Below, one piece after another: positions 1-64,000 of a stretch of DNA of 64,000 nucleotides. The number at the start of each line of letters is the position of its first letter. The first letter of the stretch is position 1. A program made the translations under genes and the position numbers. Below the pieces are notes generated by a model, which saw only the letters and a list, made by a program, of their open reading frames with translations, searched no databases and was not told where the DNA came from. This DNA comes from Burkholderiales bacterium (GTDB taxonomy: Bacteria > Pseudomonadota > Gammaproteobacteria > Burkholderiales > SG8-41): assembly GCA_030833315.1 (NCBI GenBank), contig JAURHM010000006.1:6277-70276 (forward strand), in the 5' to 3' direction.

Positions 1-2
1 AG

Positions 3-158
3 CTGGACGGCGGCGAAGAAGTGCACCTGACGCCGGGCACCGTGATCATCCAGCGCCAGACCATGCACAACTGGGAAAACCGCGGCAAGGAACCCTGCAT
101 CATGGCCTACGTACTGCTCGCCACCGAGGGCGCGAAGACCACCGGCTGGGATCACTGA
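3..158 (+). CDS. Cupin-domain protein, 3' part (truncated by window edge)
   Basis: Hand translation LDGGEEVHLTPGTVIIQRQTMHNWENRGKEPC...GWDH*, cupin motif 2 pattern; stop TGA 156-158. Confidence 0.75.
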   Translation: MDGGEEVHLTPGTVIIQRQTMHNWENRGKEPCIMAYVLLATEGAKTTGWDH

Positions 159-165
159 TCAAGAC

Positions 166-192
166 TGCGGCGCGGAAACATTCCGCGCCGCA
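166..192 (+). terminator. GC-rich hairpin, probable terminator
   Basis: TGCGGCGCGGAA-aca-TTCCGCGCCGCA followed by a pyrimidine tract, just after the cupin stop. Confidence 0.55.
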
Positions 193-203
193 TCTCTTCT
201 GTC

Positions 204-599
204 ATGGCCTACATCGAAGAATCACTCTCCGCAGGCGAAGAAATAGCCGGCCTGTTCGAACAGCACTGGATCGTTCGCATCCCGATGGTGATCTGGCTGT
301 TTTTCGTCATCACCCTGCCACTCGCGGTATATGAATACCTGCGCGTGCGTTACACCGAACTCGGTCTCACCAACAAACGAGTCATCTGCAAGACCGGCAT
401 CATCAGCCGCCAATCCGAAGAAATGAAACTGACCTCGATCGAAACCGTCGAGATCGATCAGGGGGTCCTTGGCCGCATCCTCGGCTACGGCAATATCCAC
501 GTCAGCGGTCGCGGCATCAGCGATGTGGTTCTGCGCAGCGTCAAGGACCCGATGGCGGTCAAACGCGCCATCGAAAGCATCAGCAACCCGGCCTCCTGA
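204..599 (+). CDS. Bacterial PH-domain (bPH_2-like) membrane protein
   Basis: One TM segment then TNKRVI.KTG.ISR...E..L..IE...IDQ..LGRILGYG.I pattern. Confidence 0.8.
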   Translation: MAYIEESLSAGEEIAGLFEQHWIVRIPMVIWLFFVITLPLAVYEYLRVRYTELGLTNKRVICKTGIISRQSEEMKLTSIETVEIDQGVLGRILGYGNIHVSGRGISDVVLRSVKDPMAVKRAIESISNPAS

Positions 600-629
600 A
601 CCGCCGGAACAGCCCGGGCCGCCTCCGGC

Positions 630-2069
630 TCAAGTCCAGTTCGCCCGCGCGCGCAATCCTGCCGCGCAATCCGCAGCCTCGCGCAGCACCTGAGTGTGAT
701 CCAGCGCAGTGAACTGCCCCGCGCGGCGCAGCACCCGGCCATCCACGATCACCGTATCGACATTGCGCGGCTGCGCGAACGTTACCAGCGCTTCATAGGG
801 ATCGCTCATCGGCGACATATTGATGTCGCCGGTGCGCACCAGGATGATGTCGGCGCGTTTGCCTGGCGTCAGTGAACCGGTGCGGTCGGCGATGCCCAGA
901 TCGACGGCACCGTCGAGGGTCGCCAGCTGCACCAGCCGCTTTGAAGTCAGGGGTACCTTCGGTCCGATGCGGTGCTGGTGCAGCGCATACAGAATGCGCA
1001 TGCACTGGAAATAATCGCAGGCGTAACTGCCGGTATGGTCGATCGAGATACTGACCTTGACCCCTGCCTGCAGCAACTCCGCCAACTGGATCACGCCGGC
1101 GCTGGCCGCGCGACGCGACTCCCCGGTCGGCGAGGTGCTGTAACTGACGCCGTGTTTGCTGAGCATCTGGCGTTCCGCCGCCGTGGTCAGCAATGGATGC
1201 ACCAGCTGCAGGTCCGGACCGAGCAGTCCTGTCGATTCCAGCAGCGTGATCGGGCTCGGCCCCGAAGTGTGCATGGTGATCGGCAGACCGAGGGCGCGTG
1301 CCCCGCCCCAGTCCTTGCGCGCGGTGTCCACCGAGATATTGCCGCGCAGCGGATTGGTCGTGTCGCCGACGTTACGCGATGAAATGCCCAGCGTCAGCAT
1401 TCCGTCATTCGGCATCCACTGGCGTTTGATCTGCGCCAATCCTTCGAGATCCATCGGCTGCTCATCGGGATAACCCATCGGCGTGCCGTAGGCGAGACGG
1501 CCGCGCAGTCCGACGTCGCGCATCGCGCGCAGCTCGGCATCGGCATGCGCCGGCGAGCGGATGTTGTGCGCCCAGTTGTGCACCGTGGTTGCACCCGCGC
1601 TCAAGCCTTCGGCGAGGCCGAGTTTGACGCTGCGGTAACTGTCTTCCGGCGTGTAGAACCGGCCGAGGCGGTTGGTCACCGGCTGATAACCGCTTTTCGG
1701 ATTATCAATGCGGATTACCGGACGCAACACGCTGGTCCACAGATGCCAGTGCGTATCGACAAAACCCGGCATGCAGATCATGCCCCCGGCATCGATCACC
1801 GTCGCCGACGGTGCCGCGATGTCGCGCGCCACGCCGACAATCGCGCCATCGCGCACAAGCACGTCGCCGCGGACAAAATCACCGACTTTGGCGTCCATAC
1901 TCAGAATGGTCGCGCCGCGAATCAGATATTCACCACGACCGGGCAGGCCGCCGGCGGCGCCGCTAAGGCCGCCCGTCTGCGCGCAGCCCATTCCCGACGC
2001 CAAACCCGTTGCCGCCAGTGCTGTTGCGGTCTTGAGCCAGCTGCGCCGGCCCGCATTCAGTTCATCCAT
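630..2069 (-). CDS. Amidohydrolase (cytosine deaminase/SsnA-like) with Tat signal
   Basis: PGFVDTHWH metal motif, GSLTPGKRADII; start moved to ATG 2069 (RBS GGAGGGG), N-terminus RRSWLK plus hydrophobic stretch. Confidence 0.85.
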   Translation of the reverse strand: MDELNAGRRSWLKTATALAATGLASGMGCAQTGGLSGAAGGLPGRGEYLIRGATILSMDAKVGDFVRGDVLVRDGAIVGVARDIAAPSATVIDAGGMICMPGFVDTHWHLWTSVLRPVIRIDNPKSGYQPVTNRLGRFYTPEDSYRSVKLGLAEGLSAGATTVHNWAHNIRSPAHADAELRAMRDVGLRGRLAYGTPMGYPDEQPMDLEGLAQIKRQWMPNDGMLTLGISSRNVGDTTNPLRGNISVDTARKDWGGARALGLPITMHTSGPSPITLLESTGLLGPDLQLVHPLLTTAAERQMLSKHGVSYSTSPTGESRRAASAGVIQLAELLQAGVKVSISIDHTGSYACDYFQCMRILYALHQHRIGPKVPLTSKRLVQLATLDGAVDLGIADRTGSLTPGKRADIILVRTGDINMSPMSDPYEALVTFAQPRNVDTVIVDGRVLRRAGQFTALDHTQVLREAADCAAGLRARANWT

Positions 2070-2150
2070 GATCCCCTCCCTGCAGGCCGTGGTCGGCCCT
2101 GTTGGACTGTAATTCTTTATGACCATGCTAGCACGCGTTGCGGGGCGCCC

Positions 2151-3122
2151 TCAGTTCCTCATCGGCGTGATTCCGGCGCCGCGGATCACCGTCCCCCACT
2201 TGGCGATCTCCTTGCGCACCCGGTCATCCAACTCCGCCGGTGTCGAGGTTGAAAACTCGGCCCCTTGCGCGACAAAACGCTCGCGGATTTCACGCTGCGT
2301 GAACATGGCCACAGTTTCGGAATTGATCTTGTGGATCACGGTGCCCGGCGTATGCGCAGGGGCAAACAGCGCGAACCAGCCGATCGCCTCATAACCCGGC
2401 AGTCCAGCTTCCGCCATCGTCGGCACTTCCGGCAACACCGTGGCGCGTCGCAAGCTCGAAATCGCCAGGGCGCGGGTGCGGCCGTTGCGGATATTGGGAA
2501 AGGTGGTGGCCAGTCCGCCGAACATCACCGAAATCTGTCCACCGAGCAACTCATACATGGCCGGAACCCCGCCTTTGTACGGCACATGGGTAATGAACAA
2601 TCCCGCGCGCTGCGCAAACAGCACGGCCGCCAGATGCGAAGCAGTCCCCACACCGGAACTGCCGTAATCGAGTTCATGCGGACGGCGCCGTGCAAAGTTG
2701 ATCAGTTCCGCCACCGATTTCACCGGCAGCGACGGATGCACGATCAAAACGCTGGGCACCTGCGCCACCATGGTCACCGGCGCGAAGTCGCGCAGCGTGT
2801 CGTAAGGCAATCGCGTCCACAGCGAGGGATTGGTGACATGCGAGGTGTATGCCATCAGCAGGTTGTAGCCGTCGGGCGGCGACTTGGCGACCAGTTCGGA
2901 GCCGATCATGCCGCCGGCACCGGGGCGGTTGTCGACGATCACGCCCTGCCCCCAGACCTCGAAAAAATGCGCCGCCAGTGTGCGTGCGAACACGTCGGTG
3001 GAGCCGCCGGCCGCAATCGGCACGACGATGCGCACGGTACGGCTCGGGTAGGCCTGCGCCGCGGCCGTTGCGGCAGCCGCCAGCAGAATCCAGGCCAAAC
3101 CGGTGCGATAAAAACGATTCAC
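2151..3122 (-). CDS. Bug/TctC tripartite tricarboxylate transporter substrate-binding protein
   Basis: YPSRTVRIVVP.AAGG.TD, DNRPGAGG, HVPYKGG, PT.AE.G motifs; signal peptide. Confidence 0.92.
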   Translation of the reverse strand: MNRFYRTGLAWILLAAAATAAAQAYPSRTVRIVVPIAAGGSTDVFARTLAAHFFEVWGQGVIVDNRPGAGGMIGSELVAKSPPDGYNLLMAYTSHVTNPSLWTRLPYDTLRDFAPVTMVAQVPSVLIVHPSLPVKSVAELINFARRRPHELDYGSSGVGTASHLAAVLFAQRAGLFITHVPYKGGVPAMYELLGGQISVMFGGLATTFPNIRNGRTRALAISSLRRATVLPEVPTMAEAGLPGYEAIGWFALFAPAHTPGTVIHKINSETVAMFTQREIRERFVAQGAEFSTSTPAELDDRVRKEIAKWGTVIRGAGITPMRN

Positions 3123-3227
3123 GGGGAAATTGTAATCTGCGGCAAGGGGGTTTCGCGCTAAAATTGGTCCTGTTAAGAGCGGCCCTATTTACCGCAATAC
3201 GTCACGGCAAAACACGGCAACATCTCC

Positions 3228-3476
3228 ATGAGCAAACCCACCCTGTTCGAAGGCGAGCTGCACGACGCCATGCAGCAACTCTGTGACGAGACCATTGAGG
3301 CCATGCAACTGGCCAAGGTCAGCCCTGATCTGGATGATCTTTCAGCGGTTTTCGCGGTCGCCCTGCTGAAACTGGGCATGGCCACAGGCTTCGTCGAACA
3401 GCAGCACCCCGGCTTCGCCAAGGAAGTCGAAGAAAAACGTCAGCGGGTGATTGCCGCGCTGACCCAGAAACACTGA
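3228..3476 (+). CDS. Hypothetical helical protein (82 aa), co-transcribed with iscS-like gene
   Basis: Host-like codon usage, 5 bp gap to the downstream desulfurase. Confidence 0.75.
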   Translation: MSKPTLFEGELHDAMQQLCDETIEAMQLAKVSPDLDDLSAVFAVALLKLGMATGFVEQQHPGFAKEVEEKRQRVIAALTQKH

Positions 3477-3481
3477 GGCCC

Positions 3482-4639
<1,158 letters not shown>

Positions 4640-4657
4640 GCCTGACAATACGCTGAA

Positions 4658-5127
4658 TCAGGGCCGCGGCAGCCGGTTTGCGGCTTCCTGCAGATGGATA
4701 AAGCTGTGGTCGCCGAAACTGGGTTCGGCCAGCTCCTGCAAATCTTTGTAAAATCGCTTTGCGGCTCGTGCTCCAGACAGGCGCAAACCGTGGTCACGAC
4801 ATACATGCCCGCAGTGCGCTCGATGTAATGCAGGTAACGCCTCCAGCACCACCTGCACATCAACGGCGCCGGAGCGCCGGGTATCGATGGAACGCACCCG
4901 CTGGCCGCGCTGCCGCTGGTAATGCGTCAATGAATCGGAACGCCCCTCAACCAGCAGCTACGGCCCCGTCTGCGGATCGATATCATAGGCGCGGTAAAAG
5001 GCTAAGGCGCCATCGGGCTGCGCACCAGTTGTTCGTAGGGAATCGCTGCCGATTGCTGGGCCGCCGCCGGTACAAAGGCAAAAATCACCAGCAGCACGCT
5101 GCCACAAAAAATCCCTGCTTTGGTCAC
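4658..5127 (-). pseudogene. Probable decayed gene for a secreted protein
   Basis: GTG 5127 gives a signal-peptide-like MTKAGIFCGSVLLVIFAFVPAAAQ ending at TAG 5002; a shifted frame continues DGALAFYRAYDIDPQTGP* (TAG 4958) then into ORF 4658..4930. Confidence 0.45.
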
Positions 5128-5288
5128 GGATTTTTCCACTGCAGGGCTAGTCTGCACCCGCTCCCGGCGGCTGTCCATCGCCTTGGAAAACAGATCGCGT
5201 AAGGCAAGTGCGGCTCACTAAAATAAGGCTTAAAGCGAACCCAAGAGACATGGATATGGAACGCATCCACCTCAATCCGCATGACTTA

Positions 5289-5336
5289 TTGACCGACCAA
5301 GAATTGAACCTTAAACTAAGTTCGCATAATTTGAAC
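5289..5336 (+). promoter_or_regulatory. Sigma70 promoter with adjacent IclR-type operator
   Basis: TTGACC-17bp-TAAACT (5289-5317), then palindrome GTTCgcATaATttGAAC (5320-5336) resembling PcaR/PobR-type boxes. Confidence 0.6.
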
Positions 5337-5472
5337 AGTATTAAGATGGCTGCAGCTACATATACTTAAACCGAATCAAAGCTGATGCAGCATCCCGCAC
5401 CCAGCCCCGCTAAATCCCGAAAAACGACCGTTAACTCCATTATTTACTGAACTTTTACTAAAGGAATTATTC

Positions 5473-5889
5473 ATGGAAAAGCAAAAGTACAAACTAAGAC
5501 ACATCGCCCTGTCCGTTCGAGATGTTGCAAAAACACAGAAATTTCTCGAAGACGCATTTGGCATGACCAAGGCAGGCGATGCTCAAAACGGCATCTACAT
5601 GACCGACGGGACCATTAATATCGCCGTTCTAAACAAAAAAGGTAACGCGCCCGGAATCGAAACCGGAAAAGAGTTTTATGGAGTCATGCACTTCGGTATG
5701 TGGGTCGATGATCTCGCCCAGGCTGAAGAACAGGTCAAGGCTGCGGGAGCAACCCATTTTCAGGGACGCGCGCCGAACACACCCAACAGCTTTTATGAAG
5801 TGAAGTATCGTGACCATGACGGCATTGTCTTTGATATAACCGCGAGCGGATGGCGTGGCGCAGTAAAAAACGTGAAGCCTGTGGAATAA
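5473..5889 (+). CDS. VOC/glyoxalase family protein
   Basis: LRHIALSV.D, HFGMWVDD, YEVKY.D.DG..FDI; RBS AAGGA. Confidence 0.85.
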   Translation: MEKQKYKLRHIALSVRDVAKTQKFLEDAFGMTKAGDAQNGIYMTDGTINIAVLNKKGNAPGIETGKEFYGVMHFGMWVDDLAQAEEQVKAAGATHFQGRAPNTPNSFYEVKYRDHDGIVFDITASGWRGAVKNVKPVE

Positions 5890-5893
5890 ACTG

Positions 5894-7114
5894 ATGACCA
5901 ACCTCAATAAGCCAGTAGTAATCATTGGCGCCGGCCCCGTAGGCATTTGCCTTGCTTTGTATCTGGCCCAGAAAGACATCCGTTCGATCATGATCGAACG
6001 ACTTGACCCCCAGACCTTTCTTGATCAGGAACCCCGGGCGGGCAGCATCCATCCCGCCACGCTTGAAATGCTCGATGACCTTGGACTTTACGAGCGCATG
6101 GAACGCAGGGGCCTGATTGCACCAACAGTTCAGTATTGGGATCGCGAAACAGACTCGATATTTGCGGAATTTGATCACGCCGTCCTTAAAAACGACACCC
6201 GTTTTCCTTATGTTCTGCAATGCGAACGAACCAAGATAATTGATGAAGCAATGCAGGTTCTTCGCGAAACAAAGATGTGCGATGTCAGGATGTCCACCGA
6301 ATTTGTATCTTTTACGCAAAATGAAAAAGGCATTGAGGCACTGATCACTGACAATGCAGGAAATGAAGAACGCATCAGCGGCAGCTATATAGTCAGCGCC
6401 GAAGGCGGAAGAAGCATTATCAGAAAGTCACTGGGTATCGAATTCGAGGGTTACACCTACCCCGAAAGAACCCTGACAGTCGCTGTCTGCTACGACTTTG
6501 ACAAAGCGCATGGCTACGCGTATAGAAACTACCTCTCCGACCCCGAGCAATGGTCCAATCTCTTCAAATGGACGCAACCCGAACGCTGGAGAGTTCACTT
6601 CCCGACAGATATTCAGGATCCACCGGAAAAAGTGCTCAGCGACGAGTATATTCAAACCCAGTTGCAGCGCTTTCTCCCCCGCGATCAGCCCTATGAAGTA
6701 GTTCACCGCACCACTTATACCGTTCACCAGCGCATTGCCTCGACCTTCCGTAGCGGGCGTGCAATTCTTGCGGGTGACTCAGCCCATGTGAACAGTCCGA
6801 TCGGCGGTATGGGAATGAATAGCGGCGTGCATGATGCAATCAACCTCGGACAAAAGCTTTGCGATATCCTGCAAGGTCGCACCAGCGACGAAGTCCTCGA
6901 TCGCTACAGCCGGCAGCGCCGGCATGTTGCTGTCAACCACACCAAAGCCCAAACAGAACGAAACAAGAAACTGTTAGCCGAGAAAGATCCTGCCGTACGT
7001 AAAAAGAATCACGACCAGGTAAAGCGAACTGCTGAAGACAGCAAACTGTGCCGCGAATTCATGCTACGCACATCTTTGATCAACAGCGTCAAAGAAGCCG
7101 CAGAAATACTTTAG
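5894..7114 (+). CDS. FAD-dependent aromatic monooxygenase (PheA/MhpA/PnpA-like)
   Basis: GAGPVG Rossmann motif, AEGGRS (DG-type), LAGDSAHVNSP.GGMGMNSG..DA.NL. Confidence 0.88.
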   Translation: MTNLNKPVVIIGAGPVGICLALYLAQKDIRSIMIERLDPQTFLDQEPRAGSIHPATLEMLDDLGLYERMERRGLIAPTVQYWDRETDSIFAEFDHAVLKNDTRFPYVLQCERTKIIDEAMQVLRETKMCDVRMSTEFVSFTQNEKGIEALITDNAGNEERISGSYIVSAEGGRSIIRKSLGIEFEGYTYPERTLTVAVCYDFDKAHGYAYRNYLSDPEQWSNLFKWTQPERWRVHFPTDIQDPPEKVLSDEYIQTQLQRFLPRDQPYEVVHRTTYTVHQRIASTFRSGRAILAGDSAHVNSPIGGMGMNSGVHDAINLGQKLCDILQGRTSDEVLDRYSRQRRHVAVNHTKAQTERNKKLLAEKDPAVRKKNHDQVKRTAEDSKLCREFMLRTSLINSVKEAAEIL

Positions 7115-7118
7115 ATCG

Positions 7119-7940
7119 CTAAATCTCATGACAACGGCGCGTCAAACGACGCGCCGCTTCAGCGGTGACCTCAGCAAAAGCGCTGATTTCCTTTTTTGTC
7201 ATTGCCCCTACCGGGCTTGATACAACAAGTACCGCAGTCAGAAGATTGTCCGCTCCCATAATAGGCGCCGCCACACTGAAATAACCCGGCCTGGTCTCCC
7301 CCTCACTGACAGCATAACCATGCGCTCTTACACGGCGAACCGCACTGAAAAATTCTTTTTCAGTTGTCAGGGACTTTGCCGTAAATCGCGGAAGCCCGTA
7401 TTTTCGTATGAGCCTCCGGGAATCCTCGTCAGCACGAAATGCGGCCATCACCTGTCCACCGGCACCATAATTCAATGGAACTCTCGCACCTTGAGGAATA
7501 TGGATAGGAAGATGGGTCAGACTTTCTATCATGTCGACCACCAGAAGATCGTCGTCAACGACCAAGCGCAGCGAAACGGTTGCCTTTAATTTTCGGGCCA
7601 ATTTCCTGAGTTCAGGCCTGGACCAAGCCATCCGGTTGGTCAGCCGCCCCGCCAGAGAGCCCACCTCGAATGTTTTGAAGCCCATCAAATACCGGCGGCT
7701 ACTGGGATCTCTCCGCAAGAACCCCATTTCCTCCAGCGTTTTTATGGATCGATGAATCAAACTCTTGTGAAGATTCATCTGATGCGCGATTTCCGTAATG
7801 CCCCATTCCGGCCTTTCTTCTGAAAAAAGGCACAAAATCTCCAGGCCCCGCCGCAAACCTGCGGAACGACCGGGATCATTCGATACAGCAGACACCGCCG
7901 TTTTTTTAGTGGTTGAGGCTGATTTACTTCGGCTCTTCAT
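7119..7940 (-). CDS. IclR-family transcriptional regulator
   Basis: N-terminal HTH (RGLEIL...ITEIA...LHKS..HR...TL), C-terminal GYAVS.GE...G..SVAAPI. Confidence 0.9.
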   Translation of the reverse strand: MKSRSKSASTTKKTAVSAVSNDPGRSAGLRRGLEILCLFSEERPEWGITEIAHQMNLHKSLIHRSIKTLEEMGFLRRDPSSRRYLMGFKTFEVGSLAGRLTNRMAWSRPELRKLARKLKATVSLRLVVDDDLLVVDMIESLTHLPIHIPQGARVPLNYGAGGQVMAAFRADEDSRRLIRKYGLPRFTAKSLTTEKEFFSAVRRVRAHGYAVSEGETRPGYFSVAAPIMGADNLLTAVLVVSSPVGAMTKKEISAFAEVTAEAARRLTRRCHEI

Positions 7941-8015
7941 ATTCGAATTTCCACTTTCATAAACACCAAAAAGCAGTCGTTGCGACGCATCATTTTCTGG
8001 TGCTAGACTGCATTA

Positions 8016-8035
8016 ATATTGAGTTATATCAATAT
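8016..8035. promoter_or_regulatory. Palindromic candidate operator in the IclR/Bug divergent region
   Basis: ATATTGA-gttata-TCAATAT, downstream of TTGCGA-18-TAGACT. Confidence 0.4.
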
Positions 8036-8118
8036 AGTACAAAAGTTTTCATAATCCTTCGTCCGCGCCAAGTTGAGTAACCTGATTTCCAACAAACTGA
8101 AATTGAACTGGAGAAATT

Positions 8119-9099
8119 ATGTTGCGCCGTCTCGCACGACTTATTCCAATTCTGCCGCTGATTTTCCCGTTTTTGGCAGGAATTAACCCGGCATCCGCGC
8201 AGACTTATCCCAACAAACCAGTTCGAATAATTTCAGCCTTTGCAGCGGGCGGAACGAATGACGTAATTGCCCGAACCATAGCCCCCAAGCTATCCGAGCA
8301 CTTTGGACAACAATTCATCGTTGAGAACAGACCCGGCGGCGGCGGCGTTATAGGCACTGAATTTGCAGCCAAATCGCCCGCCGATGGTTATACGCTGACC
8401 ATCGCCACAACAACCACGCATGTAATTGCTGCAGCAATGCGCAAACTTCCCTACGATCCCGTAAAGGATTTTTCACCCATCAACTTGATAGGTGCCACCC
8501 CTTATATGATTGTTGTTCATCCATCCATGCCCGTTAAAAACGTAAAGGACTTGATCGCAGTTGCGAAATCACGTCCGAATCAGGTCGAATTCGGCTCTGG
8601 CGGCGTAGGAACACCCGGACATCTCGCTGGCGCAATGCTCAATACGATGACCGGAATCAAAATGCTGCACGTCCCCTACAAGGCCGGCAATCTCGCGCTC
8701 AATGAATTGATTGGAGGACATGTTTCCCTTACCTTTTCCACAACAATCACTTCCACACAATTTATTCAATCCGGCCGGTTGCGCGGCATTGCAGTGACCA
8801 GCATTAACCGCCTGCCTGCCTTCCCCAATCTGCCCACCGTAGCGGAGTCCGGTGTACCGGGCTATGAATTCAGCCTTTGGCTTGGACTTTCAGCACCGGC
8901 AAAAACGCCTGAGCCCGTTATACAGATGTTAGCTGACGCCGTTGCCAAGGCCCTGCAAAACGAATCGGTACGCAGCACCTTGATCGCACAATCAGTTGAA
9001 CCGGTATCGATACCAAGGCAAACCATTGCTAAACGCATTGAATCAGAACTAATTGCATACGAAAAAATTGTCAAGCAGAGTGGAGCAATGACAAATTGA
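8119..9099 (+). CDS. Bug/TctC substrate-binding protein
   Basis: YPNKPVRII..FAAGG.ND, ENRPGGGG, HVPYKAG. Confidence 0.92.
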   Translation: MLRRLARLIPILPLIFPFLAGINPASAQTYPNKPVRIISAFAAGGTNDVIARTIAPKLSEHFGQQFIVENRPGGGGVIGTEFAAKSPADGYTLTIATTTTHVIAAAMRKLPYDPVKDFSPINLIGATPYMIVVHPSMPVKNVKDLIAVAKSRPNQVEFGSGGVGTPGHLAGAMLNTMTGIKMLHVPYKAGNLALNELIGGHVSLTFSTTITSTQFIQSGRLRGIAVTSINRLPAFPNLPTVAESGVPGYEFSLWLGLSAPAKTPEPVIQMLADAVAKALQNESVRSTLIAQSVEPVSIPRQTIAKRIESELIAYEKIVKQSGAMTN

Positions 9100-10004
9100 A
9101 TCAGACATTGCAGGAAAGTGACCAAAAGAACTGCGAAGGAATCGTCTTCCTTCAGTACACCCAAAGTGAACTGGACCACGCCTACAATCAGAGAGCCTTC
9201 GCACCGAATTCTGAGCATGTAAGAAAGCGGCTTTCGGTTCTCAGCAAAGACATCAGATTACGCACCCCTCCCTCAGGACGACATTCTTACGGCACTGAGG
9301 AAATCGAACAATTAGACATTTACAGTGCAGGCAGAACGAATTCGCCGGTGAATATATACATTCATGGCGGCGCATGGCGAAAAGGCAGCGCTGCTGCAAG
9401 CGCATATTTGGCGGAAGTTCTCACCAAAGCGGGATCAACACTTGTCGTTCCTGATTTTTACAACGTTGAACAAGCCAATGACAGCCTTCGAACCATGGTC
9501 AGCCAGGTTCGATCCGCCATTGCCTGGGTTTATCAAAATTCGAAAAAACTGGGGTTGGATGACAACCGTATCTATGTGTCAGCCCATTCCTCGGGGGCGC
9601 ACCTTGCAGCCTGCACCCTCATCACAGACTGGGTGAAAGATTTTGGCCTCCCTGCCGATATTCTGAAGGGGGCTTTTTTATGCAGCGGCATGTACGATCT
9701 CAGAGGGCCGCGATTATCGGCCCGCAGCTCATACGTCAAGTTCGATGACCCCATGGAAGAAGAACTCAGCCCGCAACGTCATGTAAACAAAATCAACACC
9801 CCGATCATATTGGCTTACGGAACACAGGAAACCCCGGAGTTTCAGCGGCAAGCCATCGAGTTTGCTTCAACTCTTGAACTGGCCGGAAAACAAGTGGAAC
9901 TCATTGTTGGTCACGAGTACAACCATTATGAAATTCGCGAGACATTTGCAAATCCTTACGGTCTCGCCGGAAAAGCTATTTTGTCCCAGATGAAACTTTC
10001 CTAG
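9096..10004 (+). CDS. Alpha/beta hydrolase, arylformamidase-like
   Basis: HGGAW oxyanion motif, AHSSGAH nucleophile elbow, ETPEFQRQ, NHY; TTGA overlap with the Bug stop. Confidence 0.82.
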   Translation: MNQTLQESDQKNCEGIVFLQYTQSELDHAYNQRAFAPNSEHVRKRLSVLSKDIRLRTPPSGRHSYGTEEIEQLDIYSAGRTNSPVNIYIHGGAWRKGSAAASAYLAEVLTKAGSTLVVPDFYNVEQANDSLRTMVSQVRSAIAWVYQNSKKLGLDDNRIYVSAHSSGAHLAACTLITDWVKDFGLPADILKGAFLCSGMYDLRGPRLSARSSYVKFDDPMEEELSPQRHVNKINTPIILAYGTQETPEFQRQAIEFASTLELAGKQVELIVGHEYNHYEIRETFANPYGLAGKAILSQMKLS

Positions 10005-10051
10005 GCTGTTGACGAACCAACCCCGCAATTCAAAATAAAAAGAATTTCATC

Positions 10052-11323
10052 ATGTCAGCAATGACCGCAGTAGAAAAAGTGCTGGCCGCAAAAAGCGGCC
10101 GCAACTCCGTCAAACCCGGAGATGTCGTTTCCCCCGATCCCGACTACATCATGATCCACGACGGTGTGGTGATGGCGGCAAAACGCGAACTTGACGCTCT
10201 GGGCATCACCCGGCTGGCAACGCCGGATAAAGTCATGATGGTCACCGACCATGACGTCATTTACGGCAGCGCACGCGCGGCCGAACGCGGCGCCTTCAAC
10301 CGCAAGGCGGCAGCACAATGGGGAGTAAAGAATTTCTTTGATGTCGGCCGTGGCGGCCACGGTCATATCTTCCCGATGGAATCCGGACTGCTGCTGCCCG
10401 GCATGTTCTATTTCGACAACGACCGCCATGCCACCAACGCCGGCGCCATCGGCGCCTTCGGTTTCCGCATGGGTACAGAGATTTCACGTGTGCTCGCCAC
10501 CGGTACCAACTGGGTAATGGTGCCGAAAACCGTGCGCCTCACCCTCAAAGGCCGGCTGCAGAGCGGCGTGCATGCCCGCGACGTCGGTTTTCATTTTGCG
10601 GCAATGCTCAAGCAGGAAAAACTGTCCGCCGACCTCGATTACCGCGTACTTGAATACGCCGGCGACCTTGAGCAGTTCGATCTCGCTTCACGCGCCGCAC
10701 TATGCTCCACGCCGACCGAGATCCGCGCTTACGGCGTGTTCGTGCCGCCGTCACAGGCGATCATTGAACACGCTAGGGCACGCGGTCAGCGGCTGTTCAC
10801 GGCGGTGTATTCCGACGCCGATGCGGCTTATGACGCTGATCTGATGCTGGACATTTCAAGACTCGAACCGCAGGTATCGCTGCCGGGCAGCGTCGAAAAC
10901 GCAGTGGATGTCTCGAAAGTCGAAGGCACCGTCATTGATCACGCCTTCATCGGCTCCTGCGGCTCCGGCATGTGGGAAGACCTGGTAACAGCGGCTTCCA
11001 TTCTCAAAGGCCGCCGGCTCGCGCCAAATGTCCGGTTGTTTGTCGCCCCGGGCTCGGAAACGACCAACCGCCGGCTGGCCAGCGAGGGCCTGCTCGGCAT
11101 TTTCATCGAAGCCGGCGCAGTCATGCTGCCGCCGGGCTGCGGCCCCTGCAATGACGCCGTGATCGGCCCGGTGCATTCGGGTGAGGTTTCGATGTCGACG
11201 GCAACCAATAACAATGCCGGGCGCTTCGGCGCCAAAGACGCGCAGTTGTATCTGGGCAGCCCGGCCACGGTCGCCGCCTCCGCAGTCGCCGGTAAAATCA
11301 CTGATGCACGCAAGTTGAACTGA
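10052..11323 (+). CDS. Aconitase-family [4Fe-4S] (de)hydratase large subunit (LeuC-like, divergent)
   Basis: FIGSCGSG and PGCGPC supply three cluster Cys; YLGSPATVAASA..G.I.D. Confidence 0.85.
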   Translation: MSAMTAVEKVLAAKSGRNSVKPGDVVSPDPDYIMIHDGVVMAAKRELDALGITRLATPDKVMMVTDHDVIYGSARAAERGAFNRKAAAQWGVKNFFDVGRGGHGHIFPMESGLLLPGMFYFDNDRHATNAGAIGAFGFRMGTEISRVLATGTNWVMVPKTVRLTLKGRLQSGVHARDVGFHFAAMLKQEKLSADLDYRVLEYAGDLEQFDLASRAALCSTPTEIRAYGVFVPPSQAIIEHARARGQRLFTAVYSDADAAYDADLMLDISRLEPQVSLPGSVENAVDVSKVEGTVIDHAFIGSCGSGMWEDLVTAASILKGRRLAPNVRLFVAPGSETTNRRLASEGLLGIFIEAGAVMLPPGCGPCNDAVIGPVHSGEVSMSTATNNNAGRFGAKDAQLYLGSPATVAASAVAGKITDARKLN

Positions 11324-11335
11324 GAAAGCACGGTC

Positions 11336-11869
11336 ATGAGCGAATTCCAATGGGTTTTGAAAGGCCGCTGCTACAAACTGGGGCATGACGTGTGGCATGC
11401 CGGCGGCGTGGTGCCGAGCTGGATCATTACCGGGAGACATTTCGATCCCAAGGACATCATCCCGCATCTGTTTGAGGAAACCGACCCCGGCTTCCATACC
11501 CGCTGCAAACCCGGCGACATCATCGTCACCGGAAAAAACTTCGGCATGGGCCCGAAAATGAACGGTTATATCGCGATGCAGGCGCTGGGGCTGGGACTGG
11601 TCTGCGAATCGATGCCCTTCCTCGCCTACCGTGCGGCCATCGGCTGCGGCGTGCGAGTGATGACCGACTGCGTCAACGCCACCGACCTGTGCGACACCGG
11701 CGATGAAATTGAAGTCAATTTCCGCGACGGCTTTTTCATTAATCACACACGCGACATCCGCCGTGAATACCCGCCGATCCCCGATGCGCTGATGGAAATC
11801 GTCGAACTCGGCGGCAATGCCGGATGGCTGCAGCAGTGGCAGGCCAAACGCGCCACCGCCGTATCGTGA
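11336..11869 (+). CDS. Aconitase-family small (swivel) subunit (LeuD-like, divergent)
   Basis: PGDIIVTGKNFG.G, GG..W C-terminus; directly follows the large subunit. Confidence 0.8.
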   Translation: MSEFQWVLKGRCYKLGHDVWHAGGVVPSWIITGRHFDPKDIIPHLFEETDPGFHTRCKPGDIIVTGKNFGMGPKMNGYIAMQALGLGLVCESMPFLAYRAAIGCGVRVMTDCVNATDLCDTGDEIEVNFRDGFFINHTRDIRREYPPIPDALMEIVELGGNAGWLQQWQAKRATAVS

Positions 11870-12597
11870 CGCAACATTTCAACGCGCTGGGCCAGCCGGT
11901 CGGATTTCCGCTGCCGGACTGGACAGCACCGCCGCGGCCGCCGCGCACAACACTGACCGGACGTTATTGCCGCGTCGAACCGCTGGATGCGCAACGTCAT
12001 CCCACCGAACTGCACACGGCAAACCGGCTTGATCCGAGCGGACGCGCATTCACCTATCTTGCAGCCGGACCTTTTGACAGCCTCGACAGCTACCTGAAGT
12101 GGATCAACACCAGCTGTCTCAGCCCTGATCCGTTGTTCCACGCCATCATCGACGGCGACAGCGGCAAGGCCTTGGGCGTCGCTGCCTATATGCGCATTGA
12201 TCCGGCCAACGGCGTGATCGAAGTCGGCCACCTCAATTTTTCACCGCTACTACAGCAGACCCGCGTCGCGACCGAAGCGATGCATCTGATGATGAAAAAC
12301 GCCTTCGCACTTGGCTACCGGCGTTACGAATGGAAATGCGACTCGCTGAACGCGCCGTCGCAGGCGGCGGCACGACGGCTGGGCTTTTCCTACGAGGGCC
12401 GCTTCATCCAGGCGATCACCTACAAGGGACGCAACCGCGACACCGACTGGTTCTCGATCACCGACCGCGAATGGCCTGCACTTCGCGCAGCTCATGAACA
12501 GTGGCTCGCGCCGGAGAATTTTGATGGTGAAGGCCGGCAGCGCCTCAGCCTGTCGGCACTGACCGCGCCGCTGCTGCGCGCCGCGGATAAACAATAA
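11866..12597 (+). CDS. GNAT acetyltransferase (RimJ/RimL, YdaF-like)
   Basis: N.LGQPVG..LPDW, LGYRRYEWKCDSLN.PS..AA.RLGF.YEG, KGRNRDT.W; GTGA overlap start. Confidence 0.88.
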   Translation: MTQHFNALGQPVGFPLPDWTAPPRPPRTTLTGRYCRVEPLDAQRHPTELHTANRLDPSGRAFTYLAAGPFDSLDSYLKWINTSCLSPDPLFHAIIDGDSGKALGVAAYMRIDPANGVIEVGHLNFSPLLQQTRVATEAMHLMMKNAFALGYRRYEWKCDSLNAPSQAAARRLGFSYEGRFIQAITYKGRNRDTDWFSITDREWPALRAAHEQWLAPENFDGEGRQRLSLSALTAPLLRAADKQ

Positions 12598-13641
12598 CTA
12601 TTTGTTTTTATTGTGTTTTTTTGAACGCGCCCGACTGAGCGCTTCATTCACAATACGCCGCAGCGCATCCCCCCAGGCAACACCGGCAAAACACTGGTTG
12701 TTGCCCATCGCGTGCGGGTGCAGATCCGGATTGGCGTTGGCCTCGAGAAACACCAACCGTCCGTCCGGCGTCAACCGGTAATCTATACGCCCGTAATCGC
12801 GCTGCTCAAGCGCATGGAAAATTGCACTGCTGACGGTTTCAATATCCCGCCGCAGATTGCCGGAGATTTTCGCGACACGCCAGCGGATGCGCCAGCGGCT
12901 GCGGTAAGCGCCGTCATTTTTCAGTTTATACGAGGCAAAGGTCGGTGCACCCGGACCGCGACGGCCAATGAACAGTTCAACCGCCGGCATCACATCCGGT
13001 TTGTTGCCAAGCAGGGCCACATACAGGTCGCGGCCTTCGATGAATTCCTCGCAGATCAGCGGCGCATGCACGCGCTTGCGCAACATGCGCACGCGCTGCA
13101 GCAGTTCGCGCTCGTTCTTCACCAGTGAATTGACGCGCACTTCGTCGGAACCGTCGCCGAACTGCGGCTTGATGATCAGCGGGTAAGGTACACGCGGATT
13201 GCGGATCGGGCCCGTCGGCGGAATCACGAAGTAACGCGGCACCGCCACGCCAAGGTCGGCAGCAATGTGTTTGGACAGCGCCTTGTCGCGCGCCAGTCGC
13301 AGGCCGCCGGGACCGGATCCCGTATACGGAATCTTCAGCAGATCGAGCAGGCCTGCAATGGACGCATCCATGCTGCGGTCACCATCGACGCATTCGGTCA
13401 GATTGAACACCAGCCGCGGCTTCAGCGCCCGCAGTTCGGCAATCGTGGCGTCGACACCGGCGACAAAAGGCAGCGCCGTGACCCGCAGGCCTTGACTGCG
13501 CAGTTCCGCCAGCAGATAGGCTTCAACGCTGCTGCGATCGGGAACATAAAGCCCGTTTTTGCGGCGGTCCACCGCCTCCGCATCGACCAGCAGCGCAATG
13601 TCGCAACGCACGGCTTCGGCTCGTTTTTGTTGTTGGGCCAT
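12598..13641 (-). CDS. D-Ala-D-Ala ligase-like ATP-grasp protein
   Basis: IPYTGS, DKALSK, IIKP..GDGS, EEFIEGR, YGRIDYRL, LEANANP. Confidence 0.82.
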   Translation of the reverse strand: MAQQQKRAEAVRCDIALLVDAEAVDRRKNGLYVPDRSSVEAYLLAELRSQGLRVTALPFVAGVDATIAELRALKPRLVFNLTECVDGDRSMDASIAGLLDLLKIPYTGSGPGGLRLARDKALSKHIAADLGVAVPRYFVIPPTGPIRNPRVPYPLIIKPQFGDGSDEVRVNSLVKNERELLQRVRMLRKRVHAPLICEEFIEGRDLYVALLGNKPDVMPAVELFIGRRGPGAPTFASYKLKNDGAYRSRWRIRWRVAKISGNLRRDIETVSSAIFHALEQRDYGRIDYRLTPDGRLVFLEANANPDLHPHAMGNNQCFAGVAWGDALRRIVNEALSRARSKKHNKNK

Positions 13642-13756
13642 GTCCCGATTTTAACCCCGGCGCCGGCACGTTGCGCCCGCCCCCCTGTCGCTGCTATCGT
13701 GCCCCCCATCCGCGGAGACCACTTCGTCTTTCGCAGCAACCACCGGAGGATAGACA

Positions 13757-14713
13757 ATGAAACTCGCAACCATCGCCTCAGCGATCCTGGCGACATTGCT
13801 GCTGTATGCCGGCAGCGCAGCTGCACAGGCCTGCCCCGAGAAAAACATCAACTACTGGCAGGCCTTTCCCGCCGGCGGCGAATCCGATATTTCGGCGCGG
13901 CACCAGCAGCTGGTACTGAAAAAACGCTGCCCCGGTATCGAAACCATCGTGCAGTACAAACCCGGTGCAGGAGGTGGCCTGATGTGGGCGCAGATCAACA
14001 ACATGCCCGCCGACGGCTTCAACGTGATCGGCGTCAACCTGCCGCATATCGTGCTGCAACCCTTCGAGGGCCAGGTGCAGTACAAGACAGACGATGTGAT
14101 GCCGGTCTACTGGTTCCATTACACGCCGGATGCGCTGGTGGTGCCCGCCGACAGCCCGATCAAATCCTTCCAGGACCTGGTCAAGGCCGCGAAGGCACAA
14201 CCCGGCAAGCTAACCCTCGCCGGCTCAGGCACCAACTCCGCCAACCATGCCGCACATGAAAAACTTAATCTGGTCGCCGGCGTGCAGACCACCTATGTGC
14301 CGTTCAAGGGCACCGGCGACATGACCACCGCCGTGCTCGGCGCGCATGTCACCGGGGCGATGTCGTATTCGGCCTTTGCCATCAACAACAAGGGCAAGGT
14401 TCGCGCGCTGGCGGTCGCGATGGACAAGCGTCACCCGCTGCTGCCCGACGTGCCGACCTTCAAGGAACTGGGCTTTGACTGGATCGACGGCGCCTACCGC
14501 GGCATCGGCATGCCTAAATCGACCACCCCGGATGCACGCAAGCGCATGTCGGACCTGTGGGCTGCGCTCAACAATGATCCGGAGATGAAGGAACTCGCCG
14601 CCAAAAGCGGATTCGAACTGGTCAATGTCGGCGTCGACAAGATGGAGCCCTTCATGAAAGACCGCATCCGCGCCTATACCGAAGTGGCCAAACGCATGGG
14701 GCTGACCAAATAA
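13757..14713 (+). CDS. Bug/TctC substrate-binding protein (divergent subgroup)
   Basis: FPAGGESD, KPGAGG, YVPFKGTG, PDVPTFKELG; RBS GGAGGA. Confidence 0.88.
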   Translation: MKLATIASAILATLLLYAGSAAAQACPEKNINYWQAFPAGGESDISARHQQLVLKKRCPGIETIVQYKPGAGGGLMWAQINNMPADGFNVIGVNLPHIVLQPFEGQVQYKTDDVMPVYWFHYTPDALVVPADSPIKSFQDLVKAAKAQPGKLTLAGSGTNSANHAAHEKLNLVAGVQTTYVPFKGTGDMTTAVLGAHVTGAMSYSAFAINNKGKVRALAVAMDKRHPLLPDVPTFKELGFDWIDGAYRGIGMPKSTTPDARKRMSDLWAALNNDPEMKELAAKSGFELVNVGVDKMEPFMKDRIRAYTEVAKRMGLTK

Positions 14714-14727
14714 GCAATACACCGCTC

Positions 14728-14763
14728 AATAAAAAACGGGGCCTGCAGGCCCCGTTTTTTATT
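14728..14763. terminator. Bidirectional intrinsic terminator
   Basis: Perfect palindrome AATAAAAAACGGGGCCTGCAGGCCCCGTTTTTTATT between convergent genes. Confidence 0.9.
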
Positions 14764-14777
14764 TCTGCGAACAGCTC

Positions 14778-17012
14778 TCAGGCAAACTTCACGCCGGCCT
14801 CGCTCATTGCCTGCTGCACCCGTCCCGGCAGCAACGGCTGCTGGCGCAAGCGCACACCGGTGAGCTGGTGGAAGGCATTGGCGATTGCCGACGGTACCAG
14901 CGGTGTCGCCATCTGGCCGGCGCCCGTCGGATGGTTGGGCGTCTGCACCAGCTTGATGTGGATGTTCGGGATGTCGCGCATCCGCGGCACGTGGTAATCG
15001 AAGAAATTCGACTGCTGCACGAGACCGCCGCTGACATCGATATGCTCGGTCAGCGCCAGACCGATACCGTAGACAATCGAACTCTCGGTCTGGGCAACAA
15101 TGTTGTCGGGCTGAATAGCGACCCCGGCATCAATCACGCACCAGAAATCATGCACGCGGATGCGGCCGTCCTTGTTCAGTGAGACTTCGGCAATACCCGC
15201 GAGCTGGGTGCCGCTGTAATCGAGATAGGCCACGCCAAGGCCGCGCCCCTCACGCTTGCGGCCCCATGCGGCCATGCGGGCAACCTCACGCAGCACGTCA
15301 CGTCCACGCTGTGCACGCGGCGTGCCCGCCAGCTGGCGAATGCGGAATTCAACCGGATCCACACCCAGCTTCGCCGCGACTTCGTCGATGAATACCTCGT
15401 TGGCAAAACTGTTCTGGCCGACACCAATGGCGCGCAGCGGCGCGGTGCGGATACCGGTGGGCTGCTGCAGACCTTCAGCCAGGCGATGAGGAATGTCATA
15501 AGTCGGCAGTTCGGTGCCGCGCATCGCGATATTGTCACGGCCCTGCGAAGCCTTGAAGCGAACCGGATCCATATAGGCCAGCGCCTCGTCGCTGACCACG
15601 CGATGGTGCCAGGCGACGATCTTGCCCTTGTCATCCACCGCTGCGCGGATGCGGTTCACGTATTGCGGACGGAAGCGGCCGTTCTTGACATCGTCCTCGC
15701 GCGTCCACAGCACTTTCACCGGCTTGCCGACGGCTTTGGACAGCAGCGCCGAATCGACCATGAACTCGAGGTCACGGTTGCCGCGACGGCCGAATCCACC
15801 GCCAAGCAGCATGCCGTTGAACTTGATCTTGTCCGCAGACAGGCCAAGCGCCGCAGCCACGGCATCCACGGCAATGGTCTGGCTTTGCGTGCCGCACCAG
15901 ATCTCGCAGCCGTCCTTGCTCACCGAGGCCACCGAGTTCAGCGGCTCCATCTGCGCATGATAGGCATAATCGGCGCGATACTCGCCTTCAATGACGTTCT
16001 GCGCCTTGCCCAGTTCGGGAACAGCCTGCCCGACGGTTTCCCAGGCCACGCCTTTTTTGCTGTCATCGCGGGCAATTTTCGTGAACGCTTCAAATCCGCT
16101 GCCACTGGAATGTTTCCAGCCGCGCGCCTCGGAGGACCAGGTCACTTTCAAAGCCTGCTTGGCCTTGAACGCCGCCCATGGCGATTCGGCAATCACGCCG
16201 ACACCGTATTGCAGCGGCACGATCTGCAACACGCCGGCTACGGCACGCGCCTCGCGGTCGTCGATCTGCACCGGCTGCGCGCGATCCACCGGTTCACGCA
16301 GGATGGCGCCGTAGACCATGCCCGGCACCTGCACGTCGATGCTGTATTGCGCCGATCCGTTGGTCTTGCCGGCAACATCGACCCGCGGCACATCTTTGCC
16401 GATCAGACGGAAATGCGCCTTGTCGAGCGCATCCAGCTGAACTTCAGGCGCCTGCGCCGGCACCTTGGCAAATGCTGCGATCTCGCCATACGACAGCCGG
16501 CGCCCCGACTTCGTATGCTCGGCATAACCGGGCCCGCTGACGACTTCCGTCAGCGGCACGCCCCAGCGCTGGGCTGCGTTATCGAGCAACACGTAGCGCA
16601 CCTGGGCGCCGAACTGGCGCAGATTGGTGAAGTAACCGGTGACGGTAGCGCTGCCCGCGGTGTACTGCAGGTAACGGAAGGCCGGATTGCCGTAGATCTG
16701 ATTGTTCGGCGGCGCCGCGACAATGCGCACCTTTGACCAGTCGGCATCCATTTCCTCGGCGACGATCAGCGGCAGCGAAGTCAGCGACCCCTGCCCCATT
16801 TCAGCCGCCGGCGACTGGATAACCACCGTGCCATCGGTGAATACCGTCACCCAGTTGTTGATTTTGCTGCTGCCGGTCGCCGCCTCCGCGGCGCCGACCA
16901 CCAGTTCCTGCAGTCCCGGCGACGCCACAGCGACACCGAAGGTCAGACCGGCAGCACCGGTCATGAAACGGCGGCGCGACGGATTCTTGATCATGGGGTT
17001 TTGTGCACTCAT
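14778..17012 (-). CDS. iorB: Molybdopterin-binding subunit, isoquinoline 1-oxidoreductase beta-like, Tat signal
   Basis: SRRRFM Tat motif, EMGQG, TAGS, HAQMEP, GGGFGRR, WTREDD; start set at MSAQNP. Confidence 0.82.
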   Translation of the reverse strand: MSAQNPMIKNPSRRRFMTGAAGLTFGVAVASPGLQELVVGAAEAATGSSKINNWVTVFTDGTVVIQSPAAEMGQGSLTSLPLIVAEEMDADWSKVRIVAAPPNNQIYGNPAFRYLQYTAGSATVTGYFTNLRQFGAQVRYVLLDNAAQRWGVPLTEVVSGPGYAEHTKSGRRLSYGEIAAFAKVPAQAPEVQLDALDKAHFRLIGKDVPRVDVAGKTNGSAQYSIDVQVPGMVYGAILREPVDRAQPVQIDDREARAVAGVLQIVPLQYGVGVIAESPWAAFKAKQALKVTWSSEARGWKHSSGSGFEAFTKIARDDSKKGVAWETVGQAVPELGKAQNVIEGEYRADYAYHAQMEPLNSVASVSKDGCEIWCGTQSQTIAVDAVAAALGLSADKIKFNGMLLGGGFGRRGNRDLEFMVDSALLSKAVGKPVKVLWTREDDVKNGRFRPQYVNRIRAAVDDKGKIVAWHHRVVSDEALAYMDPVRFKASQGRDNIAMRGTELPTYDIPHRLAEGLQQPTGIRTAPLRAIGVGQNSFANEVFIDEVAAKLGVDPVEFRIRQLAGTPRAQRGRDVLREVARMAAWGRKREGRGLGVAYLDYSGTQLAGIAEVSLNKDGRIRVHDFWCVIDAGVAIQPDNIVAQTESSIVYGIGLALTEHIDVSGGLVQQSNFFDYHVPRMRDIPNIHIKLVQTPNHPTGAGQMATPLVPSAIANAFHQLTGVRLRQQPLLPGRVQQAMSEAGVKFA

Positions 17013-17013
17013 C

Positions 17014-17481
17014 TCACACCTCCCCTTTCGCGGCGCGCTCAATCGCACGGGCGATACGCACATAGGTGCCGCAGCGGCAGATGTTGGGACTCATGTATTC
17101 AACAATATCTTCGCGCGAGGGCCGTGAATTCTGCTTGAGCAGGCCGGCAGCACGCATGATCTGCCCGGACTGGCAGTAACCGCACTGCGGTACCTGTTCG
17201 GCGCGCCAGGCTTTCTGCAAGGGGTGATTGCCGTCCGGCGACAGACCTTCGATGGTCGTCACCTGCTTGCCATCGACATCCTTGATCGCATGCAGGCAGG
17301 ATTGCGTTGGCTCGCCGTTCAGGTGCACGGTGCAAGCGCCGCACTGGCCGACGCCGCAACCGAATTTGGTACCGGTGAGTTTCAGTTGCTCACGCAGCAC
17401 CCACAACAGCGGCGTATCGGGTGCAGCGGTGATTGTTTTTCGCTGGCCGTTGATGGTCAGCGTCACGGTAACGTTGCTCAT
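17014..17481 (-). CDS. iorA: 2x[2Fe-2S] subunit, isoquinoline 1-oxidoreductase alpha-like
   Basis: [34 protein letters not shown]. Confidence 0.88.
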
Positions 17482-17649
17482 GACCCCCCCTTTGAGATTG
17501 GCTTTGCGTCCCTCGTTGCGCGCGTTCTGCGCCGCGCGCTGCGACGGTTTAGATGTTTAGATATTAGCCCAAACCTTGCTCCCCGAAACCCGCAGCTCGA
17601 CAGCGCCGCAGGTAATCCCCTGAACCTACATAAGTTATTGTTTTTATTA

Positions 17650-18852
17650 TTAAATATTTTGACCGGCGCGGAACAGCCCTCGTGGCGCGCGATGCAGCGG
17701 CTCGCAACCGTCGCGTGTGATGCGCATCAGCTCACCAACCTGCACGCCGGATCGTTTCGATTCATCCGCTTCGGTGGTTACCGGATTGGGTTGGACCACC
17801 ACGGTCATGTTTTCTTCCAGCGTCATCTGCGGCAAGGCGCGCCCGGCCATGCGGCTTTTCGTACCGATGATCGGCTGGAAATAGCCGCCACCGAAACCGT
17901 GCACCAGGTCATCACACACCGTGTAACCCTTTTGCTCGATCAGTGCGGTGGCGTCCATGATTTCCTGCATGGTCGTGCCATGGCGCAATACCTTGGTCAC
18001 CGCATCGAAGGTGGCTTCGGCCGTCGCATGCAGATCCGCATAACGCGGCGTCGGATCGGCATCAACGGTAAAGGTGCGCAGGATCTGCCCGGGATAATCC
18101 CACCAGAATGCCGACAGCTCGCAGAAAATGACATCGCCCGCCCGCACCTTGCGCGGCGAAGGATGCTGCGGCGGCACATAGATATGCGGCTGCGCCATCG
18201 ACGTCACGCCGATGTAATGGATCATCGTCGTGCCGCCGTGTTTGATATAGGCGCTCTCCACCAGCGCGCCGAGTTCACGTTCATCCATGCCCACGCGCGT
18301 GCCGGCCACCAGCGCGCGCAGTCCGGCGTCAGACAGCGCCGCACCGATGCGCAGCCAATCGATTTCCTCTTCCGATTTGCGCATGCGCAACTGGGTGTAG
18401 TCAGCATCCAGCAGCTTCACTTCGAAAGCCGCTTCAAGCTGGCGGCATTTGGACAGCACCAGCGGACCGATCAGACCGATACGTTTCGCGCCACGCCGTT
18501 TCAGCTCCTCGATGGTCAGCGCGATGCCCTGATGCTGCCCCCAGCGCACATCGACATCGCGGGCGATCTTGCGGCCCAGCGGAAAATGGTTGAACCACTC
18601 CATGTGCATGACCATGCGCTCACCGGGCTTGAACACGACATAGGCCTCGACCGTTCCGGGCCAGCCGGTCAGCCATTGCACGGCATTGCCGGCGCGGTGA
18701 TCGGTGACCACTAGCAGATGGTCACAGCAATGTTTTTCCATCGCTGCCGCCAATGCGGTCTGGCGTCTTACATATTCAGCATCCGAAAAATGCGGGTATT
18801 GCTGCTGCATCACTGCCTGCAGACGCGGCTCAACCTTCAACACTGCACTCAT
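17650..18852 (-). CDS. M24 (Xaa-Pro peptidase/creatinase) fold hydrolase with degenerate metal site
   Basis: KSEEEI..LR, GDVIFCELS....Y.GQILRTF, HGFG, VVQPN, VGEL. Confidence 0.8.
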   Translation of the reverse strand: MSAVLKVEPRLQAVMQQQYPHFSDAEYVRRQTALAAAMEKHCCDHLLVVTDHRAGNAVQWLTGWPGTVEAYVVFKPGERMVMHMEWFNHFPLGRKIARDVDVRWGQHQGIALTIEELKRRGAKRIGLIGPLVLSKCRQLEAAFEVKLLDADYTQLRMRKSEEEIDWLRIGAALSDAGLRALVAGTRVGMDERELGALVESAYIKHGGTTMIHYIGVTSMAQPHIYVPPQHPSPRKVRAGDVIFCELSAFWWDYPGQILRTFTVDADPTPRYADLHATAEATFDAVTKVLRHGTTMQEIMDATALIEQKGYTVCDDLVHGFGGGYFQPIIGTKSRMAGRALPQMTLEENMTVVVQPNPVTTEADESKRSGVQVGELMRITRDGCEPLHRAPRGLFRAGQNI

Positions 18853-18883
18853 TGCTTCTCCTGAATCGGGTAAGTGGAACAGA

Positions 18884-19885
18884 TCAGATGGATTTGGAAA
18901 ACACCGGACTGACCGGCTCCTTGAGACTGGGCAGATCGGGCGCGGACGGCAGATCCGTGCGCGAACCGAGCAATTGATGGTAACGCACGGCCAACGCCAG
19001 ATCCTGCAAGGCCGTGCCTACGGATTTGAAGGCGACAAGCCCTGATGCAGGCGGCTTGACCACAGCCGCGACAATATGCGCCAGTGTTGCCTGTTTCGTT
19101 TCTGACACGGCACCGGCCTGAACCGCCCTCTGCAGGTCACCGGCCTCATCCGCAGCACGGGGTGAATCCACCACCACCAGCGCAGCATCGGCAAAACACC
19201 GCGCATCGACTTCCACCGATTCGGGTCGCGTGCTGCCGACCGCGCACAGCAGGCGGCAGCCTTCCAGCCATTCGCCACGCACCAGCGGCTCACTGCCGCG
19301 ATGGCTGGTCGCGGCAACCACAACCGAGTGTCCGCGACAGGCGGCTTCTGCGCTGAAAACCGGTGTAACCGGAATCCCCAGACGGGCCGAGTTGTCCCGC
19401 GCAAAACGTTCACGGTTTTCAGAAGAGCGGCTGAAGACGCTGACCGAGGCCAGCGGATAGACGCTGGCCAGACTGTCGAGTTGCATGCGCGCCTGATGGC
19501 CGGAACCGACCAGCCCCACCGACACCCGTCCGGCAATGGCAACCTGCCGCGCCAGCACGCCGCTGGCCGCACCGGTGCGCAGATCGGTAATCAGGCGGCC
19601 GTCGAGCACTGCCAGCAGTTCACCGTCGGAGAGACGGTACAAGGACACGACGTAACGCACGCCGTGGCCTTCGCGCAGATGGAACACCTTGGTCGCCGCA
19701 TAACCCGCGGCGTAATCGGTGGCGAACATCATGCGCATCCAGCCGCCCTCGAAGGCGGTATTCAGCCGCGGCGACACGAAGGTCTTGCCTGCAGCCTCAT
19801 TCCGCGACATCGCCTCGAGCAAGTCGATCGCATCCCGCATGCCCAGCACGCCTTCCAGCGCACCGCTTCCCAGCATCACCGCCAT
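18884..19885 (-). CDS. Ornithine cyclodeaminase/mu-crystallin family protein
   Basis: T.LRTGAAS, GSG.QAR.QL, FKSVG.ALQDL. Confidence 0.88.
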   Translation of the reverse strand: MAVMLGSGALEGVLGMRDAIDLLEAMSRNEAAGKTFVSPRLNTAFEGGWMRMMFATDYAAGYAATKVFHLREGHGVRYVVSLYRLSDGELLAVLDGRLITDLRTGAASGVLARQVAIAGRVSVGLVGSGHQARMQLDSLASVYPLASVSVFSRSSENRERFARDNSARLGIPVTPVFSAEAACRGHSVVVAATSHRGSEPLVRGEWLEGCRLLCAVGSTRPESVEVDARCFADAALVVVDSPRAADEAGDLQRAVQAGAVSETKQATLAHIVAAVVKPPASGLVAFKSVGTALQDLALAVRYHQLLGSRTDLPSAPDLPSLKEPVSPVFSKSI

Positions 19886-19895
19886 CTGCCGCTCC

Positions 19896-20942
19896 CTATT
19901 TCAGATGGTCTGCGAGCCAGTCGGCGATCAGCGGACGCACGATATGGTGCAGGTTGTTGCAGACATGCACGCCGTCGTCATAAACGATTGTTGTCGTCGG
20001 CCCCTTCACTTCCTTTTCGACGCGATAGGCGTGTTCCGGCGGCGAGGCCTTGTCGAGTCCGCCGTAGATCTGGAGCAGCGGCACCGTCAGCTTCGCCGCG
20101 ACATCGGCCATGGTGATGCTGTTTTGCACCTCTTCCGCGTTCTCGCCCATGTACTGCATCAGCCCGACCTGCGACAGCGGATCCATATGCTTGAAACGGC
20201 CGGCCGGCGTGTACCAGCTGCTCACGGAGACTGCCGCCATGTAACGCTTGTCCAAAGCCGCGGCGCGGCAGGCAAAAATGCCACCATAGGAAATCCCGCC
20301 GATGGCCATGCGCGTGGTATCGAGATCCTTGCGCGCAGCAACCAGATCGGTGACCGCCTTGATCGGCACTTCGTAGTCGGGACGGATCTTGCTCTGCGTG
20401 CTGAGCATGCCCTGCCCCGGGCCGTCGAAGGCGAGAACGGCCAGGCCGCGGCGGAGCATGTGCTCACCGAAATCGTAAAGCTCTTCCTTGGTCGAGTCGC
20501 CGCCGGGCACCAGCACCACCACCGGCGGCTTCGCCACGCCCTTGGGTTTGCGCAGCCATCCCGGCATGCGCAGGCCTTCAAACGGAATCTCCAGCAACTC
20601 CATCGGCGGATCCACCAGCGGCGCCGCTTTTTTCCAGCATTCGTCCATCGCCAGCATCGCGCCGACAAACTGCTTCTGGTCGTGCACAAACAGGAAATTC
20701 GCCCAGTGGTAATACAGCGCCGCGCGGATATAGGCGCCGCCGGCCGTCAACGCATGACCTTCCTTCGCCGCCTTGTCCCCGGTTGCGGCATGTTGTGCCG
20801 CGACCTTGCTCCATTCCTCGCACCACTGGTCCCAGCGATCGATGCGCTGTTTCAGTCCGTCGAACTCCCACTGCGAAACCTGCTGCGACAACATGCGCCA
20901 GGTAAAACGGTCCAGCGCCACTTGCGTATTGCGGTCTGCCAT
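19896..20942 (-). CDS. Alpha/beta hydrolase, 2,6-dihydroxypseudooxynicotine hydrolase-like
   Basis: PG.DSTKEE, FDGPGQG, GISYGG, G.HVC.N. Confidence 0.8.
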   Translation of the reverse strand: MADRNTQVALDRFTWRMLSQQVSQWEFDGLKQRIDRWDQWCEEWSKVAAQHAATGDKAAKEGHALTAGGAYIRAALYYHWANFLFVHDQKQFVGAMLAMDECWKKAAPLVDPPMELLEIPFEGLRMPGWLRKPKGVAKPPVVVLVPGGDSTKEELYDFGEHMLRRGLAVLAFDGPGQGMLSTQSKIRPDYEVPIKAVTDLVAARKDLDTTRMAIGGISYGGIFACRAAALDKRYMAAVSVSSWYTPAGRFKHMDPLSQVGLMQYMGENAEEVQNSITMADVAAKLTVPLLQIYGGLDKASPPEHAYRVEKEVKGPTTTIVYDDGVHVCNNLHHIVRPLIADWLADHLK

Positions 20943-20989
20943 TCTGCTGTTCCTTGTTGATGGCCGCGGACGGCCGGTTTCAGGGACGA

Positions 20990-21955
20990 CTATTCGGCTT
21001 TTGCGCCACTGGCCTTGATCAGCGGCACCAGTTTTTCGATTTCGGCGCGCAGGAACCTGGCGAACTCTTCCGGCGTACTGCCGACAAGTACCGAACCTTC
21101 ACGCGAAAGGTAATCCTTGAACTCCGTTGTATTCGCCGCTTTCAGCGTCGCTGCGTTGAGCCGGCGCACGACATCCGGCGGCGTACCGGCGGGCACAAAA
21201 ATCCCCTGCCAGCCGCCGAACTCATAACCCGGAAGGGTTTCCGCGATGGCCGGCAGATCCGGCAGATTGGGCAGACGTTTGGGACTGGATACGCCGAGCA
21301 TGCGCAGCTTGCCTGCCGCCGCCTGACCGATGGCGGTGGAAACCGGCGAGTACGAGAGATGCGCCTCGCCCGAAACCACAGCAACCACCAGCTGGCCACC
21401 GCTCTTGTACGGCACATGCAGCATGCGGGTACCACTCATGCTGTTGAACAATGCACCGGCGAGGTGACTGGTCGATCCGTTGCCGGCAGAACCCATCAGC
21501 AACTCACCCGGCCGCGCCTTGGCCAGCGCCACCAGTTCCTTGACGGTTTTGACGGGCAGAGAAGGATGTACGGAGGCGACGTTATAAAACTGCGAAACCA
21601 GCGACACCGGCGCAAAGTCCCGGAGCGAGTCGTAACCGACCTTGGCATACATCGCCGGACTCACCACCATCGACACCGACCCGCCGACATAAATGACATA
21701 ACCGTCAGCCGGCGATTTTGCTGCCGCTTCCGTACCGATCACTGCACCCGCACCGCCGCGGTTGTCGACCACGATCTGCTGGCCCACCGCCTCCCCGAGG
21801 CGCTGGGCAAACGCACGCGCCATCATGTCGGTGCCGCTGCCCGCCGACCAGGGCACGATAAAGCGTATGGGTTTGGCCGGGTAAGACTGCGCCATCGCCA
21901 GCGGCGCGGTGCAAAGCGCCAGCAGGACCACCATCCTCAAATGCCTGGTCAACAT
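20990..21955 (-). CDS. Bug/TctC substrate-binding protein
   Basis: YPAKPIRFIVPW, DNRGGAG, HVPYKSG; start ATG 21955 with RBS GGAGA. Confidence 0.9.
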   Translation of the reverse strand: MLTRHLRMVVLLALCTAPLAMAQSYPAKPIRFIVPWSAGSGTDMMARAFAQRLGEAVGQQIVVDNRGGAGAVIGTEAAAKSPADGYVIYVGGSVSMVVSPAMYAKVGYDSLRDFAPVSLVSQFYNVASVHPSLPVKTVKELVALAKARPGELLMGSAGNGSTSHLAGALFNSMSGTRMLHVPYKSGGQLVVAVVSGEAHLSYSPVSTAIGQAAAGKLRMLGVSSPKRLPNLPDLPAIAETLPGYEFGGWQGIFVPAGTPPDVVRRLNAATLKAANTTEFKDYLSREGSVLVGSTPEEFARFLRAEIEKLVPLIKASGAKAE

Positions 21956-22001
21956 GTCTCCTCCTATTGGTATTGCTTTTTGTTGTGCCTCTTTTACCGG
22001 A

Positions 22002-23000
22002 TCAGGCCGCCCGCGCCGGCGCTGCAGCGGCATAACGACCCAGCAGCCCGCAACGTTCAAGGTCGGCGCGCATTTCAGCACGCTGCGCATCCGTCACCTG
22101 CGGCAGCGGCGCCCGTACGTGGCCGCCGGCCATACGGATCAGGTCAGCCCAGGCCTTGAGCAGGTGGATGGGGATGAGCTTGTGTTTGAGCCAGGGTTCG
22201 CGCATCCATTTCTCGTGCACGTCGCGCAGCGGCTGGATGCTGTCGCGCAGCGCCTGCGCTTCAGCGAATTTTCCGGCCAGCGCCAGCTCGCCGTAGTCGC
22301 GCATCGGCGTCCAGCCCGCAACCTGCATCAGGAACGGCGCCGCCGAAGACATATGCACCTTCATGTCGTTTTCGCGGACCAGTTTCAGGAACTCCGTTTC
22401 CGACGGATGCGAAAACACGATCTTGTCGCCGCACAGTTTCTGCGCCGTGGCGTAATGATCCAGCGGCCGCGAGCACTTGATACCGCAGATGTTTTCTATT
22501 TTTGCAATGCGCGCGGTCAGTTGCGGTGAAAACGCCACGCCGGAAAACGGCGTATCGAACATCCAGATGCCGATATCAACGCGCGCCGCAACGGTGGCGA
22601 ACCATTCATACAGCGTGTCTTCGCTGGCCCATGGATAGTAGGGATTAATGACAATCGCGAAATCGGCGCCGACATCCTGCGCATGGCGGGTCAGGTCGGC
22701 GGTCTCGTTCGGCGAATGATGGCCGGTATGGGCAATGACCTTGCACTTGCCGTGCGCTTCCTCAACGACGATTTCGACGGCGCGTTTGCGCTCTTCCTTG
22801 GTCAGCGCCCAGAACTCGCCCATGGTGCCGGTGCAGAAAATGCCGTCGACACGCAGTGCATCGGTGTAATGGCGCATATTGCGCCGGAGCCCTGCTTCGT
22901 CCAGCCGGTCATCCGGCGTAAACGGCGTCGGTATCGCCGCCCAGACGCCGCGAAACTCGGCGCGTGATGCTTCCTTGGCTTCGGATTTTCGGTAACGCAT
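22002..23000 (-). CDS. DapA/NAL-family class I aldolase or dehydratase
   Basis: AIPTPF, GTMGEF, GIKCS Schiff-base Lys, G.VRAPL. Confidence 0.85.
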   Translation of the reverse strand: MRYRKSEAKEASRAEFRGVWAAIPTPFTPDDRLDEAGLRRNMRHYTDALRVDGIFCTGTMGEFWALTKEERKRAVEIVVEEAHGKCKVIAHTGHHSPNETADLTRHAQDVGADFAIVINPYYPWASEDTLYEWFATVAARVDIGIWMFDTPFSGVAFSPQLTARIAKIENICGIKCSRPLDHYATAQKLCGDKIVFSHPSETEFLKLVRENDMKVHMSSAAPFLMQVAGWTPMRDYGELALAGKFAEAQALRDSIQPLRDVHEKWMREPWLKHKLIPIHLLKAWADLIRMAGGHVRAPLPQVTDAQRAEMRADLERCGLLGRYAAAAPARAA

Positions 23001-23039
23001 GCAGGCTCCCCCGGGATTTCTACCCTTTATGATTTGCAG

Positions 23040-23073
23040 AAAAAAACGGGCGGCGCATGAAGCACCGCCCGTC
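23040..23073 (-). terminator. Intrinsic terminator/attenuator hairpin after the Bug gene
   Basis: Minus strand ACGGGCGG..CCGCCCGTTTTTTT. Confidence 0.65.
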
Positions 23074-23100
23074 CGTTACATGCCGGTCGACACGGTGCGC

Positions 23101-24063
23101 TTACTGCGGCTTGATACCCGCCGCCTGCAGCACTTTCGCGCCGACTTCAATTTCACTGCGCACGAACTTGGCGAACTGCGCCGGATCCATCTCCATCGGC
23201 TCGTTGCCGAGTCCGGCCAGTTTGGATTTCACGCCGGCATCGTTACCTGCAGCCTTGATCGACTGCGAGATCTTGTTGATCACCGGCTGCGGAACACCGG
23301 TGGGTGCCCAGACGCCAAACCACAACGAGAAATCAAAACCGGGAACGCCGGATTCGGCGATGGTCGGGATGGTCGGAAGGATACTGCTGCGCTTGATCGT
23401 GCTCACCGCAATGGCACGCACCCTGTTCCCCTGCACATGCGCCAGCGTGGTCGAGATCGGCGCGAAATAGAAGTCAACGCGGTTGCCGAGAACGTCGGCC
23501 AGCGCTTCCGCCGAGCCCTTGTACGGCACATGGTTCATGTTGATCTTGGCCATCAGCTTCAGCTTCTCGAGATTGAGATGCGTGCCGCTGCCGACACCGG
23601 CCGATGCAAAATTCAGCGCGCCGGGCTTGGCCATCGCTGCTTTCAGAACATCCTGCACTGTCTGGTACGAGGTGCTGGGATGAGTCACCATGACATTGGG
23701 CTGCTGCGCCAGCGGGCCGATATCGACAAAATCCTTCAGCGTGTCGAAGGGCAGCTTGGCATACAGCGAAGGATTGACCGTGTGGCCGGAGGAATGCATC
23801 AACAGCGTATAACCGTCGGCCGTCGATTTCGCCGCGATGGCCGCAGCAATCGAACCCCCGGCGCCCGGCCGGTTGTCGGCAATGACCTGATGCCCCCACA
23901 TTTCCGTCCACTTCTGGGTATACAGGCGGCCGACGATGTCGGTGGCGCTGCCAGGAGGGAAAGCCACGATGAAACGCACCGGCTTGTTCGGATAGTCCGC
24001 GGCAAATGCCGAAGCACCGGCATACGCCAGTGCCGCCAGCATCAGGGTGGTCATTTTTTTCAT
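23101..24063 (-). CDS. Bug/TctC substrate-binding protein
   Basis: YPNKPVRFIVAFPPG, DNRPGAGG, HVPYKGS; RBS GGAGGA. Confidence 0.92.
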   Translation of the reverse strand: MKKMTTLMLAALAYAGASAFAADYPNKPVRFIVAFPPGSATDIVGRLYTQKWTEMWGHQVIADNRPGAGGSIAAAIAAKSTADGYTLLMHSSGHTVNPSLYAKLPFDTLKDFVDIGPLAQQPNVMVTHPSTSYQTVQDVLKAAMAKPGALNFASAGVGSGTHLNLEKLKLMAKINMNHVPYKGSAEALADVLGNRVDFYFAPISTTLAHVQGNRVRAIAVSTIKRSSILPTIPTIAESGVPGFDFSLWFGVWAPTGVPQPVINKISQSIKAAGNDAGVKSKLAGLGNEPMEMDPAQFAKFVRSEIEVGAKVLQAAGIKPQ

Positions 24064-24092
24064 GTTTTTCCTCCTCCAGGTTGGATCAACGA

Positions 24093-25016
24093 TCAGAGCC
24101 CGTCGCCGATGTCCACGTTCTCGGATTTGAGTTCGATGCCCGAAGCCTTGGCCTGCAGCAACAGCAGCTGCGAGAAGTCCTGATCATAGCCGTTTCCGAT
24201 CAGGGTTTGCACCAGATCGCGGGTGACGCTGGTGGTCGGCATCGGTACGCCAAAAGTGCGGCCGGCGGCCAGACCCAGGTCGATGTCCTTGCGCAGCAGT
24301 TCCGGCGTGAAGGTGACATGGAAATCGAGGTTCGAAATCGCCGGCGTCTTGTAAGCGGTGAACATCGAGCCCATCACGCTCTTGTTGAGGAAGTCGAGAA
24401 AAGCATGGCGCTGCATTCCGGCCTTTTCGGCAAGCACGGTGATTTCGCAAAGATTCTGGATCACCACACCGAGCATCACGTTGTGACAGATCTTGGCGAT
24501 ACGCGACAGTTCGCCGTCGCCGACATAGGACACGCCGCGGCCAATGGCCTCCAGATAGGGGCTGACCGCCTTGAAAGCATCTTCAGGACCCGACGCCACC
24601 ACCGTCAGCTTGCCGGCCTTGATGACCTTGGCATTGCCGGATACCGGCGCCGCCAGCATCTGGATGCCCTTCTCGCCCAGCTTGGCGCGGATTTCCGCGG
24701 ACTCTTCCAGAGAGATCGAGGTGCTGTCGACGATCATCTTCGGCTTGCCGCCCTTGGACATCACGCCGTTCGGTCCGAACAGCACTTCCTTGACATCCTT
24801 GCCTGTCGACACCATCGTAAACACGATGTCGCAGCCGGCGAGATCAGTCAGGTTGTCGGCGACCTTGGCGCCCGACTTGGCCAGCGGCTCCGCTTTGGAT
24901 TTGGTACGGTTCCACACGGTGATGTCGCAACCGGCTTTCGCCAGACGCTCCGCCATCGCGTAACCCATGCGACCGATGCCGATCCAGCCGAGTTTATGTT
25001 GTTTCATGTTTGCCAT
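24093..25016 (-). CDS. Beta-hydroxyacid dehydrogenase (3-hydroxyisobutyrate DH family)
   Basis: WIGIGRMG, WNRT, APVSG, AKICHN, KD..L. Confidence 0.88.
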   Translation of the reverse strand: MANMKQHKLGWIGIGRMGYAMAERLAKAGCDITVWNRTKSKAEPLAKSGAKVADNLTDLAGCDIVFTMVSTGKDVKEVLFGPNGVMSKGGKPKMIVDSTSISLEESAEIRAKLGEKGIQMLAAPVSGNAKVIKAGKLTVVASGPEDAFKAVSPYLEAIGRGVSYVGDGELSRIAKICHNVMLGVVIQNLCEITVLAEKAGMQRHAFLDFLNKSVMGSMFTAYKTPAISNLDFHVTFTPELLRKDIDLGLAAGRTFGVPMPTTSVTRDLVQTLIGNGYDQDFSQLLLLQAKASGIELKSENVDIGDGL

Positions 25017-25079
25017 TTTCTTATTTCCTCGAAGATTTCAGATTCAATATGAATTCAATAATTCCATGTGACCCGTACA

Positions 25080-26327
25080 TCAGGATTCCAGCGCCTGTTC
25101 CCAGTTGCGCGTCTCGATCGCATTTTTGACCTCAGCGAGAAAAGCCGCGGAATAGGAACCATCGACCGCGCGATGGTCGAAACTCTGCGCGAGCACGCCG
25201 ACCGGACGGATCGCAATCGAATCGCCGCCGTCGCTCTCGACCACCACCGGCTTTTTACGGATGCCGTCAGCGGACAGAATCGCCACCTGCGGCTGATTGA
25301 TGATCGGCGCGGTGATCACGGTGCCGAAAGCGCCGTTATTGGTGATGGTGTAAGTGCCCTCGGTCATCTCATCCGGGCGCAGCTTGCCGGCGCGGGCGCG
25401 CTGAGCCAGATCATTGATCTCGCGCGCGATCTGCGGCAGCGATTTCGCCGGCACATCCTTAAGCACCGGCACCACCAGCCCGTCGAAGTTCAGATCGACG
25501 GCAATGCCGATATTGATCCGGCGATGCAGCACGAGGCCGTCGCCCTGCAGGCTGGCGTTAAGCTTGGGAAACTTGCCCAGCGCAATCGACACCGCACGCA
25601 CGATGAACGGCAGATAGGTCAGCGAAAAACCTTCACGCGCTTTCCATGCTGCGCCATGCAGCTTGCGCGCCTGATCGACACGCAGGAAATCGGCTTCGGC
25701 CACTTGCAAGACATGCGGCGCGGTCTGCCAGGACTTCGCGGTGTTTTCGGCGACACGCTTGCGGATGCCGTTGAAAGCCACCGTCTGTCCGGCCTGAACC
25801 GGTGCGGGTGCAGCAACAGCTGCCGGCGCAGATGCCGGACGCGAACCACGGCGTGCGATGAACTCCTTGACGTCTTCACGGGTAATGCGGCCGTCGCGGC
25901 CGGTACCGGTGATGTCCGACGGATTCAGGCTGTGTTCGGCAACCAGACGGCGCACCACCGGCGACAGCCGGTCGGCCGCATTGACCCGCGGCCGGCCCGA
26001 AGGTGCCTGAGAAAGCACCGCTGCGGCAGCAGCAGGAGCAACACTGGCCACAGCGGGCGCAGCAGCCGCGGGTTTCGCAGCCGCCTTGGCGTCACCGGCT
26101 TCCCGGATGATCGCCAGCGTCGCACCAACCTTGGCAGTCACGCCTTCAGCGACCACGATCTCGGCAACTATCCCCGCCACCGGCGACGGAATCTCGGTGC
26201 TGACTTTGTCGGTCTCGACATCGAACAGCGTTTCGTCGGCCTTCACGGCATCGCCGACTTTTTTGTACCACTTGGTGACAACGCCCTCGGCGACGGTCTC
26301 GCCGAGCTGCGGCATGATGATGTTCAT
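25080..26327 (-). CDS. 2-oxoacid dehydrogenase E2 (dihydrolipoamide acyltransferase)
   Basis: ETDK lipoyl domain, SPVVRRL/GTG.DGRIT E3-binding domain, DHRAVDG. Confidence 0.92.
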   Translation of the reverse strand: MNIIMPQLGETVAEGVVTKWYKKVGDAVKADETLFDVETDKVSTEIPSPVAGIVAEIVVAEGVTAKVGATLAIIREAGDAKAAAKPAAAAPAVASVAPAAAAAVLSQAPSGRPRVNAADRLSPVVRRLVAEHSLNPSDITGTGRDGRITREDVKEFIARRGSRPASAPAAVAAPAPVQAGQTVAFNGIRKRVAENTAKSWQTAPHVLQVAEADFLRVDQARKLHGAAWKAREGFSLTYLPFIVRAVSIALGKFPKLNASLQGDGLVLHRRINIGIAVDLNFDGLVVPVLKDVPAKSLPQIAREINDLAQRARAGKLRPDEMTEGTYTITNNGAFGTVITAPIINQPQVAILSADGIRKKPVVVESDGGDSIAIRPVGVLAQSFDHRAVDGSYSAAFLAEVKNAIETRNWEQALES

Positions 26328-26342
26328 CGTTTGCGCCCCCGC

Positions 26343-27320
26343 CTAGTCAATCTTTTCGCGGATTTCGCGCACGATGCGCTCCACCGACGGGATGGTGTTG
26401 TCTTCCAGCTGATCGGCTGAAGGCAGCGGGATATGCGGCGTGGTAATGCGGATGATCGGACCGTCGAGCTCCCAGAAACATTCATCGGCGATGATCGAGG
26501 CGATTTCCGCGCCCCAGCCGCAGAGCCGCGGATTCTCTTCCACCGTGACCAGACGACCGGTCAGCGCCACCTCGGCGAGGATGGTCGCGGTATCCAGCGG
26601 CACCAGCGAACGTACGTCGACCACCGTACAGGAAATACCATGCTCCTTCTCGAGAATCTCCGCAGCCGCCAGTGCACGGTGCACCATCAGCGCCAGCGCG
26701 ACAATCGTGCAGTCCTTGCCCCGGCGCAGCACACGTGCCTTGCCCAGTTCGTCAACATATTCGCCGTCGGGCACCTCGCCCTTCATCGGATACAGCGACT
26801 TCTGTTCGAAGATCAGCACCGGATCATCGTCGCGCACTGCAGCGGCGATCAGGCCTTTGACGTCAGCGGGGAACGCCGGCGCCACGACCTTGATGCCGGG
26901 GATCATCATCGCCCAGTTTTCCACCGATTGCGAGTGCTGCGCGCCGAAACGCGAGCCGGCGCCGTTAGCGGTGCGGATCACCAGCGGCATCTGCACCTGG
27001 CCGTTGGTCATGTAACGCGACTTCGCAATCTCGTTGGCCACGATGTCCCAGCACACCGCCAGAAAATCCGAGAACATGATTTCGGCAATTGGCCGCAGGC
27101 CGGTCATCGCCGCGCCCATGGCCGCACCGAGGATGGCCTGTTCCGAGATCGGCGTGTCACGCACGCGCATCGGACCGAATTTGTCGAGCAGGCCGACGGT
27201 GGCCTTGAACACGCCGCCGGCGGCGGCAATATCCTCTCCGAGGAAAACCACGCGCTCATCGCGCGCCATTTCCTGTGCGATACCCGCGGCGACCGCGTCG
27301 CGATAGGTCAGTTCCGCCAT
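26343..27320 (-). CDS. TPP-dependent 2-oxoacid/acetoin dehydrogenase E1 beta
   Basis: GEDI, DTPISE, AEIMF.DF, AQHSQ, DPV..FE.K. Confidence 0.92.
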   Translation of the reverse strand: MAELTYRDAVAAGIAQEMARDERVVFLGEDIAAAGGVFKATVGLLDKFGPMRVRDTPISEQAILGAAMGAAMTGLRPIAEIMFSDFLAVCWDIVANEIAKSRYMTNGQVQMPLVIRTANGAGSRFGAQHSQSVENWAMMIPGIKVVAPAFPADVKGLIAAAVRDDDPVLIFEQKSLYPMKGEVPDGEYVDELGKARVLRRGKDCTIVALALMVHRALAAAEILEKEHGISCTVVDVRSLVPLDTATILAEVALTGRLVTVEENPRLCGWGAEIASIIADECFWELDGPIIRITTPHIPLPSADQLEDNTIPSVERIVREIREKID

Positions 27321-28348
27321 GATGCACCTCCATCCGCCCAGACATGTTGATGGATGCCGTCCAGTGAAGGCGGCGGCGATGCCTTGGCGATTTCAGTGGC
27401 TTCGTTGACCTGTTGATTCACTTCGTCCTCAATGTCTTTCAGCGTGGCGTCGACAATGCCGAGGCCCAGCAGGCGTTCACGGTAAATTTTGATCGGGTCG
27501 CGCTCCAGCCACTTCTCCAACTCGCCCTCGGGGCGGTATTTCGCCGGATCGGCGCGCGAGTGTCCGGAATGGCGATAGGTCATGCACTCGATCAGCGCCG
27601 GACCGCCGCCCTTGCGTGCGCGGTCGATGTATTTGGTCGCCGTGCGATAGACCGCGTCGGCGTCGTTGCCGTCGACAACAATTTTTTCCAGGTTGTATGC
27701 CGAAGCACGATCCGCCGCGGGGTGTTCCACTGCGGTCACGGTGTGGATCGGCGTGTATTCCATATAGAGATTGTTTTCGCAAACAAAGATCACCGGCAGT
27801 TTCCAGATCACCGCGAAGTTCAGCGCCTCATGGAAAGCACCGATATTGGTGGTGCCGTCGCCGAAGAAACACACGGAAACCTGTTCGGTGCCGCGATACT
27901 GCGCGCTCCAGGCCGCACCCGCCGCCACCGGCAGATGCGCACCGATGATGGCGTAGGAACCCATCGCGCCCTTGGAGACATCGGTCAGGTGCATGGAGCC
28001 GCCCTTGCCGCCGAGGAGACCGCATTCACGGCCCATCAGCTCGCCGAGCACGCCGCTCATCGAGGCGCCGCGCGCCAGAGTGTGCGCGTGTCCGCGATAG
28101 GTACAGAACGTGTAATCATCAGGTCGCATTGCCACGCCAAAGGCCGCAGCAATCGCCTCCTGTCCGAGCGACAGGTGGCTGGTGCCCTTGATCATGTTCT
28201 GCAGGAACAGATCGAAGGCGCGCTTTTCACAGAGCCGCAGCTCCAGTTGCATGCGGAACAGCTCGAGCCGGATATCGCGGCCGATGTCGTCTTCCGCCAC
28301 GGCGGTTTTCTTGCTTTTCACTTTGGGTTCCTGTCCTTGAAAACTCAA
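27308..28348 (-). CDS. TPP-dependent dehydrogenase E1 alpha
   Basis: GQEA, YRGH, GKGGSMH, GDG...ENN TPP motif, YR..GHS..D; start may be the GTG near 28321. Confidence 0.92.
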   Translation of the reverse strand: MSFQGQEPKVKSKKTAVAEDDIGRDIRLELFRMQLELRLCEKRAFDLFLQNMIKGTSHLSLGQEAIAAAFGVAMRPDDYTFCTYRGHAHTLARGASMSGVLGELMGRECGLLGGKGGSMHLTDVSKGAMGSYAIIGAHLPVAAGAAWSAQYRGTEQVSVCFFGDGTTNIGAFHEALNFAVIWKLPVIFVCENNLYMEYTPIHTVTAVEHPAADRASAYNLEKIVVDGNDADAVYRTATKYIDRARKGGGPALIECMTYRHSGHSRADPAKYRPEGELEKWLERDPIKIYRERLLGLGIVDATLKDIEDEVNQQVNEATEIAKASPPPSLDGIHQHVWADGGASWRN

Positions 28349-29703
28349 TACTTGTTGGCGATCGGCAGTTCCTGCGCCGGGAACAGCGTGATGATCTTCG
28401 CGCCGGTCGGCGTCAGCACCACTTCTTCTTCTATACGCGCGGCGGAAACGCCATCCTTGGCCGGGCAGAAGGTTTCAACGGCGAACACCATTCCGGCCTT
28501 GAGCTCGTACGGATCCTTGAACGAATTCAGACGCGAGATCAACGGACGCTCATGCAGGCCAAGACCCAGGCCGTGACAGAAGTTCAGGCCGAAGGCCGCC
28601 ATCTCGGTTTCAAACCCGATCTCGGTGCACTTGGGGAAAGCCTTGGCCACAGCCTCGGTGGAGACGCCCGGCTTCAACATCGCAATGGCGTCATCCATCC
28701 ACTTGCGCGCCCGCTTGTAGGCATCATGCTGCGCCGGCGTGGCGCTGCCCACGGTGAAGGTGCGGTAGTAGCAGGTCTTATAGCCCATGTACGAGTGAAT
28801 CAGGTCGAAATAGGCCTGGTCACCCGGACGGATCAGCCGGTCGGTGAAGTTGTGCGGATGCGGACTGCAGCGTTCTCCGGCAATCGCGTTGACGGCTTCC
28901 ACGCAGTCCGAACCCATTTCATAAAAACGCTTGGCCGCCATCGCGACCACTTCGTTTTCGCGGATGCCCGGCTTCAGGGCTTCGAAAATATCCTGATACA
29001 CGCCGTCGCCCATCGCCGCTGCAGTATTGAGGAGAGTGATTTCGTCGTAGCTCTTGATCTCGCGCGCATCGAGCATCACCTGCTGGCCGTCCATCACTTT
29101 AAGGCCCAGCTTCTGCAACGCAAACAGAAAAGGCGGCTCAACGACGTCGATGCCGATCGGCATGTCGGCGACGCCCTCCTGTTTGAGGATGTCGTAAATC
29201 TCTTTCGCCGCGGCTTCGAACAGGCCGACCTTCGGCGACACCGCGCCGCGTAGTCCCGCCAACCCCGGAATGTTGTGGTTCTTCGGCAGCCACGGCGCGT
29301 ACAGTTTGTGATGGCGCACAGCGGAACCGAAGTCCCAGACCCAGGGCTCGCCGTTGCCGGTCAGCAGACACCAGCGCGTGAGTTTGTCGCGTGCCCATTC
29401 GCCGATCACCGTACTCGAGATGTAACGCATATTGATCTGATCGAACACCAGCAGCGCACCCAGCTTGGATTTTTTCAGCGCATTGCGCGTGCGTGCGAGG
29501 CGGTATTCATGCAGGCGCTGGAAATTGACGCGTTCTTCAAAGTCGACCTGCATGCGGCCCGGGGCCTGCAGCGGACGCTCCCAGCGATGACCCGGATCGG
29601 CCGGATCAAACAGCACATCTGGTGCTGACGACACGCCCTTGTCCGGGTTGATGCTGGCGGTCTTGATGAGTTTCGGCTCGACCGGTTTTTTCTTCCGCGC
29701 CAT
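28345..29703 (-). CDS. M24 family (Xaa-Pro peptidase/creatinase-like) hydrolase
   Basis: AREIKS.DEI, FD....Y.GY.TC..RTF, HGLG..LHE.P, AVET, RIEEEV. Confidence 0.85.
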   Translation of the reverse strand: MARKKKPVEPKLIKTASINPDKGVSSAPDVLFDPADPGHRWERPLQAPGRMQVDFEERVNFQRLHEYRLARTRNALKKSKLGALLVFDQINMRYISSTVIGEWARDKLTRWCLLTGNGEPWVWDFGSAVRHHKLYAPWLPKNHNIPGLAGLRGAVSPKVGLFEAAAKEIYDILKQEGVADMPIGIDVVEPPFLFALQKLGLKVMDGQQVMLDAREIKSYDEITLLNTAAAMGDGVYQDIFEALKPGIRENEVVAMAAKRFYEMGSDCVEAVNAIAGERCSPHPHNFTDRLIRPGDQAYFDLIHSYMGYKTCYYRTFTVGSATPAQHDAYKRARKWMDDAIAMLKPGVSTEAVAKAFPKCTEIGFETEMAAFGLNFCHGLGLGLHERPLISRLNSFKDPYELKAGMVFAVETFCPAKDGVSAARIEEEVVLTPTGAKIITLFPAQELPIANKY

Positions 29704-29756
29704 TAATATTTCTCCAGTATAAACAAATACTTATAAATTAACGCTGTGGCCGTACC

Positions 29757-30734
29757 TCAGTCCGCCTTGATGCCGGCGGCCCGGATGATCGGCGTCCATT
29801 TTGCCAATTCGCTTTTGACATAGGCCTGCAGTTCTTCCGGCGTTGTCGGTGAGGCCACTGCACCACGCTGCAACAGGGAAGCCTTGACCTCCTCCGTACT
29901 CAGGATGCCGGTGATTTCCTTGTGCAGCTTGGCAACGATGGGCTTCGGCACTTTCGCCGTGGTGAACAGCCCGAACCACAGTTCGGCTTCCATGCCGGCA
30001 ATGCCGGCCTCGATCGTGCTGGGAATGTCCGGCGCGCCGGGGAAACGCTCCTTGCCCGATACCGCCAAAGCACGCACCTTGCCGGTCTTCAACTGCGCAT
30101 AAGCGGTGACCGGCGACAGGAAGGAAATCTGCGTTTCGCCGGAGAGAATGGAGGTCAACGCGAAGCCCGCGCTTTTGTACGGAATGTGCTGCACATCGAC
30201 CTTGGCAACCTGCTTGAACAGTTCACCGGTGAGATGGCTGACCGTACCGTTGCCGGCCGATGCGTAACTGAGATTACGCTGCTTGGACAACGCCACCAGT
30301 TCCGGAATGTTTTTCGCCGGCACCGAAGGGTGGACGACCAGCACAGTGACGCCGGTCGCCGTGCGGGTGATCGGCGAAAAATCCTTCAGCGGGTCGTAAG
30401 GCAGGTTCTTGTACAGCGACACCGCACTGACCATCGGGCCGGCATGGCCCATGATCAGCGAATAACCGTCAGGCGTAGCCTTCGCCACCACTTCCGCCGC
30501 CAGCGTGCCGCCGGCACCGGCGCGATTGTCGACCACCACCGCCTGGCCCCAGCGTTCAGTCAGCTTCTGGCCGATGTAACGTGACAGGTAATCCGCCGTG
30601 CTGCCCGCGCCCTGGCCCATGATGCGTATCGGTTTTGACGGGAACTTGTCTGCCGATTCCGCCGCAACCACCGGTCCGGCGATCAGAGCCGCGCCCATCA
30701 CCATGCCGCTTAATGCGTATCCGATTTTTCTCAT
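29757..30734 (-). CDS. Bug/TctC substrate-binding protein
   Basis: FPSKPIRI, DNRAGAGG, HIPYKS; start ATG 30734 with RBS GGAGG. Confidence 0.9.
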   Translation of the reverse strand: MRKIGYALSGMVMGAALIAGPVVAAESADKFPSKPIRIMGQGAGSTADYLSRYIGQKLTERWGQAVVVDNRAGAGGTLAAEVVAKATPDGYSLIMGHAGPMVSAVSLYKNLPYDPLKDFSPITRTATGVTVLVVHPSVPAKNIPELVALSKQRNLSYASAGNGTVSHLTGELFKQVAKVDVQHIPYKSAGFALTSILSGETQISFLSPVTAYAQLKTGKVRALAVSGKERFPGAPDIPSTIEAGIAGMEAELWFGLFTTAKVPKPIVAKLHKEITGILSTEEVKASLLQRGAVASPTTPEELQAYVKSELAKWTPIIRAAGIKAD

Positions 30735-30783
30735 GTGACACCTCCGTGGATTTGGTATTGGTAAGAACTTGTTATGAACGAAA

Positions 30784-31683
30784 TCAGTTGCCGGCGCGCT
30801 GCTGATACGACAGATCCATGTATTTGCCCGGCTCACCCTTGGGCACGGACAGCCCTTCGGCCTGCCAGTAAACATCGATGACCTGGCGCAGGCCCGACGC
30901 ATCGATCGCCGGCAGCGGACGCGCGACGAAGGCATCAAAAGCTTTGTTCGCCAGTTCCGGCGCAATCTTCAGGCGCTCGGGCAGCAGCTTGATTGCTTCG
31001 GCCTTGTTCGCGGGATCTTTCAGCCAGCGGCAGGCATTGCGGAAAGCGCGGATAAAAGCCACCAGACGGTCACCGTTCAGGCTCGCCCAGGAACGGCGTG
31101 CTGCGGCAATCGAGCCGGGATATTCGGGGAAAAACTGCATGGTCGTGCCGAGCGAAGCGAAACCTGCAGCAAACAGATTGCGATCAAAGGGCGGATTGAG
31201 CCAGCTCGCCACACACTGACCCGACTGCAGCGCATCGAAGCGCTCCTGCGAACCGCCGATTTCGATAAAGCGGTAATCGGTTTTGGCCAGACCGTTTTCG
31301 GCGAGCAGCTTACGCAGCAGCAGCGCATATCCGGTATTCGCACCGTCGACGGCAATGTCACGGCCTTTCAGATCGGCGATGGCCTTGATGCCGGGTGCCA
31401 CCACCAGCGACAGCTCCGGCGCATGGCCCTGCGCCATCACGATGCACAGGTCGCTGCCGGTTTCGACGGCGCGCACCACGTGGTCGGACTGCTGGAAACC
31501 GATGTCGTAACCGCCGCTGCGCATCTGCTCCAGCTGGTGGTTCGAAGAGCCGGTCAGCGTGACATCAACCGCAACGCCTTCCTGCTCAAACAGTTTGCGG
31601 CCCTGGGCCACATATAGAGGCCAGGCATTGACCCCTTCGGAAATGATTGCCAGTTTGACCGGCGTTGCAGCGGCTGCGGACAT
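30784..31683 (-). CDS. SsuA/NMT1-like ABC-type substrate-binding-fold protein (no clear signal peptide)
   Basis: PLYVA...LF..EG, I..IADLKG..IAVD, GG..ERF.AL. Confidence 0.78.
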   Translation of the reverse strand: MSAAAATPVKLAIISEGVNAWPLYVAQGRKLFEQEGVAVDVTLTGSSNHQLEQMRSGGYDIGFQQSDHVVRAVETGSDLCIVMAQGHAPELSLVVAPGIKAIADLKGRDIAVDGANTGYALLLRKLLAENGLAKTDYRFIEIGGSQERFDALQSGQCVASWLNPPFDRNLFAAGFASLGTTMQFFPEYPGSIAAARRSWASLNGDRLVAFIRAFRNACRWLKDPANKAEAIKLLPERLKIAPELANKAFDAFVARPLPAIDASGLRQVIDVYWQAEGLSVPKGEPGKYMDLSYQQRAGN

Positions 31684-31719
31684 GACTCCTCGCGGATTTT
31701 CTTGGAATGGTTACGTATT

Positions 31720-31760
31720 GTCGTTGATCAACAGCGGTCGTTGATCAAAAGCGGTCGTTG
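31720..31760. repeat. 17-bp tandem repeat (about 2.4 copies)
   Basis: GTCGTTGATCAACAGCG GTCGTTGATCAAAAGCG GTCGTTG. Confidence 0.8.
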
Positions 31761-31825
31761 CTTGCGGCGTCCAGACCACGGTCCGTAGCCGCAAAACAGC
31801 GGTGACAGCGCCCGAAACTCTAGAC

Positions 31826-31998
31826 TTGGTTCAACCAATAGTCAATGATTGAGCCAAATTGGTTGTTTAATTCAACCAGCGCCTTTTCCCTATATGACGC
31901 ATTGCACAAGAGAGAAAACCCGCCTTGGCCGGATTGGTGTGCGCATATGATGGTTGCAAATTGGGCGGATTTCACGAACCAATTGACCTGAATTGGTT
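31826..31998. promoter_or_regulatory. Cluster of GntR/FadR-type operators in the divergent promoter
   Basis: TTGGTT-C-AACCAA (31826-38), AACCAATT-gacctg-AATTGGTT (31977-98) and further ATTGGT half sites. Confidence 0.65.
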
Positions 31999-32032
31999 TA
32001 AAGCGGCACAATCCGCCGCAACCGGAAAAACC

Positions 32033-32737
32033 ATGACCACGATCCGCCGCTCCGAAACCGATCACCACCGCCGCAGCAGCAAGCGCGACGGCGTACAGGA
32101 AATCCGCGCCTTCCTGCTGGAGACAGTCGCCCAGGGCGCACTGGGGCCCGGCGGCAAACTGCCGACTGAACGCGAACTGGCGACGCGTTTTGCGCTACCG
32201 CGAAATACCGTGCGCAAGACGCTGTCGCAGCTGGAAGCCGAAGGCGCGATCACCCGCCATGTCGGCCGCGGCACCTTTCTCGCCGACATCGGCGGCTTCC
32301 CTGCTGACAGCATCACCCACACCAGTCCTGCCGAACTGATGGAAGCGCGGATGCGCCTGGAACCGACGATGGCGGAATTGATTGTCATCAATGCCACGCC
32401 CGCCGATTTCGAACGCATGGAAACCTGCCTCGACCGTGCCGAAAGCGGCGCCTCCCTCGATGACTTCGAAGTCTGGGACGCGGCGCTGCACCAGGCTCTG
32501 GCCGCCGCCACGCACAACCGTTTCATGATCCGCGTCTTCGACATGGCCACCGCCGTCCGTCACCAGACCGAATGGGGCAAGCTGAAAGACCGCGTGGTGA
32601 CCGCCGAACGGCGGCTGAAATACCAGCAGGAACACCGCGCCATCGTCGAGGCCTTGAAAGCACGCGACGCCGACCGTGCACGCGCCGCGATCCTCACCCA
32701 TCTGCAACACGCCCGCCGCAACCTCTTCGGCTTTTAG
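32033..32737 (+). CDS. GntR/FadR-family regulator (FCD domain)
   Basis: KLPTERELA..F...R.TVR..L..LE.EG, GRGTF; FCD with D..H...A..N and EH..I. Confidence 0.92.
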   Translation: MTTIRRSETDHHRRSSKRDGVQEIRAFLLETVAQGALGPGGKLPTERELATRFALPRNTVRKTLSQLEAEGAITRHVGRGTFLADIGGFPADSITHTSPAELMEARMRLEPTMAELIVINATPADFERMETCLDRAESGASLDDFEVWDAALHQALAAATHNRFMIRVFDMATAVRHQTEWGKLKDRVVTAERRLKYQQEHRAIVEALKARDADRARAAILTHLQHARRNLFGF

Positions 32738-32878
32738 GTGCCCCGAATAACCTGCTGCGCGGCGCAATTGCAGCGTCGCCCGGTGCTCGAAGTCTCGCCT
32801 ATCCACATGATATGTCTCGACTCCTGCGCGCCGTGCTGCTTGCGCTTGCACCGCTCGCTACGGTGCTTCAGGGCACCT
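32736..32878. mobile_element. About 143-bp long imperfect palindrome, MITE/REP-like
   Basis: Terminal IRs AGGTGCCCcGAAtaACC / GGTgcTTCaGGGCACCT with arms pairing along the whole length; begins inside the TAG stop of gntR. Confidence 0.6.
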
Positions 32879-32895
32879 CGGGGTAAACTGTCTTA

Positions 32896-33495
32896 ATGGA
32901 CGTTTCATTCACCTCGACGCTGGTCGTGCTGCTGCTGGTCATGGACCCGGTCGGCAATATTCCGGTATTCGCCGCGCTGCTGCGCAATCTCGAACCCGCA
33001 CGACGGCGCCTGGTGATCCTGCGTGAATGTGCGATCGCTTTCGGACTGCTGCTGTTTTTCCTGTTTTTCGGCCGCAGCATTCTCGACCTGTTCGGCCTGT
33101 CCGATTCCTCGCTGAATATCGCCGGCGGCGTGATCCTGTTCCTCATCGCGATCCGGCTGATCTTCCAGCACCCCGAAGGCGCTTTCGGCACCGACAGCGT
33201 TGATTCAGAACCCTTTATCGTCCCGCTGGCAATCCCCTCGATTGCCGGCCCCTCGGCCATCGCCACTATCGTGCTGGTGGTGTCACGTTCGCCGGAACGC
33301 ATCACCGACTGGATCATGGCTCTGGCCATCGCCAGCACGATCACTCTGCTGTTGCTGCTGGCTGCCGACCGTATCGCCCGTCACATCGGCCGCCGCGGAC
33401 TGGCGGCGCTGGACCGGATGATGGGACTGATCCTCACCGCCATCGCCGTGGAAATGCTGCTCAAGGGCATCGAGAGCTTCGTCCGCGGGCTCTAA
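32896..33495 (+). CDS. MarC family membrane protein
   Basis: MDPVGNIP.F, IAGG.ILF, VPLAIP.IAGP, R.MGLIL. Confidence 0.92.
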   Translation: MDVSFTSTLVVLLLVMDPVGNIPVFAALLRNLEPARRRLVILRECAIAFGLLLFFLFFGRSILDLFGLSDSSLNIAGGVILFLIAIRLIFQHPEGAFGTDSVDSEPFIVPLAIPSIAGPSAIATIVLVVSRSPERITDWIMALAIASTITLLLLLAADRIARHIGRRGLAALDRMMGLILTAIAVEMLLKGIESFVRGL

Positions 33496-33847
33496 GCCCC
33501 CGCCAATCCGTTTTCCAGCGCCCGAAATGGCTTGACAGCGTCGCAATTGCGGCATGTTGATATCTCACGCATCGCAACAGAACCAGGCCGCTACAAAAGT
33601 CGAACAGCACTGTCAATATCCGGGGTGCCATACAAATGGCACAAGGGGCAAACGAGTGCTAAGTGTTTGACGTAATTAGGCTTTTACGACGTTTTTTTGA
33701 CAGCATGCAAGCCTTTGTTTTTTATGAATAAATCGGCGCTTTCCCCTTGCGAAAATCCGTTCAAAATTTTTTTTCGCGGGTTCGGAGCGCGGTCCGCAAG
33801 GTATGCGCCGGGACCGCGCTCACCGTTCCGGTGCATGGCCCGAAAAA

Positions 33848-33882
33848 GCATGCACAATTTCTGTGGATAAGTCTGTGAGCAA
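33848..33882. promoter_or_regulatory. DnaA-box cluster
   Basis: Perfect TGTGGATAA (33862-70) flanked by degenerate GCATGCACA and TGTGAGCAA. Confidence 0.5.
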
Positions 33883-33969
33883 ACCCAAAAATACCGGGCC
33901 GGGACTGCGCCACACCGGCGCACAAATGAGCTTGCCTAAAATTTCATCAATTACGCCACTATCTGTACC

Positions 33970-34632
33970 ATGACCGCCCGGCAGCCCCTTCTTCACCTCA
34001 TCGCCGCAGTCGCCGCCCTGCTGATCACATCAGTTAGTGCGCACGAACCTCTGACGCTGCACATCGCACATCGCGCCGCAATACGCGACCTGCCGGCGCC
34101 CGCCGCCACAACACAGTCTCTGGAGTTACGTGTGGTCAATCTTGATCAATGGCCGGAAGCAGAGATCCACGCTGCTTTGCGCAGCACTGCACAAATCCTC
34201 GGCCAGTGCGGCATCCGAGTCACCCGCGCCGACCTGCTGCAGGTCACCGCGCCTGAAAGCCACCGTCATTTCGACACGCCGCGCTCGCGTGAACTGGCAC
34301 GCGAGCTGGCACTGCCAAAACCCGCGGTTTTTTTTACCGCCGGCACGCGCCAGATCCCGGCCTTTGATGCCGAAGCCATCGGCCGCGGCAACAGCCGCAC
34401 GCGCCCGGAACTTGCTGACACCGTGTGGATCGCCAAAGGTGCGCGCGACCTGGGTATCGTCGTCGCGCATGAACTCGCTCATGTACTGATGGACAGCGGC
34501 GAACATGACAGCAGTTCCGGCAATCTGATGAGCGAGTCAACCACGCCGCAGAACACGCAACTCACCGCCGCGCAATGCGAACGCCTCAATGCCACCGGCC
34601 GGCGCAACGGCCTGTTGCGCGGCGTAGACTGA
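33970..34632 (+). CDS. Secreted zinc-metallopeptidase-like (metzincin-type) hypothetical protein
   Basis: Signal peptide ending VSA; HELAHVLMDSGEH zinc motif followed by NLM Met-turn. Confidence 0.7.
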   Translation: MTARQPLLHLIAAVAALLITSVSAHEPLTLHIAHRAAIRDLPAPAATTQSLELRVVNLDQWPEAEIHAALRSTAQILGQCGIRVTRADLLQVTAPESHRHFDTPRSRELARELALPKPAVFFTAGTRQIPAFDAEAIGRGNSRTRPELADTVWIAKGARDLGIVVAHELAHVLMDSGEHDSSSGNLMSESTTPQNTQLTAAQCERLNATGRRNGLLRGVD

Positions 34633-34637
34633 CGTTC

Positions 34638-36443
34638 ATGCCGATCACCCTGCAGCTGCAGCTGAGCGAAGGGCCGTGGAATCCGGGGCTGCAATCGCAG
34701 ATCCCCGCCGATCTGCTGCCGTTGGCGACGATCTACCGGCCCGAATACGTACGCACCACGCTGCGCGAGGCGCGCGAACTTGCCGACCTCACCGGCCTGG
34801 CGATGGAAGAACTGGTGGTCTTCCGCCCCGAACGCCTGGTCGTGCATGAACTGCTCGCACTCGTCACCGCCGATTTCACGGTGGAAGACGGCCAGAAAAC
34901 CGAAGATCTCGGCATCAACTTCAGGCGCATGACCGACGCGCTGCTGGCGCGTCACATCGCGCCGCAGATGCCGCAGATTGTTGCCGCTTACGAAACCGTC
35001 CGCAGTCGCCTGCACGAAGCCGCAACCGCAGAGCTCGAACGCGGCCTCCACGAAGACATTGCCGCCGCCAAACCGGCGCGCGGCTTCTGGGCGCAGCTGT
35101 TCGGCAAACACAAAACCGCACCGGTCATTGATGAAGGTGAAACCACCGACGTGCGCGCAATCCGTCGCTGGGAAGCACAGTCACAGTCCGCTGCCGATCC
35201 GCTGGTTCGCGCCGCAGCTGCCGCACTGGCCCGCGTCGCCACCGCGATGCTCAACCGCCATGGCCGGCTGTGGCGCGACCGCGCGCTGATCGCCCGCGTC
35301 GCCACCGATCTCGCCTGCAATGAATACGGCAGCGAGGAAATCAGCCGGCTGATCGAGCCTTATGTGCAGCGCGGCGCCGACGCTGAAGGTTTCCGCCGCC
35401 TGCCGGTGCAGGCGCAGCCGGTGGTGATGAACACCAAGGGCGCCTCCGCCGCCGGTAAAAGCACATTACGCCCACTGCAGCGCGCGCTCGCCGCACGCAT
35501 CGGCGTCAGCTGGCAGGATTTCGCGCTGATCAGCCCGGATATTTTCCGCAAGTTCCTGCTCGACTATTCGACGCTGGGGCCGGCCTATAAATACGCCGGC
35601 TCCTTCAGCGGCCACGAACTGCAGATCGTCGATCACAAACTCGACCGCACGATGGCGCGCAAGGCCGAGCGCGGCCTGATGTCGCATCTGCTGATCGACC
35701 GTTTCCGCTTTGATACCTTCGCGCCGGCATCGGATGTCGCCGGCAGTAATCTGCTGACGCGTTTCGGCAGCCTCGTCTATCTGTTTTTCTTGATCACGCC
35801 GCCGGACGCCACCGTTGAGCGCGCTTGGTACCGCGGCCTCGAAGTCGGCCGCTACAAGGCTGTCGATGACCTGCTCGCGCACAACGTCGAAGCCTTCTCC
35901 GGCGTGCCCGAGGTGTTTTTCACCTGGGCGCTGGCCGCCGACAAGAAGGTGCATTACGAATTCCTCGACAACAGCGTCGCACTCGGCGAGACACCACGCA
36001 CCGTGGCCTTCGGCTGGAACGGCGAAATGCATGTACTCGATGTCGGCGGCATGCTCGACATCGAGCGTTACCGCAAAATCCATGTCGAAGCGCGCACGCC
36101 GTGCGAGGTCTACCCCGGTGCCGCCGAAATGACGCCGGAGAACAACACCCAGTTTCTCGCGCAGTGCATCCGCCGCCTGCCCATCGTCAATTTTGCCGAT
36201 CGCAGCAGCCAGCGCATCTGGCTGCGCATGGAACAGGGCAAGCCGGCGTGGTTCGATCCCGCCGCGCTGGCCCTCGCCATCACCGATCCCGAAACCCGCG
36301 CCGGCATCGCCGCGATTGCACCGGAAGCACTGAGCGGCCACAAGCTGCCGGAAGCCACCGCACGCATCCTCGACAGCGAGCGCCTGCACACACTGGGCAA
36401 CTGGGGCCTCGCATGCGAAGATGTTGAAAAAATTCCTGAATAA
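34638..36443 (+). CDS. P-loop protein with zeta-toxin-like kinase domain
   Basis: Walker A GASAAGKST, ISPDIFRK, TVERAWYRG...GRY; long helical N-terminal region. Confidence 0.65.
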   Translation: MPITLQLQLSEGPWNPGLQSQIPADLLPLATIYRPEYVRTTLREARELADLTGLAMEELVVFRPERLVVHELLALVTADFTVEDGQKTEDLGINFRRMTDALLARHIAPQMPQIVAAYETVRSRLHEAATAELERGLHEDIAAAKPARGFWAQLFGKHKTAPVIDEGETTDVRAIRRWEAQSQSAADPLVRAAAAALARVATAMLNRHGRLWRDRALIARVATDLACNEYGSEEISRLIEPYVQRGADAEGFRRLPVQAQPVVMNTKGASAAGKSTLRPLQRALAARIGVSWQDFALISPDIFRKFLLDYSTLGPAYKYAGSFSGHELQIVDHKLDRTMARKAERGLMSHLLIDRFRFDTFAPASDVAGSNLLTRFGSLVYLFFLITPPDATVERAWYRGLEVGRYKAVDDLLAHNVEAFSGVPEVFFTWALAADKKVHYEFLDNSVALGETPRTVAFGWNGEMHVLDVGGMLDIERYRKIHVEARTPCEVYPGAAEMTPENNTQFLAQCIRRLPIVNFADRSSQRIWLRMEQGKPAWFDPAALALAITDPETRAGIAAIAPEALSGHKLPEATARILDSERLHTLGNWGLACEDVEKIPE

Positions 36444-36455
36444 AAACATCGCCCT

Positions 36456-37634
36456 ATGAATATCCTGCTGCCCGGCGCCAATGGCGCCCTGACGACCTAC
36501 ACACTGCGCGGCCCCTGCGCCTTTGATGCCCCCACAGCGCCGTTCAACCGTGTCGCCTATGCCGCAGCGCATGTCGTCGCCGATCCGCGCGCCGCGATCA
36601 ATCCCTGGCAGCAGACCGCGATCGACTGGGACGCCACGCTCGCCTACCGCCATTACCTTTGGAGTCTCGGTTTCGGCGTCGCTGAAGCGATGGACACCGC
36701 ACAGCGCGGCATGGGCATGGACTGGAAGGATTCGCTGGAACTGATTCAGCGCTCAGCGGCAGCAGCGCGCGATGTACCCGGCGCACTGCTCGCCTCCGGC
36801 TGCGGCACCGACCAGCTCGCCCTCGAAGAAGCCAAAACCCTCGACGACGTGATCCGCGCCTATGAAGAACAGATGGCCGCGATCGAACGCGCCGGCGGAC
36901 GCCTGATCCTGATGGCCAGCCGCGCGCTGGTGCGCGTCGCGCGCAGCCCTGCCGATTACGAAAAGGTTTACGACCGCTTGCTGCGCCAGGCGCGCGAACC
37001 GGTGATCCTGCACTGGCTGGGCGGAATGTTCGACCCCGCACTGGAAGGTTACTGGGGCAGCCTCGAACTGCCGGGGGCGATCAACACCGCGCTGGGCGTG
37101 ATCAACGCCAATGCGGCCAAGGTCGACGGCATCAAGATGTCATTGCTCGACAAGGACATCGAAATCGCGATGCGCCGCCGCCTGCCCGCGGGCGTGCGCA
37201 TCTACACCGGCGACGATTTCAATTACGCCGAACTGATTGCCGGCGACGGTGAAGGTTCGCTGCCCAACCACGGTCACAGCGATGCACTGCTGGGCATTTT
37301 TGACACCATCGCGCCGGCCGCCAGCGCCGCACTCGGCAAACTCGCGCAAGGTGATACAGCCGGCTTCCACCGCATCCTCGAACCGACAGTGCCGCTGTCA
37401 CGCCATATGTTCCGAGCGCCGACCTGGCATTACAAAACCGGCGTGGTGTTCATGGCCTGGCTCAACGGCCACCAGGATCACTTCGTGATGGTGGGCGGCC
37501 AGCAGAGTGCACGGTCGCTGATGCACTTTGTTGAACTGTTCAAACTGGCCGATGCAGCAGGATTGTTGCTGAAACCGGAACTGGCGGTGGCGCGAATGAA
37601 GAAGCTACTGAAATTGCACGGCGTCGGTCAATAA
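36456..37634 (+). CDS. DUF993 / DHDPS-like TIM-barrel protein
   Basis: AAAHVVADP, VAEAMDTAQRGMG, LHWLG.MFDP, GIK.SLLD, YTGDDFNY. Confidence 0.88.
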   Translation: MNILLPGANGALTTYTLRGPCAFDAPTAPFNRVAYAAAHVVADPRAAINPWQQTAIDWDATLAYRHYLWSLGFGVAEAMDTAQRGMGMDWKDSLELIQRSAAAARDVPGALLASGCGTDQLALEEAKTLDDVIRAYEEQMAAIERAGGRLILMASRALVRVARSPADYEKVYDRLLRQAREPVILHWLGGMFDPALEGYWGSLELPGAINTALGVINANAAKVDGIKMSLLDKDIEIAMRRRLPAGVRIYTGDDFNYAELIAGDGEGSLPNHGHSDALLGIFDTIAPAASAALGKLAQGDTAGFHRILEPTVPLSRHMFRAPTWHYKTGVVFMAWLNGHQDHFVMVGGQQSARSLMHFVELFKLADAAGLLLKPELAVARMKKLLKLHGVGQ

Positions 37635-37704
37635 CCAATATATCTGTCTTTGAGAACAAGTCACAGAAAGTCTGACGAAGCCACAAAATGGGGGCGGTCG
37701 CGGG

Positions 37705-37732
37705 TGTCCGGTTCCGCAACCCGAAGCGGACA
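37705..37732. repeat. GTCCG..CGGAC short hairpin, left of the cytochrome gene
   Basis: TGTCCGgTTCcGcaaccCGAAgCGGACA nested in a larger stem (AAAAtGGGGGCG...CGCCCCCcTTTT). Confidence 0.55.
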
Positions 37733-37902
37733 TTCAGACCAAACAAATATCCCACCGCAACGGCGCCCCCCTTTTTGTCAGTCAGGGCATAGGATTTGTT
37801 CTAAGCGCTACAAAACTGTCACAACAGGGTCCGAAGATAATTCGGATGACTGCCACCGGATAAAGTTTTCTTATGCAACCCAAGGCGCCGCGTGACACCC
37901 GT

Positions 37903-37916
37903 TTGACATGGATCAA
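37903..37916 (+). promoter_or_regulatory. FNR/Anr box
   Basis: TTGAC-atgg-ATCAA, one mismatch to TTGAT-N4-ATCAA, about 80 bp upstream of the cytochrome start. Confidence 0.6.
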
Positions 37917-37996
37917 TGCGGTTGGGCGAAAAAGCGCGTGAAGTAAACATCAACGCAGTTCTTTGAATGCGCACCTTAATACGGAGGAAGCAGGCA

Positions 37997-38794
37997 ATGA
38001 ACGGACTCGCCGCAGGTGCTGTACGCTGCCAGCCTTGTGAGTCGTTGTTGCTTGCGGCATCGATGGTCACCGTTCTGCTGACCGTGACGGTCCAGCCCGT
38101 ATTCGCCCAGCATGGCGAGCGCAGCGGCAAGCAGGTTGTCGAATCGGTGTGCACCGGCTGCCATGCTGAAGGTCTCAACGGGGCCCCCAAGATCGGCGAC
38201 AAAAGTGCATGGATTCCGAGGTTGTCGCATGGTCTGCCACTGCTCTTACAATCCGCGATTCGCGGCCATGGCGGCATGCCACCGCGCGGCGGCGTCGCCA
38301 GCCTCACAGACAACGAGATCCGCAGCGCCATTATTTACATGTTTTATCCGGTTGTGCCGCCGGTTGGCACCCCGGGGATGAGCAGCCGCGAGTCGGGTGC
38401 AACTGGCAAGAACGCAGACCCGAACTACAGAACGGCTGGGAATATGGAAATCTACCTGGGGATTGCGCCTGCGAGCCGCCTGCGTGGCTTTCCCAGTGGC
38501 TCCCCCGAGCGATCGATGCACGGCGGCCTGCCGGGCGGCGAGAACTATCAGCACGTCAACATTACCCTGCTCGACCAAAAGCGCAAAGCTCCGATTACCG
38601 GTGCGAAGGTAGACGTTCGGGTCGAGCAGCCGAACCTGGCGCGAGTATCGAAGATGCTTGAACCGATGCCGTTCGGGGGATCGTATGGCAACTACGTGAG
38701 GATACGGACAGACATTGGTTACCGCATTACCGTCAACGTGCAGATCCCAGGCGCTGCGCGGCCGACCGAGGTCCACTTTGAGCATGAGCACTGA
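37997..38794 (+). CDS. Cytochrome c5 fused to a C-terminal periplasmic beta-sandwich (putative metal-binding) domain
   Basis: CTGCH, GAPKIGD..AW, MPPRGG; C-terminal MHGG...H.N.....D...SYGNY; RBS GGAGG. Confidence 0.8.
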   Translation: MNGLAAGAVRCQPCESLLLAASMVTVLLTVTVQPVFAQHGERSGKQVVESVCTGCHAEGLNGAPKIGDKSAWIPRLSHGLPLLLQSAIRGHGGMPPRGGVASLTDNEIRSAIIYMFYPVVPPVGTPGMSSRESGATGKNADPNYRTAGNMEIYLGIAPASRLRGFPSGSPERSMHGGLPGGENYQHVNITLLDQKRKAPITGAKVDVRVEQPNLARVSKMLEPMPFGGSYGNYVRIRTDIGYRITVNVQIPGAARPTEVHFEHEH

Positions 38795-38891
38795 AAAAAC
38801 GGAACGGGATCTCACTTCGGCATCATTACTGTTCTGCCGCCGTACCGGCGGCAACCCGTTCCAACCCGTAGCGGACGGTCTCCACGCAAAC

Positions 38892-38910
38892 AAAAACCCG
38901 CCGCGGCGGG
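38892..38910 (-). terminator. Terminator hairpin
   Basis: Minus strand CCCGCCGCGGCGGGTTTTTG. Confidence 0.5.
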
Positions 38911-38945
38911 CTCAGTAAAAAGTCTGAATCCGGCTAGCGCGGACC

Positions 38946-38971
38946 GTCCGCTTCTGGCCGATAACAGTCAT
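38946..38971. repeat. Second, degenerate GTCCGCTT-type site, right of the cytochrome gene
   Basis: GTCCGCTTCTGGCCGATAACAGTCAT, same orientation as the 37705 site. Confidence 0.45.
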
Positions 38972-39023
38972 ACGGGTTGGGGAGCGAATTCCAACCTGAA
39001 GCGCCAGTACCCCACACAGTAGG

Positions 39024-40499
39024 TCACGAAATCTTCGCCGCCTTCTTGATCGCCGCCACCTTCGCCATCTCCGGCGACTTCTTGTAATGCGCATCCAGCG
39101 GATAACAGCCTGACACCAAGCCGTGACGCGGCGCGGTGGTGCAGTCGCTGAAGGTGCGGCAAAGACGTTTGCGCTGCAGCGGCCGCCCGGCGAGTACGTC
39201 GGCGGGAAGGTCGGGATAGGAGAGCATCATGCGGCCAAGGCCAACGCTGTCGGTCCAGCCGGCGCGCACCGCCGCCTGTGCAACGTTGGGCAGGAATTCC
39301 TGCAGATAGGTGTAACCGCTGCCGACGAACACCGCACCCGGGAAGGCCTGCTTGAGTTCGCGCACCACATTCAAATGCCTCATCACCCCGATCAGCGGAT
39401 CTTCCGGCGGGTGGTAGCCGTCGGAAGGTGGATACAGCGCGGGGCGCGTCAGGTGCGGGTTGTAATAAGGGCTGCCCAGCGTGATATTGAAAAGGTGAAT
39501 GCCGAGGTCTCGTGCGATGGCGATGACTGACTTGGTTTCACTGAGATCGAAGGCCAGCGGATCGGATTCCTTCGTACCGAAGCCGTAGCGGTACGGCAGC
39601 AGATTCGCAAAATCCTCCGGCGCGCCCGCCCCCATCGCGTCCGCCGTAGTCAGCGCGGGATCGGGACGGAAGGGCACCAGATCCGCAGCGGAAATGCGCA
39701 TGCCGAACTTCATGCCCGGCGCTTCGGCTTTGATGCCGGCGACGATTTCACGCAGGAAACGCGTGCGGTTTTCCAGCGAGCCGCCGAATTCACCGTCGCG
39801 GGTTTTCGCGGACAGGAACTCGTGGCCGAGGTAGCCGTGGCAGGCTTTGACATCGACAAACTCGAAACCGAGCTTCGCCGCGCGTTTGGCGGTCTGCACA
39901 TAATCATCAATCAGCCGGCGGATTTCGCCGTCGCTGATCAGCGGATAGTCGGGGCCGAGTTTCTGGCGGCGGTCGAGCAGCGGATGCCGGTAGAGGATCA
40001 TCGGCTCCATCTTGTGATGATCGTTGGGTTTGCAGAAACGGCCGGAGTGCGTCAGTTGCAGGCCGACGACCAGCCCCTTGTCATCACCCATCGCTGTGCG
40101 GTGCGCGGCGACCAGGGATTCGCGCATCGCACCGATTTCGGCTTCCGTGTGCGCATTGAGCATCAACTGATTCGGATTGGCGCGGCCGTCGGGGCGCACC
40201 GCAATCGCTTCGCAACCCCAGATCAGCTTGGCGCCGGAGGAACCGAAACGCTCCCAGCGCCGCCGCGTATTGTCAGAGGGACACCCGTCGTTCAGCGCAT
40301 CCCAGCCTTCCATCGGATGTACGGTATAGCGGTTGCCGATGGTCAGGCCATCGACCTTGAGCGGCGCAGCCATCGGCGACGCAGGCCCGGCTTCAAGTGC
40401 ATCGTCGCAGGGCATGTCAAGCCCGAGACGCTGCAGGTTTTCCCGGAATCCCATTGCGGTCTGCAGCGATTTGACCTTGACGTAATCACCGAACTTCAT
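39024..40499 (-). CDS. NADH:flavin oxidoreductase (Old Yellow Enzyme family)
   Basis: HPMEGWD, LQLTHSGR, VDVKACHGYL.HEFLS, FGGSLENRTRF; start MKFGDY. Confidence 0.88.
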   Translation of the reverse strand: MKFGDYVKVKSLQTAMGFRENLQRLGLDMPCDDALEAGPASPMAAPLKVDGLTIGNRYTVHPMEGWDALNDGCPSDNTRRRWERFGSSGAKLIWGCEAIAVRPDGRANPNQLMLNAHTEAEIGAMRESLVAAHRTAMGDDKGLVVGLQLTHSGRFCKPNDHHKMEPMILYRHPLLDRRQKLGPDYPLISDGEIRRLIDDYVQTAKRAAKLGFEFVDVKACHGYLGHEFLSAKTRDGEFGGSLENRTRFLREIVAGIKAEAPGMKFGMRISAADLVPFRPDPALTTADAMGAGAPEDFANLLPYRYGFGTKESDPLAFDLSETKSVIAIARDLGIHLFNITLGSPYYNPHLTRPALYPPSDGYHPPEDPLIGVMRHLNVVRELKQAFPGAVFVGSGYTYLQEFLPNVAQAAVRAGWTDSVGLGRMMLSYPDLPADVLAGRPLQRKRLCRTFSDCTTAPRHGLVSGCYPLDAHYKKSPEMAKVAAIKKAAKIS

Positions 40500-40766
40500 G
40501 GTTCTCCCCGATCTGCTGCGCCATTTTCCGGCCGTTGTTGTCGGGCGGCGACAGCCACCCACAATGATTGTCGCCGTAAGCCGCCACACTGGCAAGAAAT
40601 CACCCTTTAAAAACGCCGCGGAAACATCTGCTTACACATTAATACAGAATGGCACAAGGCAAGCCCTTAATCTGTGGCCGTGGTTCAAAGCAAGGGATCA
40701 CGCATAAGAACAGTGAACACAGGGGCACGCGGTACACCACACCGTGGCCACACAAAGGAGACCAGA

Positions 40767-41057
40767 ATGAAACGGATGACAGGTGCAGTGTTGGCGGCGG
40801 TGATGCTGGCAGCAGCTCCCGCCTGGGCGGATCGCGGTGATGACCGCGGCCGGGGTCACGGACATGGGCATGGCCATGAGCATAAACACTGGAAGGATGC
40901 GCGGCATTACCACCCGCACTATGCTCCACCGCGCGTGGTTTACCGCGAAGTGGTGCGCCACCATGCTTACTACGCACCGGCACCGGTGTATTACGCGCCT
41001 CGGCCGGCAGCCGGGATCCATGTCGTGCTGCCGAATATTTATATCCCGATTCGTTAA
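40767..41057 (+). CDS. Small secreted His/Pro/Tyr-rich protein
   Basis: RBS AAGGAG, signal peptide ending AWA, GHGHGHGHEHKH, YYAPAPVYYAP. Confidence 0.8.
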   Translation: MKRMTGAVLAAVMLAAAPAWADRGDDRGRGHGHGHGHEHKHWKDARHYHPHYAPPRVVYREVVRHHAYYAPAPVYYAPRPAAGIHVVLPNIYIPIR

Positions 41058-41072
41058 CGGCAGGGCGCAATA

Positions 41073-41103
41073 AAAACGGCAGGGTATGACACCCTGCCGT
41101 TTT
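41073..41103. terminator. Bidirectional terminator
   Basis: AAAACGGCAGGGT-atgac-ACCCTGCCGTTTT between convergent genes. Confidence 0.85.
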
Positions 41104-41120
41104 CTTTGTACGGAGCCGGA

Positions 41121-41549
41121 TTATTTTTTGAGCAGTGACTTGAGACCGGTCAGCGCGAACCTGTAGCTTTCGATACCGAAGCCGTAAACGCAGGCCTTGC
41201 ACACCGGCAGCATTACCGAAGTAGTGCCGCGCGCCGTCGGATTGCTCAAGTGGACTTCGATCACCGGGAATTTCATCTGCGCCACCGCTGCACGCAGCGG
41301 ACCGGTGACCATGGTAAAGCCGCCGGGGTTCATCACCACACCGGCGATGTCGCTGTCGAAGGCCTGGTAGAGCTTGTTGACGACTTCTCCTTCGATATTG
41401 GAGTGGAAGAACGAGACTTCGATTCCGAGCTCCCTGGCGTAACCGCGGATATGTTCTTCATACTGCGGCAGCGTCATCGGGCCGAAGACGTCGAGCTGCA
41501 CCTTGCCTCGCATGTCGAGGCCGGCGCCGTGGATGACCAGTATTTTCAT
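41121..41549 (-). CDS. Type II 3-dehydroquinate dehydratase homolog, catalytically divergent
   Basis: HSN.EGE, NPGG.T, IEVHLSN, GFG..SY..AL; catalytic lid altered. Confidence 0.78.
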   Translation of the reverse strand: MKILVIHGAGLDMRGKVQLDVFGPMTLPQYEEHIRGYARELGIEVSFFHSNIEGEVVNKLYQAFDSDIAGVVMNPGGFTMVTGPLRAAVAQMKFPVIEVHLSNPTARGTTSVMLPVCKACVYGFGIESYRFALTGLKSLLKK

Positions 41550-41565
41550 CGCATTTCTCTCATGG

Positions 41566-42528
41566 TTATTCTTCCTTGATGTTGGCGGCTTTCACCACCT
41601 TGCGCCACTTCTCGATTTCAGCCTTGATGAAGGCCTGGCTCGCCGCCGGCGTCGTGCCGATCATCTCCGCGCTGTATTTTGCGAAGTTCTGCTGCACCTG
41701 CGGGGTTTTCATGACCTTATTCATGTCTTCATTGATGCGCGTGACAATGGCCTTGGGCGTTTTCGCCGGCGCCAGCATCGCGGTGAAGGTACCCGCCTCA
41801 ACACCGGTCACGCCGGCCTCCTTGGTCGTCGGCACTTCCGGCAATTCGGGGGAACGGTTGGTCGCATTCACCGCCAGCGCCCGGACCTTGCCGCCCTTGA
41901 TATGGCCGATGGCCGAGGAGATCTGGTCGAACATCACGTCGATACGGCCGCCGATCAGATCGAGCATCGCCGGATTGCCGCCCTTGTACGGCACATGCGT
42001 GAACTTTGTGCCGGTGATGCCCTGAAACAGTTCACCCGCAAGCCGGCCGGTGGAAAAGTTGCCCGACGAGCCCATGATCAATTCGCCGCGGGATTTGGCG
42101 TAGGGAATGAACTCCTTCACCGTTTTCGCCGGCGACGACAGCGGCACCAGCATGATCACCGGCACGTTGGACGCCAGGTTGATGGTTTCGAAATCCTTCA
42201 CCGGGTCGTAACGCAGCTTGGTGGAAACGACTGGCGCAATGGTCAGCGAACCGGTCGAGGAAAACAGCAGCGTGTAACCGTCGGGCTGCGAAGTCGCAAC
42301 GATTTCGGAACCCACGGCGCCGCCGGCACCGGCGCGGTTATCGATGATCAGGTTACGGCCCAGCAGCTCACCGAGACCCGGCGTGATCGTGCGCGCAGTC
42401 AGGTCGACATTGCCGCCGGGTGCGAAGGGCACGATGACGCGGATCGGGCGCTCGGGCCAGGCTGCGGCGGCATTCATCGCCACCGTCACCAACAGGACGC
42501 AGAAAAAGTCGGTAAATCGATATTTCAT
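41566..42528 (-). CDS. Bug/TctC substrate-binding protein
   Basis: WPERPIRVIVPFAPGG, DNRAGAGG, HVPYKGG. Confidence 0.92.
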   Translation of the reverse strand: MKYRFTDFFCVLLVTVAMNAAAAWPERPIRVIVPFAPGGNVDLTARTITPGLGELLGRNLIIDNRAGAGGAVGSEIVATSQPDGYTLLFSSTGSLTIAPVVSTKLRYDPVKDFETINLASNVPVIMLVPLSSPAKTVKEFIPYAKSRGELIMGSSGNFSTGRLAGELFQGITGTKFTHVPYKGGNPAMLDLIGGRIDVMFDQISSAIGHIKGGKVRALAVNATNRSPELPEVPTTKEAGVTGVEAGTFTAMLAPAKTPKAIVTRINEDMNKVMKTPQVQQNFAKYSAEMIGTTPAASQAFIKAEIEKWRKVVKAANIKEE

Positions 42529-42691
42529 TGCTGGCTCCGGATCGGGCTTCACAATGAAGCCTTCTTGAGAATGGGTTGCCGGTTTCTACTGAAGATGCCG
42601 GGAGATACCCGCTTGGGCGAATCAAGGGCTTCCGCTAAACTGCGGCTGGATTTTACAGGCATCCAGCCGGTATTTTAATCACGGAGCAAAC

Positions 42692-43075
42692 ATGGACCCG
42701 AAACACATCGAAGCCGGTCTCGCCATCCGCCGCAAAGTCATGGGCGATCAGCATGTCAACAAGCGCCAGACCAGCACGGACAAGTACACCAGACAACAGC
42801 AGGAACTGGTCAATGGATTTTCCTGGGGCCAGATCTGGACAAGGCCGCAGCTGACGCTCAAGGAACGCAGCCTGGTCACGCTGGCCTTCATCTGCGCCGC
42901 CGACAGGATGGATGAGCTGCCCGGACATATCCGGGGCGCCCTCAACAACGGCGCGACCCCTGATGAAATCGTCGAGGTTTTCGTGCAAGCTGCCGTTTAC
43001 TGCGGCTTTCCCTCCTCAAATACCGCTGTACGGCGGTGCGTGGAGGTTTTCAAGGAGCTGGGCGTCGTTACTTGA
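42692..43075 (+). CDS. Carboxymuconolactone decarboxylase (PcaC/AhpD-like) family protein
   Basis: GL..RR.V.G, WG.IW.RP.L...ERSL, H..GALNNG, YCGFP. Confidence 0.85.
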   Translation: MDPKHIEAGLAIRRKVMGDQHVNKRQTSTDKYTRQQQELVNGFSWGQIWTRPQLTLKERSLVTLAFICAADRMDELPGHIRGALNNGATPDEIVEVFVQAAVYCGFPSSNTAVRRCVEVFKELGVVT

Positions 43076-44069
43076 CGGACATACCCAGATCGTCGAGGGC
43101 TTTTTTCAGTTCACCGTACTGCGTCTTCAGATAGGTCTGGGTCTCCCTGCTCGTCATGAACAGGGCTTCGAACTCGTTGTCATCGATGTCCTTTTTCCAT
43201 TCCGGCGTTACCGCCATCCGGCCCAGCGTCGCCTCCCAGTAGGTGACCTGTTGCGGCGTCATCGCCTTGGGGCCCACCATCATGCGGCCGTTGCTGATCA
43301 CCACGTTGTAACCCTGTTCGCGCAAAGTCGGTACTGCGGCAAAGGATCCCTCAAGCCGCTTCTCCGATGTCACGCCAAGGACGCGAATCTTGCCCCCCTG
43401 CAAGTGGGGCACGACATTGTTGGCTGCTGAAGCCATCAGATCGACATGTCCACCCAGCACGGCGGTCATGGCCTGGCCGCCACCCTGAAAAACGACTGCA
43501 CGCAATTTCCGGGGGTCGGAACCCGACAGCCGCGCCAGGCGCGCCATCGCGATATGGTTGGCGCTGCCGAGACTGCTGCCGACGGAGAAACTGACCGAGG
43601 CGGGATCCTTGCGCAAGCGTTCGGAAAGGTCCTTGATCGAGCGGATCGGCGACTCGGCGCGTACGCTGATCGCCACCGATTCAGTAAACAGGTTGGCGAC
43701 CATCGTAAGGTCGGTGTAATTGATATTCGAACGACCGGTGATGTGATTGGTCAGCAGCGTCGGATTGGCAATCGCGATGAAATGACCGTCCGCGGCCTTC
43801 TGATTGAGATAAGTCCAGGCCACCAGACCGCCACCACCCGGCTTATTCTGCACCGTGGCCGCCACCGGCAAAATCCGGCCTTCCTGCAAAATCCGCTGAA
43901 CCGTGCGCGCGGACTTGTCCTGTCCGCCACCGGCGCCGGTGGCAACAATGATCTCGACCACGCGATCCGGTTTCCACTCAGCCGCGCCAGCTGCGCCGGG
44001 CATCGCCAGCATTGCGCAACAGGTCACAACCCCCAGCCACTGCACTCCCCTGAACCTGACCTCCATCAT
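43068..44069 (-). CDS. TctC/Bug substrate-binding protein
   Basis: GAGGG.D..AR, NKPGGGG, FQGGG.A.TAVLGGHVD, VPTLREQG; RBS GGAGGAG. Confidence 0.9.
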   Translation of the reverse strand: MMEVRFRGVQWLGVVTCCAMLAMPGAAGAAEWKPDRVVEIIVATGAGGGQDKSARTVQRILQEGRILPVAATVQNKPGGGGLVAWTYLNQKAADGHFIAIANPTLLTNHITGRSNINYTDLTMVANLFTESVAISVRAESPIRSIKDLSERLRKDPASVSFSVGSSLGSANHIAMARLARLSGSDPRKLRAVVFQGGGQAMTAVLGGHVDLMASAANNVVPHLQGGKIRVLGVTSEKRLEGSFAAVPTLREQGYNVVISNGRMMVGPKAMTPQQVTYWEATLGRMAVTPEWKKDIDDNEFEALFMTSRETQTYLKTQYGELKKALDDLGMSVK

Positions 44070-44088
44070 CTCCTCCTGCCCTGAATAA

Positions 44089-45177
44089 TCACGCTGCCGC
44101 ATTGACCTTGACCGGTTGACCGGTTCTGAGCGATTCCTCCATGGCCAGCGTCACCGCAAGCGTCTGGCGTGCCTGGGACGGCGTTGAATGCAGCGCAGGC
44201 GTCCCGGCTGTCAGGTGGTCAATCCAGGCACGCGTTTCGCTTGCCACCGGCCCAAGAAACTCGTCCATGGCCCAGTCGCCCGGCGTGCCGCTGCCGAGGA
44301 AAGCCATGTTGACTTCGTGCCCGGGAATATAGACATGCCCGACGCCATGATCGCTGTAGAGCATGCGGTCGGTATGGTCATCGTCGAGCAGCATCACGCC
44401 GTCAGGACCCAGCAGCTCAACGCGCGCCGCGTGTCCGAGAACCGGAAAACCTTTGGGCAAGGCGTAGCTGACGCTCATCGCGATGACAGCGCCATCGGCA
44501 CAGGTCAGGATCGCATGCGCGAGATCCGTGGTGTTGTGCCCCGAATTCAGCAGCACGCCGCGCTTGCCCCGGGCCACCACTTCGACAACCGGATTGTTCT
44601 CGAAAAACCAGCCCATCAGGTCAATGTAGTAGGTGAGCCCGGAAGTAGGACTGTTCTCCGGCAGGCGCGAGAGGGTTTGCATCGCCTGCGATCGGGTATT
44701 GAACAACCGTACTACCGCACCCGTCAGCGCACCGAGCCGGCCGCGCCGGAGCTGTTCCTTCGCAATCATGTAACGCTTTTTGAAGCGACGGCTGAAGCCG
44801 ACATGCAGCGTTGCGCCCCGATCGGCATGCCGGCGCGCGGTATCGATCAGCAGATCGGCGTCAGCCAGCTTCAGCGCTATGGGTTTTTCGACAAAAACTT
44901 TTTTGCCCATCTCCAGCGCCTGCACCACCGGCTGCACATGCTCGAGTTCGATCGTCGATACCACGACCGCATCAACCTCCGGCCTCGAAATCACTTCAAG
45001 ATTGTCGCCGGACCAGAACTGAGCGCCGCATTGTGCTGCCAGCTTTTCCGCCTTTGCAGGCTCACGGTCGGACACCGCCACAAAATTTACTGCAGGGTGA
45101 CGGGACGCCATGACGGCCCGCAAGGTGCCAATCCGCCCGGATCCGACGACGGCAACGCCGATTGTTTTCTGATGCAT
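44089..45177 (-). CDS. Gfo/Idh/MocA oxidoreductase
   Basis: VGSGRIG, VFVEKP, VGF.RRF. Confidence 0.88.
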   Translation of the reverse strand: MHQKTIGVAVVGSGRIGTLRAVMASRHPAVNFVAVSDREPAKAEKLAAQCGAQFWSGDNLEVISRPEVDAVVVSTIELEHVQPVVQALEMGKKVFVEKPIALKLADADLLIDTARRHADRGATLHVGFSRRFKKRYMIAKEQLRRGRLGALTGAVVRLFNTRSQAMQTLSRLPENSPTSGLTYYIDLMGWFFENNPVVEVVARGKRGVLLNSGHNTTDLAHAILTCADGAVIAMSVSYALPKGFPVLGHAARVELLGPDGVMLLDDDHTDRMLYSDHGVGHVYIPGHEVNMAFLGSGTPGDWAMDEFLGPVASETRAWIDHLTAGTPALHSTPSQARQTLAVTLAMEESLRTGQPVKVNAAA

Positions 45178-45196
45178 GTCAGGAAGGCTCTGGAAA

Positions 45197-47344
45197 TCAG
45201 GCGCTCAGCGCAGCAACAATGCGGTCGCGCGTGAACGGCATGTCGCGCAGCCGTGCACCGATGGCATTGTAAATGGCATTGCCAATCGCACCCGATACGG
45301 GACCCTGCGTGCCCTCGCCTGCGCCTACCGGCGGCGCTTCGGGCCGGTTGATCAGCGCAACCTCGATCTCCGGCACTTCAACAAAACTGAGGATCGGGTA
45401 ATCGAGCCAGTTGCGCGTGGTGATGCCGACCTTGTCGAAATCGACACGCTCCTTCAGCGTCCAGCTCGCACTCTGGATCATGCCGCCTTCGATCTGGTTG
45501 ATCACCCCATCGGGATTGATCGCCTGACCGACATCGACCGCGCCCCACAGCTTGGTGACGCGAACATCTTCGGCAATATGCACTTCGGCGATCACCGCGA
45601 TATACGCCGCAAGATTCTTGTAACGCGCGAAACCGATGCCGCGACCGCGTTCGCCGTCGCCCTTCTCATTGGGTTTCCACCTCGCCATCTGTGCCACTTT
45701 TTCGATGACCGCCTTGGCGCGGGGATCTATCAGGTGGCGCAGGCGGAATTCCACCGGATCGGCGCCCGCCGCTTCCGCCAGCTCATCGATGAAACATTCG
45801 ATGGCATAGGCGTTGGCATGACCGCCCAGCGCGCGCAGCGCAGAAGTGCGCAGCGGCGATTGGCGGATCAGGTGGTTGGTGACTTTCTGGTTGGGGAAAT
45901 CGTACAGCGGCACCGCATTGCGATGGCTGCCGCCGCCGGGCAGCGGCGGATTGCCGGGCTTGGCTGCGGGCAGTGGTTTTTCCAGATGCCAGGCCGCCAG
46001 CAGGTTGACACCACCCTTGCCGCCGGGCCGCGTGCTGTGCGCGTGACTCCACAACTCATGCCCCCAATTGACGATATTGCCTTTGTCGTCGAGCGAGGCA
46101 TTGAGCCTGACCACCATCGGTGAACTGAAGGGCTCCCAGGCGAATTCATCTTCGCGCATCCACTGCACACGCACCGGCTTGCCGGGCACCGCGCGCGCCA
46201 GCAGCACGGCGTCGAGCGTGACGTCGTCGGCGGCGTTGTGGCCGTAACAGCCTGCCCCTTCGGCGTGGGTGATGATGATGTCCTGCTCGGGCATGCCCAG
46301 CACCTGCGCCATGTCACCGCGCAGCGGATAAATGCCCTGGCTGTGCGTCCAGATCCACAACTTGCCGCTGTCCGCACCGCTACCCCACTGCGCCAGCGCG
46401 CAGGACGGCGCGAGTGAAGCGTGGGCGAGATAGGGTTTGGTGTATTCGGCGCTGAGCTGCTTCGCGCCCGCAGTCGACGGATCGCCCTTGGTGCTGATGA
46501 CTTCGCTTTCGGCCTGCGCCTGCAACGTCAGCAGATGGCGCGGATCGTTGGCGGGCAATTCGGGGCCGTTATTCCATTGCGCAATGCGCGCAAGACGGCG
46601 CTCGGCGCGGATCGCCTGCTCTTCGCGCTGGGCCACCACGCCGAGGAAATTGCCGTCGCGCACGACGGCAACGACGCCCGGCATCTGCTCGACTTCCTTG
46701 AGATCGATGGCTTTCAGCGTCGCCTTCGGTCCCGGCGGACGGCTGATGCGTCCATGCAGCAGCCCTTCCGGCTGCATGTCCTGCACAAAGGACGGCTTGC
46801 CCGTGACCTTGTTCGGGATGTCGACGCGCTCCAGCGAAGTGCCAACAACGACATGTTCCTGCGGCAGCTTGGCGGTGATATCGAAGGTCGCCTCGCGCGC
46901 CAGCAGATCCGGCGTGGCGAGTTCCCAATACGTAACCGATCCGCCGCCGCGCGCCGAGACCACGCCGTCGGCAACCGTGAGGCTTTCCAGCGTCACACCA
47001 AGCTTCTGCGCCGCGCGGGTCAGCAGCAGGTCGCGCGTTTCGGCGGCGACATGGCGCAATGCTAATCCACTTTCCTGGATCGAGCGGCTGCCCGAGGTGA
47101 TGCCTTCATCGGGGCTGAATGCGGTGCTCGCGGCCTTCAAACGGATGCGCGAGACATCGATGTCGAGTTCTTCGGCGGTCATTTGCATCACCGCGGTGAG
47201 AATGCCCTGACCGATTTCGACTTTGCCGGTGTACAGCGTCACTGTGCCGTCGGCGTTGATGGATAACCAGCGATCGAGACGGCGGTTGGTATCGAGACTG
47301 CCCGGCAGTTTGCGTGCGGGGGCTGCGGTATTGGCCTGTGCCAT
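45197..47344 (-). CDS. Molybdopterin-binding subunit, nicotinate dehydrogenase NicB-like (no cytochrome c domain)
   Basis: GKVEIGQG, TSGSRS, GCYGHN.ADD, SALRALG, NQIEGG, GAGE. Confidence 0.82.
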   Translation of the reverse strand: MAQANTAAPARKLPGSLDTNRRLDRWLSINADGTVTLYTGKVEIGQGILTAVMQMTAEELDIDVSRIRLKAASTAFSPDEGITSGSRSIQESGLALRHVAAETRDLLLTRAAQKLGVTLESLTVADGVVSARGGGSVTYWELATPDLLAREATFDITAKLPQEHVVVGTSLERVDIPNKVTGKPSFVQDMQPEGLLHGRISRPPGPKATLKAIDLKEVEQMPGVVAVVRDGNFLGVVAQREEQAIRAERRLARIAQWNNGPELPANDPRHLLTLQAQAESEVISTKGDPSTAGAKQLSAEYTKPYLAHASLAPSCALAQWGSGADSGKLWIWTHSQGIYPLRGDMAQVLGMPEQDIIITHAEGAGCYGHNAADDVTLDAVLLARAVPGKPVRVQWMREDEFAWEPFSSPMVVRLNASLDDKGNIVNWGHELWSHAHSTRPGGKGGVNLLAAWHLEKPLPAAKPGNPPLPGGGSHRNAVPLYDFPNQKVTNHLIRQSPLRTSALRALGGHANAYAIECFIDELAEAAGADPVEFRLRHLIDPRAKAVIEKVAQMARWKPNEKGDGERGRGIGFARYKNLAAYIAVIAEVHIAEDVRVTKLWGAVDVGQAINPDGVINQIEGGMIQSASWTLKERVDFDKVGITTRNWLDYPILSFVEVPEIEVALINRPEAPPVGAGEGTQGPVSGAIGNAIYNAIGARLRDMPFTRDRIVAALSA

Positions 47345-47814
47345 TATTGTTCTCCCCGGAGTTCTTTGGCTGCGCGCTTGATCGCACGCAGGATGCGACT
47401 GTGCGTGCCGCAGCGGCAAAGATTGCCTTCGAGCGCCTTGCGGATCTCGGCGTCGGACGGGTTGTTGTTGACGTCAAGCAAGGCTTTCGCCGACATCAGG
47501 ATGCCGCTGGCGCAATAACCGCACTGCGCGGCCTGTTCGGCGATGAAGGCCTGCTGCAGCGGATGCATGGCCGCATCAGTGCCGAGCGCTTCGACGGTGG
47601 TGATCGGTTTGCCGACCACCGCGGACACCGGTACGTCGCAGGACTGCACCGGTTTGCCATCGATGATCACGGTGCATGCGCCGCACTGGCCGAGGCCGCA
47701 GCCGTAACGCGAGCCGATCAGTCCAAGGTCGTTGCGCAGGGCATAGAGCAGCGGGGTTTCCGCGTCGGCCTGAACCTCACGCGGTTTGCCGTTTACCTGT
47801 ATCGTCAGAGCCAT
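47344..47814 (-). CDS. 2x[2Fe-2S] subunit (NicA/CoxS-like)
   Basis: [25 protein letters not shown]. Confidence 0.9.
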   Translation of the reverse strand: MALTIQVNGKPREVQADAETPLLYALRNDLGLIGSRYGCGLGQCGACTVIIDGKPVQSCDVPVSAVVGKPITTVEALGTDAAMHPLQQAFIAEQAAQCGYCASGILMSAKALLDVNNNPSDAEIRKALEGNLCRCGTHSRILRAIKRAAKELRGEQ

Positions 47815-47918
47815 ATAAATTTACCAATAAAAACAAATAGTTATAAATAACCCGCCTTGCCGTTGCCGGCCTGCAGGCCTATACTGCGCTTCCCCTCAAC
47901 TGCCGTTCCGCACCCCTC

Positions 47919-48128
47919 ATGTCCGACCGCAACGAGACCGACGCCATCGAAGCACGCATCGCCGAGCTCAAGCTGGAGCATCGCGATCTCGATGACGTGA
48001 TCTTGCGGCTCACGCAAACGCCGGTGATCGATCAACTGCAGCTGCAGCGGATGAAAAAACGCAAGCTGATGGTCAAGGACCAGATCGCGCTGCTCGAGCG
48101 GCAACTGACGCCGGACATTCCCGCCTAA
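47919..48128 (+). CDS. DUF465/YdcH coiled-coil protein
   Basis: EHRDLD, RMKKRKL..KD.I, PDIPA. Confidence 0.88.
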   Translation: MSDRNETDAIEARIAELKLEHRDLDDVILRLTQTPVIDQLQLQRMKKRKLMVKDQIALLERQLTPDIPA

Positions 48129-48628
48129 GCAGTACTGCGGCGGGAGCGCATCGCCAGCCACACCAGCGCAACACCCAGCAGGACAAACCACAGCAGCGAC
48201 CAGCCGGGTATCGTCAGCCCGAGAAAACGCCATCCGGCTTCGGCACATTCGCCCGAACCCGACAAGACCTTTTCCAGCATGCGCGTCACCGCATACTGCT
48301 CCAGCATGTATGACAAGCCTGGCCCACAGGCCGGCACCTGGTCCGGCGGCAGGCTTTGCAGCCAGACATGGCGCGCGGCAATACCCGCGCCGGTCAATGC
48401 AAACAATCCGCCGAGCAGGGCATAAACTGCCGCACCGGTTTTGCCCGGGCCATGCAGTGCAGCGACCACAAAAACCAGACCCAGCGCGATAAACGCGACG
48501 CGCTGGAATACACACAGCGGGCAGGGTTCCAGGCCTTCAACATGCTGCAGATAGAGACCGAAACCCAGCAGTGCGGCGCAGATGAGCGCACCCAGCAGAT
48601 AAGCGATACGTTTGTTCATAAGCTCCAT
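48125..48628 (-). CDS. dsbB: Disulfide bond formation protein B
   Basis: PCPLC..QR, ACGP, G.C....W..LG. Confidence 0.92.
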   Translation of the reverse strand: MELMNKRIAYLLGALICAALLGFGLYLQHVEGLEPCPLCVFQRVAFIALGLVFVVAALHGPGKTGAAVYALLGGLFALTGAGIAARHVWLQSLPPDQVPACGPGLSYMLEQYAVTRMLEKVLSGSGECAEAGWRFLGLTIPGWSLLWFVLLGVALVWLAMRSRRSTA

Positions 48629-48631
48629 ACT

Positions 48632-49120
48632 TTACACATAAGCCAGCAGTCGGCCGCAGGCAATGATACCGATCCAGATCAGCAGCGAAACCGCTGCATG
48701 CAATTTGGCAAGCGCAGGCACCGCAACATTGCTGTCCCAGACGGCCGCGCCGCGAAACACGCCGGCGTGAAACAGTGCCGCATTAAGTCCGGCGCAGAAC
48801 AGCAAAGACATCTTGATCACAAACGCCGGGTTGGCAATCAGATCCCCGGCGTGCGCGATGAACATCAGAAACCCCGACGGCACGATCAGCAGCAGCGCGC
48901 CGAAACTCCACGGCAGTGCATGACGCGCCAGCGCTCGCACCGGCAACGCCCGGGTCAATCCCAGCAGCCGCAGGTCGAACACCAGCACCGACCCCACCAG
49001 TATGACAAAACCGAGGATGTGCACAATCTCGACCGCAGGATACAGCCAGAGTTCCTGGCGCATGGCGACCGCCAGCGGCAGGCGCTCGATCGCAGCAAGC
49101 GGCGCGCCGGGATCGGTCAT
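48632..49120 (-). CDS. DUF6644-like membrane protein
   Basis: E..H..G, DLRLLG, F..K, GRL.AY; paired with the upstream gene. Confidence 0.7.
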   Translation of the reverse strand: MTDPGAPLAAIERLPLAVAMRQELWLYPAVEIVHILGFVILVGSVLVFDLRLLGLTRALPVRALARHALPWSFGALLLIVPSGFLMFIAHAGDLIANPAFVIKMSLLFCAGLNAALFHAGVFRGAAVWDSNVAVPALAKLHAAVSLLIWIGIIACGRLLAYV

Positions 49121-49473
49121 CGCAGCTCGACGGTTTTGCCGCCGACGATGATGCGCTCGGCGCGCATTTCATCCGGTTTGCTGCGATTGGGGTAACCAAC
49201 AACGGTCACCGTGCTTCCCGACTTGAGGTCAGCCGGCGGCAGTCCGCGCGCGGTCATCCGCGACGGCGGCGCGAGTACGGCATGCCAGGTCTTGCCCGGC
49301 ACCACCAGCTGGATATGACCGTGCGGATGTTCATATCCGGATTCGGCGATGGTGCCGGTCAGCTTGAGTTCCTTGCTGCTGTCGTATTCGCTCCAGCCAT
49401 GGTGCGCCAGCGCCGGCAGACCCAGCACGGCCGCCAATGTTGTTGATGCGGCCAACAATAGAATTTTCAGCAT
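49117..49473 (-). CDS. DUF6152-like secreted OB-fold protein
   Basis: Signal peptide then AHHGWS.YD, HPH, RAERI. Confidence 0.75.
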   Translation of the reverse strand: MLKILLLAASTTLAAVLGLPALAHHGWSEYDSSKELKLTGTIAESGYEHPHGHIQLVVPGKTWHAVLAPPSRMTARGLPPADLKSGSTVTVVGYPNRSKPDEMRAERIIVGGKTVELR

Positions 49474-49534
49474 GTCCGGGCTCCTCTTGCGCCACGCGGA
49501 TTGCGCGGGCGCGTTACTTTATACTTAATCGAAT

Positions 49535-49951
49535 ATGCGAGTCACGCGCAGCATCACCATTGACGAATCGGAGTTGACCGAGCGTTTCATCCTGGCCTCC
49601 GGACCCGGCGGCCAGAACGTCAACAAGGTCGCCACTGCGGTCGAGCTGCGCTTTGATGTCGCCCATTCAAAAAGCCTGCCCGCAGCGGTGCGCGAACGCC
49701 TGATTGCACTCGCCGGCAAACGCTTGTCCTCTGCCGGCATCCTGGTGATTGCCGCGCAACGCTTCCGCAGCCAGCCGCGTAACCGCGAGGACGCGCGTGA
49801 ACGCCTCGCCGCACTGATCCGCGAAGCCGCGACACCGCCCAAGCTGCGCCGCGCCACCAGCCCGTCGAGGGCCGCCAAACGTCGGCGTGTCGATGACAAG
49901 CGTCAGTTGGGCGCGCGCAAACGCGAGCGCAGCGGCAGCGGCTGGGATTGA
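49535..49951 (+). CDS. arfB: Alternative ribosome rescue peptidyl-tRNA hydrolase
   Basis: SGPGGQNVNK, RSQ..NR, basic C-terminal tail. Confidence 0.93.
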   Translation: MRVTRSITIDESELTERFILASGPGGQNVNKVATAVELRFDVAHSKSLPAAVRERLIALAGKRLSSAGILVIAAQRFRSQPRNREDARERLAALIREAATPPKLRRATSPSRAAKRRRVDDKRQLGARKRERSGSGWD

Positions 49952-50145
49952 ATGTATCAGTATCCTTTAAAACTCTAATATTTAATAAAAACAATAACTT
50001 GAGCCGATAGACCGGCACTGAAATCCCGATCAAATGGTTATAACAAACTGCTAAACTGCGTCGCCTCAAGAAATAAAGCCGTTCCTGCAAGCGCTTGCCA
50101 GCGGCAAGTGATTGAATCGCATTAACAACCCACGGGAGATTATTC

Positions 50146-50601
50146 ATGAAGCACGCTCTGATCACCGCACTCATCGGCACCTCGACGCTACTGGCCAGCG
50201 GCACCGCGTCCGCGCAAGCGAAACCGGAAGATGTCATCAAATACCGTAAGGCGCTGATGGTGATGCAGGCCAACAGTGTGCGTCCGCTCGCCGCAATGGC
50301 CAAAGGCCAGCGCCCCTACGACAAGGACATCGCCATCCGCAACGCCGCCATTCTGGAACTGACTGGCAAAATGATGATGGAAACCGTCGCTGCCGGCTCC
50401 GACAAAGGCGCCGAGACCCGCGCCAAGCCGGAAATCTGGTCGGACGCTGCCGGATATAAGAAAGTCTCGGACAACTACAGTGCTGAAGCCGCCAAACTTT
50501 CGGAAGCTGCAAAAGCCGGAAACGTTGACGCGCTCAAGGCCCAGATCGGCGGCGTCATCAAAGCCTGCGACTCCTGTCACGACGCGTATCGCAGCAAATA
50601 A
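50146..50601 (+). CDS. Cytochrome c' / c556 (class II)
   Basis: Signal peptide, AKPEIW, C-terminal CDSCH..YR. Confidence 0.92.
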   Translation: MKHALITALIGTSTLLASGTASAQAKPEDVIKYRKALMVMQANSVRPLAAMAKGQRPYDKDIAIRNAAILELTGKMMMETVAAGSDKGAETRAKPEIWSDAAGYKKVSDNYSAEAAKLSEAAKAGNVDALKAQIGGVIKACDSCHDAYRSK

Positions 50602-50622
50602 GCCTTCATAAACCGCGTCACG

Positions 50623-50650
50623 AAAAAAGCCGCCTCCGGGCGGCTTTTTT
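50623..50650. terminator. Bidirectional terminator
   Basis: AAAAAAGCCGCC-tccg-GGCGGCTTTTTT. Confidence 0.9.
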
Positions 50651-50668
50651 ATTGCCGGAGTTGCACCC

Positions 50669-51337
50669 TCAGATTCTGATCAGCGCCCAAACCCCTGCCG
50701 CACAGACCGCCAGCAATATCACAGCCAGCAACGCGCTGCGCATCGTCGCCGGCGCAGTACCCGCAGGCAGGTGCTTGCATCCGGTAAACATCGGCTTGAT
50801 CAGATTCTCCGATTTATAGAACAGGTAAAACAGCACCGCGCTGATGTGCACACCGATCAGCGCCAGCAACAAATTGAAGTTGTATTTGTGGATGGTCGTC
50901 AGCCAGTCACTTAGCTCCTTGGTGACATGCTTATAGAGCGGACCTTCAGTCAGTATGTCGTCATTGGAAAACAGCCCGGTGCCCGCCTGCACCAGAACGC
51001 AGAGCAGGATCAGCACGACACTGATTCCGCCCAGCGGATTATGTCCGGCGAACTTCGCAGCGGTACGCGACGGCAAGGTGCGGATATAGGCAATGACGGC
51101 GCCGGGGCCGTAAATGAAACTGCTGAAACGCGCATGAGTACTGCCGACAAAACCCCAAATCACGCGGAACAGCACGAGCGCGAGCACGGCATACCCGGAA
51201 TACAGATGCCATTCCATCCAGCCCATCTCGCCGGACAGCCAAGAGAATGCAATCAGCAGCACCAGCGTCCAGTGGAAAAACCGTACCGGAATATCCCAGA
51301 CCGGGGTTGCGCCGTTGTTGTGTTGCGTTTCTGGCAT
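50669..51337 (-). CDS. Cytochrome b (Ni/Fe-hydrogenase b-type family)
   Basis: VWD.P.R.FHW, WH...GY, GHNPLG, H/H heme ligands, NL..PM.TG. Confidence 0.9.
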   Translation of the reverse strand: MPETQHNNGATPVWDIPVRFFHWTLVLLIAFSWLSGEMGWMEWHLYSGYAVLALVLFRVIWGFVGSTHARFSSFIYGPGAVIAYIRTLPSRTAAKFAGHNPLGGISVVLILLCVLVQAGTGLFSNDDILTEGPLYKHVTKELSDWLTTIHKYNFNLLLALIGVHISAVLFYLFYKSENLIKPMFTGCKHLPAGTAPATMRSALLAVILLAVCAAGVWALIRI

Positions 51338-51693
51338 ATTCAGCCTCCCCTTTAAACCGTTACCGGAATGAGCATGCTCCCGACATTATGACAGCGACTG
51401 CTGTTCAAGCGTCACGCAATCCACCTTCAATACCCGCCGCACTACCGCCAGATCCTGCGCATTGATCAGCCGCGCTGCGAACAGCAGTGCAATGCGGTCC
51501 AGCTTGGGATCGGTGGTCAGCAACACCGTGCTTTCACCGGTATTGGTCATTTCCACCAGCGCGGCATGTTTGAAATCGGGCGCTTCCCGGCAAGCGAAGT
51601 GCTCGGCTCGCTCCAGCGACACTAATTCACCTGCGATCTTGGCGAAACATTTGACGCGGCCGTGGATTGTGAAAAACCGTCCTCATCGACGCT

Positions 51694-51910
51694 GACTACG
51701 CCTTTACCCAGGATCTGAGTGACTCCGAGGAAAGCCGGGTATTCGTCAAAGCCGTCAACGGCCTTACCTGTGACCTCAAGCGACAGGTGATCGCCAAGAG
51801 CGTCGAGACGGAACTGATGCTGAATCTGCTGAAGGATGCCAGCTTGCTGTATGCCGGCTCGCTGTATGCCTAGGGAGATTATTTCCAGCCGGCCGCCCCG
51901 CTGGCCTCGT
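51694..51910 (+). pseudogene. EAL (c-di-GMP phosphodiesterase) domain C-terminal remnant
   Basis: D.AFTQDL......RVFVKAV..L..DL..QVIAKSVET....LL.....YA*GDYFQPA.P matches the EAL end (VAEGVE...YAQGYYF..P); in-frame TAG 51871; 10-bp duplication. Confidence 0.7.
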
Positions 51911-51989
51911 CCATTCCGGCCCCCGACCGGAAAACTTCTCTCGGCTGGCTGACCTGCGGCGCCGCAAGACGCTGGCGTACATCAAAACC

Positions 51990-52550
51990 CTACCACTCGC
52001 CTTTGGCAATTTTCTCGGCCCACAGCAGGCCGAGAACGGTTTTTGAATCGCTGATCCGGCCTTCGACCACCCAGTCCAGCGCCTCGCGTAGCGATACGGT
52101 CATGACTTCAAGAAACTCCCCCTCGTCGAGCCGGTCGCCGACATGCTGCAAATCCGTGGCGAGGAACAGCTCAACACGTTCATCGGCATAGCCGATGCAG
52201 GGATGCAGCGTGGTCAGGTGCCGCCATTGCCCGGCGATGTAGCCGCACTCCTCCTGCAGTTCCCGTTCAGCAGTAGTCATTGGTTCTTCACCTTGATCGA
52301 TCTTGCCAGCCGGCAGTTCGATGAAATGCCGGCCCACCGGATAACGGAACTGCCGCTCCATCAGTACCGACTGCGGATCGGGCTGGGCGATAACGATGAC
52401 GGCGCCGGGGTGTTTGATGTATTCGCGGGTGGCGGTGCCGCCATCCGGCAGGCGCACGGTGTCGCGATGCACGCGCAGCAACTGGCCCTCGAACACCGGC
52501 TCCGAGGATAGCTTTGTTTCGGTGAAATCAGCAGGATCGCGCGGCTTCAT
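51990..52550 (-). CDS. NUDIX hydrolase (ADP-ribose pyrophosphatase-like)
   Basis: QFRYP, ELPAGK.D.GE.....A.REL.EE.G. Confidence 0.92.
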   Translation of the reverse strand: MKPRDPADFTETKLSSEPVFEGQLLRVHRDTVRLPDGGTATREYIKHPGAVIVIAQPDPQSVLMERQFRYPVGRHFIELPAGKIDQGEEPMTTAERELQEECGYIAGQWRHLTTLHPCIGYADERVELFLATDLQHVGDRLDEGEFLEVMTVSLREALDWVVEGRISDSKTVLGLLWAEKIAKGEW

Positions 52551-52561
52551 GCCGACAGCAC

Positions 52562-52864
52562 TCAGAGCCCCGGCCTGCGCCAGAGGAAGCGATAGACAAA
52601 ACCGGGGTAGGCAAACACCAGGAACAGGCAGACGGTCACCGCGTAGAACTCCCAGCGCTGGGGATGGACCTGCCCGGCGCGGCCTTCCATCAGCCAGGCC
52701 GCGGTGCCGACGACGCAGTACAGCAGCACGAGTTCCAGCAGACGCCACCCTCCTGCCTTGTGGCCACCCGGGGCGGGCCTCACCAGCAGAATGCGTTCAG
52801 ACAGAAACGGCAGGTTGGCGAGAACCAGCGCCAGCAACAGCAGCGCGGCGGCACTCCAGTTCAT
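52562..52864 (-). CDS. DUF2818 membrane protein
   Basis: ANLPFL, Q.WEFYA, A.PGFVYR.LW; usual position after nuoN. Confidence 0.85.
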   Translation of the reverse strand: MNWSAAALLLLALVLANLPFLSERILLVRPAPGGHKAGGWRLLELVLLYCVVGTAAWLMEGRAGQVHPQRWEFYAVTVCLFLVFAYPGFVYRFLWRRPGL

Positions 52865-52866
52865 GA

Positions 52867-54315
52867 TCAGATCGAGGCGCGGACGGCTTCGATGCAGAGC
52901 ACCAGCAGCGGTTGCGGTGCGATGCCCAGGACCAGCACGGCGAGGCCGTTGGCCGACAGCAGCGCACGCACGTCGCCGGAAGCGGCGATCGGTGCGGTAT
53001 CGACCGGCGCATCGAAATACATCAGCTTGACGATACGCAGGTAGTAGAAGGCGCCGATCAGCGAGAACACCACGGCGACGACGGCAATCCACCACATGCC
53101 GATGCTCACCACGGCCTGCAGCACCGACAACTTGGCGTAAAAGCCCACGGTCGGCGGAATGCCGGCCATCGAGAACATCAGCAGCAGCATCAGGAAGGCA
53201 TACCAGGGGTTACGCTGATTGAGACCTTTGTAGTCCTCGAGGTTTTCAGCCTCGAAACCGCTGCGCGCGAGCAGCAGGATGATGCCGAAGGAACCCAGCG
53301 TCATCAGCACGTAAACCACGACATAGAACATGCCGGCGCCGTAACCGTCGATGGTGCCCGACAGCACGCCGAGCAGCAGGAAGCCCATGTGCGAGATCGT
53401 CGAATAGGCCAGCATGCGTTTCAGATTGGTCTGCATGATGGCCGTCAGGTTGCCGATGACCAAGGACAGGATCGCCATCACCGTCAGCATATGGCGCCAT
53501 TCATCCACGAGCATTTCCGCACCCAGACTCTGCGCCAGCAGGCGCATCACCATCGCGAACGCGGCGAACTTCGGCGCCGAGCCGATGAACAGGGTTACAG
53601 CCGTCGGGGCGCCCTGATAAACGTCGGGCACCCACATGTGGAAAGGTACGGCGCCGAGCTTGAAGCCGAGGCCGGCGACTATGAAAACCAGGCCGAAGAC
53701 CAGCACCAGCTGTGCCTGCACGCCTTGCGTCGACAGCTGCGCGAGTTCGGTGATTTCAAGCGTGCCGGTGGCGCCGTAGAGCATCGACATGCCGTACAGC
53801 AGTACGCCGGAAGCCAACGCGCCAAGCACAAAATATTTCATCGCCGCCTCGGTCGCACGCACCGAATCGCGCTGCAGCGCGACCATCGCATACAGCGACA
53901 GCGACAGCAGCTCAAGGCCCAGATACAGCGTCAGCAGGTGGTTGGCGGAGATCATCACCATCATGCCCAGCGTGGCAAACAGCGCCAGCGTGAAAAACTC
54001 GCCGCGGAACATGCCGCGCGCGGCGTTATAGGCGCGGGCATAGACCATCACCATGATCACCGAGACACAGGTCAGCAGTTTCAGCACATCGGCCATCAGG
54101 TCGTCGACGAACATGCCGCTGAAGGTATAGACGGGCTCGGGATTGCCGGTGAAGAAGGTCAGCAGCGCGCAGCCGGCCAGCGTGAACTGGGTCAGCCCGT
54201 AGGTGACGATCCGGTTGTCGTCGCTGACAAACAGATCAACGATCAGGACCACGCACGTCATCACGAGCAGGAACAGCTCGGGGTAGGCGGGCCACAGCGG
54301 CATGATGAATTCCAT
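52867..54315 (-). CDS. nuoN: NADH-quinone oxidoreductase subunit N
   Basis: [29 protein letters not shown]. Confidence 0.96.
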
Positions 54316-54323
54316 AGTCAGCT

Positions 54324-55817
54324 CTATTGCGCCGGCAGCTTGCTGAAGGACACGTGCGCCAGCAGTTCATTGACCGAAACGTGCAGCACATCGGCGAAAG
54401 GCTGCGGCCAGACGCCCATCACCAGCACGAGCACGGCGAGGACGCCCAGCACCAGGAACTCGCGGGCGTTGAGGTCCTGCAGTTCATCGACATGGGCATT
54501 GGCCACTGCACCGAAAATCACCCGCTTGTACATCCACAGCGTATAGGCGGCGCCGAAGATCAGCGTGATCGCGGCAGCAAAGGCAAACCAGAAATTCACC
54601 TGCATCGCGCCCATGATCACCAGGAATTCGCCGACAAAACCGCTGGTGCCCGGAAGGCCGGCATTGGCCATCGAGAAGAACATGAACAGCGCGGCGAACA
54701 CCGGCATCCTGTTGGCGACGCCGCCGTAATCGGCAATCAGCCGCGAATGCATGCGGTCATACAGCACGCCGACGCAGAGGAACATGGCGCCGGAAATGAA
54801 GCCGTGCGAAATCATCTGGATGATCGCGCCTTCCATGCCCTGCGCGTTGAACAGGAAAGTGCCCAGCGTGACGAAGCCCATGTGCGAGATCGACGAATAG
54901 GCGATCAGCTTTTTCATGTCGGTCTGCACCAGCGCGACAAGGCCGATGTAGACCACGGCGATCAGCGACAGGCCGATGACAATCGGCGCCAGCAGGTGAC
55001 TGGCATCAGGCACGATCGGCAGCGACAGCCGCAGGAAGCCATAACCGCCCAGCTTCAGCATCACCGCGGCCAGCACCACGGAGCCGCCGGTAGGCGCTTC
55101 GACGTGGGCGTCGGGCAGCCAGGTGTGCACCGGCCACATCGGCACCTTGACTGCAAATGCCATAAAAAATGCAATAAAAACAGATACTTGCAAAACAAGC
55201 GGCAGCTGCGTCTGGTAGAAATCAAACAGGCTGAAACTGCCGCCGGCGGAGAAATACAGGTAAATCAGCGCAACCAGTGACAGCAGCGAACCCATCAGCG
55301 TGTAGAGGAAGAACTTGACCGCCGCATAAACACGGTTAGGTCCGCCCCAGACACCGATGATGATGAACATCGGGATCAGCGTCGCCTCAAAGAACACATA
55401 GAACAGCAGCGCGTCGAGCGAGGAGAACACGCCGTTCATCAGGCCCGACAGGAACAGGAAGGCCGCCATGTACTGCGACACACGCGATTCAATGACCTGC
55501 CAGCCCGCCGCCACCACCAGCACCGTGGTCAGGCTGTTGAGCAGAATCAACAACAGCGAAATACCGTCGATGCCGATATGGTAGTTGGCGTTAAGCGTGT
55601 CGATCCAGGTACGCATTTCGACGAACTGGAAGCCACCCTGCTGCAGATCGAAGCCGGTGTAGAGCGGTATCGTCACCGCGAAACCGATCAGCGCACCGAT
55701 CAGCGCGATCACCCGCGCGGCCTGGGCATTGCGGTCGCCACCGGTCAGCAATACCGCCACGCCGGCGATGATCGGCGCCCAGATGGCGAGGCTCAGTAGT
55801 GGTAATCCCTGCATCAT
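54324..55817 (-). CDS. nuoM: NADH-quinone oxidoreductase subunit M
   Basis: [29 protein letters not shown]. Confidence 0.96.
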
Positions 55818-55836
55818 GAGGTCTTTTTCTTCAATT

Positions 55837-57870
<2,034 letters not shown>

Positions 57871-57877
57871 GTGCGGC

Positions 57878-58183
57878 TCAGCCCTTCAACTGATCGAGGT
57901 CTTCGACATTGATGGTGCGCAGATTGCGGAACAGCACCACCAGGATCGCCAGCCCGATCGCCGATTCGGCAGCAGCGACGGTCAGGATGAAAAACACGAA
58001 CACCTGGCCGGCGGTATCGCCGAGAAAATGGGAGAACGCGACGAAATTGGTATTCACCGCCAGCAGCATCAGCTCGATCGCCATCAGGATCACGATGATG
58101 TTCTTGCGGTTGAGGAAAATTCCGATCACGGAGATCGCGAACAGGATCGCGCCGAGGACCAGGTAATGGGACAGTGAAATCAT
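57878..58183 (-). CDS. nuoK: NADH-quinone oxidoreductase subunit K
   Basis: [18 protein letters not shown]. Confidence 0.96.
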
Positions 58184-58185
58184 GT

Positions 58186-58794
58186 TCAGTCCCCTTTTTT
58201 CTCGGCCGGCATCGACACGATCTTCAGCCGGTCGTTGCGTTTGACCTGCACCTGCTCACCCGGATCGATGTACTTGCCGTGCTTGCGGCGGCGCAGCGTC
58301 AGCGCGATGGCGGCGACGATGGCGACCAGCAGGATCACCGCGGCCAGTTCAAACGGATAAACGTAGTCGGTATACAGCAGTCGGCCCAGTTCCTTGGTAT
58401 TGCTGTAACCCGCGGGCGCGGACGTCGGCTGCGGCGCAGCTTCCAGCCCGAACCACGGCCCGGTCAGCACCAGCGCCATTTCAGCGACCAGCAGCAGCGC
58501 AACCGTCGCACCCACCGGCAGATAGCTCCAGAACCCCTGGCGCAGTTTCTCGATGTTGATGTCGAGCATCATCACCACAAACAGGAACAGCACCATCACC
58601 GCGCCGACATACACCAGCACCAGGGCGATGCCGAGGAACTCGGCCTCCAGCTGGATCCAGATTCCAGCCGCCGTGCAGAAGGCCAGCACCAGAAACAGCG
58701 CAGCATGCACCGGATTACGCGCCGTGATCACGCGCAGCGACGCGAAGATCAGGACCGCGGAGAAAAACCAGAAGATGAGTTGTTGAAAAGTCAT
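58186..58794 (-). CDS. nuoJ: NADH-quinone oxidoreductase subunit J
   Basis: [21 protein letters not shown]. Confidence 0.96.
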
Positions 58795-58806
58795 TATGTC
58801 TTGGCT

Positions 58807-59301
58807 TTATCGATACTTGGCGTCGGCCGCACGATCCTGCGCAATCTGTTCTTCGTAAGCATCACCGATCGCCAGCAGCATCGGCTTGGTATAAATCAGG
58901 TCGCCGCGTTTTTCACCGTGGTATTCGTAGATCCGCGTCTCGACGATCGAATCCACCGGGCACGATTCCTCGCAGAAGCCGCAGAAAATGCACTTGGTCA
59001 GGTCGATGTCGTAACGCGTGGTGCGGCGCGTGCCGTCTTCACGCTGCTCGGACTCGATGGTGATCGCCAGCGCCGGGCACACCGCCTCGCACAGTTTGCA
59101 GGCGATGCAGCGTTCTTCGCCGTTGGGATAACGGCGCAGTGCGTGCAGGCCGCGGAAACGCGGGCTCTGCGGCGCCTTCTCTTCCGGGTATTCGACAGTG
59201 ATCTTGCGCGCGAACAGGTAACGGCCGGTGACGGCCATGCCCTTCAGCAGCTCGAACAGAAGGAAGGTATTGAAGAATTTGCGGATGCTCTGGATCATCA
59301 T
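58807..59301 (-). CDS. nuoI: NADH-quinone oxidoreductase subunit I
   Basis: [24 protein letters not shown]; ATGA overlap with nuoH. Confidence 0.96.
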
Positions 59302-60368
59302 TTCCACCATATCCACAGCGGGGTTTGCATCCACGCGCCGAGCACGACGATCCACACCAGCGTCACCGGAATGAACACCTTCCAGCCAAGACGCATGATC
59401 TGGTCATAGCGATAACGCGGGAATGTCGCGCGGAACCACAGGAACAGCGACGCCACAAAGAAAATCTTGGCAAACAGCCAGCCGAAGCCACCGGTGCCGA
59501 TCAGCCCCCAGGACGCCGGGAACGGCGACAGCCAGCCGCCGAGGAACATGATCGCAGTCAGCGTCGAGATCAGGATCATCGCCGAGTATTCCGCCAGCGA
59601 AAACACGGCGAAGGTCATACCCGAATATTCGACATGGAAGCCGACAATTTCCGATTCACCTTCGGCAACGTCAAACGGCGCGCGGTTGGTCTCGGCTACG
59701 CCGGCAATCAGATAGGTAATGAACAGCGGGAACAGCGGCAGCCAAAACCACCCAAATGCGCCAGCCGAATTTTGCTGCGCCTTGACGATCTCGGCCAGGT
59801 TCAGGCTCTGCGAGGCCATCAGCACGCCGACCAGCGAGAAGCCCATCGCGATTTCGTAGGACACGATCTGCGCCGCGGACCGCAGGCTGCCGAGGAAGGC
59901 GTATTTGGAGTTCGATGCCCAGCCGGCGATGATGATGCCGTAGACCCCCAGCGAGGTCATCGCCATCAGATACAGCAGTCCGGCATCGATGTTCGACAGG
60001 ATCAGTTCCGGCGAGAACGGAATCACCGCCCAGGCCGCCAATGCCGGCCCCAGCGCCATCACCGGTGCCAGCACAAACAGGATTTTGTTCGAACCGGTCG
60101 GGATGATCACTTCCTTGACCAGCAGCTTCAGGCCGTCGGCGATCGGCTGCGCCCAGCCGCCGAGCCAGCGGATACCGAAGAAGGTCACGCGGTTCGGGCC
60201 CTTGCGGATCTGCATATAGCCGATCAGCTTGCGCTCCCACAACGTCAGGTAGGCCACGCACAGCATCAGCGGCGCAACGATCAGCATGATCTTGACCAGC
60301 GTCCACACCACCGGCCACAAGGGACCGAGCAGCGCTTGCGGATAAGCGAGCAGCGAATCGAGCATCAT
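59298..60368 (-). CDS. nuoH: NADH-quinone oxidoreductase subunit H
   Basis: [32 protein letters not shown]. Confidence 0.96.
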
Positions 60369-62734
60369 GCGCTCGCTTTCTGCACCTGGGCGACGCGTTC
60401 CAGCAGCAGCGGCGCATCAGCCGCGCCCAGCGTCGCCGTTTCACCGCGCGCTGCGGCGATACGCACGCATTCGGCGGGCAGTTTGTCATCAATGCCGTAC
60501 GGCAGCACCGCGGCGCCACCGTCCTGCACCACACGCAGTGCATCACCGTCACGCAGGCCCAGCTTGTCGGCAAGCGCGCGGTTCATCGTCGCGACCGGCG
60601 GCAGCGCATCACGCGTCTGCTGCAGGCTCGGCGCACGGCGTGCCAGCGCATCAGCGGCATGGATCGGCGTTTCAGCGATCCGCGAGAGGCCGGCAACCGT
60701 ATTCGGCAGTGCACTGATAGTAACGCTCAAGTTATTGTTTTTATTAAATATTTCTGATTTTCCGTGGAGCGCTTCACGCTGCGCATCTTCGGCGCTGTCA
60801 TGCTCGAAGCCGGACAGGCCCAGCAGATTGCCCAGCACGCGCAGCACTTTCCACGCCGGACGGGTTTCACCGAGCGGCTTCACCACGCCGGCAAAAGTCT
60901 GCACTCGGCCTTCGGTGCTGATAAAAGTGCCCGCGGTTTCGGTAAACGGTGCAATCGGCAACAGCACGTTGGCGTATTCCGTCGCGCCATGCTGGAAGGG
61001 GCTCAGCGCCACCACCAGTTCCGCCTGCTTCATCGCGGTAATCGCCTGACGCGGATTGTGCATATCCAGTTCAGGTTCGACGCCAAGCAGCAGATAGGCT
61101 TTCAGCGGCGACTCGATCATCTGCAGCGCATTGATGCCGATGGTCTTGCCAGTCGGCACGCAGCCGGCGACATAACCACCGACGCTATTGGCCGCCGCAC
61201 CGAGCACGCCAAAATTACAAGTGATCACAGTGGCCAAAGCCTGAGCCAGCGCCTGCAGCGTGGCCGCAGCAGCATGCTGTTCGGCGAAGTTGCCGAGGAA
61301 CACGCCGGCCTTCTGGCCACCAATCAGGCTGGCAGCAATGCGTTTGGCCGCGTCATCCACGGTAACGCCGGCAACGGCGCTGCGAACGGCTTCAGGAATC
61401 GCCACGTTTTTCAGTTCAGCCGCAGCCTTCACCACCTGCGCCAGAACCTGCGGCAGCAGCGCGGGAGCCACAATGGCCTTGTTCGCCACGCGCATCAGCA
61501 GATCGTCATCAACAGCGTGGATGATATTAAGTTCGGTAGCTTTCTTGGTCGACTGACGCAAACGGTGCGCCAGCAGCGGATGATCCTTGCGCAGCGTCGA
61601 GCCGATCACCAGCACCCGATCCAGTTGCGCGAAATCAGTTATAGACATGCCCAGCCAGGGCACACCGGCGCGTTTACCGTCAGCGCTGAATTCAGCCTGA
61701 CGCAGGCGGAAATCGACATTGCCCGAACCCAGGCCGCGCACCAGCTTCTGCAGCAAGTGCATTTCTTCGAGCGTCTGGTGCGGCGTCGCCAGTGCGCCGA
61801 TCGCGGCGGCACCGTGTGCATCCTTGATGCGTTTGAGTTCGGCGGCGACAAACTCCAGCGCCACCGGCCACTCCACGTCCCGCCAGACGCCGTCACTCTT
61901 GACCATCGGCTTGGCGAGGCGTTTATCGGAATTCAGCGCTTCGTAGGAGAAGCGGTCCTTGTCCGAGATCCAGCATTCGTTAACGGCGTCGTTTTCTCGC
62001 GGCAGCGTGCGCATCACGCGGTTCTGTTTGACCTGCACCGTCAGGTTGGAACCGAGGCCGCAGTGCGGGCTCACGGTGGGACGGCGCGTCAACTCCCAGG
62101 TGCGGGCGCTGTAGCGGAAGGGTTTCGACGTCAGCGCACCGACCGGACACAGGTCAATGGCATTTCCCGAGAGTTCCGAATCGACGGTCTTGCCGACGAA
62201 AGTGATGATTTCCGAATGTTCGCCGCGGCCGATCATGCCGAGTTCCATGATGCCGGCGATTTCCTGACCGAAGCGGACACAGCGCGTACAGTGGATGCAA
62301 CGCGTCATGTCAGTCGAGATCAGCGGGCCGAGATTCTTGTTGGCGACGACGCGCTTGTCTTCCTGGTAGCGCGACTCGCTGCCGCCGTAACCCACCGCCA
62401 GATCCTGCAGTTGGCATTCACCGCCCTGATCGCAGATCGGGCAATCGAGCGGATGGTTGATCAGCAGGAATTCCATGACGCCCTTCTGGGCAGTCACTGC
62501 GGCATCCGAATGCGTCCACACTTTCATGCCGTTGGTAACCGGCGTCGCGCAGGCAGGCAGCGGCTTCGGCGCCTTCTCGACCTGCACCAGGCACATGCGG
62601 CAGTTGGCGGCGATCGACAGCTTCTTGTGATAACAGAAGTGCGGCACGAAAGTGCCGGCCTTGTTGGCAGCATCCATGATTGTGCTGCCTTCGGGCACTT
62701 CCATCAGCTTGCCGTCGAGTTCGATTTCGAGCAT
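60365..62734 (-). CDS. nuoG: NADH-quinone oxidoreductase subunit G
   Basis: FCYH..L...[28 protein letters not shown]. Confidence 0.96.
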
Positions 62735-62743
62735 GGCTTCAGT

Positions 62744-64000
62744 CTAGATATAAGGTGTGACCAGGCACTTCTTGTGGTCGATGTGGTATTGGAATTCGTC
62801 GCGGTAGTGTTTCAGGAACGCCCGCACCGGCATTGCCGCGGCGTCACCCAGCGCACAGATCGTGCGGCCCTGGATGTTCTGCGCCACGTTGTCGAGCATG
62901 TCGAGATCTTCGGGCCGGCCCTTGCCGTGCTCGATGCGATCGACCATGCGGTACAGCCAGCCGGTGCCTTCGCGGCACGGCGTGCACTGCCCGCAGGACT
63001 CTTCATAGTAGAAATACGAGAGGCGCAGCAGCGACTTCACCATGCAGCGCGTCTCGTCCATCACGATCACCGCGCCGGAGCCCAGCATCGAACCCGCCTT
63101 GGCGATGGAGTCATAGTCCATGTCGGTGGCCATCATGATGTCGGCCGGCAGCACCGGCATCGACGAGCCGCCGGGAATGACCGCCTTCAGTTTCTTGCCG
63201 TCGCGCATGCCGCCCGCCATCTCCAGCAGCTTTGCGAACGGCGTACCAAGCTTGATTTCGTAGTTGCCGGGACGCGCAACGTCGCCCGAGATCGAAAAGA
63301 TCTTGGTGCCACCGTTGTTCGGCTTGCCCAGCGCTAGGAAGGCATCGCCACCATTGTTGATGATCCACGGCACCGCGGCAAAGGTCTCGGTGTTGTTGAT
63401 CGTCGTCGGCTTGCCGTACAGGCCGAAGCTCGCCGGGAACGGCGGCTTGAAGCGCGGCTGCCCCTTCTTGCCTTCGAGCGATTCCAGTAGCGCGGTTTCT
63501 TCGCCGCAGATATAGGCGCCGAAGCCGTGGTGAGCGTGGAGCTGGAACGAGAAATCGGTGCCGAGGATCTTGTCTCCGAGGTAACCCGCAGCGCGCGCCT
63601 CTTCCAGCGCTTCTTCAAAACGCTCGTAAACGTCCCAGATCTCGCCGTGGATGTAGTTATAGCCCACGGTGATGCCCATCGCGTAACCGCCGATGATCAT
63701 GCCTTCGATCAGGATGTGCGGGTTGTAGCGCAGGATGTCGCGGTCCTTGAATGTACCCGGCTCGCCTTCGTCCGAATTGCACACCAGGTATTTCTGCCCC
63801 GGAAACTGCCGCGGCATGAAGCTCCACTTCAGGCCCGTCGGGAAACCGGCGCCGCCGCGGCCGCGCAGCGAGGACTTCTTCAGCTCGTTGACGACCTGCT
63901 CGGGCGGAATGTTTTCAGCAATGATCTTTTTCAGCGCTGAATAGCCGCCGCGCGCCTCGTAATCCTTGAGACGCCAGTTCGTGCCGTTGATGCCCTTCAT
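62744..64000 (-). CDS. nuoF: NADH-quinone oxidoreductase subunit F (5' end outside window)
   Basis: [32 protein letters not shown]. Confidence 0.96.

Follow-up and report, generated by a model that had tools for sequence, protein, structure and literature searches.

Why does one AT-rich word recur every few kilobases in a bacterial chromosome, on both strands and even inside nuoG? The window analysed here, a 64,000-nucleotide stretch of DNA, comes from a 3.1-Mb genome of an uncultured freshwater-type Burkholderiales genus in which such sites are kept at the same places. Our analysis suggests that the sites probably form a family of very high-affinity binding sites for integration host factor (IHF), the DNA-bending IhfA/IhfB heterodimer, with a genome-wide architectural role. 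This reading is drawn from sequence comparisons and is weighed below against four others.

A 38-bp motif recurs throughout the genome

All eight copies of the word quoted in a sequence-only reading of the window were found at their reported positions and strands (12595+, 17631+, 29716-, 33708+, 47826-, 49984-, 55173- and 60728+). An IUPAC pattern allowing at most two mismatches had seven matches in the window and none in any of 100 dinucleotide-preserving shuffles; the copy at 33708 exceeds the two-mismatch limit and lies outside these seven, with a PWM score of 26.4. Genome-wide, the core TTGTTTTTATT occurs 74 times, every copy lying within a single non-palindromic motif of approximately 38 bp. 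The enrichment proposed in the earlier reading was borne out by a PWM scan of the genome, which recovered 342 sites versus three in a reversed-genome control. The exact consensus YAANNNNTTGATW has 137 copies (63 of them within the PWM set) versus 11 in the reversed control. The repeated word is thus real but its 18-bp length was an underestimate, as the conserved columns start at -16 and end at +21 relative to the core. One of two weaker copies that had been suggested, near 36438, corresponds to a weak site, whereas nothing near 30762 scored above zero. The genome assembly is a draft of 105 contigs and gene calls are from our own crude caller. The GC content had been put too high, at ~63%: it is 0.600 for the genome and ~0.59-0.63 for the window outside a low-GC island.

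The putative IHF-type sites of the window, each 38 bp long, and one associated element are:

12586..12623, + strand: site at the point where a D-Ala-D-Ala-ligase-like gene (12598-13641, -) has its 3' end, facing a convergent GNAT gene (11836-12597, +); PWM score 28.4
17622..17659, + strand: site between 2Fe-2S subunit and M24 peptidase genes (both -); PWM score 23.8
29705..29742, - strand: site between M24 peptidase and TctC genes; PWM score 18.5
33699..33736, + strand: site 3' of a MarC-family gene; PWM score 26.4
36428..36465, - strand: weak, doubtful site across the junction of two co-oriented genes; PWM score 14.7
47815..47852, - strand: site in a divergent spacer; PWM score 30.7
47857..47885, + strand: promoter-like element TTGCCG-N17-TATACT for the DUF465 gene at 47919, conserved across aligned orthologous spacers
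49973..50010, - strand: site between RF-1-domain and cytochrome c' genes; PWM score 18.5
55162..55199, - strand: site in a Proton_antipo_M gene (nuoM position), T-rich strand coding; PWM score 23.9
60719..60756, + strand: site in nuoG, past the Molybdopterin domain, A-rich strand coding (..EIFNKNNNL..); PWM score 25.4

The motif contains the recognition elements of an IHF site

An IHF site, as described in PMC1874591 and bioRxiv 10.1101/382655, comprises four elements inside 34-35 bp. All four are present in the motif, as YAA-N4-TTG[T/A]TT, a pair of TTG/CAA steps at a 9-bp spacing, and a T-tract. The motif core, YAA-N4-TTG[A/T]TT, is the reverse complement of WATCAA-N4-TTR. The TTR element, 4 bp 3' of WATCAA in an IHF site, appears here as a YAA 4 bp 5' of TTG, with Y at -7 in 340, A at -6 in 340 and A at -5 in 310 of the 342 sites. 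The TTG is invariant in this set (T at +1 and G at +2 in 342/342), which is partly forced by PWM selection. Position +3 is T in 239 sites and A in 98, and T occupies +4 in 330 and +5 in 336. Read as its complement TTGATW, the WATCAA element is matched exactly (TTGATT) by ~29% of sites and missed by one position in the rest; that one deviation (AAACAA) marks the form seen most often here, which counts against the IHF reading. Both kink steps are found, as TT at 0/+1 (275/342 and 342/342) and at +9/+10 (215/342 and 256/342), the second TTG extending to +11 (G in 175/342). The A-tract that some IHF sites have, 4-6 bp within the opposite half of the ~35-bp site, has its counterpart in a T-tract spanning +15 to +19, with W at +15/+16 and T at +17 (283/342 sites) and +18 (246/342). 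We take its offset to agree with that of lambda H' to within about 1 bp.

Columns beyond the IHF consensus are also conserved, for example T at -3, TATTGA at +7 to +12 and GAAA at -16 to -13. The motif carries ~37 bits, a value inflated by PWM selection, versus the 14 needed to specify its frequency. Dyad symmetry was not seen when the PWM was compared with its own reverse complement (best correlation 0.43, versus a direct-shift baseline of 0.47).

The motif is expanded in two lineages, each with its own dialect

Among relatives, the strict pattern was present in 24/24 same-genus genomes, as the earlier reading would predict, while the reversed-pattern control gave zero matches in all 41 genomes. 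The loose pattern had 249-585 matches per 2.3-3.7 Mb genome, and relatives carry 420-590 sites versus about 340 in this genome. An expanded motif family was found in only two of 61 sampled families. The second lineage (g8) has its own dialect with the canonical TTGATT: the g1 consensus, TAAGTATTTGTTTTTATT, and the g8 consensus, TAACTATTTGATTATATT, differ at -4, +3 and +6. Each lineage fixes its own dialect at positions that IHF is not known to read. Among the matches listed, TTGATT forms are frequent in genome G011 and dominant in G098. The sequence-only reading had offered two identities for the word. A high-affinity, lineage-specific IHF site is the one we favour, with TTGATT exact in ~29% of sites here and the main form in G011 and the second lineage; a likeness to matS, SlmA or Noc sites fits less well, given the lack of a dyad and the presence of sites on all 55 of the larger contigs.

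The genome encodes ihfA and ihfB, which score 166 and 156 bits, above the NCBIfam equivalog cut-offs. Across its genus IHF-alpha and IHF-beta are present and an HU-type gene is mostly absent: PF00216 genes number at most two in 22/24 genomes of the genus and at least three in 15/16 genomes from other families. In the second motif-rich lineage, IHF is the only such protein in G031. The link to HU is imperfect: motif matches number only four in G085, from the same family, where IHF is the sole such protein, and 585 in G098 despite its divergent HU-like gene. By eye, IHF alpha and beta are near-identical in genomes with and without motif expansion, so IHF alone fails to explain the restriction to two of 61 families.

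That restriction, for a protein as universal as IHF, raises the alternative that another lineage-restricted protein, either a nucleoid protein or a domesticated recombinase, reads the 38-bp word, and that the similarity to IHF sites reflects merely a shared AT-rich, bendable character. The conserved columns outside the IHF consensus and the lineage-specific dialects also point in this direction. We nevertheless regard it as unlikely, since all IHF-specified positions are conserved, variation at +3 is confined to T and the canonical A, the conserved length equals the IHF footprint, and the dyad symmetry expected of most dimeric HTH proteins is lacking.

Sites are evenly spaced and placed without regard to gene direction

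Sites occur about once per 5-9 kb here and in relatives, some 8 kb apart across the genus; in this genome they are present on 55/55 contigs of at least 20 kb, at 1.1±0.4 per 10 kb. They are over-dispersed, with a spacing CV of 0.60 versus an expected 0.99±0.06 (never below 0.80 across 500 uniform simulations) and with 18 gaps below 2 kb versus 65±6.5 expected. This over-dispersion recurs in G011 (CV 0.67 versus 0.99±0.10) and G098 (0.69 versus 0.94±0.09). As the earlier reading had supposed, the sites are non-polar: site strand showed no association with the sign of local GC skew (69/86 and 76/89; Fisher p=0.82), which sets them apart from polar motifs such as Chi and KOPS, and G011 has 213 forward and 208 reverse sites.

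Most sites (79%) lie outside called genes. The intragenic share is 71/342 in this genome (60% GC) and the same, 7/30, in a genome of 53% GC. One copy in the window had been placed inside nuoG, and the ORF at 60365-62734(-) is indeed of NuoG type by its Fer2_4, NADH-G_4Fe-4S_3, Fer4_Nqo3 and Molybdopterin domains. This site is found in 27/27 loci with both anchors, its core is identical in 26/26 extracted orthologues, and the third positions of the GAA, AAT, AAA and AAC codons are invariant; frozen synonymous positions indicate a DNA-level constraint on the site. A second copy had been assigned to nuoM; it does lie in an ORF with a Proton_antipo_M domain (54324-55817, -), but the name nuoM comes from gene order only. 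This site is also at the orthologous place in G011, G023, G018 and G007.

The genome has rpoN, and among seven sigma-54-type promoters (at most one mismatch, intergenic, gene downstream), a small sample, three have a site 24-57 bp upstream and one has a site on the downstream side. N_methyl (pilin-type) genes follow two of the three, and an SBP_bac_5 gene follows the third, which has a dyad further upstream.

Equal use of both strands, over-dispersed spacing, frozen synonymous positions in intragenic copies and information content above need would also be expected of a DNA-uptake sequence (DUS/USS-like), which labels DNA as self for natural transformation and builds up through biased uptake; the resemblance to IHF sites would then be coincidental or stem from a shared need for bendable DNA. 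GTDB files the Neisseriaceae in the same order as the host. Lineage dialects, seen here between g1 and g8, are known for DUS (PMC3630211), and each of the five genomes checked has ComEC and secretin genes. These genes are, however, found in most proteobacteria, our E. coli control included. Site density is 5-20 times below the thousands of DUS (about one per kb; 1900-5918 copies per genome are given in PMC3630211), as only 249-585 loose matches or 342 PWM sites were found, and inverted terminator pairs are lacking (2/255 spacings below 100 bp). Both dialects fit all four IHF elements, for which we estimate a chance of roughly 1-2% for an AT-rich motif, and the sites upstream of three of seven sigma-54 promoters also speak for IHF. 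Nor would an equal intragenic share at 53% and 60% GC be expected if codon constraints alone limited the spread of the motif. We therefore consider an uptake sequence quite unlikely.

The sites might instead be ordinary gene-specific IHF or regulator sites of a large regulon with no genome-scale role, their regularity being a by-product of operon structure. A few do occupy classical regulatory positions, upstream of sigma-54 promoters or, as at 47815..47852, ahead of a conserved sigma-70-like promoter (the predicted TTGCCG-N17-TATACT), lying 4 bp upstream of its -35. Genome-wide, the fixed orientation and distance and the absence from convergent spacers that characterise an operator, promoter or UP element were not found. 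Site orientation relative to genes in tandem spacers is evenly split (94 same, 94 opposite), and convergent spacers (39 sites in 52 kb) are as rich as divergent ones (38 in 79 kb). With a median of 27 bp between a site and the next start, a promoter would not fit in between. Over-dispersion persists for intergenic sites alone against a null of random intergenic spacers (CV 0.665 versus 0.94±0.06), copies lie inside nuoG and nuoM, and the genes flanking the window sites are of heterogeneous families and functions. A regulon of this kind is thus improbable, and the earlier view that the word is not a gene-specific operator holds, the sites having no preference for promoter-bearing spacers.

Site positions are conserved within the genus

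Three sites of the window are conserved throughout the genus. Of the loci orthologous to 12586..12623 that have the right-hand anchor, the window's own counted, 24/24 carry a site and 22 score at least 17; the site at 47815..47852 was found in 25/25 loci with both anchors; and the third is the nuoG site (27/27). Between G011 and the window, 8/9 sites share place and orientation, in aligned segments 72-85% identical. The site at 17622..17659 keeps position and orientation in G011 and that at 29705..29742 is likewise conserved, while the place orthologous to 33699..33736 has a weaker site (14.9) and the match near that of 36428..36465 (11.7) is on the opposite strand. The site at 49973..50010 turns over within the genus: among 17 both-anchor loci, 10 have a clear site (at least 18), one a weak site (10.6) and six none. 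Spacers there are similar in length with and without the motif (209 versus 217 bp), suggesting that sites arise in place.

A miniature mobile repeat (REP/RIP/MITE-like) spreading by transposition would account for the high copy number, the near-identical 11-25-bp cores and the mostly intergenic sites, but is highly improbable given the lack of terminal inverted repeats or a hairpin (self-complementarity 0.43 versus a baseline of 0.47), positions conserved between species 70-90% identical, with no insertion polymorphism between relatives at the three sites above, unchanged spacer lengths, and sites that repel each other and do not cluster.

A proposed architectural role for IHF

Returning to the IHF reading, each 38-bp site would offer IHF all the features that it uses in wrapping DNA into a U-turn: the YAA-N4-TTG[A/T]TT core, a pair of CAA/TTG kink steps spaced by 9 bp and, on the other arm, an A/T-tract. 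We infer from these features that the sites are bound by IHF, and from their placement that they serve chromosome architecture. Selection would hold them at fixed places, roughly every 5-9 kb, the sites avoiding one another with gene direction and promoters irrelevant to their placement; where a long operon has no spacer, a site would be written into coding sequence. They may act as sequence-encoded sharp bends, or as anchors of plectonemes or loops, that organise the nucleoid, a role that may be set in lineages mostly lacking an HU-type protein. Ordinary IHF jobs, such as lying between an enhancer and a sigma-54 promoter, may fall to a minority of weaker members. Against this reading, the surplus information and lineage dialects are more typical of molecular drive or of a second reader.

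Comparison with known systems

The sites of matS/MatP, SBS/SlmA, NBS/Noc and parS/ParB are short, palindromic and restricted to one region of the chromosome. Like them, the motif is a sequence-specific, non-polar site that we suppose to serve a nucleoid-organising protein and not a gene regulator. Unlike them, it is asymmetric, spans 38 bp and occurs on 55/55 contigs of at least 20 kb, and we did not assign it to their class, of which the matS consensus is listed in PMC6907758.

The DUS of Neisseriaceae and USS of Pasteurellaceae share with the motif dialects, equal strand use, intragenic copies and surplus information, and USS are also evenly spaced. The motif differs in being 5-20 times sparser, in lacking inverted-pair terminators and in having the IHF consensus as its sequence.

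RIP elements (BIME-1) of E. coli, REP clusters that carry an IHF site, are likewise dispersed, mostly intergenic, IHF-binding (predicted, in our case) and repeated hundreds of times. A role as supercoil-domain barriers has been proposed for BIMEs (PMC6907758). Unlike these, the motif has no flanking REP palindromes, dyad symmetry or sign of mobility and also occurs inside genes. With no palindromic hairpin, terminal inverted repeats or insertion polymorphism, it was not placed in the REP/BIME/MITE class.

Specific IHF sites are known from E. coli and from phage lambda (H' type, WATCAANNNNTTR plus A-tract), and the motif resembles them: the four elements lie at the right spacings within ~35 bp, IhfA/IhfB are encoded, and some copies are in the classical place upstream of sigma-54 promoters. 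Compared with E. coli sites, the motif is far more uniform (74 identical 11-mers), and its main form has T for A in TTGAT. In contrast to both E. coli and lambda sites, it is over-dispersed at one per 5-9 kb, has genus-conserved positions and is expanded in two of 61 families.

A dispersed 38-bp motif in the genome

The sequence-only reading had claimed a dispersed AT-rich motif, including copies inside nuoG and nuoM (the latter named from gene order), and all eight copies that it quoted were found in place. With up to two mismatches, YAASTWWTTGTTTTTATT matches the window seven times, compared with zero matches in each of 100 dinucleotide-preserving shuffles. The draft assembly of the window's genome (3,095,756 bp, 105 contigs, 60.0% GC) contains 74 copies of the 11-mer TTGTTTTTATT, all within one wider sequence context. 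A position weight matrix (PWM) scored against genome composition was rejected, having slid into generic AT-rich DNA (2767 matches versus 2429 in the control after three rounds). A replacement PWM was scored against an AT-rich background, using the genome reversed but not complemented as a control. It yielded 342 genome sites versus 3 in the reversed genome at a threshold of 12, and 266 versus 0 at a threshold of 16. Nine of these sites lie in the window, namely the eight quoted copies and a weak site at 36428 that corresponds to one of two weaker copies previously proposed; the other, near 30762, had no qualifying site.

The motif has the elements of an IHF site

The conserved columns span positions -16 to +21 about the core, giving a motif of about 38 bp, in which no dyad symmetry was found, with a consensus of roughly GAAAWTTnATAAsTAWTTGTTTTTATTGAWWWTTTTW. 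Within the 342-site set, whose selection by the PWM inflates apparent conservation, position -7 is Y in 340 sites, -6 is A in 340, -5 is A in 310 and 0 is T in 275, while +1 is T and +2 is G in all 342, although this invariance of TTG is partly a product of selection. Further along, +3 is T in 239 sites or A in 98, +4 is T in 330 and +5 is T in 336, followed by TT at +9/+10 (215 and 256 sites), often a G at +11 (175 sites), and a T-tract at +15 to +19. The other strand reads AA[A/T]CAA-N4-TTR, preceded 9 bp upstream by a second CAA, beyond which lies the A-tract. The offset of this A-tract agrees to about 1 bp with that of the lambda H' site.

IHF sites are defined, in passages of two sources (PMC1874591; bioRxiv 10.1101/382655), by WATCAA with TTR four base pairs 3', by two ApA steps that lie nine base pairs from each other and are the points of proline intercalation, and in some sites by a 4–6-bp A-tract in the other half of a 34–35-bp site. 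The motif has the same elements as specific IHF sites, its sole departure being that, at one position, about 70% of the genome's sites have T where the consensus has A. The exact IHF consensus YAANNNNTTGATW matches the genome 137 times and the reversed control 11 times; 63 of the 137 matches fall within the PWM set. The information content of the motif is about 37 bits against the genome background and 20–26 bits against AT-richer backgrounds (figures inflated by selection of the set), compared with the 14 bits needed for its frequency.

Placement relative to genes

Genes were called with a crude caller of our own (2857 genes covering 87% of the genome), by which 271 of the 342 sites lie outside genes. 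In tandem spacers, where 188 sites lie in 213 kb, the motif runs along the direction of the genes and against it equally often, 94 times each. There are 39 sites in 52 kb of convergent spacer and 38 in 79 kb of divergent spacer. Sites lie close to gene ends (median of 11 bp after the upstream stop and 27 bp before the next start), and a called stop codon falls inside the motif at 100 of 342 sites. No association was found between site strand and the local sign of GC skew (Fisher p=0.82), the genes flanking the window's sites belong to families unrelated to one another, and an Rfam scan of the window identified no RNA family. Together, this gene-independent placement, the lack of a link to skew, the unrelated neighbours and the empty Rfam scan rule out a promoter, terminator, RNA element, polar motif or single regulon; orientation and occurrence in convergent spacers exclude a promoter or UP element, and, with the Rfam result, an RNA element.

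Where sites are intragenic by these crude gene calls, the A-rich strand is coding in 50 of 71 cases and the T-rich strand in 21. This bias fits an easier tolerance of Asn/Lys loops, as in nuoG, than of Phe/Leu/Ile membrane runs, as in nuoM.

Sites are evenly spaced

Neighbouring sites on the same contig are separated by a mean of 7.8 kb (n=255) with a coefficient of variation (CV) of 0.60, compared with 0.99±0.06 (minimum 0.80) in 500 uniform placements on the same contigs. Only 18 gaps are shorter than 2 kb, versus 65±6.5 under uniform placement, and all 55 contigs of at least 20 kb carry at least one site. The result holds for intergenic sites alone against a null of random intergenic spacers (CV 0.665 versus 0.94±0.06, minimum 0.78; 11 gaps below 2 kb versus 35.7±5.5).

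Using a plain IUPAC pattern, even spacing was also recovered in G011, a genome of the same genus (n=89, CV 0.67 versus 0.99±0.10; 4 gaps below 2 kb versus 17.1±3.7; three contigs, each at least 250–340 kb judging from listed coordinates), and in G098, from a second motif-rich lineage (n=82, CV 0.69 versus 0.94±0.09; 3 gaps below 1 kb versus 14.8±3.1).

Gaps between intergenic sites that contain an intragenic site average 17.3 kb versus 7.95 kb for the others, where length bias predicts 13.6 kb. In long gaps of this kind, the mean relative distance of the intragenic site to the nearer end is 0.313 versus 0.25 expected (n=24, KS p=0.054). That intragenic sites fill long gaps near their centre is only suggestive.

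Conservation across the genus

In the other genomes of the genus, a strict 18-mer pattern was present in 24 of 24, with 6–79 matches each, and reversed controls were zero throughout. Individual sites were followed through orthologous loci, counting only loci whose flanking anchors were found, in related genomes that are non-independent samples.

Window sites at orthologous loci in the genus
12586: 3' end of a Ddl-like gene with variable left neighbours; site in 24 of 24 loci
47815: divergent spacer; site in 25 of 25 loci
49973: tandem spacer; of 17 loci, 10 have a clear site, 1 a weak site and 6 none
60719: inside nuoG; site in 27 of 27 loci

At 49973 the spacer has equal length with and without the site, which indicates gain or loss by substitution rather than insertion. 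Across the syntenic stretch of G011 (aligned segments 72–85% identical), eight of the nine window sites keep their place and orientation, and segments present only in the relatives bear sites of their own. Orthologous places in three further genomes (G023, G018 and G007) also carry the nuoM and nuoG sites.

The nuoG site has an identical core in 26 of 26 extracted orthologues, with invariant third positions in GAA, AAT, AAA and AAC codons. Third-position conservation in equally conserved upstream codons is 0.38–1.00 (about 0.7 on average), and codons immediately downstream of the site vary freely. These frozen third positions point to selection that would act at the level of DNA, beyond that on the protein alone.

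Several local differences were observed around the sites. Between 51304 and about 52566 of the window, G011, G023 and G018 have about 6 kb of extra DNA that is absent from the window; each of these segments has its own IHF-type site, and local spacing stays near 6 kb. A 5.4-kb low-GC stretch of the window (4623–10062; 0.49–0.56 GC) has zero motif sites, and the corresponding region of G011 is about 0.7 kb long and has a strong site (score 28) exactly at the junction; the stretch resembles an island that was inserted next to a former site or over it. In four relatives (loci L268–L270 and L272), a hairpin-like inverted repeat, GGATTCCGG...CCGGAATGA, lies immediately to the left of the site orthologous to 12586, where the window has the end of a GNAT gene; either a terminator or an element of REP-like type is possible.

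IHF genes, sigma-54 promoters and local elements

The window's genome has exactly two genes matching PF00216, the family that includes ihfA, ihfB and HU-type genes. These are ihfB, adjoining an rpsA-like gene (156 bits versus an equivalog cut-off of 115), and ihfA, adjoining a pheT-like gene (166 bits versus 111). The genome also has rpoN. In the classical IHF layout, an enhancer is followed by an IHF site and then by a sigma-54 promoter. We scanned for intergenic sigma-54-type promoters with a gene downstream, allowing at most one mismatch to the sigma-54 consensus. In this small sample of seven, a motif site lies 24–57 bp upstream of three and downstream of one.

Sigma-54-type promoters (TGGTAC-N5-TTGC) with an upstream motif site in the window's genome
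Contig C35, about 5268–5400, minus strand
Contig C72, about 4525–4610, minus strand
Contig C81, about 4866–4976, plus strand

N_methyl (type IV pilin-like) genes follow two of these promoters; the third has an SBP_bac_5 gene downstream and a GCAC-N7-GTGC dyad farther upstream. The scores of these sites, 13–19, are at the weak end of the family, which suggests that ordinary IHF sites grade into the uniform high scorers.

Site 47815 ends 4 bp ahead of a conserved TTGCCG-N17-TATACT element. At 50623–50650, within an element extending to 50663, AAAAAAGCCGCC-TCCG-GGCGGCTTTTTT forms the hairpin of an intrinsic, bidirectional terminator that separates the cytochrome c' gene from its convergent neighbour. 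It was considered as a dispersed element and rejected, being single-copy in its own genome, with short matches in relatives that are similar terminators. The leader of the cytochrome c' gene (about 50080–50145; gene at 50146) contains a conserved -10-like box, ctgcTAAACTgcg, followed by conserved GGAATAAAG...GCAAGCGTTTGCC. This latter block is kept genus-wide, also in species without the upstream IHF-type site, and may be a leader or an operator.

Two motif-rich lineages that largely lack HU

An exact 26-mer scan was carried out with one genome per species. Among the 80 of 121 matching stretches listed, matches came only from uncultured Burkholderiales, Betaproteobacteria, Nitrosomonadales and Proteobacteria MAGs, some labelled Bordetella, and one Bryobacteraceae contig. 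A looser pattern was applied, with a reversed control, to 121 genomes representing 61 families of the order.

Matches to the looser pattern in selected genomes
G000 (the window's genome): 249 versus 6 in the reversed control
G011 (same genus): 421 versus 1
G085 (sister genus, same family): 4 versus 0
G031 (second lineage): 450 versus 9
G098 (second lineage): 585 versus 11
G148 (second lineage): 473 versus 10

The remaining genomes were near control or in modest excess (maximum 48 versus 4; 3 versus 0 in G056). The second lineage (f8/g8) has about 53% GC and its own consensus, gTAACTAwTTGATTATAwTgAATAATTT, which contains the exact IHF core. Its sites lie in long open frames in 7 of 30 cases, versus 533 of 600 random positions.

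PF00216 matches number at most two in 22 of 24 genomes of the window's genus, the exceptions being G016 (three) and G012 (four; 8% contamination). In other families, 15 of 16 genomes have at least three, the exception being G031. NCBIfam typing identified only IHF-alpha and IHF-beta in G000, G031 and G085, two HU-like genes in G067, and in G098 an additional divergent HU-like gene (113 bits, below the cut-off of 157). The window's genome, most of its genus, G085 and G031 yielded no HU-type gene; only ihfA and ihfB match PF00216 there. Across the 121 genomes, nine have at most two matches (G000, G011, G085, G031, G148, G047, G051, G078 and G100), three of them less than 90% complete. These counts and the typing indicate that both motif-rich lineages are largely HU-less, a condition that is rare within the order.

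A strict explanation of the motif by loss of HU is weakened by G085 (IHF only, 4 matches) and G098 (an HU-like gene, 585 matches), and also by G051 and G078, which have two PF00216 genes and no clear expansion; G085, G078 and probably G051 are HU-less without motif expansion. HU absence and motif expansion are associated over about two independent events, which is not a demonstrated cause. By-eye comparison of IHF alpha and beta shows almost no difference between genomes that have the expansion and those that lack it, and we claim no lineage-specific change.

Interpretation

The simplest account is that the sites are optimised IHF sites, most of which would be kept for a role tied to chromosome position and not to the neighbouring gene. 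Regularly spaced sharp IHF bends could compact DNA, or could pin plectonemes and loop domains. Modelling (PMC9519438) has IHF pinning plectonemes and splitting DNA into topological domains. A bolder proposal, which we hold tentatively and consider less likely than not, is that two mostly HU-less lineages have hard-wired their nucleoid architecture as a lattice of IHF U-turns every 5–9 kb, roughly a supercoil domain, with selection freezing synonymous codons in nuoG and nuoM and with dialects that arose independently.

IHF that is unchanged by eye, the surplus information of the motif and a separate dialect in each lineage sit less easily with the simplest account. Along with the even spacing and the frozen copies inside genes, they match hallmarks of DNA uptake sequences (DUS) described in passages of PMC3630211, and ComEC and secretin genes are present. 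We rank a DUS-like function below IHF because the sites are 5–20 times sparser than DUS and lack the inverted-pair arrangement, and because both dialects retain every position that IHF specifies. If the motif did serve uptake, it would be the first DUS-like system beyond Neisseriaceae and Pasteurellaceae. It is also possible that a second, lineage-restricted protein reads the extended word.

The motif is also of practical use as a marker, both for binning these MAG-only lineages and for detecting foreign islands in them. IHF sites themselves are textbook objects. A full-text literature search, at the level of titles and abstracts, returned no report of genome-wide, evenly spaced, genus-conserved, near-identical IHF-type sites, and the literal core word appeared only in unrelated primers and viral sequences. 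Should IHF bind the sites, the lineages would offer a natural experiment on sequence-encoded loop or supercoil domains in bacteria, and on the purpose of specific IHF sites that are not at promoters; under 10% of the IHF motifs in E. coli are found upstream of operons (PMC3333857). The BIMEs of E. coli have been proposed as supercoil-domain barriers (PMC6907758), and IHF-bound sites spaced as they are here would be a genomic counterpart to the modelled IHF topological domains.
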